Origin: Leucoraja erinacea
Lineage: Eukaryota
Length of the DNA: 64,000 nt
Assembly (NCBI RefSeq): GCF_028641065.1
Contig: NC_073415.1
Location: 11,904,001 to 11,968,000, forward strand
Reading direction: 5' to 3'
This document shows positions 1 to 64,000 of this stretch, piece by piece; the stretch's first letter is position 1, and every line of letters begins with the position of its first letter. The translations under genes were made by a program, and so were the position numbers. The notes beneath the pieces were generated by a model, which saw only the letters and a program-made list of their open reading frames with translations, did not search any database and was not told the origin of the DNA.

Positions 1-360
1 ATACTGTGACCATCACTATTACACCAGAATATGGTATTGCAATCCCAAGGCCCTCTTATTCACCGGTGAGTACCTCTGATATTGATGGGGGTGAACTAAT
101 AGAAGCATGTTCCAAAATGACTGACCCCCAACCCAGGCTAGAAGTGGTCAGATTAAGCTGGCGTTTGAATACTTACTCAGCAACTTTGGCTGTGGTTTGG
201 AAGAGTCCTTGTCTTTAGCTCCACCTCCCAGTGCCCTGACCCCACCCGTGACCCAACCTCCTTCCCTCCAGATCTGAGAGATTGGAAAGCAGTGTGTGGT
301 TCCTGGGCTCAGAGCGCCTTCCTAAACCAGCAGAATAGTCGCAGCAAGAACCTTCGGACC

Positions 361-457
361 ATGGGGGCAACCTGTGTCTGGAGGCTGAGGCTCTACCCTC
401 TGATGTGGAGTGTGGCAGCCATTCTGAGAGAAACTCCGTCCAACCTGGATGTCAAGA
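361..457 (+). CDS. EPOR: Erythropoietin receptor, coding exon 1 (signal peptide)
   Basis: Strong Kozak ACCATGG at 361; MGATCVWRLRLYPLMWSVAAILRETPSNLDVK + 1 nt; GTGAGT donor at 458; phase 1 fits exon 2 and the human exon 1 ending ...FESK. Confidence 0.75.
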
Positions 458-1137
458 GTGAGTTTGTTATTGTAGATATTAGATCCTTAGCCCATGTTAA
501 GCCTCATGATAAAAACCCTTCTCAAGGGGCCTTGATGTTTGCTGACCATGACACGAATTGTCACTGGTGAAAAAACAAACAGCATTGCTGTTCATTGTTG
601 GGGATGTTGCACAGACAAGAAGGCAGGGTGCTTTAGTTTAAAGAGGGCACCCTGCTGTTTTACTGTGAAACATACCCTGTTTATTTGGGTGATATTGAAC
701 TTGTAACTAGAGTGTCTAACTTTGCACAGTGGCTGATGTCTCTCATGTTTTAGAACATGTGGGAGAGTGTGGTCTGAAGTGATGCCCTTCTCTCTAATTG
801 TTTTGAATTAGTGATCAATACTTTTGGTGGGGGGACTGTGTGGTTAGTTTGTGTTGCTGTTGCTGGAGAAATATTACTTTGTTGTGACTCACACTAAATC
901 CAACTAGGCCATTCGGCCCCCCTCCCCCTGCTAGCTCTTTGATATCGTGGCCAATGTCCATTCCTCAATCGACAAATAACACGGACATCACTCTGCAGTT
1001 TGCTTGCTGCTACCCCAGTCAGAATTACTTCATGAATTGTGGACCACCTGAGGCCCACCTGTAGCCAGACCTCTCTTACAATAAATAGCACAATGGAAAT
1101 ATGGGTCTGGAGACTTTGTTTTAATGAAAATGCTAAT

Positions 1138-1416
1138 GTTTAAGGTGAAGGGGAAAAGATTTAATAGGAACCTGAGGGGTAACATTTCCGCACAGAGGGT
1201 GGTGGGTGTATGGAACAAGCTGCCAGAGGAGGTGGTTGAGGCTGGGACTATCCCAATGTTTAAGAAACAGTTAGACAGGTATATGGATAGGACAGGTTTG
1301 GAGGGCTATGGACCAAACGTGGGCAGGTGGGAATAGTGTAGCTGGGGCATGTTGTTTGGGGTGGGCAAGTTGGGCCGAAGGGCCTGTTTCCACACTGTAT
1401 CACTCTATGACTCCAT
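1138..1416 (+). mobile_element. CR1-like 3' fragment (second subfamily)
   Basis: FKVKGKRFNRNLRGN...QRVVGVWNKLPEEVVEAGTI; same family at 34980-35430, 40680-41080 and 43750-44165. Confidence 0.8.
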
Positions 1417-3133
1417 ACCCTTCCAGCCCTGAAGTATCAGTCCAATGTTCCAGGGATTAAAATTGCTAATGTACCAGCTGAACAAAGTTCCTTTGTTAGA
1501 GGCTGTTGTTTTATTTATTTTCAAGAGGTTTGCTTTTAAATGCTCCCTATTTTTTTTGCAGTTACACCTATGTTAACTCTACATTGCATTTACATAGTCC
1601 CTGAACCATCCAACAAGTTTAATGGTTTTGTCACATGTCAGCAGTACATTTATTAATCATTTAGCATGTAGTTTTGGAGACCAGGATTGCAACATCCTCA
1701 GCTGGACTTGAACCAGAAACCAAATGCAACAATTTGCAAAAACACAAACGCTTGGTTTGCAGAATGTTTTCTCTCTGCTGCAGCAAGATAACGCTATTAA
1801 CTGTAACAAACTGTGAGCTGAGCTTGTTTGTCACAATTACCAGCAGTGATGTTAGCAGTGGGCCTTATCTAACCACACATGTGTCTCCGTTGATGACTGG
1901 GAATGGGCATGGGAGCCTCTGGATAAGGGCTGGCTGACAAGTGTGGACAGCGTTGTAATTCATTGATTTCATGTTTGTGTCTCTGGATGACCTGCTCTCC
2001 ACCTTCCATTCGGAGAGACGCAGAGAGTTGTGGTCCCTGGGACTGCACCCAATGTTCCCCGAATCTGCCTTATCTAGTGTTGTGGATGAGAAAACAAGTC
2101 CAGGTACACAGGAGATACAGGTCCTTGTATAGTGGGGATTCAGAGCATGATTCCAGTGTGGTCAGGCCATTTGGCCCACTATGCCTCGTGCTAGATCTGT
2201 GCCAGAGTAACTTCAGTTCCACCCTATAACAGTAAACAACAACAAACTTGACTTGCGTAAACCTGACTCTGCAAATTTTTAAAGCAGTTCTCAAGATGAT
2301 GACACAATAATAAGATATTAGCGTTGTTTATTGACTAGTACGTGGCGCCTTCATGCCCACGTTGGTGTTTGCAAACTGCCTATCACCACTGACCACTTGC
2401 TCCAGCCCCACATTGAGGTTCAGCCACAAGAGCTCAATAACAACTCCAAGGTCAGGTGCACTAATTGGCCTCATCTGCACAGGGGTTATGATCGGTGAGA
2501 ATGTGGGTAAAAGGGGCTTTCTGTCATGGTCCTATAAGTGGATACAGTATGTACTGTATAGACACAAATGCTGGAGTAACTCAGCGGGACAGGCAGCATC
2601 TCTGGAGAGAAGGAATGGTGACGTTTCAGGTCGAGACCCTTCTTCAGACTGAATTATTGACACGTGTCATGTTACAAACAAGGAATCTCTGACTGAAGGA
2701 GAATTCTTTTAGGAAAGGAACCCTTATGTAGACGGCAAGAAACTTTTTCCCCAGGGTGGAACTGTCAATTATTAATGGACATCGCTTTTAGGGCAAGGTT
2801 TAAAGGAGATATGTGGGGCAAGTGGTTGGGTGGGGGCGTTGAAGAGGCTTTTAGACGGGCACGTGGATATGCAGGAAAATGGATCACGTGCGGGCAGAGG
2901 GGGATAGTATATCTTGGCATCATGTTGGGCACGGACATTGTGGGCTGAAGGGCCTGTTCCTGTGCCGGACTGTTCTGTGTATCCCAATGTCTGCTTGTCA
3001 TTGAAAACAATGGGAGCTGTTCCCTGACACCCAGATTATCCCACCCCCCCCAATCTCAACCTACCCCCCCCCCCCCCCCCCAATCCTCCCACCCGCACTG
3101 TATCTGTAAACTAAACCCAACGTCTCTTGCCAG

Positions 3134-3263
3134 TCCTACAGGTAACAACAGTAGCAGCGGACAAGTTGAAATGCTTCACGCAGACTCTGGAGGACTTCAC
3201 CTGCGTGTGGGACGAGCAGGACAGGAGCGACGGCAGGCAGTACCGCTTCTTCTACCAGTACCA
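3134..3263 (+). CDS. EPOR: EPOR exon 2 (D1, first Cys pair)
   Basis: ttgccag acceptor; LQVTTVAADKLKCFTQTLEDFTCVWDEQDRSDGRQYRFFYQY resembles human LLCFTERLEDLVCFWEE...YSFSYQL; GTAGGT donor, phase 2. Confidence 0.9.
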
Positions 3264-3276
3264 GTAGGTAGTCCGA

Positions 3277-3695
3277 GCCCCTGCCCCAGTCTGGCACCAG
3301 CCCCTGCCCCAGTCTGGCACCAGCCCCTGCCCCAGGGCGATACCAGCCCCTGCCCCAGGGCGACACCAGCCCCTGCCCCAGTCCGGCACCAGCCCCTGCC
3401 CCAGTCTGGCACCAGCCCCTGCCCCAGCCTGGCACCAGCCCCTGCCCCAGTCTGACACCAGCCCCTGCCCCAGGGCGATACCAGATACCCCTGCCCCAGG
3501 GCGATAGCCCCTGCCCCAGCACCAACCCCTGCCCCAGTCTGGCACCAGCCCCTGCCCCAGTCTGGCACCAAGCCTGGCACCAACCCCTGCCCCAGTCTGG
3601 CAGCCCCTGCCCCAGTCTGGCACAAGCCCTGCCCCAGTCTGGCACCAACCCCTGCCCCAGTCTGGCACCAGCCCCTGCCCCAGGGCGATACCAGC
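3277..3695. repeat. ~23-bp minisatellite (GCCCCTGCCCCAGTCTGGCACCA) at the start of EPOR intron 2
   Basis: Direct reading; explains the repetitive ORFs at 3136-3724. Confidence 0.95.
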
Positions 3696-4338
3696 GTGCC
3701 TCTGAGTGACTGACACCCTCTCACACCAGGGCAGGGCAGCCGATGGCTTGACCAGCAGGCACTCTCAGACTCACCTGTAGCATTGACCAGTTTGGGGATG
3801 GATCAGTGTGGATAATAAAGGCTGGCATTGGCAGCAATCTCCGCAACTGGTGAAAGTATAAAAGCTGCTCCAGAACCTCTCGTGGCATAGACACATAGAA
3901 AATAGGTGCAGGAGTAGGCCATTCGGCCCTTCCAGCCAACACTGCCATTCAATATGATCATGGCTGATAACCCAAAATCAGTACCCTATTCCTGCTTACA
4001 TAGCTAACTCTTGAATATACCCAGTGAATTGGCCTACACTGCCTTTTGTGGCAGAGAATTCCACAGATTTACAACTCTCTGGGTGAAAAAGGTTTTCCAC
4101 ACCTTAGTCCTAAATGGCCGACCCTTTATTCTTAGACTGAGCAATGCTAAACCAAAGAATTGGGGTCCACTAGAATCTTCCAGACTGACAGAACTGAGTG
4201 GGCGGAAGTTAAAGCATTTTTATATCCACCTGATGTCTCTGTGAATTAGCAGCACAGAAAGAGGCCATTCGGCCCATCGTATACTTGCCCCTGCCCTCGT
4301 TTCTCAGCTGTTCTCTGATACGTTTCTTGTTACCACAG

Positions 4339-4517
4339 GGACGGCGAAACAAAGAAAGAATGTCGACTGTCGGTGGAGACACTCGGTGGCAACACCACTC
4401 GTCACATCTGCTCTCTGCCCTTAGTGGAGGTGTCTCTGTTTGCCCCGCTGGACATCGAGGTGTTGCTGAACACCAGCATCATCATGAGCAAGAGGGACTT
4501 GTACATAAACCACATGG
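4339..4517 (+). CDS. EPOR: EPOR exon 3 (D1, second Cys pair)
   Basis: ccacag acceptor; DGETKKECRLSVETLGGNTTRHICSLPLVEVSLFAPLDIEV...LYINHM; GTAGGT donor. Confidence 0.92.
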
Positions 4518-5601
4518 GTAGGTCCATCCTTGACCATCTGCCCAATCCCTGGGGTCACTTGGTTCACGTCTAGTCCACTTGAGATCTATTCAGTTGGCCT
4601 GTAGTCCACAACCTATCAAAGCTTCATGGCCCAAGTGACAAACATCACAATGTCCAGAATCATTCTATAAATGCTGTTGGGAAAACCAGGCCATTCGGCC
4701 CATTGAATCCATACTGTTAGACTATCAGACGTATTCCCTTTGTCCCACCTTTCTCCAAACCTCTCTGCAACCTAAAACTAAGCTGTTTTCCCACTTTCAA
4801 AGTTGGATGAGGGATCTTTTGACGTGAACTCTATTTCTCTCCCCACAGACGCTGCCTTACCTGCTCAGTGTCTCCAGCAGTTTTTGTTTCAGATTGCCAA
4901 TATTTTGATTTCCAAAAAGGGACAATTGTGTGCCCCACCCACTCACCCTCTCTCTGTGACCCTGTAATTATTTCCCTCCCTTCAGACACATCCCACATGC
5001 TCTTCAATGCTACCTGAGATAGACATAAAATGCTGGACTAACTCAGCAGGACGTCACCCATTCCTTCTCCCCAGAGACGCTGCCTGTCCCGCTGAGCTAC
5101 TCCAGCGTTTTGTATCTATCTTCGGTTTAAACCAGCATCTGCAGTTCCTTCCTACACAATTGTATCTTCCTTCACAATTGGCCAAAGTCCCAAAACGGAA
5201 TACATACTTGTGGCAGCACAACAGAAAGGAAAACACCGTACTCTAGACACTAATGGTTCAATATATAAAAACAAACGATACAGTATAAAGCCAAAACCAA
5301 TGGCCTCCAAGTCCCTGGTGCAATCTTTGCAGTTTGTAGTTGGAAATGTATTTCTGGTGTTGAATAACTTGATGGTTGTCAGGAAGAAACTGTTCCTGAA
5401 CCTGAAGGTTAGTTTTCAGGCTCCTGCTCCTTCTTCCCGATGGCAGGAGTGAAATGAGAGTGTGGCCAGGGTGGTTTGGGATATGGGCTGAACATGGGCA
5501 GGTGGGACTGGTGTAGATGGGGCATCTTGTTGGGCATTGGGTTGAAGGGGCTGTGTCCGAGCTGTGTGGCTCTGTATCTAACTGTGACTTCTCCTCATCA
5601 G

Positions 5602-5753
5602 TGGTGTTGGACCCTCTGACCAATGTGACAGTACGGCCAACTGGGAAAGCTGGTCAGCTTCATATCCGCTGGTCACCGCCTCCCTTTAAATACCTGGGAA
5701 ACTCCTTGATGTACGAGGTCAACTTCTCCATGGTCAGCTCCAGTGTGCAGAAG
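5602..5753 (+). CDS. EPOR: EPOR exon 4 (D2 start)
   Basis: catcag acceptor; VVLDPLTNVTVRPTGKAGQLHIRWSPPP...MYEVNFSMVSSSVQK; GTACTG donor. Confidence 0.93.
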
Positions 5754-5774
5754 GTACTGGTCGCAGTCTGCCCG

Positions 5775-6345
5775 TGTCCACTCCCTGCGTCCACTCCCTG
5801 CGTCCACTCACTCCGTCCACTCCCTGTGGCCACTCGCTCCGTCCACTCCCTGTGTCCACTCCCTGCGTCCACTCCCTGCGTCCACTCACTCCGTCCACTC
5901 CCTGTGGCCACTCATTCCGTCCACTCCCTGTGGCCACTCGCTCCGTCCACTCACTCCGTCCACTCCCTCCGTCCACTCCCTCCGTCCACTCCCTGTGGCC
6001 ACTCACTCCGTCCACTCCCTGCGTCCACTCACTCCGTCCACTCTCTGCGTCCACTCACTCCGTCCACTCCTTGCGTCCACTCACTCCGTCCACTCCCTGC
6101 GTCCACTCACTCCGTCCACTCCCTGTGGCCACTCACTCCGTCCACTCCCTGCGTCCACTCACTCCGTCCACTCACTCCGTCCACTCCCTGCGTCCACTCA
6201 CTCCGTCCACTCCCTGCGTCCACTCACTCCGTCCACTCACTCCGTCCACTCCCTGTGGCCACTCATTCCGTCCACTCCCTGCGTCCACTCCCTGTGGCCA
6301 CTCATTCCGTCCACTCCCTGTGGCCACTCATTCCGTCCACTCATT
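5775..6345. repeat. ~13-bp minisatellite (TCCACTCCCTGCG / TCCACTCACTCCG variants) at the start of EPOR intron 4
   Basis: Direct reading. Confidence 0.95.
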
Positions 6346-6816
6346 TCATCGGACCACAGTGAGAGGTGGACATTGCAAATTATCAACACAGAGGGCTGTG
6401 GAGGCCATAAGTCAGTGGATATTTTTAAGGCAGTGATAGATAGATTCTTGATTAGTGCGGGTGTCAGGGGTTATGGGGAGAAGGCAGGAGAATGGGGTTA
6501 GGAGGGAGAGATAGATCAGGTATGATTGAATGGTGGAGTAGGCGATGGGCAGAAAGGTCTAATTCTGTTCCTATCATTTATGAACATGAAAATTAAGGCA
6601 GCGTAGGTTGATGGAGGAAGTGGGACATCATCTGTGATGCACCTGGGACCAGGTGGGTTGATGGAGGAGGTGGTACCTGGGACTAGCGTCACACCTGTCT
6701 GGGTCCCGCTGTGTGGTGAATATGTAAATCCACACCTGATGCAGGAGGGAGGTCTCTTGAACTCTTGTGCAGGTGGCCGTGGAGGAACAGGTATCAGTAA
6801 CGTCTCTCCTCTGTAG

Positions 6817-6970
6817 GTGGAAACGGTCAAAGGGAAGACGGAGTGCACCATTGTGAAGCTGAAGCCCCACACCAAGTATGTGGTCAGTATCCGGGCAAAG
6901 CCAGATGGAGTGTCCATGGACGGATACTGGACGTCCTGGTCCAAGCCAGTGTCTGCCTTCACTGATTCAG
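6817..6970 (+). CDS. EPOR: EPOR exon 5 (D2 end, WSXWS-like WTSWS)
   Basis: ctgtag acceptor; VETVKGKTECTIVKLKPHTKYVVSIRAKPDGVSMDGYWTSWSKPVSAFTDS; GTACTG donor. Confidence 0.93.
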
Positions 6971-7202
6971 GTACTGCTCTCAGCCACCTCACCTGGTGAT
7001 CTACTGCTCAGCACCACATGGCTTTCCCAGCAAACTTCTTCATGAAGGAGACACAGACCTGTCCTGTTTCTTGCCCAGAAAGGGGGAGCAGGGAGGGGGG
7101 AGCAGAGGGGGGAAGGGGGCAGAGGGGGGGAAGGAGGAAGGGGGGCAGAGGGGGACTCTGACACTAACTCTAACTCTAACACTGTGTGTTGCTGCCTTGT
7201 AG

Positions 7203-7290
7203 ATCTGGACCCGCTGATCATCAGTCTGACCACCGTGCTCATCCTGATCATTGCCCTGCTGCTGCTGACGGTTCTCCTCTCCCACCGCAG
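7203..7290 (+). CDS. EPOR: EPOR exon 6 (transmembrane helix)
   Basis: DLDPLIISLTTVLILIIALLLLTVLLSHRR, close to human DLDPLILTLSLILVVILVLLTVLALLSHRR; 88 nt. Confidence 0.95.
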
Positions 7291-7660
7291 GTACACTTGT
7301 CCTTGCCAGGTACACCCCACCTCCACAGGTACACCCACCTCCACAGGTACACTTGTCCTTGCCAGGTACACCCCACCTCCACAGGTACACCCTTGCTCCG
7401 CAGGTACATCCACCTCCACAGGTACACTTGTCCTTGCCAGGTACACCCCACCTCCACAGGTACAATCCTCCTCCACAGGTACACCCCTCCCACGCAGGTA
7501 CCCACCTGCCCCACCAGGTGTACCCCTCTCACTGCAGATACACACCTGCCCCACCAGGTACACCTCTCCCACCACAGGTACACCCCTCCCACTGCAATTA
7601 CACCCCTGCCCGGCAAGTACACCTGTCCAACACAGATACACCTCTCCCATCGCAGGTATT
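7288..7660. repeat. ~19-bp minisatellite built around CAGGTACAC at the start of EPOR intron 6
   Basis: 14 CAGGTAC copies including the true donor. Confidence 0.9.
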
Positions 7661-7938
7661 AACCAGCAACTGCAGTTCTTTATTTCTACGCACCAGAGAT
7701 GAAGGGGAAGGATGAAATCCTTCCTTGCTGCAGCTTCACTGGTATATTACCACAACAACTATAACCACACGACACATTGAGGGGTATTCCGAGTGAACCA
7801 GACCATGAGGTGCATGACCCCAGTACATCGCGCTACATTGGAGAGCCAAGTCCAAGGTGGTTCTAACTACAGAAACCTGGGTGGGAAATGCAAGGTTTAT
7901 CTTGGTTCAGCGCTGAACTAAATCCTTGTCATTCACAG

Positions 7939-8026
7939 GACGATAAAAGAAGTCTTCTGGCCACGGATCCCCTCCCCGGACAACATGTTTGACGGCCTGT
8001 TCACCGTGTACCAAGGAAACTTTCAG
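7939..8026 (+). CDS. EPOR: EPOR exon 7 (Box1, JAK2 binding)
   Basis: TIKEVFWPRIPSPDNMFDGLFTVYQGNFQ versus human [29 protein letters not shown]; cacag acceptor, GTAAAT donor. Confidence 0.95.
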
Positions 8027-8335
8027 GTAAATACTTCTCATTCTCCTCCGTCCACCACCTGTGGAGGCCAAGTCAGTGGGTATATTTAAAACAGTGATTG
8101 AAGGATTCCCGATTTGACGGGTGTCAGAGGTTATACGGAGAAGGCAGGAGAATGGGGTTAGGAGGGAGAGATAGATCAACCATGATTGAATGGCGGAGTA
8201 GACTTGATGGGCCGAATGGCCTAATTTATGGCTTTTTCCACTCTCTCTCGTGATTGTCTGCCCCGTTGTCACCTTCCCCTCAGCCAACAATGAAGCGTAG
8301 AACACATTCCTTTTCTCCAGAGTTGCTGCTGGTCG

Positions 8336-8670
8336 CACTGAGTTACTCCAGCATTGTGTCTCTCTTCACTGAGTTACTCCAGCATGTGTCTCTCTTCACT
8401 GAGTTACTCCAGCATTTGTGTCTCTCTTCACTGAGTTACTCCAGCATTGTGTCTCTCTTCACTGAATTACTCCAGCATTGTGTCCATCTTCACTGAGTTA
8501 CTCCAGCATTGTGTCTCTCTTCACTGAGTTACTCCAGCATTGTGTCTCTCTTCACTGAGTTACTCCAGCATTGTGTCCATCTTCACTGAGTTACTCCAGC
8601 ACATGTGTCCATCTTCACTGAGTTACTCCAGCATTTGTGTCCATCTTCACTGAGTTACTCCAGCATTTGG
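8336..8670. repeat. ~31-bp tandem array (CACTGAGTTACTCCAGCATTGTGTCTCTCTT) derived from the fold-back element arm
   Basis: Unit matches the CTGAGTTACTCCAGCATTTTGTGTCTATCTT segment of the dispersed element. Confidence 0.9.
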
Positions 8671-8746
8671 TGTCTATCATTTCCAGTGTGCTAACTGCAC
8701 CATGTCCACTTTCCCTGTGAGTGACTGCACTGTTTCCTCTCTGCAG

Positions 8747-9514
8747 GAGTGGCTTGGCCAGAAAACCGTGCAGGTCTGGTGGAACCAGCAGTTCTTCAGC
8801 ACCGATGACGCTTCCATGGCCCTGGAGGTGTTGTCCGAGATCAAGACTTTTCCGCCACGCTTGGCCTGGGGCAAACGTCACGACATCTTCCACGATGATC
8901 GCACCTTCCTGCTGTGTGAGTCTGAAGCCTTCAAGTTGCAGCATCAGTGGGGACCAATGGATGGGAGTAAGACCCCAGACCCCCTGGTGTCAACAGCCAA
9001 CAGCAGGGCAGCCTATGTAGTCCTGAACCAGAACCAGGTGCCCAGTGACCACGGGCTTCCTGAGGCCCGTAGCCCCAGTCAGGGCAGCAGCGACGTGTCA
9101 GAGGAGGAGATGCCACTACAGTTGTTGTTCATGAATCCTGGCACAAAGCGTCGTAGGGAGCCCATCCCTGAGGAGGGGGAGGGAATCTCCCTGCAACACC
9201 CCTCCCTCTCCCTACAGTCCTCACAGTCCAGTGGAATTGGCCGGGAGAGTCCAGACTCCTGTGCAACGTTCGACTATGCCAAGTGTGATCCCACTGGGCG
9301 TCTCCTGTACCCCAATCCCACGGAGGGAGTTTTGGGGAACACAAACCACCCTTATCTCCTCATGCTGGACTCGGGAGTCTCTGCTGATTTCAGCATCAAT
9401 TACTTCCCATCAGATATCAGTAAGTCAGATGCTGACATTTACACCAATCTCTGTAAAAGAGAAGATGTCCGTGAGAATATCCTTGCCCCAAATGTCCTCC
9501 ATGTCCAGGCCTGA
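8747..9514 (+). CDS. EPOR: EPOR exon 8 (cytoplasmic tail) to stop codon
   Basis: ctgcag acceptor; Box2 LEVLSE, YVVL, FDYAKCDP, YLLMLDSGVSADFS; TGA 9512-9514; exons 1-8 sum to 1656 nt = 551 aa + stop. Confidence 0.93.
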   Translation, partial: EWLGQKTVQVWWNQQFFSTDDASMALEVLSEIKTFPPRLAWGKRHDIFHDDRTFLLCESEAFKLQHQWGPMDGSKTPDPLVSTANSRAAYVVLNQNQVPSDHGLPEARSPSQGSSDVSEEEMPLQLLFMNPGTKRRREPIPEEGEGISLQHPSLSLQSSQSSGIGRESPDSCATFDYAKCDPTGRLLYPNPTEGVLGNTNHPYLLMLDSGVSADFSINYFPSDISKSDADIYTNLCKREDVRENILAPNVLHVQA

Positions 9515-10613
9515 GTGGCAGCAGACCATGCTAGAGAGAACTAGCCCACAGTGGGGCAAGACAGAGCTGAACTCCATCTATTGTTGGCCCAGAAGGTGGA
9601 CAGGGCACACAGGTGGCCCCACCTGCTACCTGGGGACTCTACAGGTGAAGCGGCCAACTCACCTTGACGTCCAGGGTTGATAGACCCATGCAACACACAC
9701 AGGGACAGCTGCAACATTGGGCCACAGAGGGACTTCCACACAGAACCAGCTTCTTCCCAAAACAACACCCAGAAAACAGTCTGCTCAGCATGAGTTCATG
9801 CAGTAAGGTGCAGAGGAGGGAGAGATGGAGAGTTATGGTCCACCATGAGTGTGGCCTCACGATCAACCGGACAGTGAGAGATGGACAATTATACCTGCAG
9901 GACGGACATGATGAGGAGATGGTGGGACACGCAGACAAGGTTCCTTGCTGGGGAAACCACATTCAGGACCAATCCCAAGGATGTTGGCAGTGGTTCAGTG
10001 ACTCAGTGGGAGCCCACAGTGCTAACTCTGCCTTGGTTGCGAGCGCTTGCCTCTCAGTGAGGTCTGAGGGTCAGGGTGAGGTCTCCACACCCTCTCTGGA
10101 GATAGACCATCCCGAGCACACTGCACTGTGGGTCACCTGCACTGAGACACTGATACACTTGGGGAAACTAGCTCCTTGCCCAACTGGCTCAGCAACAAAC
10201 AGCACAACCAACTTCTGCATTCCAGAGCTAAACCTCATGTTCACAGGGTGATAGGAGCAGAATCAGACCATTCAGCCCATCGAGTCTACATTCAATCCTG
10301 GCCGATCTATTTCCTTCTCAACCCCATTCTCCTGCCTTCTGGAGAAAAGAAGCAAACTGGAGGAACTCAGCAGTTCAAACCTGGGACAGAGACGTGTAAT
10401 ATCCATGTGAGCTTGCCATCGCTCCACAGATGGTAACAAAAGGCATCAACAACAAACCATCAGCAAGAAACTATCATGAATGAGAGCAGAGTTTTACAAA
10501 ACTGCTGTCAGTCAGTCTAGCAGCAGATGTTTGGTGAGAGACTGCTCACTATTTAAACAACTGTTTCCATTTGTTAGTCCAAAATCATTTGGTTCGATGA
10601 GCACATTACTGTA

Positions 10614-10736
10614 AATAAAACTGATTTATAGAAGTATTTTCTTAAAAAACATATTTTATTATAAACTTTATGATGTAAATGTTTTTATTCAACTATTACC
10701 TGATCCTTATTTTGTAGATTTGTTTATATAAATAAA
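10614..10736 (+). terminator. Candidate EPOR polyadenylation signals
   Basis: AATAAA at 10614-10619 and 10731-10736 in an AU-rich stretch ~1.1-1.2 kb after the stop. Confidence 0.6.
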
Positions 10737-11203
10737 CCTGAAATTGATTTATTTTGAATCTTTGCACTTATTTAAATCCATAAAATATGTTTGCATCATT
10801 TTAAAAACAGTGAGGGGCAGTTCTGAGGCTGAGGTTTGTACAGAGAGAAGGTGGACATGCTGTGAACTCGCAGAGTCCATGTACAGGCCACAGCAGTGAG
10901 GCAAAATAATATACTGGCCAGAATGTAGACGCAGGGAACTGCAGGTGCTGGTTTACAAAGCAAAGGCACAAAGTGCTGGAGTACCTCAGCGGGGCAGGCA
11001 GCATCTCTGGGGAACGTGGATAGGTGACGTTTCAAGTCTGAACTTAGGGAGTTAGATGTGACCCTTATGGCTAAAGGGATCAGGGGGTATGGAGAGAAGG
11101 CAGGTATGGGATACTGAGTTGGATGATCAGCCATGATCATATTGAATCTTTGTGCAGGCTCGAAGAGCTGAATGGCCTACTCCTGCACCTATTTTCTATG
11201 TTT

Positions 11204-11378
11204 CTATGATCCCGACCTGAAACGTTACCTATCCATGTTCTCCAGAGATGCTGCCTGACCCGCTGAGTTACTCCAGCACTCTGAAACGTTACCTATCCAT
11301 GTTCTCCACAGATGCTGCCTGACCCGCTGAGTTACTCCAGCACTCTGTGAAACGTTACCTATCCATGTTCTCCACAGA
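11204..11378. repeat. ~62-64-bp tandem array from the fold-back element arm
   Basis: CTGAAACGTTACCTATCCATGTTCTCCACAGATGCTGCCTGACCCGCTGAGTTACTCCAGCACT, ~3 units. Confidence 0.9.
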
Positions 11379-11786
11379 TCTTTAATTGATGAGAATGTTT
11401 TGATTTAGAGAACTGTTGAACTCCTGGATTTGCTGTCAACTTGCTCATCAGCAGGTGAGCATTGTTGAAATACTGTTGTCTGGCCTTTCATCACTAGGTG
11501 GCTATGTCCACAAGGCCTTGACCTTCCCCAGTGTTCTGTACCTTCTGATCATGGGCTCCATCACAAGGCCACTTCTGCCAGGTAGTAACTGACCAGGTGA
11601 GGTTCAGCTCCATAGCTAGTTGCTGCCAACCTCCACATCCACCCCTTCCCTCCCACAATTAGGCAAGGGGGGATGAGCCACGTTCCCTCTTCCCAACACC
11701 ATCAGACTGGGGAAGGATTACCAAGGAAGATGTCATGGTCCATTTAAACAAGCACATGTTGAAAGCAAGTGGAGTGCTGGAGCTGT

Positions 11787-12462
11787 GCGGCACGGTGGTG
11801 CAGCGGTAGAGTTGCTGCCTCAGTGCCAGAGACCTGGGTTCAATCCCGACTACGGGTGCTGTCTGTATGGAGTTTGTATGTTCTCCCTGTGACCATGTGG
11901 GTTTTTTTTCTTAAGGGGTTGGACAGGCTAGATGCAGGAAGATTGTTCCCCCTCCCACAGTCCAGGACAAGGGGGGTCACCAGTTAAGGATAAGGGGGAA
12001 ATCCTTTAAAACCGAGATGAGGGGAACTTTTTTCACACAGAGAGTGGTGAATCTCTGGAACTCTCTGCCACAGAGGGTAGTTGAGGCCAGTTCATTGGCT
12101 ATATTTAAGAGGGAGTTAGATGTGGCCCTTGTGGCCAAGGGGATCAGAGGGTATGGAGAGAAGGCAGGTACGGGATACTGAGTTGGATGATCAGCCATGA
12201 TCATATTAAATGGCGGTGCAGGCTCGAAAGGCCGAATGGCCTCTACTCCTGCACCTATTTTCTATGTTTCTATGTTTCTGAGATCTTTGGTTTCCTCCCA
12301 CATCCAAAGACGTACAGGTTTGTAGGTTAATTGGCTTGGTGTAAATGTAAAATAGTCCCTAGGCCAGTGTACTTAGGATAGTATTAATGTGTGGGGATCG
12401 GTGGGCAGCAGGGGTCCGGTGGGCCGAAGGGCCATGTTTCGGCACTGTATCTCTAAACTAAA
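11787..12462 (+). mobile_element. tRNA-derived SINE (HE1/V-SINE-like), split by the CR1 insertion
   Basis: A box TGGTGCAGCGG, B box GGTTCAATCCC, core GTCTGTATGGAGTTTGTATGTTCTCCCTGTGACC; resumes at ~12280 and ends in CTCTAAACTAAA. Confidence 0.85.
11910..12279 (+). mobile_element. CR1-like 3' fragment inserted into a SINE
   Basis: Same sequence family as 15410-15776; (TTCTATGT)n tail. Confidence 0.85.
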
Positions 12463-13814
12463 TGAGACACAGTGGTGAGGCCACTTCAGGGTGTGTAGTT
12501 CAGATGCAATGTGCTAACATACACGATCGGTTATCTCCTCCTCCCACATCTCTCGTAGTTCTGCACTCGCTTGTCCCGTGAGACACACTGGGTCAAATGT
12601 GTCGTGACGATAAGGTGGAAGGCTGGTGGCGGGAGAGAGGCCTGATCTCTGAGGAACCCTGAGGTTCTGGAAGATGAAACATTTTCTCCACGAGTTCTTG
12701 CACAGTACAAATCCCAAACCTCATGAACCAATTACCTGTGTGGTGTCAAAATCCCTGGAACACGACACAGAAATAACGAGTGCCCATTTTAAAGCCGTCG
12801 GTCGCTGAGACCACATTGTACATTCCTGTGTACACGTACGTCGGGAATACTGGAGTGATGCTGTTATCTCTCGAGGACACAGCAGTGCTGCTGTAGATGG
12901 AGATCAGGCATTTGGAAAACAACAACGTGTGTACATGGTGCCTTTGCTGCAGTTAAAGATTCCTTATTTATGTATTGGTTGTTCAGGTTCTTGAAGTGAA
13001 GGACTAGCTGGACTTTTTCCTGTGGTATTTAATACCCAAAGGCACAGGGGAGCCTGGTGCAAGTATCGGGCAAACCAAGGATTGTAGACTTTAGACAGCA
13101 TAATGGTACAGCGCTGGAGACCCAGGTTCGATCCTGACCTCGGGTGCTGTCTATGTGTGGTTTGCACGTTCTCCCTGTGACCAAGTGGGTTACTTCTGGG
13201 TGCTCCAGTTTCCTCCCATTGCTGTATAGTCAGAGTCATACAGCAAGGAAACCGGCCCTTCGGCCCAACTTGCCCAATCTACACTAGTCCCACCTTCCCG
13301 CATTTGGCCCAAATCCGTCTAAACCTGTCCTGTCCATGTACCTGTCCAAATGTTTCTTGAATGGCGAGATGTACGACTGTCTTCACAACTGGTCTCCGCA
13401 CTGCAGAGACCATGGGATGATCATCCCTCCCCTCCAGGGCTGCCTATCCAACCTCCCTCTTCACTGAGGCAGGTCACAACACCATGGCAATGGTCAGTTC
13501 ACCCAAGTGATTCCTTATATTACCGCTTATTATACTTCATTATAATGCTTTTTATTAGTGCAGTTTTCAGATCACGTGTAATTGTATTTTCTTTTATAAT
13601 GTTGTCTGTTAGATGTGAGAGAGCAGACACTCGCTGCTGGTGGGGAAGTGTGGCAGATGTCCATCAGGAGAGAAACACACAAATAAAACAACAAACAGCT
13701 GTTTTTATTCCACTGTCTGTCAACGAGTAACATCAAAAACAACTCTTCCTTGCAATTGGAAAAACAAAACTCATTTGGTTTCTTTTAAACCTCACGAGAA
13801 GAGTAACCAGTGTC

Positions 13815-13965
13815 TCCTTTGTGAACTGCTGCCCCTTTGTGAAGATTTGCCCCTTTGTGAAGATCTCCCCATTTGTGAAGATTGCCCCCTTTGTGAAGAT
13901 TTGCCCCTTTGTGAAGATTTGCCCCTTTGTGAAGACCCCCCCTTTGTGACCAGCTGCCCCTTTGA
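13815..13965. repeat. 18-bp minisatellite (CCCCTTTGTGAAGATTTG)
   Basis: Direct reading; gives the LPLCED repeats in ORF 13640-13972. Confidence 0.9.
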
Positions 13966-14790
13966 CCACTGATACTAGACCCGGCGTGTGCCTTGTGCCT
14001 ATCCATGTTGGCAACAGTAGAGTAGAGATCCCCTGTGGCATTGATACATTCAGTTTCTCCATTGTAGACAGTTCCTTCTCCGGCTTGCTTGTGTTAACGT
14101 ACATTTTACTAGAATGCTGCCTGCATTACAGAATATTTCCTACATCAAGGACTAACAGAATCGAGGGATATGGGGAGAAAGCAGGAACGGGGTACTGATT
14201 CTGGATGATCAGCCATGATCATATTGAATGGCGGTGCTGGCTCGAAGGGCTGAATGACCTACTCCTGCACCTATTGTCTATGTCTCTAGTATCCATTTGG
14301 TCTAAATGTTGACCAATCTGATCCTAGTCATTCACATTTCCAAACCAGACCATCCACCACTGATCACTCACCTTTCCTGGGAAGCCACAGCCCTGCCCCA
14401 TCTATATTGGTTTTAGAAAGGAACGATACAACAGTGGGCTTCACAACAAATTAATTATCTCCAAAGTAAGGATTCAGAGCCTGTGTTAGCAAACTGGGCT
14501 TGTGGTAGAGTTGTCAGTGGGAGAGTAATTGTAAAACAAATAGCTGTTAACTCAAGGTCTGTAATTAAAGTTGAGAATGACAGAGAGCAGAAGATTAAGT
14601 TCTTGTGTTGTGGTTTGCAGCTGAACACAAAGTGCTGGAGTGTCTCAGCGAGTCAGACAGACAGCGTCTGTGGACGGTATGGTCAATGTTTCGGTTTGGG
14701 ACCTTCTTTCTGATCATCGGTTTAAACCAGCATCTGCAGTTCTTTTCTACACAATTCCTAAATGTTCTTGTCTTTGACGTGGGCCATAAA

Positions 14791-15099
14791 TCATTCACCT
14801 CTTCCTTCCTGCGGTCCCCACGTGCCCTGGGCCACTTCACCCCCCCTCTCTTCCCCTGTTACACGACGGATCTGTGAGATATTGTCGGCATCACAGAGCA
14901 GTTCCCAGGTTTGGTTGTCCGGGATACGAGGGGCGTTAGTCTCTCCGGCCTCACTCTTCTCCAGTCCAGAGAACGAAACGCGGAAGCTCTGAGCACCGGC
15001 CACTGCACTTTGCTGCTCGTTCACCCTGCACCTCACTGGGAAGTATCGTTCCATCACCTGAAGACCCAGGTCTGCCGCGCTCTCCCTCTCAGCCTGTGT
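14791..15099 (-). CDS. SWSAP1: SWSAP1 last coding exon
   Basis: ctaacccccccacag acceptor, phase 0; TQAERESAADLGLQVMERYFPVRCRV...TWELLCDAD versus human TQEEAGSGDVLHLALLQRYFPAQCWL; TGA 14793-14791. Confidence 0.85.
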   Translation of the reverse strand, partial: TQAERESAADLGLQVMERYFPVRCRVNEQQSAVAGAQSFRVSFSGLEKSEAGETNAPRIPDNQTWELLCDADNISQIRRVTGEERGGEVAQGTWGPQEGRGE

Positions 15100-15212
15100 C
15101 TGTGGGGGGGTTAGAAGTGAAAATACATTAGCGACCCATGCGCAGACTGAAGGAGCGGTGAGCGAGGGGACTGGCCAGGAGCGGTCAAGGTTCTACATGT
15201 GGTCACACAAGA

Positions 15213-15776
15213 CTGCACCTGGAGTATTGCGTACAGTTTTGGTCTCCTAATCTGAGGACAGACATTCTTGCCATAGAGGGAGTACAGAGAACGTTCACCA
15301 GACTGATTCCTGGGATGGCAGGACTTTCATATGAAGAAAGACTGGATAGACTCGGCTTGTACTCGCTGGAATTTAGGAGATTGAGGGGGGATCTTATAGA
15401 AACTTACAAAAGTCTTAAGGGGTTGGACAGGCTAGATGCAGGAAGATTGTTCCCGATGTTGGGGAAGTCCAGAACAAGGGGTCACAGTTTAAGGATAAGA
15501 GGGAAGTCTTTTAGGACTGAGATGAGGAAAACATTTTTCACACAGAGTGGTGAATCTGTGGAATTCTCTGCCACAGAAGGTAGTTGAGGCCACACAGTTC
15601 ATTGGCTATATTTAAGAGGGAGTTAGATGTGGCCCTTGTGGCTAAAGGGATCAGGGGGTATGGAGAGAAGGCAGGTATGGGATACTGAGTTGGATGATCA
15701 GCCATGATCATATTGAGTGGCGGTGCAGGCTCGAAGGGCCGAATGGCCTCTACTCCTGCACCTATTTTCTATGTTT
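15213..15776 (+). mobile_element. 5'-truncated CR1/HER1-like LINE 3' end
   Basis: ORF 15315-15587 GLSYEERLDRLGLYSLEFRRLRGDLIETYK...RGHSLRI...FFTQ is a typical CR1 ORF2 C-terminus, followed by the 3' UTR and a TTCTATGT tail. Confidence 0.88.
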
Positions 15777-16939
15777 CAGATGCTGTAAACCGCAGTGAAA
15801 CACAAACAGCTGGAGGTACTCAGCGGGTCGGGCAGCATCTTTGGGGACGGTGGGTGGAGCAGGTTCGACTAGTCCCGCTGCCTCCACAGATGCTGCCCGT
15901 CCCACTGAATTTCTCCAGCACTTTCTTGTGCTCTGGTTTGAAAAAGTTTAATTTTACAAAATTTAAACTTGTCCCACATTTAATTTTTAAATCTATGGCC
16001 TCTCAGCATTGAATTTCCATCCCGGAAAAACAAAAGTTCAGACCGTCTACCCTGTCTATGCCTCTCACATATACGTATTCTATAAATGTCTATCAGGTGC
16101 CCCTCAGACTATGATGCTCCAGTTTGTGTTTGTACATCTTTTTGTAGTTAATACTCTCTCATGCAGGCAGCATTCTGGTGAAATGTATGTTAACACAAGT
16201 GAACTGGTGAAGGAACAGTCCACAATGAAGATAGACATAACATGCTGGAGTAACTCAGCAGGACAGGCAGCATCCCTGGATAGAAGGAATAGGGAATGTT
16301 TCACAGAGATAAGGAAGGGTAAGGTGTGAAAACGAGACAATAAATATTTGTGGGCTGTGGGCGTTCCTGGTGAGGCTAACGTCTATCCCCCACCTTTGAC
16401 AGTCACCTGGTGTCACAAGGAACTGCAGATGCTGGTTTACAATAAAAGCCAATGTGCTGGAGTAACTCAGCGGGTCCGCACCTTTTCCAAAGCCTCCACA
16501 TCCTTCCTGCAATGGGGTGACCTGAACTGCACACAATACTGACCAAAGAAGCTTCTTCTGACTTTATCTACGTTAGTTAATTCTGTTTCCTGCTCCCAGT
16601 GAAATCCTCATGCTTGTCTATCCCGTCACCAAGTCTGCTGACAAAACTAACGTGTTTCTCTCATAGATGGACACAAAATGCTGGAGTAACTCAACGGGAC
16701 AGGCAGCATCTCTGGAGAAGAAGGAAGGGGTGACGTTTCAGGTCAGGACACATCTTTGTGTTTCTCTCTTTCCCAATTCTGTACAAGGCCTAGACCTCAA
16801 ACACTGAATTTTCTCTCGTCACAGACATGGTCTGAGCAGCGTCCATGTATGACCATCTATATATCCTGTGCAACAACATGCCATACATGTGACAATTATA
16901 AACTGAGATTAATGTTGTTTGGTGCAGAAGTGCATTTAG

Positions 16940-17225
16940 GGACGGCACAGTGGTGCAGGATAGCAGGGTGGCGGGTATAACTGCTGCCTCACTGTGCCAG
17001 AGACATGGGTTCGATTCTGACCTCAGGTGCTGTCTGTGTGGTTAGTACATTCTCCCTGTGACAGCGTGGGTTTCCTCCAGGTGCTCCGGTTTCCTCCCAC
17101 ACATGCCAGAGGCTTGTAGGTTAATTGGCTCTGTAAATTGTCCCTAGTGTATAGGATAGTGTTCGTGAACAGGGTGATCGATGGGCGAAGGGCCCGTTTC
17201 TATGCTGTATCTCTAAAGCCTAAAT
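16940..17225 (+). mobile_element. HE1/V-SINE-like element
   Basis: tRNA-like head, core and GGGCCCGTTTC...CTGTATCTCTAAA tail. Confidence 0.8.
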
Positions 17226-18288
17226 CTCTCCCCTCACCTTAAGCCTGTGCCCTCTAGTTTTAGAATCCTCTACCCTGAATAGAAAGAGTTCACTCTATCC
17301 TTGTCACTGTGACCATACGTATCATGTGAGACAACACACCACACAAATAGTGAAAGGCCTGGATAGAGTGGATGTGGAGAGGATGTTTCCACTAGTGGGA
17401 AAGTCTGGGACCAGAGGGCACAGCCTCAGAATTAAAGGAAGTCCCTTTAGGAAGGAGATGAGTAATTTATTTAGTCAGAGGGTGATGAATCTGTGGAGGA
17501 CAAGTTAATGGATAATGGATACCTCGGTACACGTGACAATAAACTCAACTAACTAGATTTTTGATTCGTACGGGTGTCACGGGTTGTGGCTGTGGGGAGA
17601 AGGCAGAATGCAGTTGGGAAGGAGAGATAAATCCGCCATAATTGAATGTCGGAGTAGACTCGATGGGCTGAATGACCCAATTCTGAATGAATGAAGATTG
17701 TATTGTCACGTGAAATTCTTTGCAAATTCTTTGCTTGCATTCGCATGGTATGCATATAGCCGCCACATAAGGGCGATGACAGTTGTAAAGTCTCTCCCCC
17801 CCCCCCCATACCCCGACCTTGGAGCCAGCACCACCATTCAATATGATCATGGTTGATCATCTAAACTCAGTAGATACTAAAAGCTTGAGTAACTCAGCAG
17901 GACAGGTAGCATCTCTGGAGAGAAGGATTTGGGTGACTTCTCTTCTGTGTGAAGATGGGTCTCGACCCGAAACGTCACCCATTCCTTCTCTGCAGAGATG
18001 CTGCCTGTCCTGCTGAGTTACTCCAGCATTTTGTGTCTACCTTCGATTTAAGCCAGCATCTGCAGTTCTTTCCTACACATCTGAAATCAGTACCACTTTC
18101 CTGCTTTCTGCCCATTTCCCTTGGTTCCGTTAGGCCAAAGAGCTAAATCTAACTCCCTTGAAAACATCCAGTGAATTGGCCTCCACCACCTTCTGTGGCA
18201 GCGAATTCCACTAAATATTGCTCACTTCTGACCGAGCGGTGGGTGACCTGTGGTACTGGGGCAGAGGGCGAGGCTGGCTCTGATATAC

Positions 18289-18802
18289 CTGTAGGGCTAC
18301 AATGAGTTGGCACGGTGTGGAGGGTCCCAGAACCTGGGTCGCCCAAGCGGCGCTGTCCCGGAGCAGGGCGGCGAGGAGAGCCGCTTTACCGGCCACGTCC
18401 CGCCCGCCGCCCGCCAGCATCTCGTCGGCACCGTCGAGCAGCAGGAGTGAAGGTGGGGGTCCGGGGTTCTGGTGCAGAGAGGCCAAGGTGTGCAGGACGT
18501 CCCGCACTGAGTGCGGGTACACCAGCTCTACCCGCCGCAGGCAGCGCGGCTCCAGTGGCAGCAGCGCGGCAGGCAGCGCCTGGATGGGCCGAGGGGCCAG
18601 GAATAGCACCCGCCCGCCCCGCTGCTCGGCCGCTGCTGCCGCCGCCTGGAACAGCAGCGATGTCCGGGCAACTGAGCGCTGACCCAGCACCAGGCAGCTG
18701 CTGCCGGCCTGGATCCACCCCAGCCCGGTGTCGGGGTAGAGGCCGGTCCCGCCGGTGGGGTAGAGGCCGGTCCCGCCGGTGGTACCCGGAGCCTCGGGAC
18801 CC
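18289..18802 (-). CDS. SWSAP1: SWIM-type zinc finger 7-associated protein 1 (RAD51-paralog-like), main exon
   Basis: LVLGQRSVARTSLLFQAAAAAAEQRGGRVLFLAPRPIQALP...YPHSVRDVLHTLASLHQNPGPPPSLLLLDG...LLAALLRDSAA...CQLIVALQ matches human SWSAP1; GTATAT donor at 18288; 5' boundary uncertain. Confidence 0.88.
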
Positions 18803-19245
18803 CTGAGACCCCCACTAACTCCGGGACCCCCACTGACCCCGGGACCCCCACTGACCCCGGGACCCCCACTAACTCCGGGACCCCCACTGACTCCGGGACC
18901 CCCACTGACCCCGGGACCCCCGCTAACTCCGGGACCCCCGCTAACTCCGGGACCCCCACTGACCCCGGGACCCCCGCTAACTCCGGGACCCCCACTGACC
19001 CCGGGACCCCCACTGACCCCGGGACCCCCACTGACCCCGGGACCCCCGCTAACTCCGGGACCCCCACTGACCCCGGGACCCCCACTGACCCCGGGACCCC
19101 CACTAACGCCGGGACCCCCACTAACTCCGGGACCCCCACTGACCCCGGGACCCCCGCTAACCCCGGGCCCCCCACTAACGCCGGGACCCCCACTGACCCC
19201 GGGACCCCCACTAACTCCGGGACCCCCGGTTACCCCGGGACCCCG
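18803..19245. repeat. 18-bp minisatellite (CCGGGACCCCCACTGACC / ...CTAACT), ~24 units, inside SWSAP1
   Basis: Direct reading; PPLTPG or VGVPGS repeats in the ORF track. Confidence 0.95.
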
Positions 19246-19442
19246 GTGCTACCGGAGCCGCCGGTGGCCCCAGGCCCGCTGGTGTTGGTGCTGTAGCCGG
19301 TGTTGATGTTGGTGCCGGTGCTGGTGCTGGAGCGGGAGCGGGAGCTGGTGTCGGTGCTGGTGTTGGAGCGGGAGCTGCTGTTTCCCACCCACCGGTCGGC
19401 GCTGCTCCACGAGCCCAGGACGTGCAGCAGCGCCGCCGCCAT
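19234..19442 (-). CDS. SWSAP1: SWSAP1 first coding segment (N-terminus)
   Basis: ATG at 19442 gives MAAALLHVLGSW (cf. recalled human long-form MAETLRRVL), then Ser/Thr/Gly-rich sequence; joins the ATPase frame either via a GTAACC..CTCAG intron or via a 1-nt indel. Confidence 0.6.
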
Positions 19443-20087
19443 CTCTCTCCCTCCTCCACTTCCTGCTTCAAATGCAACATTTCCCGCGCAGTGTTGCCAC
19501 AACAACAACAACAACAACTCTGTGCATTTGTGTAGCCGCCCGTGTAATCCCCACAGTTACAATGTTGCCGGTGGGCTGGACAAGCTGCAGTAACTGGGCC
19601 TGGCCACACGGACTGGTCAGCAAGTGATGTCCATCTTCACTGTGGCCACAATGAGACCCCGCCCCCCATGGGACTACATTTCCCACAATGCCGAGTGGTA
19701 GAGGCGCATGCGCCGTGCGGCCTGGGGGCGGCGGGGTTGATGACGCGGCGGCGGGGTTGATGACGCGGCGTGCGGGGTTGATGACGCGGCGGCGGGGTTG
19801 ATGACGCGGCGGCGGGGTTGATGACGTGCGGGGTTGATGACGCGGTGTGCGGGGTTGATGACGCGGCGTGCGGACGGCGGCGGCTCAGTCGGCGGGTGGG
19901 CGGTGCCGGGGAGGGAGGTCCTTCGCGCTCGGGCGTCAGCTCGTACTGTGGGCCGGCGGGATCGGATCGGATCGGACCGGGCCAACCACTCGCTTCCGCA
20001 GCTTCACCTCAGGCCTTGTCCGTCCATCCCTCCCCCCATCCAAACCCCTCTCTGTCTCGGCCTGCGTTACCTTGCCGCGCTGCTCGG
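19443..20087. promoter_or_regulatory. CpG-rich bidirectional promoter/5' UTRs between SWSAP1 and PRKCSH
   Basis: Divergent ATGs 646 bp apart; high GC/CpG; GC box ~19657; GGACTACATTTCCCACAATGC (ZNF143/SBS type) 19671-19691; GCGCATGCGC (NRF1) 19704-19713; TTTCCCGC 19480-19487. Confidence 0.85.
19729..19871. repeat. 7 x ~20-bp GCGGGGTTGATGACGCGGC array in the promoter
   Basis: TTGATGACG starts at 19737, 19757, 19778, 19798, 19818, 19834, 19855. Confidence 0.9.
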
Positions 20088-20208
20088 ATGGCGGTGAGAG
20101 TGGCCGCACTGGGCGGCCGGAGCCTGGGCCTCGGCCTGTTGCTGCTGCTCGTTGCCGCCGCCGCCGCCGCCCTGGAGGTGAAGCGGCCCCGCGGCGTCTC
20201 CCTGCAGA
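20088..20208 (+). CDS. PRKCSH: Glucosidase II beta subunit, coding exon 1 (signal peptide)
   Basis: MAVRVAALGGRSLGLGLLLLLVAAAAAALEVKRPRGVSLQ; EVKRPRGVSL is diagnostic; GTGAGT donor. Confidence 0.95.
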
Positions 20209-20369
20209 GTGAGTACACGCCAGGCCCCGGGCCCTACTACTAGTGTTGATTTTAAAGGCGCGCTGCCTAGCAACCGTGCAGGGGGTGGAATGTAACAATA
20301 CTGCAGGAAGCGGCATGCATTGCTGCCTGTGACTGATGCAACAGGGCATGCATGCATGCATGGACACAG

Positions 20370-20870
20370 ACAATAGGTGCAGGTGTAGGCCATTCGGCCC
20401 TTCGTGCCAGCACCGCCATTCCGTATGATCATGGCTGATCATCTAAAATCTACCCCGTTCCTGCCTCTCCCCATATCCCTTGATTCCGTTAGCTCTAAGA
20501 GCTAGATCCAACTCTCTTGAAAACATCCAGTGAATTGGCCTCCACTGCCTTCTGTGCCAGAGATTCACAACTCTGGGTGAAAAAGTTGTTACCACTACTC
20601 GGTCCTAAATGGCCTTCCCCTTATTCTTAAACTCACCCCTGGTTCTGGAACCCCCCCCCCCCAACATCTGGAACATGTTTCCTGCATCTAGCCTGTCCAA
20701 TCCCTTAATAATTTTGTGTGTTTCTGAAGGTTCCCTCTCATCCTAAATTCCAGTGAATGCAAGCCCAGTCGATCCATTCTTTCATCATGTCACTCCCGCC
20801 ATCCCGGGAATTAACCGGGTGAACCCACGCTGCATTCCCTCAATAACAATAATGTCCTTCCCCAAATTGC
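20370..20870 (-). mobile_element. CR1-like 3' fragment in PRKCSH intron 1
   Basis: Reverse complement of the CR1 UTR/ORF2 end (AATAGGTGCAGG..GGCCATTCGGCCC...). Confidence 0.75.
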
Positions 20871-23224
20871 AACTAATGCATCGCTGCCAGCTTGCCCACT
20901 CTGCTGGACATCTGGAATACATTACAGAAAAAAAAAATCAGAAAGGTGCCACCACTTTGGGATTGTACTACAGGCCTCTCAACACCCAGTGGAAGATAGA
21001 GGAAGAGATATCTGGCCAGATGCAAAAGCTCCAGGCTCTTCGTAAAGGACGACTTTAACTTTCCCAAAGCATTCCCGACCGCAGCTTTCTTGGTACAAAA
21101 AGTGTAGATGAGGCAGAATTTATTAGTGGGGTCTGTAGTTGGACTGTGGACTCCACAATGTCTGCAGGCCAAGTGCACGAGGTGTAATGGGAAATGAGTA
21201 GGAAGGAACTAATTGATATCAGAGGGTGGTGAATCTGGAATTCCTTTGCACATAAGGCTGTGGAAGCCAATTCTGACCGACTGAAGCCAGTTGCAGATGG
21301 AGGCCTCGTGGATGGCGGTGTCATGGCCAGAGCATGGACTCTGCTCCTGACACAGCTGTAAGAATAACAAAATTAGGAAGCGTGGCAGTCAGTAGTGGGG
21401 ACTCCAGGTGTGGCTGAAACTGGGATTTTGGTTCCTCCCCTCCCCAGCATCTTCTGAACCAATGCCCAATCACCCATTTGCCTCATTTCCCAACTCCACC
21501 CCTCCCTGCCTCACCTGACTCCTTCTGCCTATCATCCCTCATCCTCCATGGTCCAATTATCATCTAGTGGCCCCTTGTCTCACCCCTCACTCTTTATACC
21601 GACTTTCTCCCTTCACCCTAATGCAGGATCAAACCCAAAATGCAATCCCCACAAATGCTGTCCGACCTGCCGTGTTGCTCCAGCAGTTTGTGTTGTGCAC
21701 CAGATTCCAACATGTACAGATGTTTGTGCATTATAACAGCACTGTTGAAGAATAAGAATGTTCTTCCTTCCAATTCTCAGAAATATACAAAATTCCACAA
21801 GGACTGGACAGTTTAGATGCGGGAAGAATGTCTGCGTGGCTGGTGATTCTAGAGCAGGGGTCCTGCCTTTTGGGATAGCGGGACTCTATTTACGAAGGAA
21901 TGAGAAGTTTCTTCTTCCAGACAGCGTTGAACCCCTGGAATCCTCTCCTAAAATACTAAATGTATTCCAAACAAAGATGGAGGGCTTGAGGGAGAAAGCT
22001 GGAACTGGGCAGTGAGCTTTGATCATGTTAAACTGTGCAGCAGCTCCAAGCCCACTCCAGGTCCATGTTTCTGTTTCCAGGACTTGACTTTGTTTTGGAG
22101 CCTTTTCACCATGTTAATTATCTGATGCATGTGTAACAGCCACAGTACTTCAGTGTGAGGCACTTAATTTTAAAGGTATCTCAATCTCCGTTCCAGGTAA
22201 GTTGCCAGAGTGGTGATAGTTTGTGTGCTCTTTATGAGGCATGTTGGCAACTACGAGGATGCAGTTGCTGGTACCTGGACCTGGTTAATCTGGGGATTTA
22301 TCAAGTTGCACATGAGGTGCTCAGCCGGACTTTGGTGTAGGTACTGCAACTGTGAAGTGCCACTGTTTGTGCAATTAGATTCTTGCTGAGAACAAAACTG
22401 GACTTTCAAGCCTCAGAGATCACAGGAGTGTGACGTGGGAAAGATGTCCACAATGTAGTTAAAATGCAGCTGAGTAAGTGAAGGGAAGGCAGCTGTAGAA
22501 AGGGAATGGTGATGCTGTGAATCGCTGAGAAATGAGACGGAGCCTTGTGGCTTTTTTGGAATATACCTGAATATTATTTGATTGTGGGATATTTGCTTAA
22601 AGCCAGCATGCTCCTTGTTTGTGGTGGAATTGGTATTTCATCAGCAGAGGATCAGCACTTGGGCTTTCCTGGAGTTGTGAAAGATGCAGGGCACACGGGG
22701 CTCTCAAGCGACAACTCCTCTGATGAACATTTGTGCTCATTTGCTCTTGTGAGTGACGCAAACTTGTTGCTCGGTGATCTCTATCCTTTACTCTGAAGTT
22801 CCCTATCCTGAACACATAGTGGAATTCCCTGCCTATGTGCTGAATGCAGATATTTAACAATAGGTTTAAGGAAAGTAAAAATACTTGGCCAGGCCAATGG
22901 GCCTTTATGCTCATGTTAAGACTACATTTTAAAATACTTTGGGTTTAAATCGTACAAAATGGCGCTGGAAATTTGACAATCCTGTACTGTGTGTGATCTT
23001 GTTTACGATACACTCTTGTGATTGAGTATGTTGTGTCTGTGTATAATAAGGTTTGGACTGAACTGTATATACCCAGGTATTTCACTATACCCAGGTACAT
23101 GTGACAAAGTAGCATTAAACCTTGACCCTCAGTCCATTGACTCTCACAATCGAACTGCTGCAGAAACATTATTTACAAGGGAAAAAGAACAGATTTTGAC
23201 CCATAACTCTTCCTGTCCTTGTAG

Positions 23225-23341
23225 ATCGACACTTTTATGAGGAGAACATACCATTTACATGTTTGGACGGCTCCAAGACTATTCCATTCCACGAGGTGAA
23301 CGATGATTACTGTGACTGCAGAGACGGCTCAGATGAACCAG
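23225..23341 (+). CDS. PRKCSH: PRKCSH coding exon 2
   Basis: [39 protein letters not shown] (LDLa-like); 117 nt. Confidence 0.96.
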
Positions 23342-23551
23342 GTTAGTGCTGCCTCTTTGCCTCTTGCGGCACCTCCTGGTGGCGCATCGTATTATTGCAG
23401 GTAGCATCTGAGACCCACAGCCTGACATTTGCACACAAAACATGTCCAGTGGATAATTGAAGTGTCCTTGGTCATCAATTATTAACCCTAAAAAACGACA
23501 CAAACAGCTGGAGTAGCTCTGCGGGACGGGAACGGGATGGTAAGTTTGAGT

Positions 23552-23580
23552 CTGAAGAAGGGTCTTGACCCGAAACGTCA
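23552..23580 (+). ncRNA. Minimal type-I hammerhead-ribozyme-like core
   Basis: CTGAAGA-A-GGGTC(TT)GACCC-GAAAC-GTC-A: boxes CUGAnGA and GAAA, 5-bp stem II, palindromic ACGT stem III, GUC triplet; stem I is short. Confidence 0.5.
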
Positions 23581-24649
23581 CCCATTCCTTCTCTCCAGAG
23601 ATAGACACAAAATGCTGGAGTAACTGCGGGACAGGCAGCATCACTGGAGAGAAGGAATGGGTGACGTTTTGGGTCGAGACCCTTCAGATGCTTTAGTTGC
23701 ACTTTTCTCCTGAGGGTTTCATGAGAACAAACTTTATTCCATACCTTAAATTTCTGAATTCTGTGAAAGAGAATTTCCTTTTCTCGAACTGCTGTAATGA
23801 GGCCTATTGTTAATGGACAGGAACGCAGGCATTTTCCAAGGCCAGTACGCTATAACCATATAACCATATAACAATTACAGCACGGAAACATGGCCCACGG
23901 AGAATGAAATTCCAAATAGTGATTGGAATTTCTGTAAATAATTTTTTGACCAAGTTCTGTGCACTTGCCTGTTTCATTCTCCGTGGGCCATTGTGGAGTT
24001 AATTTCTAAAACATCCGAGGGCTGAGACAGTAAGTGCCAGATTTGCAAACATTGATCCGATGTCTGGTGAAATATATTTACCAGGTAAAGCAGCATCAAT
24101 GATCTTTCCAGAAAACCTAACAACTAGTATTAGTTTAAGTTCACTGAGTTTGGGGCAAATGATTTCACAAAAATTTGCAGCTGGGCGACATGTGAAACTT
24201 AAGATTCACATTTAAGTAATCGTGGCATGTCATGTAATTTTAAAATAGTTTTTTAAATTGCAGCTTGAATTGTCTCAGGTTCTCTCCAGACGTGCTATCT
24301 TTAAACCTGTTTCTGGTGATCTTTCAAGTGTTGTTTGCAGATTTATTTTTGGCCAGAAGTCTGAATGTAAGACTGTCGCTTACTTTCAAGTGCAAATTTA
24401 ATTTGCCTGCAGATTTGTTAATGTATCTGATATTAAACCTGCCTGTTCCTTGTGGCGCGGTCGATAGTTGTGTGATAGAACTGTGAGTCTCCTCTGTCTT
24501 ACAGTGTGGATGCTGGTTAAAACACAAAAGGGACAAATTGCTGGAGTAACTCAGCGGGTCAGGCAGCATCCCTGGAGAACTTTGATGTGATGTTTCAGGT
24601 TGAGACCCTTTTTTCGTCTGAAGGGTCTCGACACAAAATGTCCATTATT

Positions 24650-24992
24650 CATGTTCTCCACAGATGCTGCCTAACCCGCTGAGTTATCCATGTTCTCCAC
24701 AGATGCTCCAGCATTACTCCAGCACTCTGAAACGTCACCTATCCATGTTCTCCACAGATGCTGCCTGACCCGCTGAGTTACTCCAGCACTCGGTGAAACG
24801 TCACCTATCCCCATTCTCCACAGATGCTGCCTGTCGCTGAGTTACTCCAGCACTCTGTGAAACGTCACCTATCCATGTTCTCCACAGATGCTGCCTGACC
24901 CGCTGAGTTACTCCAGCACTCTGTGAAACGTCACCTATCCATGTTCTCCACAGATGCTACCTGACCCACTGAGTTACTCCAGCACTCTGTCC
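24650..24992. repeat. ~64-bp tandem array, same unit as at 11.2 kb and 52 kb
   Basis: ~5 units read directly. Confidence 0.9.
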
Positions 24993-25147
24993 TAATATCG
25001 GTTTGGCCAGTCAATCACTTGGTCAACAGTCTCTGTGTCCCCAGCTCCTGCATAGTCTTCCCCCTCTGCTGGTCACACGGGAAAGCTCGCTGAGGTACTT
25101 GCATGAAGGTCGCCGTGGAAATGCCTGATCTTCTTTCTTTTTGCCAG

Positions 25148-25243
25148 GAACATCGGCCTGTCCAAACGGCAGCTACCACTGCTCAAACGCTGGCCACAGA
25201 TCTGAGTACATTCCCTCTTCCCATGTGAATGATGGCATTTGCG
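25148..25243 (+). CDS. PRKCSH: PRKCSH coding exon 3
   Basis: [32 protein letters not shown]; 96 nt; GTAAGT donor. Confidence 0.95.
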
Positions 25244-26029
25244 GTAAGTTCTTGTGCCAGGCTTGGCCAGTAATGGAACCAACTTGATCTTGGGAATGGG
25301 CTAAACTGAACCATCCTACCACAGCTAGAGAGCAATCCTAAACTACTATCTACCTCATTGGTGACCCTCGGACTATCCTTGATCGGACTTTACTGGCACT
25401 AAACATTATTCCTTTATCATGCATCTGTAAATACACTGTAAACGGTTCGATTGTAATCCTGGATTGTCTTTCCACTGACTGGTTAGCACACAACAAAAGC
25501 TTTTCACTGTACATCGTACGTGACAATAAACAAAATAACTGAACTCGCATCCTGTAATCGATGACGTTTTGCATATTTTTCCCCATCAAATAGAATTCAG
25601 TTACAGAACTCAGTAAAAATATATTTATTTTCATTTTACTGCTATCTTGCATCAGCCTCTCCCTTCATTGCACCATGTGGCATATAGCCAGCATGTTGGG
25701 GCAGTCACTGGGTCCAGGTCACCTCAATGATTATTCACTGCAGGATGAAGTAGTTCTGGCAACTTCCACAACTTTAGCTGCTGCTTGAGCTGCTGCCAGC
25801 AGAGTTGGCTGCTGGCTTGTGAACTGTCTGTAGGAGTTGCAGCAGCAGGCAATGTGGGGTCCTGGTGACCAGGGAGATGCTGCTTGAAACCTGTCTTCAT
25901 AAGTGATAGGAGCAGTACAAGGCCATTCGGCCCATCACGTTTACTCCACCATTCAATCATGGCTGATCTACCTTTCCCTCTCAACCCCATTCTCCTGCCT
26001 TCTCCCCATAACCACTGTCATCGCGCAAG

Positions 26030-26305
26030 GGCAGCGCGGTGACGCAGTGGTAGAGTTCCTGCCTCACAGCGCCAGAGACCCGGGTTCGATCCTGACTACG
26101 GCTGTTGTCTGTATAGAGTTTGCATGTTCTCCCCGTGACCTGCATGGGTTTTCTCAGCGATCTTTGGTTTCATCCCACACTCCAAAGACGTGCAGGTTTG
26201 TAGGTTAATTAGCTTGGTATAAAATGTAAATTGTCCTTGGTGTGGTGTGCAGGATAGTGTTAATGTGCGGACTTGGTGGGCTGAAGGGCCTGTTTCTAAA
26301 CTAAA
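26030..26305 (+). mobile_element. HE1/V-SINE-like element
   Basis: GCAGTGGTAGAGTT...GGTTCGATCC, core and tail. Confidence 0.85.
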
Positions 26306-27387
26306 CCCCTGACTTGGCTTCGGCCAGTCAACCTTTGTCGCACATTGAAGCTTGCTACTCGCCCGGAGTCATCCATTAATCTTCCCTGTTTTCTAAACAC
26401 TTTTTCTTTCTTTTTTTATGCAATATGTGTGCCTGATTGGGAGATTAAAATATTCCAATTTTTTTTTTTAACTGCTGCCAGTTTTAAGTTTAGTTTATTA
26501 TCATTGTCACGTTTATCAAGGTACAAGTTATTTGTTGCGTGCTATGCAGTCACAATAAAGACTACGTGATTACAACCAATCCGTTAACGGTACAGATGAG
26601 GATAAGTTGTCCATTCCAACCTTTCCAACGTCAATATAATTGTATAAGATGTCTCCTGCCAACTGTACATGAATGTAGGATTGGGTTACAGACCTGAAAT
26701 CCTAGTTTCAATCTACACATTGGGTTACTAATATTTATAAAGAAATATTAATTCAGTTCCAGATTTTGATTCTTCAGTTAACAACTTTTCCTGGGACTCA
26801 AAGGTTTATTTGTAGATGTAGAAAGCCAGAACCTTGTTCCCTGGTTGGATATGTCAAATACCAGAGGGGGCATCACTTCACGGAGAGAAGGGAAAGTTTA
26901 AAGGAGACATGAACTTAGAACGTAGAACAGGAAGAGGCCCTTTGGTCCACAATGTCCCAGCCAAACCTGTGTCTCTGGCGCTGTGAGACAGCAGCACTAC
27001 CTGCTGGGCCACCGTGCCTTTCCCTCTTCTCCCCATTACACTTTAACCTCGCCTCTTCCACATTCTTCATTCCCTTTATCTTGAGTCCACAGGCTGGGCT
27101 CTGAATTCTGCTCTCACTGTCCTAGTGTGAGAGAGAAATATTACCATTCCTTGAGAGTAGTATTTGGGAATAGTTGTGTGCTCTCGTCTGAATCTGAATT
27201 GTCCGAGTGAATGGATGTGACTCCGATCTGGTTTCAGTCGATGTGAAGCCCTTTCTAGAAATTTGACAGTAAACTGTGGGAGACTTGACATAAGTTGCCG
27301 TGGTTACTGCACGGTGTGGACCACTGCGTGATTACCCTGCCTGTTGTCATTGTGCGAGTGTACATTGTTCTGTTATCACCTCTACAG

Positions 27388-27445
27388 ATTGCTGTGACAC
27401 TACAGACGAGTATAACAGTGGAGCTACGTGTCTCAACACCTGCAA
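27388..27445 (+). CDS. PRKCSH: PRKCSH coding exon 4
   Basis: DCCDTTDEYNSGATCLNTCK; GTAAGT donor. Confidence 0.95.
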
Positions 27446-29154
27446 GTAAGTAAGACCCAGGTGAACCTTTATTGTCAGTGAATGCATGAAGGGTGGGAGA
27501 ATATAAATGGTATGTTTATTGTTGCGTGAAGATTAGTGTTTATGCAACAAACACCATGTTTTTGTGAATGATTGTGGACTTGGCTCATACCTCCCGTAGC
27601 TCTGGCTGTGACTTGCTTTTGTTCCTGAAAAGATCAAGATAGTAACCCCCCCTCTCTGTCCTATCCTTACTGCTCCTATTGGCTGCCCCTATGATTGTCA
27701 CATTTCAAACTTGGTCTGAATTGCAGATGTGTATTGAACATCTGTCATTAAGCCGGGTGATTATTCTGGGATATCAGCCAATGACTTATTCTTTCTGTCT
27801 ATTTGAGTTGAGCTTCCACAGAAACTCCAGTAGGGGTTGTTTGTTTAGTTTTAGTTTAGTTTTAGTTTAGAGATACAGTGTGGGAGCAGGTCCTTTGTCC
27901 CGTAGAGTCCATGCTGACTAATGATCACTCGTACTCTAGTTTTGCATCCTACAAACTAGGGGCAATTTACAGAAGGCATTTAACCTACACGTCTTTGGAA
28001 TGTGGGGAAATCCAGAGAAAACCCACGCAGGTCATGGCTGTGCCACCATGCTGACCAAAAGCTTGACCTCCAAGGTGTAGGTTGCCATGGAGGTTACAGC
28101 ACGGAAGCAGCCCCTTTTGCCCACTGAGTCCGTGCCCACCGTCAAGCCCACAGTTACACCAATCCCACTCTCCCCATGTTCTCCTCATCTGCCCCAGGGT
28201 TGCCCACACACTTGAGGGATGTGCCTACACCGTCTTTGAGATGTGGGAGGAAACTAAAGTACCTGGGGGAACCCACGCAGCCACAGGGAGAACTTGCAGA
28301 CTTCACACGGACAGCACCTGAGGTCAGGATTGAACCAGCGACGGTGGGAGCTGTGATGCAGCTGCTTTACCTGCTGTTCCATTCCGTCACTCTGACGGGG
28401 AATGTGTGGACCAGATGTTCAAATGCTAAGTAACGCTCAATCTCTGACTGATGACCAGGGCACAATGGTGTGGAGGTCAGAAAATAGTCTGCTCGGCTAC
28501 TGAACATGATGGCTGCTCACGGCTCAGTCCAGGTGTCAGTGCTGTCTGTGTGGAGTTTGTTTGTTCTTGGATATTATGATTCATATAGCATGGAAACAGG
28601 TCCTCCAGCCAACTTGCTGACCAAGATGACCCATGTCCACTAGTCCCACTGACCTGTGTTTGGCCTTTATCACTCTACACACATCCTATCCATATTCCTG
28701 TCCACATGAGTTTCTTCTGGGTCTTCCAGTTTATTCCACATCCCAAAGACCTGCTGGCTGGGTAATTGGCCTCTAAACGATTCTGATGTTTTGGGAAATA
28801 GGTTAAAACATTCAAGGGAGAATTGTTGGTCATGAGAGAGGAAGTCTTTGCGGAAATGGGGAGAGGAATTGATTAGTACGGGTGTCAGGGGTTATGGGAA
28901 GAAGGCCAGAGAATGGGGTTAGGAGAGAGAGATCGATCAGTCACGATTGAATGTCGGAGTAGACTTGTTGGGCCGAATGGCCTAATTCTGCTCCATTCGC
29001 TTAAGATGTTGTGGAATCACAGCAACACTCTGGACAGAGTGGGGAGGTTAAGCCCACCAGGACTGGCACTGATGAGATATCCCCAAGTGACCTGGGTCGG
29101 AGTAAGGGCATCTCCCGCCCGGGATGTGGAGTAATGTGCAATGTCTCAATGCAG

Positions 29155-29272
29155 GGAGCAAGGACGGAAGGAGAGAGAGAACATGCAGAAAATGGCAGAA
29201 ATGGCCAAAGAGGGATTCAAGCTGAAACAACAGCTCATTGAAGACGCAAAGAAAAGCAGAGAAGACAAACAG
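29155..29272 (+). CDS. PRKCSH: PRKCSH coding exon 5
   Basis: EQGRKERENMQKMAEMAKEGFKLKQQLIEDAKKSREDKQ. Confidence 0.95.
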
Positions 29273-31037
29273 GTTTGCCACCTAGAATCCCACATCTGTA
29301 CCTAATAAATACTGGCTGAGACACAAAAAGCTGGAGTAACTCAACGGTACAGGCAGCTTCTCTGGAGAGAAGGAATGGGTGAAGTTGCGGATCGACACCC
29401 TTCAAACTTAGAAGGGTCTTGACCCGAAATGTCACCTTTCTTTCTCTCCCGACATGCTGCTTGTCCCGCTGATTTACTACCTGAGTACTTTACTCTAGCC
29501 TCTACTTCTAGACTCTCCCACTAGTGGAAACGTTCTCCCCACATCCACTCTATCCAAGCCTTTCACTATTCTGTATGTTTCAATGAGGTCCCTTCTCATT
29601 CTTCTGAACTCCAGTGAGTACAGGCCAAGTGTCGCCAAACACTCATCATAGGTGGGAACACAATGAATTGTTCTCATGGGTGTAAAATGTCATCAACAAC
29701 CCTGTACAGATTTAAAAAGTCTTGCGCTTTCCCTCTCTCTTTGCCTGGATCAATAGTTGAGACAAGTTGGAGGATGATTAGCTGCCCTGTAAGTAAACAA
29801 CTTATAATTTATTTCTGCTGCTTTTCTGGGAATAGCTGTGGGATCTTTCTTCTCGCCATCTGAGTAAAACTCAGTCAGTGTTGTGTTGAGGCACTGGCCC
29901 GCTGCTGTGGGATGGGAGAATTTCCCAGACTCTGGGATGTTATTCTTCACTCATGTCCCGATGCTTCTTAGATGTTGCTCAGTATTATAAACTTGCAGGT
30001 AATGCTGGAACTAGACCGCAGCAAGTTTACCAGGTGCCAAACCAGGAAATATCTCTGGTAGTGGATTATTGGAGTTGTGCTGTGTAACTAGACTGATCAA
30101 AGGGAGTTTGTCTTCTATTTGAAAGATGAACCCTGGGCACTCTGACTGAACCCTGGGCACTCTGACTGACCTGAAGGGATGAACCCTGGGCACTCTGACC
30201 TGAAGGGATGAACCCTGGGCAGTGTGGATGTTTCTCAGCCATGGGCTTCCACCACATAGTGAGCTCCAGTGGCAGAGGGAGTAAGGGAGGGGCTTTACCT
30301 GTCCTCATGCCGTCAATAGCTCTCGCATTTACACAGTGTATTTCTCATCCTTTCGTATCTGAAATCCCCCTGTCCAAAAAAACAAAAACGCTCTCAAACA
30401 GCAAGGGGAGAGAGTTGGTGTATTCTGGTGATAACTAATGTTGGCCCGAACACCAGGAGATATTCATGCAAGAGCCAGGATAATAGACAGGATCTCACCT
30501 ATGTGTCAGAGTCCAAACAGTTTGATTCTTTAGGTTCACGTTGGGTTGGGTTGGGATTAGTTTGTAATTTTGTTCACCGCCAACCACTGCCACCTTGCCT
30601 TCTGTCAAAGTAGTGCCCGGGGATCTTTAATGTTTATCTTCAGAGAAAGGTGTGAGGCATGTTGTCAAAACACACTGCAAGGACTGCCTTGTGTACAGTC
30701 CCTGTGGGTAACAGACCCTGCAAGGGCAGCCTTGTGCAGAGGCCCTTCGGCGAACTGAGTCCATGCCAACAAGCGATCCCTGTGCACTTACACTAACCTG
30801 CACACACAAGACGATTTACAATTTTACCAATTAGTCTGCATGTCTTTGTAGTGTTGGAGGAAACCGGAGCACCCGGAGAAAAACCATGCGGCCACTGGGA
30901 GAATGTACAAACTCCGTACAGACAGCATTCGTAGTCGGGATCGGACCCAGTTCTCCGGCGCTGAGGCAGCAACTCTACAGCTGCACCATCTTTGCCCCTC
31001 ATGGTAAAGGTGTTGGTTTCACCTTGTGTTTCCACAG

Positions 31038-31167
31038 CTAAAGCTGGCCGAGCTGCAGAAGGAGAAGGCTAACTGGGAGATACAGGTGGAGTCTTTGAGA
31101 ACGGTGAAGGAAGCTGCAGAGAAGCCAGAGCAGGAGGCTAAAGATACACACAAGAACGCCTGGGATG
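31038..31167 (+). CDS. PRKCSH: PRKCSH coding exon 6
   Basis: LKLAELQKEKANWEIQVESLRTVKEAAEKPEQEAKDTHKNAWD. Confidence 0.95.
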
Positions 31168-34100
31168 GTAATCTCTAATTCTCAGCACTGAATGGATAAT
31201 TACTGCGCTGTGTGATCATGGGATGATAGTGAGCTTGACAGTGGATCTGTTAATGTGCTTGTGGTTAATCCCAGCTGTGGTAATATCGCACAGAAGCACT
31301 GTGTGCTGACCAGTCCAATCCAGCCCAGTGTGTGGTTTGTAGATCCTATTGTAGACCTCTGACACACCATGCATGTGAACAAATACTCAATATTTAAACA
31401 TTGCAGCACATCTGATTTAGATTAGATTATTTTCATGTACTTTAATTTAACTTTGATTTGAAAGCAGCATGAAAATGATAGCAAATCATAACATTTTGAT
31501 TCGCAGTATTGCAGTAAATAATTTGCAGTAGAAGCCATTGACTGAGGTCCATCAACATTAATCTTTGACAGATATTTTCCGCACCCACTAGCACAGCTCC
31601 GATACTAAATATAACTGAATCCTACAGAATCTGGATACCTAATGTAAACTAGTAAATGCTGAAGACACTCAACAGGTCAGGCAGCAACTGTGGAGCAAGG
31701 ATGAGTTGATGTTTCAGTTCTGATCTAGTGCCTTCAAATGGAACCATTACATTATCCCCTAACCCAAACCTACAGTGCTTGATCTGGGTGTTGCATAGAG
31801 TCATTTTAGTGAGTGTTTTACTGAGTCGTACAGAATGGAAACAGGCCCTTTGGCCCAAGTTATTCTTGCTGACCAAGATGCCAAATTAAGCCCATGTTTG
31901 GCCCATATACCTCGACTTTTCCTAAACATATACTTGTCCATAGTAATCTTCTAAAGTGGTTAGGAGGGATATGGGCCAAATGCAGGCAGGTGTTGGTCGA
32001 CCTGCCCATTAAACAGGAATTGCTGGAAATAGAGTGGCAGTCATACAGCACAGAAACAGGCCCTTTGGCCCAACTTGCACATGCTGGCCAACATGCCCCA
32101 TCTACTCCAGTCCCACCTACCCATAATCTGGGGTAGATTTTTCCATTTCCTTCCTAAGCTGAACCACGTTCGACTTTTATATCAGCTAATGTCCAGCTGA
32201 GGTGAATCGCCACCAGCAAGAATTCTGCCATTTTCTAGTTTATCTGACTTAATATTTCTTACTTTTATCCACAATGACTTTGGTGGACAAAGGTTCCAAA
32301 ATCTAAAGGCACCAAAAGCCGGGGATGTGTCAATTGCAGCAGCAGCAGGAAGTTGCAGGCACCTTGCATTTTACACGGGGGTTATGTGCTTGTAAAGCAG
32401 ACTGTAATTCCAAACGCTTAAATTAAACATATACGACGATGACTCTGTCGGCAGTAAATTTGAGAGCATTATTCCCAAAATACCAGCGTGTAAATCAAGC
32501 CTTGGTATTAAAGGAACAAGCATGTTATTTAATAAATGCATAAATCAAAAGGGCATGAAATGCGAGGTGCCTTTATGATGCAGCAGGCTGTGCTTTCTTT
32601 ACTCGGGGAAATTTACCTTATCCTCATTCAATGACAATCTCCCACCGAACATGGGCCACATAATGATGTTCAAGGCCAAGATTTGCTTGAGGTCTATCGG
32701 AGTGTCAGGGATAATTGGGATCATGACCTGATCGATCTGAAAGGTCTGTGGCCCATGTTTACGTTATCCATGATCATCTGGACATGCGGGGCCATCTCCA
32801 GGGGCTGTTTGGCCAAATCGGTGCTTTTTCCCCCTTATGTTTTAATTTCTGGGGTTGTAAGGAACTGATATGATTATTGAGCCAGTTGTGGAGGGCAGTG
32901 GAGGCCAAATCACTGGATGAATTTAAGAGAGAGATAGATACAGCTCTAGGGGCTAGTGGAATCAAGGGATATGGGGAGAAGGCAGGCACGGGTTATTGAT
33001 TTCGGACAATCAGCCATGATCACAATGAATGGTGGTGCTGGCTCGAAGGGCCGAATGGCCTCCTCCTGCACCTATTTTCTATGTTTCTATAAATTATAAT
33101 GGCGAAGTTTCAGTTCCGTTTAGTTTATTGTCATGTGTATCGAGGACAGGGAGAAGCTTTTGTTGCGTGCTATCCAATGGAGCTATTCACAGTGTACATG
33201 ATTACAATGGAGCTATTCACAGTGTACTGATACATGATAAGGGAATAACGTTTAGTGCAAGGTCAACGGAAGACAATAGGTGCAGGAGGAGGCCATTCGG
33301 CCCTTCGAGCCAGCACCGCCATTCAATGTGATCATGGCTGATCATCCACAATCAGTACCCCGTTCCTGCCTTCTCCCCATATCCCCTGACTCCACTATCT
33401 TTAAGAGCCCCATCTAGCTCTCTCTTGGAAAGTATCTAGAGAACCGGCCTCCACCGCCTTCTGAGGCAGAGAATTCCACAGACTCACCACTCTGTGTGAA
33501 GATCGTCCCTGGGTCACCACTGAGGTAGATTGCAGTTCAGCACTGCTCTCTGGTTGTGGTTGGATGGTTCAATTGCCTGATAACAACGGGGAAGAAACTC
33601 TGGGATCTGTCCCAAAAGCAGGCTCCTCTTACACTGTGTCCCCACATGGTGGAGCCAAACTCCACATTTTGCTCTTGCTAAACGCTACTGTCCAAAATAT
33701 TATCTCCCTTTCCCTCTTTATTTTAGCGTTGCTTAGTGCCAGTCCCTTTGAGAACTTGCTTGGCAGAATATGTTGCCTTGATCTTCACAGGATGAATAAA
33801 AAATGAGTTCATTTCAGTTACATAATCCTGCGGTTTACTGCTTATCTTGAGAGATTGGTGTTGTGTTCTGTTATCTTTGAGTTGGATAGAAATGCCTTCT
33901 GCTGCATTGAAGATAAAACCTGCTGCCATACAGTTTTACAAAGTACATCAACGCCCAAGATCAAAACAATATTTCATTTGGTTTTTAAAAAGTAGGCACA
34001 TTAAAGTTTAATTTGCCAGCAAATAGTGTACAATAGTACAATGTCCTCCAGGTTAGATGCCTGGTTTCTCCATGCTTTGACCAAGGTGCCTGAGCACAGG

Positions 34101-34389
34101 AGCCTGTAACACACACCCATCCGTTGTTGGAGAATGGTGCAGTGTAACAGGAACATGTGGAGGTGGTGTATGATTCAGTTGCAAGGTTATTGTTTCATGG
34201 CCACAATAAAAGCAGCTAGAGTTATGAATGTGGCGATTTGCTTTGTACTTCAGTCTTGTGTTTGGCGAGTGGCAATAACTTGCAGGCTCGTGAAACGGCA
34301 GGTTGTCTTCATTGCAAAGGTGGGAATGATCCTGCACATGCCTGGATGATGAACGTGTGTTGTGGGTTAGTGGTCAGTAACACAAGTGG

Positions 34390-35430
34390 GGCATGGAATA
34401 TAACAGCCAGGAAGTCATGGTGCAGCTGTACAAAATCTACGGCCTCATTTGGATTACTACGCAGTACTGGTCGCCCCATTACAGGAATATTGTGGAGGCT
34501 TTGGGGGTGATGCAGAAGTTATTTACTGGGATGCTGCCATCATTTGGAGGTATTGGATACCAGGAGAGATTGGCTAAACTGGGATTGTTTTCCCTGGATC
34601 GCCAGAGGGTGAGGGGACGTCAGGAAGAAGTGGCATAGAGAGAGTAGATGGTCATTATCTTTTTCCCTAGGGTGGGAATATTAAAGACGAGAGGCCTTAG
34701 CATTAAGGTGAAAGGGGCTGAATTTAAAGATGTGTGGAGCAAGTTTACTTTTGAATTGTGATTGGTGCCTTTAAGGTGCTGCCGAAGGTGGTGGTGGAGG
34801 TAGATATGATTATTGGTGTGAAAGTGGCTTTTAGACGGGCATGTGGACATGCAGGGAATTGGAGGTATATGGATCACGTGCAGACAGCAGTGGTTGGTTT
34901 AACATGGCATTGTGTTTAGTACAGACTGTGGGCTGAAAGGCCTGTTCCTGTGTTGCACAGTTCTATGTATACCACTGACAGGATGTTGCCAGGACTAGTG
35001 GGTGTGAGCTCCAGGGAGAGGTCGAGTAGACTGGGTCTCTAGTCCTTAGAGCGCAGGAGGATGAGGGGTGATCTTATAGAGGTGTAGAAAATCATGAGAG
35101 GAATAGATTGGGTAGATAAGCATAGTCTCTTGCCCAGAGTAGGGGAATTGAGGACCAGAGGACATGGATTTAAGTGAAGGGAAAAAGATTTAATAGGAAT
35201 CTAAGGGGTAACTGTTTCACGTGAAGGGTAGTGGGTGTATGGAATAAGCTGCCAGAGGAGGTAGTTGAGGCTGGGACTATCCCAACGTTTAAGAAACAGT
35301 TACGTACATGGGTAGGACAGGTTTGAAGGGATATGGACCAAACACAGGCAGGTGGAACTAGTGTAGCTGGGACATGTTGGCCAATGTGGGCAAGTTGGGC
35401 CGAAGGGCCTGTTTCCATACTATCACTATG
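34390..35430 (+). mobile_element. Two adjacent degenerate CR1-like 3' fragments
   Basis: YWSPHYR...YQERLAKLGLFSL motifs, followed by a second RRMRGDLIEV-type fragment with 3' UTR. Confidence 0.7.
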
Positions 35431-37297
35431 ACTGACAGTGGAAGCTGCCCATGAAGACCAAATGATCTCCAAGTTGCTGCTTTAACTTTGGTCATGGGGT
35501 GGGGCGGGATCGAGGGTCGGGGGTGTGAATCAGCAAATTCCAATCACTGAAAACCCCATCGGCAACAAACCAGCGTAGCCCGCTGAGTTTCTCCCGCATT
35601 TTTGTCTACCTTTAAGTAAAAATAAAATGCTTGTGTTTTTAATTGTTTGAACATTTTTGCAGGCTGGGATAGAAAAAAAAACATAGTGAGATGGAATTTC
35701 AAACCATTCTGCTTTGGAATAATTATGCAAAGAAATGATCATCTGTGTGTAACATTGTTTTGGGGCTGCAGATAGACACAAAATGCTGGAGTAACTCGGT
35801 GGGTCAGGCAGCTTCTCTGGAGAGAAGGAATGGGTGACTGCAGATTTTGGGGCTGTGGAGTTTATTGTTCATATCCTGTGAAGATCAAAGGCACCTTACC
35901 CTTCCATATCTCTGTCTCCCTTCTCCTCTGAAGAAGGGTCTCGACCCTAAACATCACCCATTCCTTCTCTCCCGAGATGCTGCCTGCCCTGCTTAGTTAC
36001 TCCAGCATTTTGTCTATTGAAGGTATTCTGGTGGCCAGGTTCTGAGAGGATTTGAAATCTCGTAAAGTTGATATTCAGAGAACAGAAGACATTTTGGCCA
36101 GTAATATTTAGTCATGAATTGATTGATTTATATCAGAGAGGAACAGCATGCAGCTGAAAGTCACCAATCCAACTTTGATCTAAATGTTCCACTGGACTGG
36201 GTGTTGGCCAGAGATGGTCAGTTTTCCTCCATAGTTGTCTTTTCGTATTACTGTTGTTATCATTTCACATTCTAAGCTTGGAAGCTTAATCTTACAAAGA
36301 GGTTGTTTTCTTGCATGTCAAGTATATTGTTCCTTTCCCCTCTCTGATCTTTTGCTCTCTCATTCTGCAATGGACCTGGATTTGCATTGCCCTCTCGGCC
36401 TGCCCTTGTATGTGTGGGCAGCAACGTCCTGGCCATCTCGCTGCACAAGCAACTCTGGTGGTATGCTAATTGTGACAGAGCAGGAATATTGCTAAGTGGG
36501 TAACTTGTGTTCCTACAGCTTAACATTGACAAGTTACTGCTGTTTTGTCTCTGTTACAAAAGACCTCGACAAAACTGAGCAACTGATTCCATTTGCATTA
36601 GTGAGAGAATGTCTGGAAATCACTGTCACAAAAACGTTCTCTTAACTCATCAAATGAAAGATGCCTCAAATCCTCGCGTGCCACTTCTGCTCCGGAAAAT
36701 GAAGAGCAGCTTGCCAGATAATAAATAATTCATGCAAGCAAATTATTTTTATACATGTGCTGGGTGCATATGATTCAGTATTGTGGTATAGCATATTTCT
36801 ACCGAGTGCTTCAGGAATACCTGGCCAAACTGGCAGTGCTCGCTCTTTAATTGGGGGGGGGGTCTTCTGATGACATCCAGCAACAGCAGCAGAGAAGCTT
36901 GCATGTTTTAAAATCAGCATCTGAAGCAAGATTATAATGTATGGCCTTGAACTTCCACTTGCAATTTGCTGTTTCTTTGTAGTATTTCCCGATTCAGTTT
37001 AGCAGCTTTTTAATGCATTTGCTGCAGCTGTCAGTATGTCCTTGACAAGAGAATGCTCACGAAACAGTATTAAGGCTTTTTTGATCATGACAAAAGACGA
37101 GTTAGCATTGTCTTATGATGGCTCTGAAATTTAGGAGCTTTCACAATGTTTTGACCTTGGGAGTGAACGATTAAACAGTGTGAGAGAAGGTAACGAGAGA
37201 GAAGCCTTTTCTAAAAATGACTAACTCGTTTTATTTATAGGTTCAATCCCGTGCCACGGTTCTTTATTTGCCGCCTAATGTGTTTTTCCTTTGACAG

Positions 37298-37382
37298 AGG
37301 TCCAAGCTGCACACAACTTAGAGAAGAACAAAGCCAAGGCTGATGAAACATTTAAGGAACTGGATGACAATGAAGATGGCTT
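37298..37382 (+). CDS. PRKCSH: PRKCSH coding exon 7 (EF-hand 1)
   Basis: EVQAAHNLEKNKAKADETFKELDDNEDG; GTGAGT donor. Confidence 0.93.
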
Positions 37383-38138
37383 GTGAGTACATCAGCGTTT
37401 TCAGAAATCCCCTTTCTAGAGCCCTCTCCATTCAACAAATTAGCTGCCCTTGTATTCTGATTGAATTTAGCAATTCATCTTTTCTCATTCTCTCAACATT
37501 GGACTTTCTCCAAAATTACTGCAGTGTTTATTCTCGCCCCATTATTCACAAATCTCTACATAATTTATCTGAATAAGCTCATGGTAATGCAGCAGCCTGA
37601 GTCTAACACATTGCTACTTGGATTTCCTCTGTTTTTTGAGGATTCTTGTAAAACATAGTCTGGTCACTTGGTTTTTGTGGTACAAGGTGCTGCTGCAGCA
37701 CCAGTGTGCCTGAGAGACACCTGTATATAAACGAACAAACTGAGACGTTCTTTATAATAGACGTCAATATTCTCACTGATTAGAAAGCAAGACTAAGAGT
37801 ACGATGGTTGATGCTGCTTCATTTATTAAAATAATGAAAATCCACACCACCACTGAAGGAAGCCATTAAAACATTGAAGTCGGTACATTTGTATCTTAAC
37901 TGCATGCTTTGTATTAAACAAATTCAGATGGTATTCAAATGAAGAACAGCATTTGTTTTGCTTTCTAGTGCTTCCAATCTTAGATCAGTTGCATTTTGTG
38001 TCGAAGAGTGGAGTCTGTCATCTTATTGAATCAAATTAACTTTGTGGTTCCTGGTGTAAGAGACCAATAATTTGTCCAGCATTGATTTTTGAGACCAGTA
38101 TAGAGGAAAAAGTGAATCGAATATTTCTTCCTTTGCAG

Positions 38139-38217
38139 TATTACAATGAATGAGATTCAGACTCATCCAGAGTTGGACAGCGATGGGGATGGAGTGGTCT
38201 CTGAGCAAGAAGCTGAG
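38139..38217 (+). CDS. PRKCSH: PRKCSH coding exon 8 (EF-hand 2)
   Basis: ITMNEIQTHPELDSDGDGVVSEQEAE. Confidence 0.94.
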
Positions 38218-38517
38218 GTACAACAACAACTTTCATGTTACTCTTGCTTGTTACTTTGTCCTTCAGGTCAGGAATAGAGAGGTTGAGAGTGGTGAATCGG
38301 GCTTCATCTCTGACTAATACAATGGGCACCAGTGCATCGTGCAAATTGGGTTACATTTTCTATTTCTCTTCCTTCTCTACCCCCTTTCTTTCATGGAACA
38401 TAGTACGGTACAAGAACAGGCCATTCGGCCCACAATGTCTGTGCCGAGCATGATGCCAACTCTTATTTCCCTGCACTTAATCCACATCCCTCCATTCCCT
38501 GCATATCCATATCCATC

Positions 38518-39005
38518 CACCACCAGCCCACTGCGGCACTGCGTTCCAGACATCCACCACCAGCCCCGGCACTGTGTTCCAGACATCCACCACCAGCCCC
38601 GGCACTGCGTTCCAGACATTCACCACCACCCAGCCCGGCACTGCGTTCCAGACATTCACCACCAGCCCCGGCACTGTGTTCCAGACATCCACCACCAGCC
38701 CCGGCACTGCGTTCCAGACATTCACCACCAGCCCGGCCTGTTTCCAGACATCCAGCCCCGGCACTTTTCCAGACATTCACCACCAGCCCCCGGCACTGTG
38801 TTCCAGACATCCAGCCCCGGCTGTGCGTTCCAGACATTCACCACCAGCCCCGGCACTGTGTTCCAGACATCCAGCCCCGGCACTGTGTTCCAGACATTCA
38901 CCACCAGCCCCGGCACTGCGTTCCAGACATTCACCACCAGCCCCGGCACTGTGTTCCAGACATCCACCACCAGCCCCGGCACTGCGTTCCAGACATTCAC
39001 CACCC
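38518..39005. repeat. ~33-bp minisatellite (CACCACCAGCCCCGGCACTGTGTTCCAGACATT) expanded within a minus-strand CR1 fragment
   Basis: Direct reading; flanks (38395-38515, 39005-39210) are reverse-complement CR1-like sequence. Confidence 0.85.
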
Positions 39006-39356
39006 TCTATAAAATTAACTCTCCCCACTCCTCTTTTAACTTTGCCCCTCTCACCTTAAGGCTATGCCTTCTAGTATTTAACATTGCCATTCTGGGTCTG
39101 ATTGTCGGCCCCTTCAATGCCTCTTTATAATTTTATATACTTCTCTCTAGTCTACCCTCAACTTCCGACGTTCCAGAGAAAACAATCCAAGTCTGTCCAA
39201 CATCTCCCTGTAGTTGATAGTTCCCAAGCATGATTCTGGGAAATCTCCTCTGCACTTTCCTTTGAGTTGTCAACGAGGAGAGTCAAATTGGAATTTAAAT
39301 GACTTGGTGATTTATAAGCCTCGGCTTCAACAGGCGTTACTGTTTTTGTTGATGGT

Positions 39357-39387
<31 letters not shown>

Positions 39388-39710
39388 GTGAGTCTGGTGG
39401 GGGGGGTCGGGGGAGTGGGTCCGGGGGGGTTGGGTCAGGGGAGTGACCAATTTCATTACATTATTTTTATCCTTTTCAAAATTGTAAGATTTGCTCTTCT
39501 GATGTGGTGGCATAATTACTGCAAAGTTTCAATGCTGTTTTATGGAAGATGGAATTTCAGGATTTGGGCAGTTGTGGAATTCTGCTAATAAAATGTCCGA
39601 TATCGGGTTTGTGACATGGTGTTGATTTTTGATGAGAGCTCACAAAGGTGAATTATTATTTCTGATAATTAAATATCTAACTCCTTCTTAAATGACTAAT
39701 GTTCCTGTAG

Positions 39711-39797
39711 ACTCTGCTGGGAGGCGTCAGTCAAGTTGATGTTGCCAGCTTCCAGGAGGTTGTCTGGGCTGGAATCCAGGACAAGTACAAGTCCGAG
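39711..39797 (+). CDS. PRKCSH: PRKCSH coding exon 9
   Basis: TLLGGVSQVDVASFQEVVWAGIQDKYKSE; GTTAGT donor. Confidence 0.93.
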
Positions 39798-39802
39798 GTT
39801 AG

Positions 39803-40040
39803 TGAAGGAAGGAACTGCAGATGCTGGTTTAAATCGAAGTTAGACACAAAATGCTGGAGTGACTCAGGTGGGACAGGCAGCATCTCTGGAGAGAAGGAAT
39901 GGGTGATGTTTCAGGTCGACACCTTTCTTCAGAAGTGTCTTCAGTCTGAAGATGGGTCTCGACCTGAAACTTCACCCATTCCTTCTGTCCAGGGATGCTG
40001 CCTGTCCCACTGAGTTACTCCAGCTTTTTGTGTCTATCTG
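39803..40040. mobile_element. Fold-back (palindromic) non-autonomous element with hammerhead-like cores at the inner arm ends
   Basis: Left arm GGAACTGCAGATGCTGG...GACACAAAATGCTGGAG...CTTCAG; right arm is its reverse complement. Confidence 0.75.
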
Positions 40041-41167
40041 ATGTTAGTAAATCCTGGTTGCCTACAAGTTGCAGTTTATTGGTGTGCTGGATTTGTAACG
40101 TGTGTCGGCTGTTTCTCCAGGTCTGCTCCTCTGGCTGATGAGCACCAGCCTTTGTGAAGAGGCTTTCAGACATAGATTGATGGTTCCTATTCAACATGCA
40201 CACTGAGAGTCATCGACAAATTAATTTCTCCTTATTTTGGTTACATTGGTTCCAGAGAGAATCTAAGCCGAGGCTTTCTACTACGTACACCTTGGTACAA
40301 AGTTTAGTTTAGTTTAGAGATACAGCGTGGAAACAGGCCCTTCGGCCCATCGAGTCCGCACCGACCTGTGATCCCTGCACATTAACACTATCCTACGCTA
40401 GGGACATTCATGCCAACCCAATTAACCTATAAACATGAATGTGTTTGGAGTGGGTGGAAACGCAAACCCCATGTGGTCACAGGGTGAAGGTACAAACTAT
40501 ACAGACAGCGCCCACCCATAGCCAGGATCAAAGCCGGATCTCTGGCACTCTACTGCTACGCCACCATGCCGCCCAAAACATCGGTAGGTTCCTTTCCCTA
40601 AAAGTGTTCACAGAAGCCATCCGGTTTAGTTCTGTGTATCTGCATCTTAATCCATGTTTTGTTTCACTGAGATCTGGAATCGAGGACCAGGGGACATGGG
40701 TTCAAGGTGAAGGGGAAAAGATTTAATATGAATCTGAGGGGTAACCTTTTTCACACAAAGGGTGGTGGGTGTATGGAACGAGCTGCCAGAGGAGGTAGTT
40801 GATGCTGGAATTATCCCAACGTTTAAGAAACAGTTCAACAGGTATATGGATAGGACAAAGGTACACAAAAATGCTGGAGAAACTCAGCGGGTGCAGCAGC
40901 ATCTATGGAGCGAAGGAAATAGGCGACGTTTCGGGCCGAAACCCTTCTTAGGACAGGACAAGTTTGGAGGGATATGGACCAAGCACAGACAGGTGGGTCT
41001 AGTGTAGCTGGGACATGTTGGCTGGTGTGGCACAAGTTGTGTTGAAGGGCCTGTTTCCACACTATATCACTCTATGACTATGAGATCTTACTGATCTGTA
41101 CCTTGGTACATGTAATAATAAACAAAGCATTGAGCCTCTTCAAGTCATCCTTCCTCTTCCATGACAG

Positions 41168-41383
41168 GCAGTAACTGAGACCCCAATTGTCCCAGAGGTT
41201 CCGGTGGAAGGTGGAGCAGATAGCAGTCGGGAAGTGGACCATGAAGATCACAGAAAGGATGAGGATGAAGATGATTATGGGGAAGGCCAAGATGAAGGTG
41301 TGGGTGATGACGACAGTGAGGATGATGGTGAAGAGGAGGAGGAAGAGGAGGAGGAGGATGGTGCTGGGGAAGATTATTATAAG
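41168..41383 (+). CDS. PRKCSH: PRKCSH coding exon 10 (acidic tract)
   Basis: AVTETPIVPEVPVEGGADSSREVDHEDHRKDEDEDD...EEEEEEEEEDGAGEDYYK; phase 0 at both ends. Confidence 0.88.
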
Positions 41384-43749
41384 GTAATTGAAGACCAGCT
41401 GGATATTTGTACTGCAGTAGGACTCGCACACGTAACATGTCATGATTCATGAGAGAACAACACATTGAGACCCAAAGCGGCAGTGGATAGTTGCCCTTTA
41501 TAGCTGATATAATGATCCATCTGGAGCTGTTTGGCAGCTACAGCGCACTCTCTCTCCAATCCAACAGTAACCATGGAAGTTATCTAGCCGTGACTGCCCC
41601 CAAAGCATTCCGGCTTCTCGGCACAAGAGCGAGGGGAGAAATATCTCAGTGCCGCTGTGTGACCCATCCACAAATAGAATCTTACTTTCTTCACGACTAT
41701 CAGCTAAACGACAGCTAATAGGATCACAGGAGGATGCTGCATGGATGAGCACCAGTGCCTGCAGTGCTGTGACTGCTCTTTGGTGAAGATATCCATGCAG
41801 TCCCACTCTGCTCCTCCCTGCAGCCCTGCAGATATTTTCACTTTCAACTATTGCTATGGTTGCCCTTTGACAGTAGTTTTGAGCTGGTGCCTCTGTCCTT
41901 TCAGGAAGTGCATTCCAGTTCATAAGGTCATAAGTGATAGGAGCAAAATTAGGCCATTCGACCCATCAAGTCTACTCCGCCATTCAATCATGGTTGATCT
42001 ATCTTTCCCTCCTAACCCCATTCTCCTGCCCTCTCCCCATAACCCCTGACACCTGTACTAATCAAGAATCTAACTATCTCTGCCTTAAAAATATCCATTG
42101 ACTTGGCCTCCACAGCCGCCTGTGAAGAATTCCACAAATTCGCTACCCACCGACTAAAGAAATTTCTCCTCATCTTCTTAAAGAAACAGCCTTTAATTCT
42201 GTGGCTATGACCTTTAGTCCGAGACTCTTCCACAACTTCACAAGATCACAACTTGCATAGTCCTCAATTCCTTGATCCCACCTGAGATCTTTGGACAATT
42301 GACGTGTGTTAGGAAATACAAAGATAAATGTCTTTAGTCTGGAATGCACTTCCTGTTGTGATGGTAGAAACCAAGTTCATCGAGTGCTTTGCAAATTCTC
42401 ACAAAATGTCTGTCCAATTCCCTTTGCAAAGCTAATGGAGTGAAGGGGATGGAATGTGGAGGACAAGGTGGTTCTGGGAACCAGCAATGAGCAGGTTGAG
42501 GGAATGCCTCCTACCTTGCTGTTTGGTTGTATTGTATTGTATTGTATTGTGGTTCCATGCAGTGTACATCATCTGCCATGGTCATCTGGGGCAGGGATCT
42601 CACAACGCCTCTAAGATGCTGCGCAAGCATAACATTTTACCTCTTGGTTGTCCTCTCTGCTCAACATGTTGGTGAAACAACCTGGAGAATGTTGGGCCTC
42701 TCAGCTACCTTCTCCCCTTGTATTCAGCATTCCTTCATGCAGCAGATTATAGCTGGCACCAGGGATGATGTTGCTGTTGCTGTACCATTGCCATTCCTGG
42801 TCCAGCATCCTGGGGAATGAGTCATTGGTCACCTGGAACCAAGAGACCCCACGGTCACTTCATGTTCCCTGTAGACTGGAATGCATCTTAAATCTTCCCT
42901 TCCAATCATGGACCTATCTATTTCCCTACTGATGTGTACCTGGGAGCTCATGCAATGAGAATGTTTATGTTGCTACTCTGGGCTCAGGGTGCTTGCTGTA
43001 GTTTAGAGATACAGCATGGGAAAAGGCCCTTCGGCCCACCAGGTCCACACCGACCGGCGATCCCCCCCATATTAACACTATCCTGCACACACAAGGGACA
43101 ATTAAAAAAAAAAACTTCTTCCAAGTCAATTACCTGCCTACCTGTATGTCTTTGGAGTGCGGGAGGAAACTGAAGATCTCTGAGGAAACCCCATGGGGGG
43201 AATGTATAAACTCCGTACCGACAGCATCCGTAGTCGGGATTTAACCCAGGTCTCCCTGCTGTAAGGCAGCGATTCTACCGCTGCGCCACCGTGCCATCCA
43301 GCTGCTGTAACAGCACCTACTGTGGGATCCACAGACAAATCTAAACAATGGAGCAATTTCAAATGTAGCAGCTTAAGTGATGGAATGGGGTTGGGGTTAT
43401 TAAACTCAGTCCCCACCACAGCTAATACAATGTGATATTGTCACAGTTCTGTATGAATTGAACATTTTATTTTTGAATTCACTCCCAGTCAGTAATTTTG
43501 TTTTATCTAATAATTCAAGGGTGCCTGAGGGTGAAGCTTTGAAAAACTTATATAAACTGTCTAAACATTTGTGAGAATTTTCACCGTATCTACTGTATTA
43601 CTGGATCAGCTGAAAGTGAAACCTAATCCATGTGCAAACAGCAGTATTCACTGCATTTCTTTACCCACCACAACCCCGTCTGTGATTCCTTTTGAACCCG
43701 GCACTGTTACATTTATTGAATTAGAGGCAGCTCGTGTATCTTTATATCA

Positions 43750-44165
43750 TTGGGACTCTATTCCTTGGAGCGCAGGAAGGTGAGGGGTGATCTTATTGAT
43801 GTGTATAAAATCATGAGAGGAATAGATCAGGTAGATGCACAGAGTCTCGTGCCCATAGGAGGTGAATCGAGGACCGGAGGACCTAGGTTTAAGGTGAAGT
43901 GGAAAAGATTTAAGAGGAATCTGAGGGATAACTTTTTCACTCAGAGGGTAGTGGGTAGTGGGTGTATGGAACAAGCTGCCAGAGGAGGTGGTTGAGGCTG
44001 GGACAATCCCAACGTTTAAGAAACTGACAGGTACATGGATAGGACAGGCTTTGAGGGATATGTGTCAAACGCGGGCAGGTGGGACTAGTGTAGCTGGGAC
44101 ATTCTGGCCAGCGTGGGCAAGTTGGGCCGAAGGGCCTGTTTCCACACTGTATCACTATGACTCTA
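43750..44165 (+). mobile_element. CR1-like 3' fragment
   Basis: GLYSLERRKVRGDLIDVYKIMRGIDQVDA...FFTQRVV. Confidence 0.85.
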
Positions 44166-44607
44166 TAACTGCTGTACAGCCTGAGGAAGCTTTCAGAACA
44201 AGTTGATAAACAGCACAATACAAAGTCATGATGAGCATGCAGAATTATTTTAGTCACAGTTTCAGCTTGGTGTTCTTACTTTGGCAATTCTTCAACTTGC
44301 AATTTAGCTGTCAAATCTAAAAAACTTCAAGTCTAAAAACATTTTATTTCTGTGCACTTAAGGTAAAAATGTATTTCAAAACAAAATTTGTGATCTGCTT
44401 TGATGTAAATTCTTAATCTGTCAGCGGGCTGGTGGCACTGCTGTTTTGTAGTACTAACATTTCAACAGTAGTGTAGCCACTGACTACTCCCATTGACTTT
44501 CACCCAGTTTGCTACTGAGCTTCAATTGGTGCCTAATATTCCACAACTGTGGGTCAGTTAGGCTTGTGTTTATTTTTGTCACCTGTAGTTTAGAGTTATA
44601 GAATCAT

Positions 44608-44895
44608 ACAGCACGGAAACAGGCCCTTCAGCCAACTTGCCCATGCTGACCAACATGCCCCATCTACACTAGTCACAGTGATACAGTGTGGAAACAGGCC
44701 CTTCAGCTCAACTTGCCCATGCTGACCAACATGCCCCATCTACACTAGTCAGATACAGTGTGGAAACAGGTCCTTCAGCCCAACTTGCCCATGCTGACCA
44801 ACATGCCCCATCTACACTAGTCACAGTGATACAGTGTGGAAACAGGCCCTTCAGCCCAACTTGCCCCTGCTGACCAACATGGCCCATCCACACTA
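44608..44895. repeat. Four tandem ~65-72-bp copies of a CR1/SINE 3' tail (minus strand)
   Basis: GGAAACAGGCCCTTCAGCCCAACTTGCCCATGCTGACCAACATGCCCCATCTACACTAGTC repeated. Confidence 0.85.
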
Positions 44896-44954
44896 ATTCC
44901 ACTTCCCTGTTCAGTTTGGTTTATTGTCACGTGTACCAAAGTACAGTGAAAAGC

Positions 44955-45165
44955 TGAAGATAGACACGCAATGCTGGAGTATCTCAGCGGGACAGGCAGC
45001 ATCTCTGGAGAGAAGGTATGGGTGACGTTTCTGGTCGAGACCCTTCTTCAGACCAGATGTCTGAACCACAATGTCACCCATTCCTTGTCTCCAGAGATGC
45101 TGCCTGTCCCGCTGAGTTACTCCAGCATTTTGTGTCTATCTTCGGTTTAAATCAGCATCTGCAGA
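44955..45165. mobile_element. Fold-back element, same family
   Basis: GAAGATAGACAC..GCTGGAG...GGTGACGTTTC...CTTCAGACC followed by the inverted arm ending GTGTCTATCTTC. Confidence 0.75.
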
Positions 45166-45267
45166 CCCTACTGTGAAAAACTTTTACCCCATGTCTCTCT
45201 AAACCTGTCCACATGTGACAAGACATTTTATAAGCTGTCAGACAGGTAATAATCCTTCTCTTTGTAG

Positions 45268-45355
45268 AATCGACAGAGTCATGTCCCTGAAAAGGAGGGA
45301 ACGGAGGAAGACAAGATGCCGGCATACGATGAAGAAACTCAGGTGCTGATTGATG
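45268..45355 (+). CDS. PRKCSH: PRKCSH coding exon 11
   Basis: NRQSHVPEKEGTEEDKMPAYDEETQVLID versus human EEDKMPPYDEQTQAFID. Confidence 0.92.
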
Positions 45356-46777
45356 GTAAGTTATTGACCCAAACTAACTCTGACGATGCAGACAAACTCC
45401 TGCTTTCTGTACCCTAACTGCCTCTGAGCCTTTCACTGAAGATACAAAAGTCTCTCCACTTAAGCTATTTAATTGTGAAAGTGCAGATGCCACATGAGGA
45501 TCTGGTTAAAGGATTCTGCTGTGTTTTATGTGAGAATGGTGTCCTTCTCTGGACCGATAGATCCTCGTTAAAGTCCATCTACCAACACTGACTGGGCGAT
45601 GGACACAGGTGTCTTTACATCTTCACTGTGACAAACCTCTCATTAACTGACTCCTCTGTGACTCTTGTTTCTCTTTTGTCTTGTATTTGCCCCGGTAGCA
45701 TGCTGTCACAACACATCACAGGGCCAAAAAGACAGATTTTAATTGCCTTCACTCCATGGCTGTGCGTATCATCTGTAGTTTCCTCACTTTAAACCTTGCA
45801 AGCTATTACCTTTCTCTATTTATGATCAAGCCCAGGGGTGTGGTATTGAGAACAATTGGTGCCCATCTCTGTCTCTCCCTGAGATGTTCTTAAATCACCA
45901 GCTTGATCCACAATGCACGGTGCAGTCTGTGGAGTGGCGGGAATGTGGGAGGAATGGTGAACCAGCAGTGGGTAGTTTGTGCATGCACTTGTCAATCTAG
46001 GGGCTGTGGGTATGGGGCTTGCTGTCTAGAGGAGCAACTGTGGTTTTGTAGATGGACATAAACTGCTGGAGTAACTCAGCGGGACAGGCAGCATCTCTGG
46101 AGAGAAGGAATGGGTGGCATTTTGGGTCGAGACCCTTGTTCCGACTCTTGGGTTGGTGTGTGTGTGTGTGTGCTAGCCGTCTGGAGGAGCGTGCTTTGTC
46201 CTGCATGCCCTTGTGTTCATTGCTGCAGAAGGCGATGGAGGCCAAGTCAATAGATATTTTTAAGACGGAGATTGACAGATTCTTGATTAATACGGGTATC
46301 AAGGGTTATGAGGAGGTGGAAGGAGAATGGAGTTGAGCGGGATAGATAGATCAGCCATGTTTCCATGGAGTAGTCACCTGATGGGCTAAATGGCTCCTCT
46401 AACTCGTGAACATGAAACAGAAGTGTTCCATTGTGTCCCTGACACGTGCCTTGTGGATACTGGACAGGCTTGGGGATGGCGGGAGGTGTGTTGTATGTGT
46501 CTGGGACCCAGCTGTAGGGAACCCAGCCCCTGGTGGCACCTTGTAGCCTCATTATGTGGCTTGCAAAGTCAAGGGTTTAGTCACCCATCATCCTTGAGAA
46601 ATTGTTTGCTGAAGGTTCAGCGGTGAAATCTGTAGAATTACCACGGGTAGGTGGTCTCACCCTCTTGGAGATTGCCTGCACTCCTCTCGCTGATCATGTA
46701 TGCCCGAGTTGTTGAAATCTTCTCAATGTGAGGAGTTTAAATGCAGTTGATCATTGAGTGTTCCAATTCTCTGATCT

Positions 46778-47051
46778 TACATAGAAACATAGAAACATAG
46801 AAATTAGGTGCAGGAGTAGGCCATTCGGCCCTTCGAGCCTGCACCGCCATTCAATATGATCATGGCTGATCATCCAACTCAGTATCCCGTACCTGCCTTC
46901 TCTCCATACCCTCTGATCCCCTTGGCCACAAGGGCCACATCTAACTCCCTCTTAAATATAGCCAATGAACTGGCCTCAACTACCCTCTGTGGCAGAGAGT
47001 TCCAGAGATTCACCACTCTCTGTGTGAAAAAAGTTCTCCTCATCTCGGTTT
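46778..47051 (-). mobile_element. CR1-like 3' fragment
   Basis: ACATAGAAACATAGAA tail, then a near-identical reverse complement of 12010-12277. Confidence 0.85.
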
Positions 47052-47224
47052 AACTTACAGAAAGTTATTGATGCAGCACTTGGTTGCGAGTCGGAGAACC
47101 CCAACATCAACGTTGTGGGCTGCTGATGGCTGAGCTCCATCATTCAAGCCCTTTGGTTTCAATTCAATTTCAGTATCTGGCTGTCACTGACGAGCTCAAT
47201 GTTTATTTCCCTTCAACATGGTTT

Positions 47225-47510
47225 AGTTTAGTTTGGAGAGACAGCACGGAAGCAGGACCTTCGGCCCACTGTGTCTGCATCGACCAGTGATCCCCACACT
47301 CCCTAACCTCATCCTACACTAGCGACAATTTACACATACACCAAGCCAATTAACCTACAAACCTGCAAGTCTTTGGAGTGTGCGAGGAAACCCACGCAGG
47401 TCACGGGAAGCATGTACAAACTTCGTACAGACAGCACCCGTAGCCTGGATGGAACCCGGGTCTCTGGCGCTGTGAGGCAGCTACTCTATTGCTACACCAC
47501 CGTGCCGCCC
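47225..47510 (-). mobile_element. HE1/V-SINE-like element (minus strand); similar copies at ~30720-30988, 40305-40572, 43000-43295, 50680-50978
   Basis: Reverse complement of the SINE, ending ...CTACACCACCGTGCCGCCC. Confidence 0.8.
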
Positions 47511-50500
47511 TGAGTTTGTGTCGGAATGAACAGCAGATGCTGATTTACACTGGCGTCTGCATTTCCATCTTACGAACTGTTTGACTTGCAAACAATTATC
47601 AGGAGGGGTCCCTGGGTCCCTTGTCCTTTTAAACTTCATGGAGTCCAAACCCTCTCTCGATAGGACAACCCTTCCATCCCCGCAGTTATCCTGGTGAATC
47701 TCTCCGCACTGCCTCCATTGCCAGTCTATCATTTCTTAGCAAGGAGGCCAAATCTGCACAGTGTTCCTGCTGTGGCCTCATCGTCACCATGGACTGGTGC
47801 AAGAACACCTCCCTGATCTCCAACCAAAGTCCTTTCTCAGTAGAATCTAACATGCTATTTTTTTTTCCCCTGCTTAATACTTGATAGACCTGCCTGCTAA
47901 CAACGTGACTCATGCACGGGAACACCTAGTTCCCTCTGCACAGTCTCTTCATTTAGAAATAAACCTGCTTGTGAAGTGCATGATTTCACATTTCCTCACT
48001 GCCGTGTAGCGAAGGGATGTATTTCCCTTTAGTTGTCGGCAGATAAACTCTGAGATATGTGCAAAATGGTAATTATTTGCAAGGAAATTAAATTTCTATT
48101 AATGAAGTCAGTGCGATCGAGGTTCCTGTCTGGTGATTATAAAGGCTATTGCCGAACAAGATTCCCCACATCTTCAGCATGTGTTGATGATACAGACATT
48201 CTGGTGCTGGGAACAAACACAGTACAGCTAAGAAAATAAACTTATGAAGTGATAGTTGCAAGAATGCTACAAGAGCCATGTAGAGAAAGCAGACAAATGA
48301 AGTTCCAACAGTTAACTAGTACTCTGGTGTTGCAGAGTTTGTTGGTGGGCATTTTCTCCTGTTCTTCCCTGATGTACGAGCATTCACAGCAACAGAGCAC
48401 CTCGTGAAACCCTCCTCATTCTAAAAAAATACTTATTGTCACAAGTAAGACATGAGGAACTGCAGGTGCGAGTTTATAATAAAAAAAGTTAACGTGCTGG
48501 AGTAATTCAGTTCAGCCCGCATCTCTGAACACCGATAGTTGATGTTTCAGGTCTGGACCCTTCTTCAGACCTATCCATGCTCTCCAGAGAGAGCATGTTG
48601 TCTGACCTGCTGGGTTACTCCAGTATTTGTTATTGACAATGTTGGCTAAAAATAACTATCCGATGAAATTGTAGTTCCCTTTTCTCAATCAGAAGTCTGA
48701 AATTCTTCTCAGATTTGTTTTAGGAATTTATACTTCTGCACTCTCTGATAATAAATTCAAGCTTGCACTACTCCAGCTGAAATTGTGATTCCTCAATATT
48801 CCTTCTGCACCTTCCACCAGTCTACTTCGATCTGAATTGTTAGTGTCTGCCAAAGGCAATAGTTATTTCTTGTTTGTTTAGTTTAGAGATACAGCACGGA
48901 AACAGGCCCTTCGGCCCACTGAGTCCATGCCGACCAGCGATCCCCTCTGCACTCTAGTTTTTAGATACAGCGCAGAAACAGGCCCTATTTATTCTGCTTC
49001 TTCTTGCCTTGCTTGGCATTCCCACCGCTCCTGCTGGGAAAGGTTCTGTCACTGGGAATAATTGTTTGACCGTGGCTGCTGAGGTCTGGTTGGTGAGCTG
49101 CTGGAGGCATCACAGCTGAGTCCCAGCTGTGCTTATTCACTAGAAACAGTCACTGCTCTTGGAGGTGAGGACCATGTTTGCCTCCTGGTCTTGTGTTGCT
49201 CAGCCCGCTGGTATTCTTCTGTCCATGCCAGGGTCAGTTCACGCAGGGACATATCAAATAATGCTCGTACCCACCAGGCCGTTGGGATAGGCTTCTGACT
49301 GCAAAGTAAACAACCTGGCTCAACACGAGAGGTGGAAACATCATTTTTTTACCAAAGTTCCCCGTTGGGTAATAACAGTCACAACAGCGATTAGATTAGA
49401 ACTGACAATTCAGCAAATATCAAGTGTCATTTGCCATTGGGGCTTGTCCCTGCAATTATAGAAAAAAACATGAGGTGAGGATTGCCTTTGGGGGCAGCTC
49501 GTCTTGTACATATTTTAGTTCTACCTGTAATAAATAGCCACACTTTGAGGAGCAGGTGCATCATTACGTTATTTACATCTGTCTTGCCCTTCGTAATCTG
49601 CAGGTGTCTCCTTTGAATTCATATGGGTGTCTGATAGTTGTTTACACAATGCAGCTTCAAAATGAAACCAGTGTGGCTGCAGGTTGAGGCATGTTTGCTG
49701 GGAGCACTCCCAGTTCAAGTTTCATCCCAACTAAACTGCATGGAGGAGAGCTAAGTATAGATTAACGGGGCATTTGCTTTCTCTGGTTTGTGCTGGCTCA
49801 CGCCATCATGTGCAGGATGTGGCTTGCTGCTGGCACCTGTATTGTTTACAATCCCTACGCAAGAACCACTTACACTGGAGACCTATTGTGTACAAAGCTG
49901 GTATACACGTTAAAGTGTTGCTCAATTAATGATTCAATGGTTCTTTATTGTCACGTACGGACCGCGCAGTTACATTTCCTTTAGCGTAGATTGCACATGC
50001 ACGAGTCGCCGTGTGTTGGCGCCAGTTACAAAAGTCCACGTGCTGGGTGTGTAGGCTGCGGCCTACACCGACCTGTAGCCGCGGTCTCCGGTGGGGGAGG
50101 CTCCGATTCAGGACTCACCTGGGTTGAGGTCCCGACCACGGGGGAAAATGGAGGAGGACTGGCCAAATTATGTGGTGGATGTTTATTGTGTTTCTGTGTG
50201 TTCTTTTTCATTGTACCGCTGCTGGCAAATTCATTTCACTTGCACTTTATGTAATAAAACTGATTGTATCAATTGATTGTATGTACTGGAGCGGCTCCCG
50301 ATGGAGGCCAACCCCAGGCTGCTGCATGGCCTCCTCCGTCACCCTCGACTAGCTCGGCCCACCGACCCATGTCCCTCTCCTCATCCGCCCGACAACCTCT
50401 GTCTCCGTGTGTCCATGCCGAATTTAAATGAATCAAAATGCTTGTAGTCCAAAATAAGCACATGTCGGAAATACGACATGAAGGGAGGGAGTTCTGCAAT

Positions 50501-50747
50501 CAGACAGATGGCCTCACTTAGTGACAAATTAATTGTGCAATGTAACCAGCAGCAACTGGGGCTGAGAGGGATAGATAGATCAGCCATGATCGAATGGTGG
50601 AACCATCTTGACCTAATGGCAGGGATCACTTTACCAGCGATGAATCAGAAATTTACATCATCAATAATTTCGTTGAGACAATGTGGAAACGGCCACTCGA
50701 CCCACTGAGTCTGTGCCGACCTGCAATTCCCGCACACTGACACTATC

Positions 50748-50749
<2 letters not shown>

Positions 50750-50811
<62 letters not shown>
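50750..50811. repeat. (CA)n microsatellite inside a minus-strand SINE
   Basis: Direct reading. Confidence 0.95.
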
Positions 50812-50813
<2 letters not shown>

Positions 50814-51939
50814 CAATTTAACATGGATACAACACCAATTAGCTACATCTTTGGAATGCGGGAGGAAACCCACATGGTCAGTGTGGAGAACGTACAAACT
50901 CCGTACAGACAGCATCCGTGGTCAGGATCGAACCCGGGTCTCTGTCGCTGTGAGGCAGCAACTCTACCGCTGCACTACTGTTTATTGTGACAGATTCTGC
51001 ACAAAAAATCCTCCAGCATCGGTATATGCGAAAAGTATAGCCAGCCCCCTGCCAGCCTTTGCAAGAAGGGAAAAGAGCCAAATGGTTTTGGGTAGTTTTG
51101 TCTGCGTGCTGAGCAAGTTGTTGTTGTGGAAGCTGAGGACATGGAGAGGCCACTGCAGATTTGACGGTTCTATCTCAGCAGAAAACTGCTGGCACGACCC
51201 CCTTTTTCTGCTATCTTGCTTTATCCTCTCTTTATTGTTCATCTAAACAGATGAAAGGATAGGTCAGAGCTGAGGCAGCAGCTTCTGCCAACCTCATCCT
51301 TCCAGGGGTTTGTAGCCCCCCGTCTATGAGACTGACCTAGATTAGTGAGCTGTCAGCTAAACATCAGTTCATTTGACAAACCAAAGAGATTTCTTTTTCG
51401 TTTTGAAGTTCAAGGCCTGAAACGACCAAATGAGCGAAAAGGCTTATCTGAATCTTTTTGATCGGAGTACACAGAATTGACAATGAGAGTGAATCCTTCT
51501 TTCTGCTTTGGGCTTATTTGCACCGTAAATATGTTTGGATTTTTATCAAACCCCGCGATGGAAAATTACTTTTGTATGGAAAAAGGCTCCGTTTACAGCT
51601 GCCATTTCCAACACATTTTACTTTCAAAATGGGGAGTGGGAATAACGTATTTTAAGAATCAATTGAAGTGTAAAGCATTTCTTTAATCTTGGATTGTATT
51701 GGGGTGATGCGACAGATTCTGCTGTCTGGAGATCTTATTCCAAATCAGCTGCTACTAGGTAATATTGGCAAGTGTCATGAGAAGAGGCGGGCGTTCCCCA
51801 ATGTTAGGAGGCTGCAATGGAAAGGGCAGGTTCATTAATATGTGCGTACATAGGGAGGAACTACAGATGCTGGTTTACACCGAAAATAGACACAAAATGC
51901 TGGAGTAGCTCAGTGGGTTAGACGTCTTCAGACCCAACC

Positions 51940-52540
51940 CGGAACATCACCTATCCATGTTCTCCACAGATGCTGCCTGACCCACTGAGTTACTCCAGCA
52001 CTCTATGAAACGTCACCTATCCATGTTCTCCACAGATGCTGCCTGACCCACTGAGTTACTCCAGCACTCTGTGAAACGTCACCTATCCATGTTCTCCACA
52101 GATCCTGCCTGAACAGCTGAGTTATTGTGCAGCAGCATCTATGGAGCGAAGGCTGCCTGACCCGCTGAGTTATGGTGCAGCGGCATCTATGGAGCGAAGG
52201 AAATAGGCAACGTTTCGGGCCGAAATCCTTCTGGAAATAGGCAACGTTTCGGGCCGAAACCCAAAAGGGTTTCGACCCGAAACGTTACCTATTTCCTTAG
52301 CTCCATAGATGCTGCTGCACCCGCTGAGTTACTCCAGCACTCTGTGAAACGTCACCTATCCATGTTCTCCACAGATGCTGCCTGACCCGCTGAGTTACTC
52401 CCGCACTCTGTGAAACGTCACCTATCCATGTTCTCCACAGATGCTGCCTGACCCGCGCTGAGTTACTCCAGCACTCTGTGAAACGTCACCTATCCATGTT
52501 CTCCACAGATGCTGCCTGACCCGCTGAGTTACTCCAGCAT
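51940..52540. repeat. ~64-bp tandem array with an embedded second-subfamily fold-back fragment
   Basis: Same unit as above; interrupted at ~52125-52320 by GCAGCATCTATGGAGCGAAGG-type arms. Confidence 0.85.
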
Positions 52541-53377
52541 TTTTTTTTTTTTTTTTCCCTCGGTGAACTATCACCTGCAGTTCCTTGTTTGCACACGTAG
52601 ATGGACTGCAGTTCTCTTTATTGCGCTGTTATGGGAAAGTGTGCATTTGATCTCCCTCATCTTCTCTCGGCACCATTGGCAGATGTGTTGGTGGGGTACG
52701 GGTTAGATCTACTCAGACCATTGTTGGCCATCGGCGAGGAGTGTGCTCCTTTCACCCCCTCCCCCTCGGTTTGCACTTTCACTGAAACAGGAGCCCCATA
52801 TTGAGCAATCTAATTACTAATCACAGGAGACTGCCGGATATTTAGTCACTCGCGTGTAGGGTGAAATCATCTGTTTCTGTGACCTGCTTGTCCCCTGAAA
52901 TTCTGCCCCAGTTGCTGATCCTCCCTCAGACCCATCAATCTGGCACTTTACTAGTCAGCAGCCCGGCACATTACTGCAACGGAGCACAGCAAGCTTGAGA
53001 TAACCTATTTTAATTAAATTTGCTCTTGATCCTAGTCAGCACAACGTTTTATTTAATTTTATAAATCATTCTGTAAACTTGCACCATTTTCAAATTGGAA
53101 AAAAAGATTTGCCATGTTTCTATTTTTTTTTAAACTGTGTAGTGAGACTTAAAAAAAAAAAATGTCTGGTCATGAAATATGGAGTGGCTGTGGTCCCAGT
53201 GGAGAAGGTGGTGTTTGTGTAAGTGGCCACGGCAGCTTGCATGAAGCTGGTGTCATTGTCTCAGAGGAGGGCAGGTGCTGCTTCCTGCTGGGAGGATAAT
53301 GCTGCATTTTCCAACCCGAATTGCTGCCTCTCTGCTCAAGGCTGCCGTCTTTGTGGCGCCAGAGCAGGTTGGAGCCG

Positions 53378-53800
53378 NNNNNNNNNNNNNNNNNNNNNNN
53401 NNNNNNNNNNNNNNNNNNNNNNNNNNNNNNNNNNNNNNNNNNNNNNNNNNNNNNNNNNNNNNNNNNNNNNNNNNNNNNNNNNNNNNNNNNNNNNNNNNNN
53501 NNNNNNNNNNNNNNNNNNNNNNNNNNNNNNNNNNNNNNNNNNNNNNNNNNNNNNNNNNNNNNNNNNNNNNNNNNNNNNNNNNNNNNNNNNNNNNNNNNNN
53601 NACGCCCACAGCACACGCACACTCGTTACACACTCAGACACAGAGAGACACACACACTCGNNNNNNNNNNNNNNNNNNNNNNNNNNNNNNNNNNNNNNNN
53701 NNNNNNNNNNNNNNNNNNNNNNNNNNNNNNNNNNNNNNNNNNNNNNNNNNNNNNNNNNNNNNNNNNNNNNNNNNNNNNNNNNNNNNNNNNNNNNNNNNNN
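53378..53800. other. Assembly gaps (53378-53601 and 53661-53800)
   Basis: N runs flanking CA-rich simple sequence. Confidence 1.
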
Positions 53801-55210
53801 CTAATTTAACCCATTATGTCCTATGCGGAGCAATCCCCGTTCTGCCGATCTCTTTGGTTAATTGCTTCTCATTATTCCTATTGTTGCCACCCAACATCCC
53901 TCCTGCTTAGTCTTCAGCTCTTTAGACCAATTACCAAATCTGCTGCTGCCTTGCATAGAGTGCTGATAATTTGCCCAAAGTGCTGACGATTTGCATGGTA
54001 ATCTTTATGTGGAGTGCCATCCTGGGCTGATACAGCCCCCTCTCATGTTGGTGGGGACAACCCCACTCTTGTGAGCGCCACTGAGGCAGCTGGTGTTGAG
54101 AAGACTGGGACTCAGTCACAGTGAGACTAGCTCTGACCCACTGGGTAAATGTCGTGGAACATCAGTTACCAATACGCAGTGTACAGGCAACTATATCACA
54201 TCTTTATATATATATATATCAGGGTTATGGGGAGAAAGCAGGAGAATGGGGTTAAGAAGGAGAGAGAGATAGCTGTAATTGAATGGCAGCATGGTCTTGA
54301 TGGACCGAATGGCCTAATTCTGCTCCTATCACTTATGAAGTTATGCAGGAGCCATGGACAATACTTGCGCTCTAATCAACATCACCAGAATTAATTAAAC
54401 TGGTTATACATTACGGACCTGCAAATTGACAGCTTTGGCCGTCTCAACAAGAAATTACTTTTCATAAAATACAAATGCCCCGAGACATTCGGAGATCCAA
54501 GAGTGCTGTGCTACAGTGGGACACAGCATTTAGTGTACAAAGCTTGGTGGGTGGGCAAGGCAGGGGAGGGGAGGCCAGGCCAGGCTGGGGTGGAGGTAGG
54601 AGAGGAGGATGGTGCTTGATAGGATTTGGACAGAGACGAGGATAAATAGTTTGGCTGGGGGTGGTCTGGGGTTTGTAATTTTCCATTGGTAAGGGTGGTG
54701 GAAGCAGAAACCCTGATCACTTTCACACACTGCCTCTTTCCTGATGGGAGAGGGGGTGACTGGGGTGTCACTGATCCTTGATGCTGTAGGTGGCGGAGCC
54801 CAGACAGTGTTGTTTAGCTGACATGTCCTGCCTTGATACTCCAGCACTTCCTCCGATGTTAAAGAATGCTTGCGATGACTTACTAACTTCTTGCGTTGTT
54901 TTTTTGCACTGTGCAGATGTATAACTAGTGCAGAGTGCTGACATGCCAGTGTACTATGTCAGCACACAACAACAGTTTATGTAACTGTATCTCTGTTATA
55001 ATTGTATAAAGCTCTTTGAGGCATTTTAATGTGCCATCTGTTCTATTTATGCTACAATTACCTTCATTCTTGTGAATAAATGGTGATGCTCACCAAAGCC
55101 AACTAAACAAGTTTGCTCTTCATATTTATTTATGTTTAAGGTGTTGACATTTCTGGCTGTGCCAGCATTTATTATCCATTCCAACTTGCACCTAAACGGT
55201 GATGGTAGTG

Positions 55211-55460
55211 AGAGTCTAAAGGCACATGTAGCTCAGATTGAGGCCATTCGGCCCATTATGTCTACTAGCACATTAGCGAGTCTAGAGGCACATGTAGCTC
55301 AGATTGAGGCCATTTGGCCCATTACGTCTACTAGCACATTAGCGAGTCTAGAGGCACATGTAGCTCAGATTGGGACCATTCAACCCATCAAGTCTACTAG
55401 CATATTAGTGAATCTTGAGGCATGTGCAGCCCAGATTGGGGCCATTCAGCCCATCAAGTA
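55211..55460. repeat. 66-bp tandem repeat, ~4 units
   Basis: GAGTCTAGAGGCACATGTAGCTCAGATTGAGGCCATT...CTAGCACATTAGC; 22-aa periodicity in ORF 55132-55587. Confidence 0.85.
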
Positions 55461-55816
55461 TGCTCCTAGTGCATTCGGGAGTCTAGACCCAGATTGGAAA
55501 TGTCATCACACTTGCTTCTACATGGTCACTGATGAAACAGACGGGGGGGTGGGGGGGGGGGGGGGGGTTATGGTTGTAGTCTCATAGCTGCCATTACTGG
55601 GTCCTTTTTCTTTGTTCATTTTGGATTTTAAAAATCCCGTGATACCATGGAAAGATTTGGACTTTTCCCTGGATTCACGATACCAAACTCTGGCAGCTCG
55701 TTCAGTTACACAACTTGTGAGCCAGTCTCGTGGGTTGTATCCGCCTTGTTCTGATCCTTACTCAATGTGACATGAAACCTGCAGCCTCGTTATATCTATC
55801 TTTCATTTTCTTTCAG

Positions 55817-55886
55817 TTGCTGAAAAAGCCAGGAATGAGTTCTCTGAAGCAGAGAAATCGCTGAAAGAAGTGGAGACTTCGATTGG
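55817..55886 (+). CDS. PRKCSH: PRKCSH coding exon 12
   Basis: VAEKARNEFSEAEKSLKEVETSI. Confidence 0.93.
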
Positions 55887-57978
55887 GTAAAGTATCTAAA
55901 ATATAAACAGTTTAGCAATATGATGTTTTAGATAAAGCAACCAAAAAAAAATTGACACAAGGAAGCTGAGCAAATCAGTGAAGTTCAGAGTTCAGAAGCT
56001 ATTTGCAAATCTTTCCATTAGCTTTCATTTATTCCTTTACCGTGAAGAAAGAACAGGAATATGACCCACTGTTTGGAGAGCAGGAAAACAAAATAGTTTA
56101 AAAAAAAAAGGGTTTTCCTTGCTGGAAAGTCTAAGCAAGGCGCACAAATTATTTAGTGTAGGAAGGAACTGCAGATGCTGGTTTAAACCAAAGATGCTGG
56201 AGTAACAGCGGGACAGGCAACATTTGTCAAGAAAAGAAATGAGTGATGTTTCGGGGCACGACTCGTCTGAAGTAGTGGCTCGATCTGAAACGTCACCCAT
56301 TCCTTCTCTCCAGAGATGCTGCCTGTCCCGCTGAGTTTGTGTCTATCATAGATGATCTTTTTTTACAATGCATTAGTTTGTCCTGTAACTGACTAAGATG
56401 TGGGGAAGTTTTCCATCAGGCTGTCACTGAAGACATTGGTTAGTTAATGTGATGATGCAAGAATTGAATTGGGAGGACATGGATTTGCAAAGTTGCATGC
56501 AGATCTGGCTCACAGAAGATCCAGTCAATTATGCAATGCTTTTATATCGGAAATAGAATTGATTTGTTTGTGGTGGCTTTACTGTTATTGACTGGCTTCA
56601 AGATTCCTTGCATTTCATACAATGGTGAGAATCTTCTTGGGTTGGACTAGTGCATCTCTAACCCTCCCTAAACTTCTCAACCTTCATCTGAACAGGATAT
56701 CTTCAAAGAGCCGTTCCCTTTGTATATGGATAACATTGAAAATGTTAAAAAGGAATTCAGTGAAACAGTATTTTACGGTCCCTGATAGAATTTGCCGCTT
56801 GGCTCTGAAATTAGCCCTGAAGGTACAGCAATATCTGGCTCTGGGCAGTTAATGTCCCATATCGGTTGTCGTGATCCTCTGCATTCAATGACTAATGCCA
56901 TGAAAGTGGTTGAGCGCCCAATCCTGTTGAGTTATTGCGTCATTTTGCATGACTCTATGGCAAGTCAGTGCCTCTCACTGGCTGTGAATAGCTCAATGCC
57001 AGAATGTGTATAGGAACGCCACTGCCCTCACCTCCATCACCATCACGATTTCACTTACCTCTACCATGTGAACCAAGTGAGTTTGCTCACACAAAGCTTG
57101 CAGAGATGATTCATTTGCTCCCTGGTTTCTGTTCTGACCTAATTTTCTTCTGCAGTCCCTGGGGTGGGACGAATGAGCATGTGTGAGTGGAGCGAGCTGC
57201 TAAATGAGATGCAGGAGACGGGAGAATGTCTGACGGAACATGATTCCATGTAGGATTATTCTCGCCAGAAATTGGACAGTATTTAGCTTTGCTTTTAAGG
57301 TTCCAGAGCGTTGTGTCAAAGAAAGTTATTTCCTTTTGTCTGCTGAGGGTGATGATTGCTTTGGAGCTCTGGTTGGACATGTGCCAGGAGCTCTGATACC
57401 CTGACTGTTCTTCATGCTCCAGATTAGATAGCAAGTGGTGACGAGCTGTTGCAATGCTCCTTGCCCGAGGCTGGGCTAGGCTGGCCTGGCCTGCGTGCTG
57501 GATGGTAACCAGGCACGAGTATGGCTGGCTGTTTTTGGAGTGGCAGAGATGCCACTGGCTTGTCGGGTTCTTGAATCAACAGAAGCTAATTGTCCTGTTC
57601 CTGCAGCATTGTCGATGGACAATTAAAGTATTCTAAACTACCTTCTTAGCTTGCATCAAAATATAACAAGTTTACATTTATTTGGTGCAGTAAATGCACA
57701 CAGTAAAAATGTGACACTTTACGCAAATTGATTTCTACCCAAACGCCAAAGAAAGTCATTGTCATGAAGCAGAATCTGACCCTTCTGCCCAATAGTTCAT
57801 GCCAGACATGCTGTCCAGTTAGTTTATTGTCACGTGTACCAAGGTACAGTGGAAAGCTTTTATCGTGTATTATCCAGTCAGAGGAAAGACAATACTTGAT
57901 TACAATTGAGCTATTTACAGTGTGTATACATGATAAGGGAATAACGTTTAGTGCAAGGTAAAGCCAGCAAAATCCGAT

Positions 57979-58155
57979 GGAAGGTACACAGAAATGCTGG
58001 AGAAACTCAGCGGGTGCAGCAGCATCTATGGAGCGAAGGAAATGGGCTTCGCTCCATAGATTTCCTTCGCTCCATAGATGCTGCTGCACCCACTGAGTTT
58101 CTCCAGCATTTTTGTGTACCTTCGATCTTCCAGCATCTGCAGTTCCTTCTTGAAC
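57979..58155. mobile_element. Fold-back element, second subfamily, nested in a LINE-tail-like repeat (57820-58210)
   Basis: GAAGGTACACA..ATGCTGGAGAAACTCAG...GCAGCATCTATGGAGCG and its reverse complement. Confidence 0.7.
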
Positions 58156-59008
58156 ACAAAGTCCGAGGGTCACCAATGAGGTAGATAGTAGTTCAGCACT
58201 GCTCTCTGGTTGCTGTCTTCCTGAATTACTCCCATTTAGTCCATGTCCTTAACTGTTCCTGTCTTGGAACCTGTACAAATGTCTTTTAAACATTGTAGTT
58301 GCAGCTGGTCTTTCACCTCCTCTGGCAGCTCGTTCCATATACCCACCACCCTGTGTGGAGAAACCTGCCTCTTGGGTTCTATTTTTAAACTTTCATCTTA
58401 AATGTATGCCCTATAGTTTTAGATTCCCTACCCCAGGAGAAAACTGAAAATCCATCTTATCTATCCTCTTCTGATATTATAAACCAAATAAGGAAGTAAA
58501 CTTTGCCTGGCAGATTGCTGAGCATCAGATGCTGGATTGATGTTGTCTGTCACCCTGTGTTGAAGTTGCCCAGATAATGGAACGTTAAGCATTAAGGCAT
58601 TTTAGTTACAATAATCTTCCAAATCGGAAGGATCTCAACCCGATTCCTTCTCTCCAGAGATACTGCTCGTACGCCAGCATTTTGTGTCCATCTTCGGTTT
58701 AAACCAGCATCTGCAGTTCCATCACCGGTTTAAACCAGCATCTGCAGTTCCATCAGAGTAGGGACTGTTTTAACTCTGATTTGGTTACAACAATACCCTG
58801 GAACTGAAGCCATTTGACAAATTTATTTGAAAGACACATCTCTAAATTTATTTTCTTGTTTTTTTTTTACTTTGTGATGTTTGTTTTGGTTATTGGCAGT
58901 GGACAGGAGTTTGGAGTGCTTTGAATTGCAGGTTCAAACACCAAAAGTTCTATTGTAAAGTTGCATTGCAGCTGTAAAATGATTATTTCCCCACCACTCT
59001 TTTTGCAG

Positions 59009-59098
59009 GAGCATTGAGAAGGAGCTTCTGGTTGACTTTGGACCTGATGGAGAATATGCATACATGTTCGATCAATGCTATGAAATGACAACAAATGA
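59009..59098 (+). CDS. PRKCSH: PRKCSH coding exon 13
   Basis: SIEKELLVDFGPDGEYAYMFDQCYEMTTNE. Confidence 0.95.
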
Positions 59099-60504
59099 GT
59101 AAGTGGCATTCTTTAATTCATTTTCCCTGCACTCTCTCCTTTTTGTCAGGACCCTGTCTTGGCTTTGGTGTCCCTGTGGATGTTGTAAGATGTGGGCAGA
59201 TTCAGGAACAGTTTTGTCCCAGCTCTTGTCCTACCCTCTACCTCATTGGAGACCATTGGACATTGCCGGGCATTATCCTGCACCCAGCCTCCACCACATC
59301 TGGAGGTCATACAGTCCAGGTTCCAACCACACTAAAATATCTTCATCTCAATCAATCCTGCATGTCTGTGGCTCAGAATAGCTGCCTTGTTTTGAGACGT
59401 TATTTTAATGTACTTTATCCAGGCAGGTGTTAAGCAATGGATATTGTCTTTGGTAATTCTGGTTCATAAGTGAGGGGCAGAATTAGGCCATTCGGCTCAT
59501 CATGTCCATTACGCCATTCAATCATGGCTGATCTATCTCTCGCTCCTAACCCCATTCTCCTGCCTTCTCCCCATAACCTCTGATGCCTGAACTAATAAAG
59601 AAACTATCTCTCTGCCTTAAATATATCTGCTGACTTGGCCTCTGCAGCCTTCTGTGGCAAAGAATTCTACAGATTCACAGATGGATATATTCGAGTATGT
59701 GTCTAGATCAGCAAAACTAGGAGTGTTTGAACATCTGTCAAAGTTGTAATTGTGTGCATTCTAATCCATCTTCACAGTCCTAATCCATAGCAAAGTAAAA
59801 CTTGGGTTCAAACTCATGAGGCACCAGTTGTCACATTCCTCCCTACCTCCCTGTTCCCAAACCAGTGTGGATAGAAGCATTTCTCTCCCCTCCACCCTCC
59901 CGATGTCGACTTTACCAGAGCTACTGGTTCACGTTGATATTTGGGGGCAATGTGTATTTGTAGAGATGAGTAGACCGATGTGGAAATCTATCAGATAACG
60001 TAGATAAATACAGGTTTGAGTGATGTGAAACTAATTGTTTTGCTAATGTGTTCAGTAATTATATTGATAGTTCAACAAGGAATGTGCCCTTGTTACGTGG
60101 CCAGTTGTGACGGGGTTATGAGTCCCTGTAATTCAATGTTGGTGAGGCCATGCTTGAAGTGTACACTTGTGCTGGGCCTTGGGATCACAAATCCACTACA
60201 CAACCGTTGCATTCAGAAGCACTTTCCATTTCCTCTCCATCCTCTGTGGCCTTGTCAACATGTTCAATTTCAAAGGCCCACTTAAAGTGGATAAATTGGC
60301 CAACCATTGTTTGCAGGTGGGGTGGTTCAGAGTAAGTCTTTCTACTATGAATAATGAGTCAAAATGCTTGGGTAATTGGTTAGTTTGGATAATTTATTTT
60401 GTGCATTGGATTTAGGAGTGTGTTCTGTCAATCTTTCTCCCACACCTTGTGGTTTAATCATCATTGGTGATTTAGTGTTTCTCTTGTGGCCTTCAGGCAG
60501 CTTC

Positions 60505-60536
<32 letters not shown>

Positions 60537-61619
60537 GTTGTCCATGAGACATTGACCCCAAGTGTACGCACCCAATCCCTCCACCCTGACCCCTCTCTGC
60601 AAGTTCACATGCCTAGTTTATCACCTAGTTTTAACAACAGGTTCTTGACATAAGGCGTGGTCCAGGATGGCTCGGTCTGTTTTGTGGAACGATCCTTCAC
60701 GATGATTTTAGATTGGCACAATCAAAGTTTAAATGTGATAAAGTTGTGCAGCTCCACATTGAAGTATTGATGGAAGCAGTGTTGTAGTTGAAAATGTTTG
60801 GCCTTTGTCCCCTTGATGTGGGGTGTGGTCACCCAGTGCTGGGTTACACCATGCGATGGAACAGGCCTGCTCGTTAATGCTTCAATGGCGTTTTACTTGT
60901 CACACATTTACAACTGCATGGTGAAATTATATTTGCATATATATATATATTACACATGCGGGCACCACCAATTTTGGCGCCATTATTCAAAGTCCAGTCC
61001 ACCCATGCGTTCGATGTACTGGAGCAGTTGGCACAGACCGAAGCATTACCCCGGCTTATGATGTTCGTGACATTCATTACTTACAGTACATGTACTTGTT
61101 CCTTTTTATAAAAGCATCTACCAACAAATGTTCACAATAGGTTCTGTAGGTTATAAAATCTCAGATGTCAAAATAATCCTCGATGGCTTTTCTGACCATG
61201 GAGTCCATTTTACCAAAATGTGTCGAGGTTTCTACTTGAGATGGGATTAAAACCTCTCATCATACGAGTTTGTAAATTTACAACGTGTAGATTTTAATAT
61301 GCATTTTTTAATGCTATAAATCCATGGAGTATCTAACATTGTAAAATCTGCAGTACTTTTCATAGGAATGGTTGCAAATAATTTACCATGGACAAATAAT
61401 GATTCAAGAGCAAGATCAAAGCTTGGCCAAACGTTTGCATTTGTTGCTGGTTTTGTTTTTAATTTCCCTTGCTGTGAAAGTGTGACTGTCAGCTGCTGGG
61501 TAACTAAATTGTGTGATGTGGATAGTATTGGAGGAATTGTGATATCCTAGAATTTTGTCGGGCTTGAAGCATTGGACCCATGGAAGGACTTGGAAACAAG
61601 GAGGAGATTTGGGAACAAG

Positions 61620-61925
61620 CAGGGCAACACGGTGGCACAGCGGTAGAGTCTCCTCCTTACAATGCCAAAGACCTGGGTTTGATCCTGACCACGGGTGCTA
61701 TCTGTACGGAGTTTGTACGTTCTCCCTGTGACAGTGGGTTTTGTCCGGGTGCTTCAGTTCCCTCCCACATTCCAAAGACGTACAGGTTTGTAGGATAATT
61801 AACATGTAAAACTTTTTTTTAAATTGTCCCTACAGTGTAGAACAGTGCTAGTGCACGGGGTGATTGCTGGTCGGCATGGGCTTGGTGGGCCGAAGGGCCT
61901 GTTTCTGTGCTGTATCTCTAAAGTC
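61620..61925 (+). mobile_element. HE1/V-SINE-like element
   Basis: Same head, core and tail as the other copies. Confidence 0.85.
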
Positions 61926-62486
61926 TAGTGCTTATCACCAAGCACAGCATGTAATTGTGAAACCAGCGAAATATCATCCAAAGATGCTGCCTCACCCGCT
62001 GAGTTCCTCCAGCATTTCTGTCCACAGAGCGAAATATCTTGATGCCTTATAAATGCAATTTTATCATTCTCGTGATGAGAAGAAAATATTTCCCCAAACC
62101 TCTGGTGTGAGCTGCTACCAGAGACAGGCGGGGCTGTAATTGAGCTAATACTCTGGTGTGTGTGAAGCTGCCTTTACAAAGCACCACCTCTCGCGGTGAA
62201 GTTGTGGATAAACTACAGCTCCAGGTGCCAAAACCTTTATTTTGTACATTAATTCAGCAGGCAATGTGTCCCAATTCTGATTGATGTCCTGGTTTCTTGT
62301 TACTGATGGATCCTTTTTGTTTTAGTTTAAACTTTGCCTTTCTCTTAAGGCAATGTTTTACAAAACCAGGGTTCTACGATATTCACGAGAGGATGGGGTC
62401 ATCACAGGTTATTAAAGACAATGTGTGAGAATAATGAAGCCAGTGTTCAGGGTTTTGTGTTTAACTCCAAGTTCCTTTTCTTCCAG

Positions 62487-62561
62487 GTACGTCTACAAAC
62501 TCTGTCCGTTTAACAAAGTGGCCCAGAAACCAAAGCATGGGGGTTCCGAAACTAGCCTTGG
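62487..62561 (+). CDS. PRKCSH: PRKCSH coding exon 14 (MRH domain)
   Basis: [25 protein letters not shown]. Confidence 0.95.
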
Positions 62562-63400
62562 GTAAGATGATTTTGGGCTTATTCCTGACTGAATGGTGTG
62601 GCTGATATTTGGAGACAAGAAGGAAAGCTTGGAGCAGTATTTAACAATACGCTGGCATTCTGTAGTAGGCTGTGGGGTTGAGGCAGTCAGAACTGTAGTC
62701 CCTTCTATACTCGAACGTGAACAAATCCGAGTAATTCAAGTCCGATTACTTGTTCACCATCCATGCTGCCTAACGGTTGCATAACCCAGTGGGCTAGGGG
62801 TGTGGAGTTGAGCGGGTGCCAGACTGCAGCTGGATGTGAAAGCTGTGGGGGAAATGTGGGCTGCCCGGGATTATTCCAGGGTATCGAGACCGGATCGATC
62901 AAACTCACTGAATGGAGGATGGTGTGATGCCTTGTGCCAGTCTAGTTTAGTATCGATCACATTAGATGTGTATTCGAGCACTTTGGTCCCAAAACAAAAA
63001 CTGCATTGCTGGCTCTCAGCACCAGAGACCTGGGATCCATCCTGACTGCGGGTGCTGTCTGTTTGGAGTTTGCATGTTCTCCCTGTGACATCCAGCTGCT
63101 CCGGTTTGCTCCCACATCCCAAAGACACCCGGGTTTAGAGGTCAATTGGCGTTTGTAAATTGTCACTAGTGCATTGGGTGTGAAAGTGGGAGAACATAGA
63201 GCTGCTTTATGGTGGTGGCTGGTGGCCATAAACTGGGAAAAGGAGATGCAGGAATCTGCTGGAGCTGCAGGGAGGGAGGGAGTGAGTGAGTGAGTGATGT
63301 AAACCGGGTGTCCATGGGTACACAGTTACCTGCTCATTGAGTGCATGGGAGCAGTGAGGGTGAGAACTGATCAATAACGTTAACTATTTAACTTTGGCAG

Positions 63401-63500
63401 GGTGTGGAGCTCGTGGGCCGGACCAGACAACAACAAGTTCAGTGTCATGAAGTACGACCATGGTACTGGCTGCTGGCAGGGCCCCAACAGATCCACCATG
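63401..63500 (+). CDS. PRKCSH: PRKCSH coding exon 15 (MRH domain); gene continues beyond the window
   Basis: VWSSWAGPDNNKFSVMKYDHGTGCWQGPNRSTM; the C-terminal HDEL-type exon is not in the window. Confidence 0.95.
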
Positions 63501-63750
63501 GTCAGTGCCTTTTGATAAGTTCTGACAAGTGTGAATGGTTTCTTGTGTCGTGTGGGGTCAGTGGTGCTTAAGCCAGGGGCAGTAGTTGTACTGCAAGCAG
63601 CGGGTGTCCGAGTCTGGCCAGTAGTTTTACAGCAGTGTGTACGGTCAGTATACCCCATTTGTGGGGAGTCTGGGCAGTGGTTTACCTCAGTGTCTAGAAT
63701 ATGTGGACAGTAAATCTTCTCGGAACCCTTTCAAGCTCGACAATATGTGG

Positions 63751-63929
63751 NNNNNNNNNNNNNNNNNNNNNNNNNNNNNNNNNNNNNNNNNNNNNNNNNN
63801 NNNNNNNNNNNNNNNNNNNNNNNNNNNNNNNNNNNNNNNNNNNNNNNNNNNNNNNNNNNNNNNNNNNNNNNNNNNNNNNNNNNNNNNNNNNNNNNNNNNN
63901 NNNNNNNNNNNNNNNNNNNNNNNNNNNNN
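63751..63929. other. Assembly gap
   Basis: N run. Confidence 1.
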
Positions 63930-64000
63930 GCACTGTGTGTGTGTGTCGCACTGTGTGTGTGTGTCGCACTGTGTGTGTGTGTCGCACTGTGTGTGTGTGT
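63930..64000. repeat. GCACTGTGTGTGTGTGTC tandem repeat next to an assembly gap
   Basis: Direct reading. Confidence 0.85.

Follow-up and report, generated by a model that had tools for sequence, protein, structure and literature searches.

Hammerhead ribozymes in the terminal repeats (pLTRs) of Penelope-like elements (PLEs) have already been published, and as a ribozyme finding the elements described below are ordinary, their copies being predicted by folding to be silent. The minimal hammerheads of metazoan PLEs (Cervera and De la Pena 2014, PMC4209133) share with them the CUGAnGA box, the extra base before G10.1, the G10.1-C11.1 pair, the GAAA box, the palindromic 15.2-16.2 and the lack of a loop 3; they too are mostly dispersed in truncated copies, some in opposite-strand pairs. 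Inverted pLTRs with a one-sided tail and a target-site duplication (TSD) are published for PLEs as well (PMC8557442, PMC3846280), and the origin of tandem and inverted pLTRs and of tails has been named as open by Craig et al. 2021 (PMC8557442). In Poseidon PAc of Anolis, two RT start sites were found in vitro, and a protein-assisted hammerhead and an uncleaved RNA substrate were reported (Frangieh et al. 2024, PMC11167929). Non-LTR retrozymes, in turn, combine a PLE-related type I hammerhead with short non-coding repeats, as the skate copies do (bioRxiv 10.64898/2026.07.22.740005).

The window analysed here, a 64,000-nt stretch of the genome of the skate Leucoraja erinacea, is rich in fold-back elements (Table 1). 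Positions in pLTR copies are counted from hammerhead C3 (+1). At up to 3 mismatches the 29-nt motif matches the window six times (2619-2647 -, 17949 +, 23552 +, 35928 +, 39946 +, 45023-45051 -) and gives 0 matches in each of 100 shuffles. Arm copies amount to 49 loci or 59 pieces, according to the BLAST setting. The pairs described as head-to-head in the original prediction are seen at 17870-18080, 39802-40039, 44956-45164 and 56156-56337. Three cores had been called intact: boxes and a 4-bp helix II stand at 23552 (+) and 2647 (-), the latter with a G-U closing pair, and these are the only window copies keeping core plus helix II; at 45023-45051 the boxes have survived, but an A in place of C11.1 removes the G10.1-C11.1 pair. 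The remaining cores are, as had been stated, degenerate at 17949, 35928, 39946 and 56156-56337, and truncated or degenerate at 29319-29478. Copies had also been placed inside the EPOR and PRKCSH pre-mRNAs. This stands for the 23552 core, which is sense and intronic because PRKCSH-like exons lie at 23239-23349 and 25144-25257 (+),. The 2647 core is antisense to EPOR, because the EPOR-like exons (3157-3267, 4319-4510) are on the (+) strand, and lies upstream of the first of them found. PRKCSH exons were located up to 25257 only, a PF13015 search for the 3' exons giving no match, and copies beyond 25.3 kb are not placed in that gene.

Table 1. Element copies and host exons in the window (arm coordinates relative to C3 in brackets)
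Position	Strand	Feature	Remarks
2559..2652	-	Solo pLTR copy (-4..+91)	Core 2620-2647 intact, helix II closing G-U; antisense to EPOR
3157..3267	+	EPOR-like exon (EpoR_lig-bind)	Host context
4319..4510	+	EPOR-like exon (EpoR_lig-bind)	Host context
5017..5158	.	Fold-back, S1 arm (-) and S2 arm (+)	Without hammerhead core; TSD none found
8302..8678	+	pLTR piece grown into 31-bp minisatellite	
17870..18080	.	Fold-back, S1 arm (-; +26..+92) and S2 arm (+; -4..+132)	Core degenerate; TSD-like duplication of 15 nt, 2 mismatches
23239..23349	+	PRKCSH-like exon	Host context
23549..23602	+	pLTR piece (-2..+51)	Intact core 23552-23579; sense, PRKCSH intron
23599..23685	-	Antisense arm (+6..+94)	Directly 3' of the 23552 piece; predicted to pair with and bury its core
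24533..24990	.	Fold-back, then tandem 66-bp units (+21..+87)	Units without CUGAnGA box
25144..25257	+	PRKCSH-like exon	Host context
29319..29478	.	Fold-back	Both cores truncated/degenerate
35770..36013	.	Inverted arm 35770-35838 and direct arm 35927-36013	About 90 nt between; core degenerate
39802..40039	.	Fold-back, S2 arm (-; 0..+130) and S1 arm (+; -4..+94)	Both cores degenerate
40858..40949	-	Solo copy (+4..+96)	Younger subfamily C
44956..45164	.	Fold-back, S1 arm (-) and S2 arm (+; +23..+117)	Core 45024-45051 in S1 arm, helix II closing pair broken; TSD-like duplication of 11 nt
46055..46146	-	Solo copy (-2..+89)	Core degenerate
51851..52543	.	Nested fold-backs (older subfamilies and C)	Two runs of 66-bp tandem units
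56156..56337	.	Fold-back	Cores degenerate
57977..58157	.	Subfamily C fold-back, S1 and S2	Without core; weak 10-nt TSD-like duplication

Sequence context identifies the arm as the terminal repeat (pLTR, 5' UTR) belonging to an autonomous Penelope-like retrotransposon of about 3.95 kb, putatively of Neptune type, a placement made from motifs and not from a tree against named references. Upstream of the arm lie the GIY-YIG C-terminus and a pyrimidine-rich UTR; at its other end it continues into the beginning of the ORF in the next tandem unit, the element ATG being at +165. It comes directly after EN and UTR in 26 of the 30 loci found with the EN peptide (counted by eye), and tandem arrays of units of 3,945-3,992 nt, each junction bearing a core, occur at L145-L148 and L150. 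One 812-aa frame matches RVT_1 at E 1e-6 and GIY-YIG at E 0.006, neither match quite reaching its Pfam cut-off, and the translation carries DKG, YIDD and CxxxxCxxC. The C-x4-C-x2-C motif of the RT-EN linker recurs at L061, L062 and L024; linker motifs of the CX2-5CxxC type are also known in Nematis, and not in Neptune alone (PMC8557442). Homologues number 1,163 at E<=1e-20, the best named ones being from sharks and rays. No unbroken ORF from ATG to EN stop was found in 14 long loci (the longest has 992 aa), and all long copies seen are broken in the N-terminal part. The PLE origin proposed at the outset is thus borne out, as is the presence in the same genome of an autonomous RT and GIY-YIG element with the same terminus, which had been marked as worth a search. 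The family, which may already be catalogued in Repbase/Dfam, makes up about 3.8-4% of the sampled genome, with roughly 0.8 million short pieces, and most insertions are pLTR stubs of 95-135 nt.

The ends of the copies were surveyed in 863 kb, that is the window plus 80 stretches of 10 kb picked by position. This sample holds 524 pieces; neighbours are head-to-head in 107 cases, tail-to-tail in 7 and on the same strand in 43. The 3' ends, called from BLAST boundaries, fall at two sites about 40 nt apart, S1 at about +92 and S2 at about +131. Of 105 pairs scored, 63 could be classified at both 3' ends and were counted, and the other 42 could not; among the 63, 58 are S1+S2, 5 S1+S1 and none S2+S2, against an expected mixed share of 0.50 (P 6e-13). 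A TSD score of at least 8 was reached by 29 of the 58 S1+S2 pairs, the other 29 showing no TSD at this threshold, by 0 of 5 same-site pairs and by 6 of 600 shuffled pairs; the modal length is 14 nt (range 11-18 nt). Long insertions follow the same S1/S2 plan in either arrangement (L061, L152, L156), inverted element copies having been met at these three loci and at L157. The ends of a fold-back likely record both sides of one DNA cut, copied from two fixed RNA start points. We hold it highly probable that the repeats as a whole are pLTR copies of the autonomous element, each fold-back being likely a single insertion primed at two ends on uncleaved RNA.

Inverted arms, small size and high copy number are also features of DNA-transposon MITEs, whose terminal inverted repeats could hold a hammerhead-like word by chance. 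Such an origin is refuted, and retains a negligible probability: the arms are unequal by a tail of about 40 nt and variably truncated at the centre, the TSDs vary from 11 to 18 nt, the RT-GIY-YIG ORF is contiguous with the arms, and helix I covaries in relatives. The original prediction had rather envisaged a separate non-autonomous retrozyme-like family; in such a family, self-cleaving monomers or circles would be copied in trans by the PLE protein. Short copies do far outnumber long ones, have a sharp 5' edge and TSDs of their own, and tandem 66-bp units exist; moreover, non-LTR retrozymes derive from pLTRs and are reported in one chondrichthyan in the preprint (bioRxiv 2026.07.22.740005). 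Yet the copies start before the core and not after the cleavage site (+29 being the start of 3 of 524 pieces), subfamilies A and C of the short copies are identical in EN-linked copies, and the 66-bp units have no CUGAnGA. Neighbours are mostly inverted (107 head-to-head vs 43 on the same strand), unlike the head-to-tail units of retrozymes, each with a complete hammerhead. The arms are better described as incomplete pLTR copies of the element found in tandem in the same genome, and a retrozyme family is very unlikely.

The 5' ends accumulate at -4..+1, which is the 5' edge of the hammerhead: 160 of the 524 pieces begin within -8..+3, next to ordinary flank or to the partner arm, and 59 carry UTR. 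By a narrow preference we read this wall as the RNA's own 5' end at the initiator-like TCAGT, and therefore the copies of 95-135 nt as run-off products, like strong-stop DNA. Alternatively, the wall could be a barrier to RT or to joining, the short copies stemming from the 3' pLTRs of read-through RNA. RT might halt at a protein-bound pyrimidine tract, or cDNA ends might anneal via the near-palindrome TCAGTCTGA at -4..+4; a tract of about 120 nt ending in CAG does lie just upstream of the core, the near-palindrome is there, PMC3846280 notes palindromes at the 5' ends of pLTRs, and there is little cap-G signal (27 of 79 ends carry an additional, cap-like G vs 24 expected, not significant overall). 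Long copies, however, readily cross the pyrimidine tract, and solos (97) show the wall no less clearly than fold-backs (63). A barrier is conceivable, at clearly under even chances. The 23 of 46 GT/AGT ends with an extra G were singled out post hoc, and a cap-derived G was set aside, the excess being not significant over all ends. A DPE at the spacing of Drosophila LINEs misfits by eye if the A of TCAGT is +1. A splice-gated ribozyme, with polypyrimidine tract and CAG as in the D. virilis Penelope, was likewise discarded, 70 solos having no shared upstream exon. No GT..AG joint into the core occurs among the 15 joints listed (87 more exist); a very short exon 1 is conceivable.

The consensuses of six subfamilies all have the core boxes, the extra base 9/10.1, G10.1-C11.1, the palindromic helix III stub and the NUH, in agreement with the minimal type I hammerhead with an ACGU mini helix III first proposed; in the oldest, A replaces G16.2, which lies in a CpG. 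Across these consensuses none of 11 core positions varies, vs 19 of 62 at +31..+92, and both helix changes among consensuses keep pairing. Among copies, which were chosen for aligning through the core, divergence is slightly lower in the core (6.2% vs 8.5%, P 0.035). An Rfam scan gave no hammerhead match down to E=10, the matches being hairpin noise. Helix I is 2 bp and helix II 4 bp in the skate copies. In metagenome relatives with the same core helix I, which was outside the search pattern, is mostly 3-6 bp and covaries; its pair 2 is of Watson-Crick type in 29 of the 35 flank types, against a mean of 11.6 in shuffles. No older family with a longer helix I emerged in the skate genome from 803 CTGATGA matches, the 30 loci examined being variants of the same subfamilies. 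It is likely that the hammerhead is kept in the active lineage, where cleavage would require a dimer or the element protein, and that dispersed copies are decaying passengers.

Dispersed copies might nonetheless act on host RNA, by co-transcriptional cutting, as trans dimers, or as intronic hairpins for ADAR or Dicer. Intact cores number 44 in 863 kb, hence about 7e4 genome-wide (44/524 x 0.8 million), arm sequence is abundant in RNA reads (raw runs assigned by species label), and the family puts long hairpins, as predicted for the fold-backs, into introns. In turn, the core has been lost from 162 of the 206 copies that span it, and published minimal hammerheads cleave poorly by the account in PMC4209133. 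Helix I has 2 bp, folding predicts inactive monomers, and the doubt voiced about activity was well placed. The hammerhead fold lies 6-9.5 kcal/mol above the MFE without the partner arm, 8-12 above the dimer MFE in an explicit dimer, and 25.6-43.6 in three folded window hairpins. Self-cleaving fold-back RNAs with one core per strand had been envisaged; cleavage is not favoured by the head-to-head form, and a fold-back could not form a cis dimer, because it has one sense core per strand, and this is predicted to be paired to the antisense arm. In RNA reads neither starts nor ends accumulate at -2 or +28, but an accumulation would be masked by libraries of this kind and by the mass of passenger copies. 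Dispersed copies are predicted not to cut host pre-mRNA, and an action on host RNA is improbable.

In the two-end-primed insertion that we favor, the endonuclease would nick both target strands about 14 nt apart; the two 3'-OH ends would prime at different sites, S1 and S2, a single dimeric RT-EN particle probably serving both, and both cDNAs would extend toward the RNA 5' end and be joined there. Taken together, these steps are fairly probable. The template would be uncleaved element RNA, twin-primed from two RT start sites, and pLTRs would arise after a strand transfer. The stricter version, one particle on a 14-nt staggered cut with always one prime per fixed site, and uncleaved RNA starting 3 bases before the hammerhead, has about an even chance. 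If true, the stubs are the strong-stop DNAs of a third retroelement class, and the genome preserves paired records, their number in the order of a hundred thousand, of the making of PLE inverted repeats, tails and pLTRs. The value of the finding is mechanistic, the S1+S2 rule and the 5' wall being counted in-genome predictions for in vitro test. A literature search by title or abstract retrieved no PLE-mechanism paper on twin priming with inversion; no paper on Penelope-like strong-stop tails was retrieved either, and a search on Penelope GIY-YIG dimer cryo-EM gave only unrelated papers. The shark and skate papers retrieved do not mention the hammerhead ribozyme.

Relative to the hammerheads of PMC4209133, helix I is shorter (2 bp vs 4-5 bp in S. 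mansoni, 2 bp occurring there only in a D. virilis variant), helix II differs in having 4 bp, and intact cores, about 7e4, exceed the 4,000-9,000 reported for coelacanth and Xenopus; shark or skate terms are missing from the supplements searched. With the Neptune EN+ PLEs, as described in PMC8557442 and PMC3846280, the element shares the RT followed by a C-terminal GIY-YIG, the CX2-5CxxC linker, the DKG motif, partial tandems, and inverted 5'-truncated copies with a 30-40-nt tail at one end and a TSD. It differs in that most copies are 95-135-nt stubs, the tail rule is near-strict (58/63), and the arm is 5' UTR without ORF overlap. Poseidon PAc belongs to another clade and its ORF begins inside the hammerhead; it likewise has two internal RT start sites defining the tail, lying in AC-rich sequence near a stem-loop as a further likeness, an uncleaved template and the cutting of both strands, whereas paired use of the two sites at both ends of one insertion is not shown in the available parts of that report (PMC11167929). 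Non-LTR retrozymes are head-to-tail tandems with a hammerhead per unit, whereas the skate copies are solos and inverted pairs (bioRxiv 10.64898/2026.07.22.740005).

In L1 twin priming both ends of a staggered cut serve as cDNA primers and an inversion results within one TSD, as proposed for the skate insertions. The second L1 primer copies a non-overlapping upstream part; in the skate element, in contrast, both ends would copy one and the same stretch, starting from two fixed sites separated by about 40 nt.

The arms, repeats of ~100-130 bp found singly (solos) or head-to-head (fold-backs), are terminal-repeat (pLTR) stubs of a Neptune-type Penelope-like element (PLE) with a minimal hammerhead; they are mostly decayed and predicted inactive, and the kind is already known. 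A search for an autonomous PLE (RT plus GIY-YIG) with the same terminus, as suggested in the original prediction, retrieved an RT-EN element linked to the arm in the same genome. Genome matches of the arm revealed a GIY-YIG C-terminus encoded upstream of it at some loci. A search with the GIY-YIG peptide turned up 52,842 first-look candidates; 150 of them went on to scoring, and 30 loci were kept. In 26 of the 30, counted by eye, a stop codon and a pyrimidine-rich UTR precede the arm. In the long frames RVT_1 matches at E 1e-6 and GIY-YIG at E 0.006, each slightly short of its curated cut-off; DKG, YIDD and a C-x4-C-x2-C linker are also present. Homologues at E<=1e-20 number 1,163, the best named ones coming from sharks and rays (59-72%). 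Walking upstream from the N-terminal part of the ORF leads to the arm again. At five loci, L145-L148 and L150, units of 3,945-3,992 nt stand in tandem; every junction carries a core, and the ATG is at +165. The arm thus serves each unit as 5' UTR while also forming the 3' end of its predecessor; the arm is the element's pLTR.

No unbroken ORF was found in the 14 long loci examined. The N-terminal third is Pro/Ala/Thr-rich, of low complexity and free of Pfam matches, and is broken in every long copy; the break may reflect misassembly, decay of the copies or a programmed shift. A small sample (40 stretches of 10 kb, length-weighted across contigs) gives a genome-wide estimate of ~795,000 pieces, or 3.8% of bases. 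Arm density is about twofold higher on smaller chromosomes, with 133 pieces per 200 kb in stretches L124-L143 and 64 in L104-L123.

Positions are numbered from the C of CUGAAGA (hammerhead C3, +1), and cleavage is predicted between +28 and +29. The window hosts 49-59 arm pieces, varying with search settings, and the fold-backs reported there were all found in place. The hammerhead motif has six matches at <=3 mismatches and none in 100 shuffles; no hammerhead match emerged when the window was checked against the Rfam model. Three cores had been regarded as intact. Those at 23552 (+) and 2647 (-) are the only window copies in which both the core boxes and helix II (4 bp) survive; the one at 45023-45051 has lost the G10.1-C11.1 pair. 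Copies had likewise been assigned to PRKCSH and EPOR pre-mRNAs; the 23552 core lies indeed between same-strand PRKCSH-like exons, but the 2647 core is antisense to EPOR, because the EPOR-like exons are on the plus strand.

Other repeats occur in the window. One minisatellite has grown from an arm piece, and arms frequently reside in or beside repeats of two dispersed families, D15 and D16, which seem to resemble a shark SINE and CR1-type LINE tails. The 66-bp tandem units are 97-100% alike between loci, yet their sequence type is that of an older subfamily; they retain GAAACGUC, without CUGAnGA, and are possibly a young non-autonomous derivative.

Positions of arm-related features and neighbouring repeats
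Feature	Sequence	Positions	Remark
66-bp tandem units	window	11210-11379, 24725-24990, 51937-52124, 52340-52543	arm +21..+87
66-bp tandem units	locus L169	2473-2736	arm +21..+87
66-bp tandem units	locus L177	7243-7440	arm +21..+87
Minisatellite, 31 bp	window	8302-8678	from arm piece
Minisatellite, 23 bp	window	3253-3740	
Minisatellite, 13 bp	window	5659-6450	
Minisatellite, 18 bp	window	18695-19324	
Minisatellite, 33 bp	window	38489-39037	
D15 repeats	window	11810-11898, 13098-13186, 26056-26144, 61649-61737	
D16 repeats	window	8185-8252, 14223-14290, 28946-29013	
ORF N-terminal third	locus L062	3356-4518	
ORF N-terminal third	locus L145	3780-5183	
Predicted stem around S1	locus L145	3614-3750	also in subfamily A reference

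The motif shows every feature ascribed to minimal PLE hammerheads by Cervera and De la Pena (PMC4209133). Clustering of 216 copies yielded six subfamilies of at least 14 members. The original prediction had named excess conservation of the core over the rest of the arm as a test, and across the six consensuses the core varies at 0 of 11 positions, the downstream region at 19 of 62 (P ~0.03, hand calculation). Changes among subfamilies affect loop 2, H17 (C to U) and two helix positions (U-A to U-G); in the oldest consensus the helix III stub also carries a single change of CpG type. The L. erinacea copies have a helix I of 2 bp. Scanning metagenome contigs with the core alone matched at least 124 stretches, 80 of which were examined. 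Among the matches listed, helix I, which lay outside the search pattern, is mostly 3-6 bp. Of 35 distinct flank types, 31 have a Watson-Crick pair 1, 29 a Watson-Crick pair 2 and 24 a Watson-Crick pair 3; shuffling gives averages of 23.6, 11.6 and 11.3, and 0 of 1,000 shuffles reached the observed counts. With helix I paired in these relatives, the motif is, as judged from sequence, a genuine hammerhead by descent. Three metagenome contigs of distant relatives (L264, L270, L293) also contain hammerheads arranged head-to-head, separated by a few tens of bases.

Cleavage by present copies seems disfavored by predicted folding. Relative to the MFE, the hammerhead fold costs 6.1-9.5 kcal/mol in monomers and 25.6-43.6 kcal/mol in three window hairpins; in the 23552 hairpin (41.8 kcal/mol) the core would be buried by 23599-23685. 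The explicit dimer exceeds the dimer MFE by 8-12 kcal/mol. The core is kept in 44 of the 206 copies covering it. Divergence among copies is slightly smaller in the core, at 6.2% vs 8.5% (P 0.035), in copies pre-selected for alignment through the core. According to PMC4209133, lone minimal hammerheads did not cleave in published tests, and dimers were weakly active; the hammerhead of PAc, the Poseidon element of Anolis, depended on protein, and insertion in vitro proceeded without it (PMC11167929). RNA data on L145:3000-4400 comprised one contig set and three 2026 runs chosen by a shared species label, which may not be this species. In one data set (X24) the arm is ~100-fold deeper than the UTR immediately upstream, orientations are equal, and 94% of mapped reads continue into unlike sequence, as expected of passenger copies within host transcripts. 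No read-end pile was found anywhere on L145:3000-4400, a result compatible both with cleavage and with its absence.

Ends of copies were analyzed in the window plus 80 stretches of 10 kb chosen by position (863,457 bases, small chromosomes enriched). The 3' ends fall into two groups, S1 (+84..+102) and S2 (>=+111, peak +130..+132); solos end at either site (123 S1, 86 S2). Neighbours among the 524 pieces are head-to-head in 107 cases, tail-to-tail in 7 and same-strand in 43. Two head-to-head pairs at stretch edges were left out; of the 105 scored, 42 had an unclassifiable end. The 63 classified fold-backs include 58 S1+S2, 5 S1+S1 and no S2+S2 pairs (P 6e-13). S1+S2 pairs lie inside a single target duplication (TSD): scores >=8 were obtained for 29 of the 58, compared with none of the 5 same-site pairs and 6 of 600 shuffled ones. 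Fold-back TSDs are mostly 11-18 nt (mode 14), and TSDs also flank solos (23 of 201 at score >=9; controls 0 of 600). Long insertions follow the same plan by eye, the tail being on the direct copy in L061 and L152 and on the inverted one in L156. A predicted stem of AGAUGCUG with CAGCAUCU encloses S1 and stops ~12 nt before S2. Its sequence is kept across all subfamilies, and it is a candidate protein-binding or RT-start structure. For the arm as a whole, the folding z-score reaches only -0.55.

At the other end, copies pile up just before the core (5' wall), 181 of 524 pieces starting at -8..+3. Excluding 21 whose upstream DNA is rich in pyrimidines and probably represents UTRs of other subfamilies leaves 97 solos and 63 fold-back arms. 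The base bias of solos is gone by -5, therefore no upstream exon is shared. The wall probably marks the RNA 5' end. The main rival explanation is a barrier to RT or to joining, set by the pyrimidine tract or by the near-palindrome at -4..+4. Another 38 pieces extend upstream past the wall, and at +29, just after the predicted cleavage site, only 3 begin; a cap-like G at the wall is not significant over all ends. In the mechanism proposed, the endonuclease would nick the target strands in a staggered fashion, both 3'-OH ends would prime, each at a different site, on one or two molecules of presumably uncleaved template RNA, and the cDNA would run off at an RNA 5' end located at TCAGT.

The general background to such a scheme is given by twin priming in L1 and by the initiator consensus. 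Literature searches, covering few subscription titles, brought up no work on PLEs that deals with paired priming or with strong-stop copies. The chief value of the arms lies in the record of the insertion mechanism. The mechanism proposed combines published parts: an inverted pLTR, with one-sided tail and TSD, in PLE insertions (PMC8557442, PMC3846280); the two RT start sites of PAc, which also cuts both strands and is predicted to form a dimer (PMC11167929); and the internal promoter described for D. virilis Penelope (PMC2377424).
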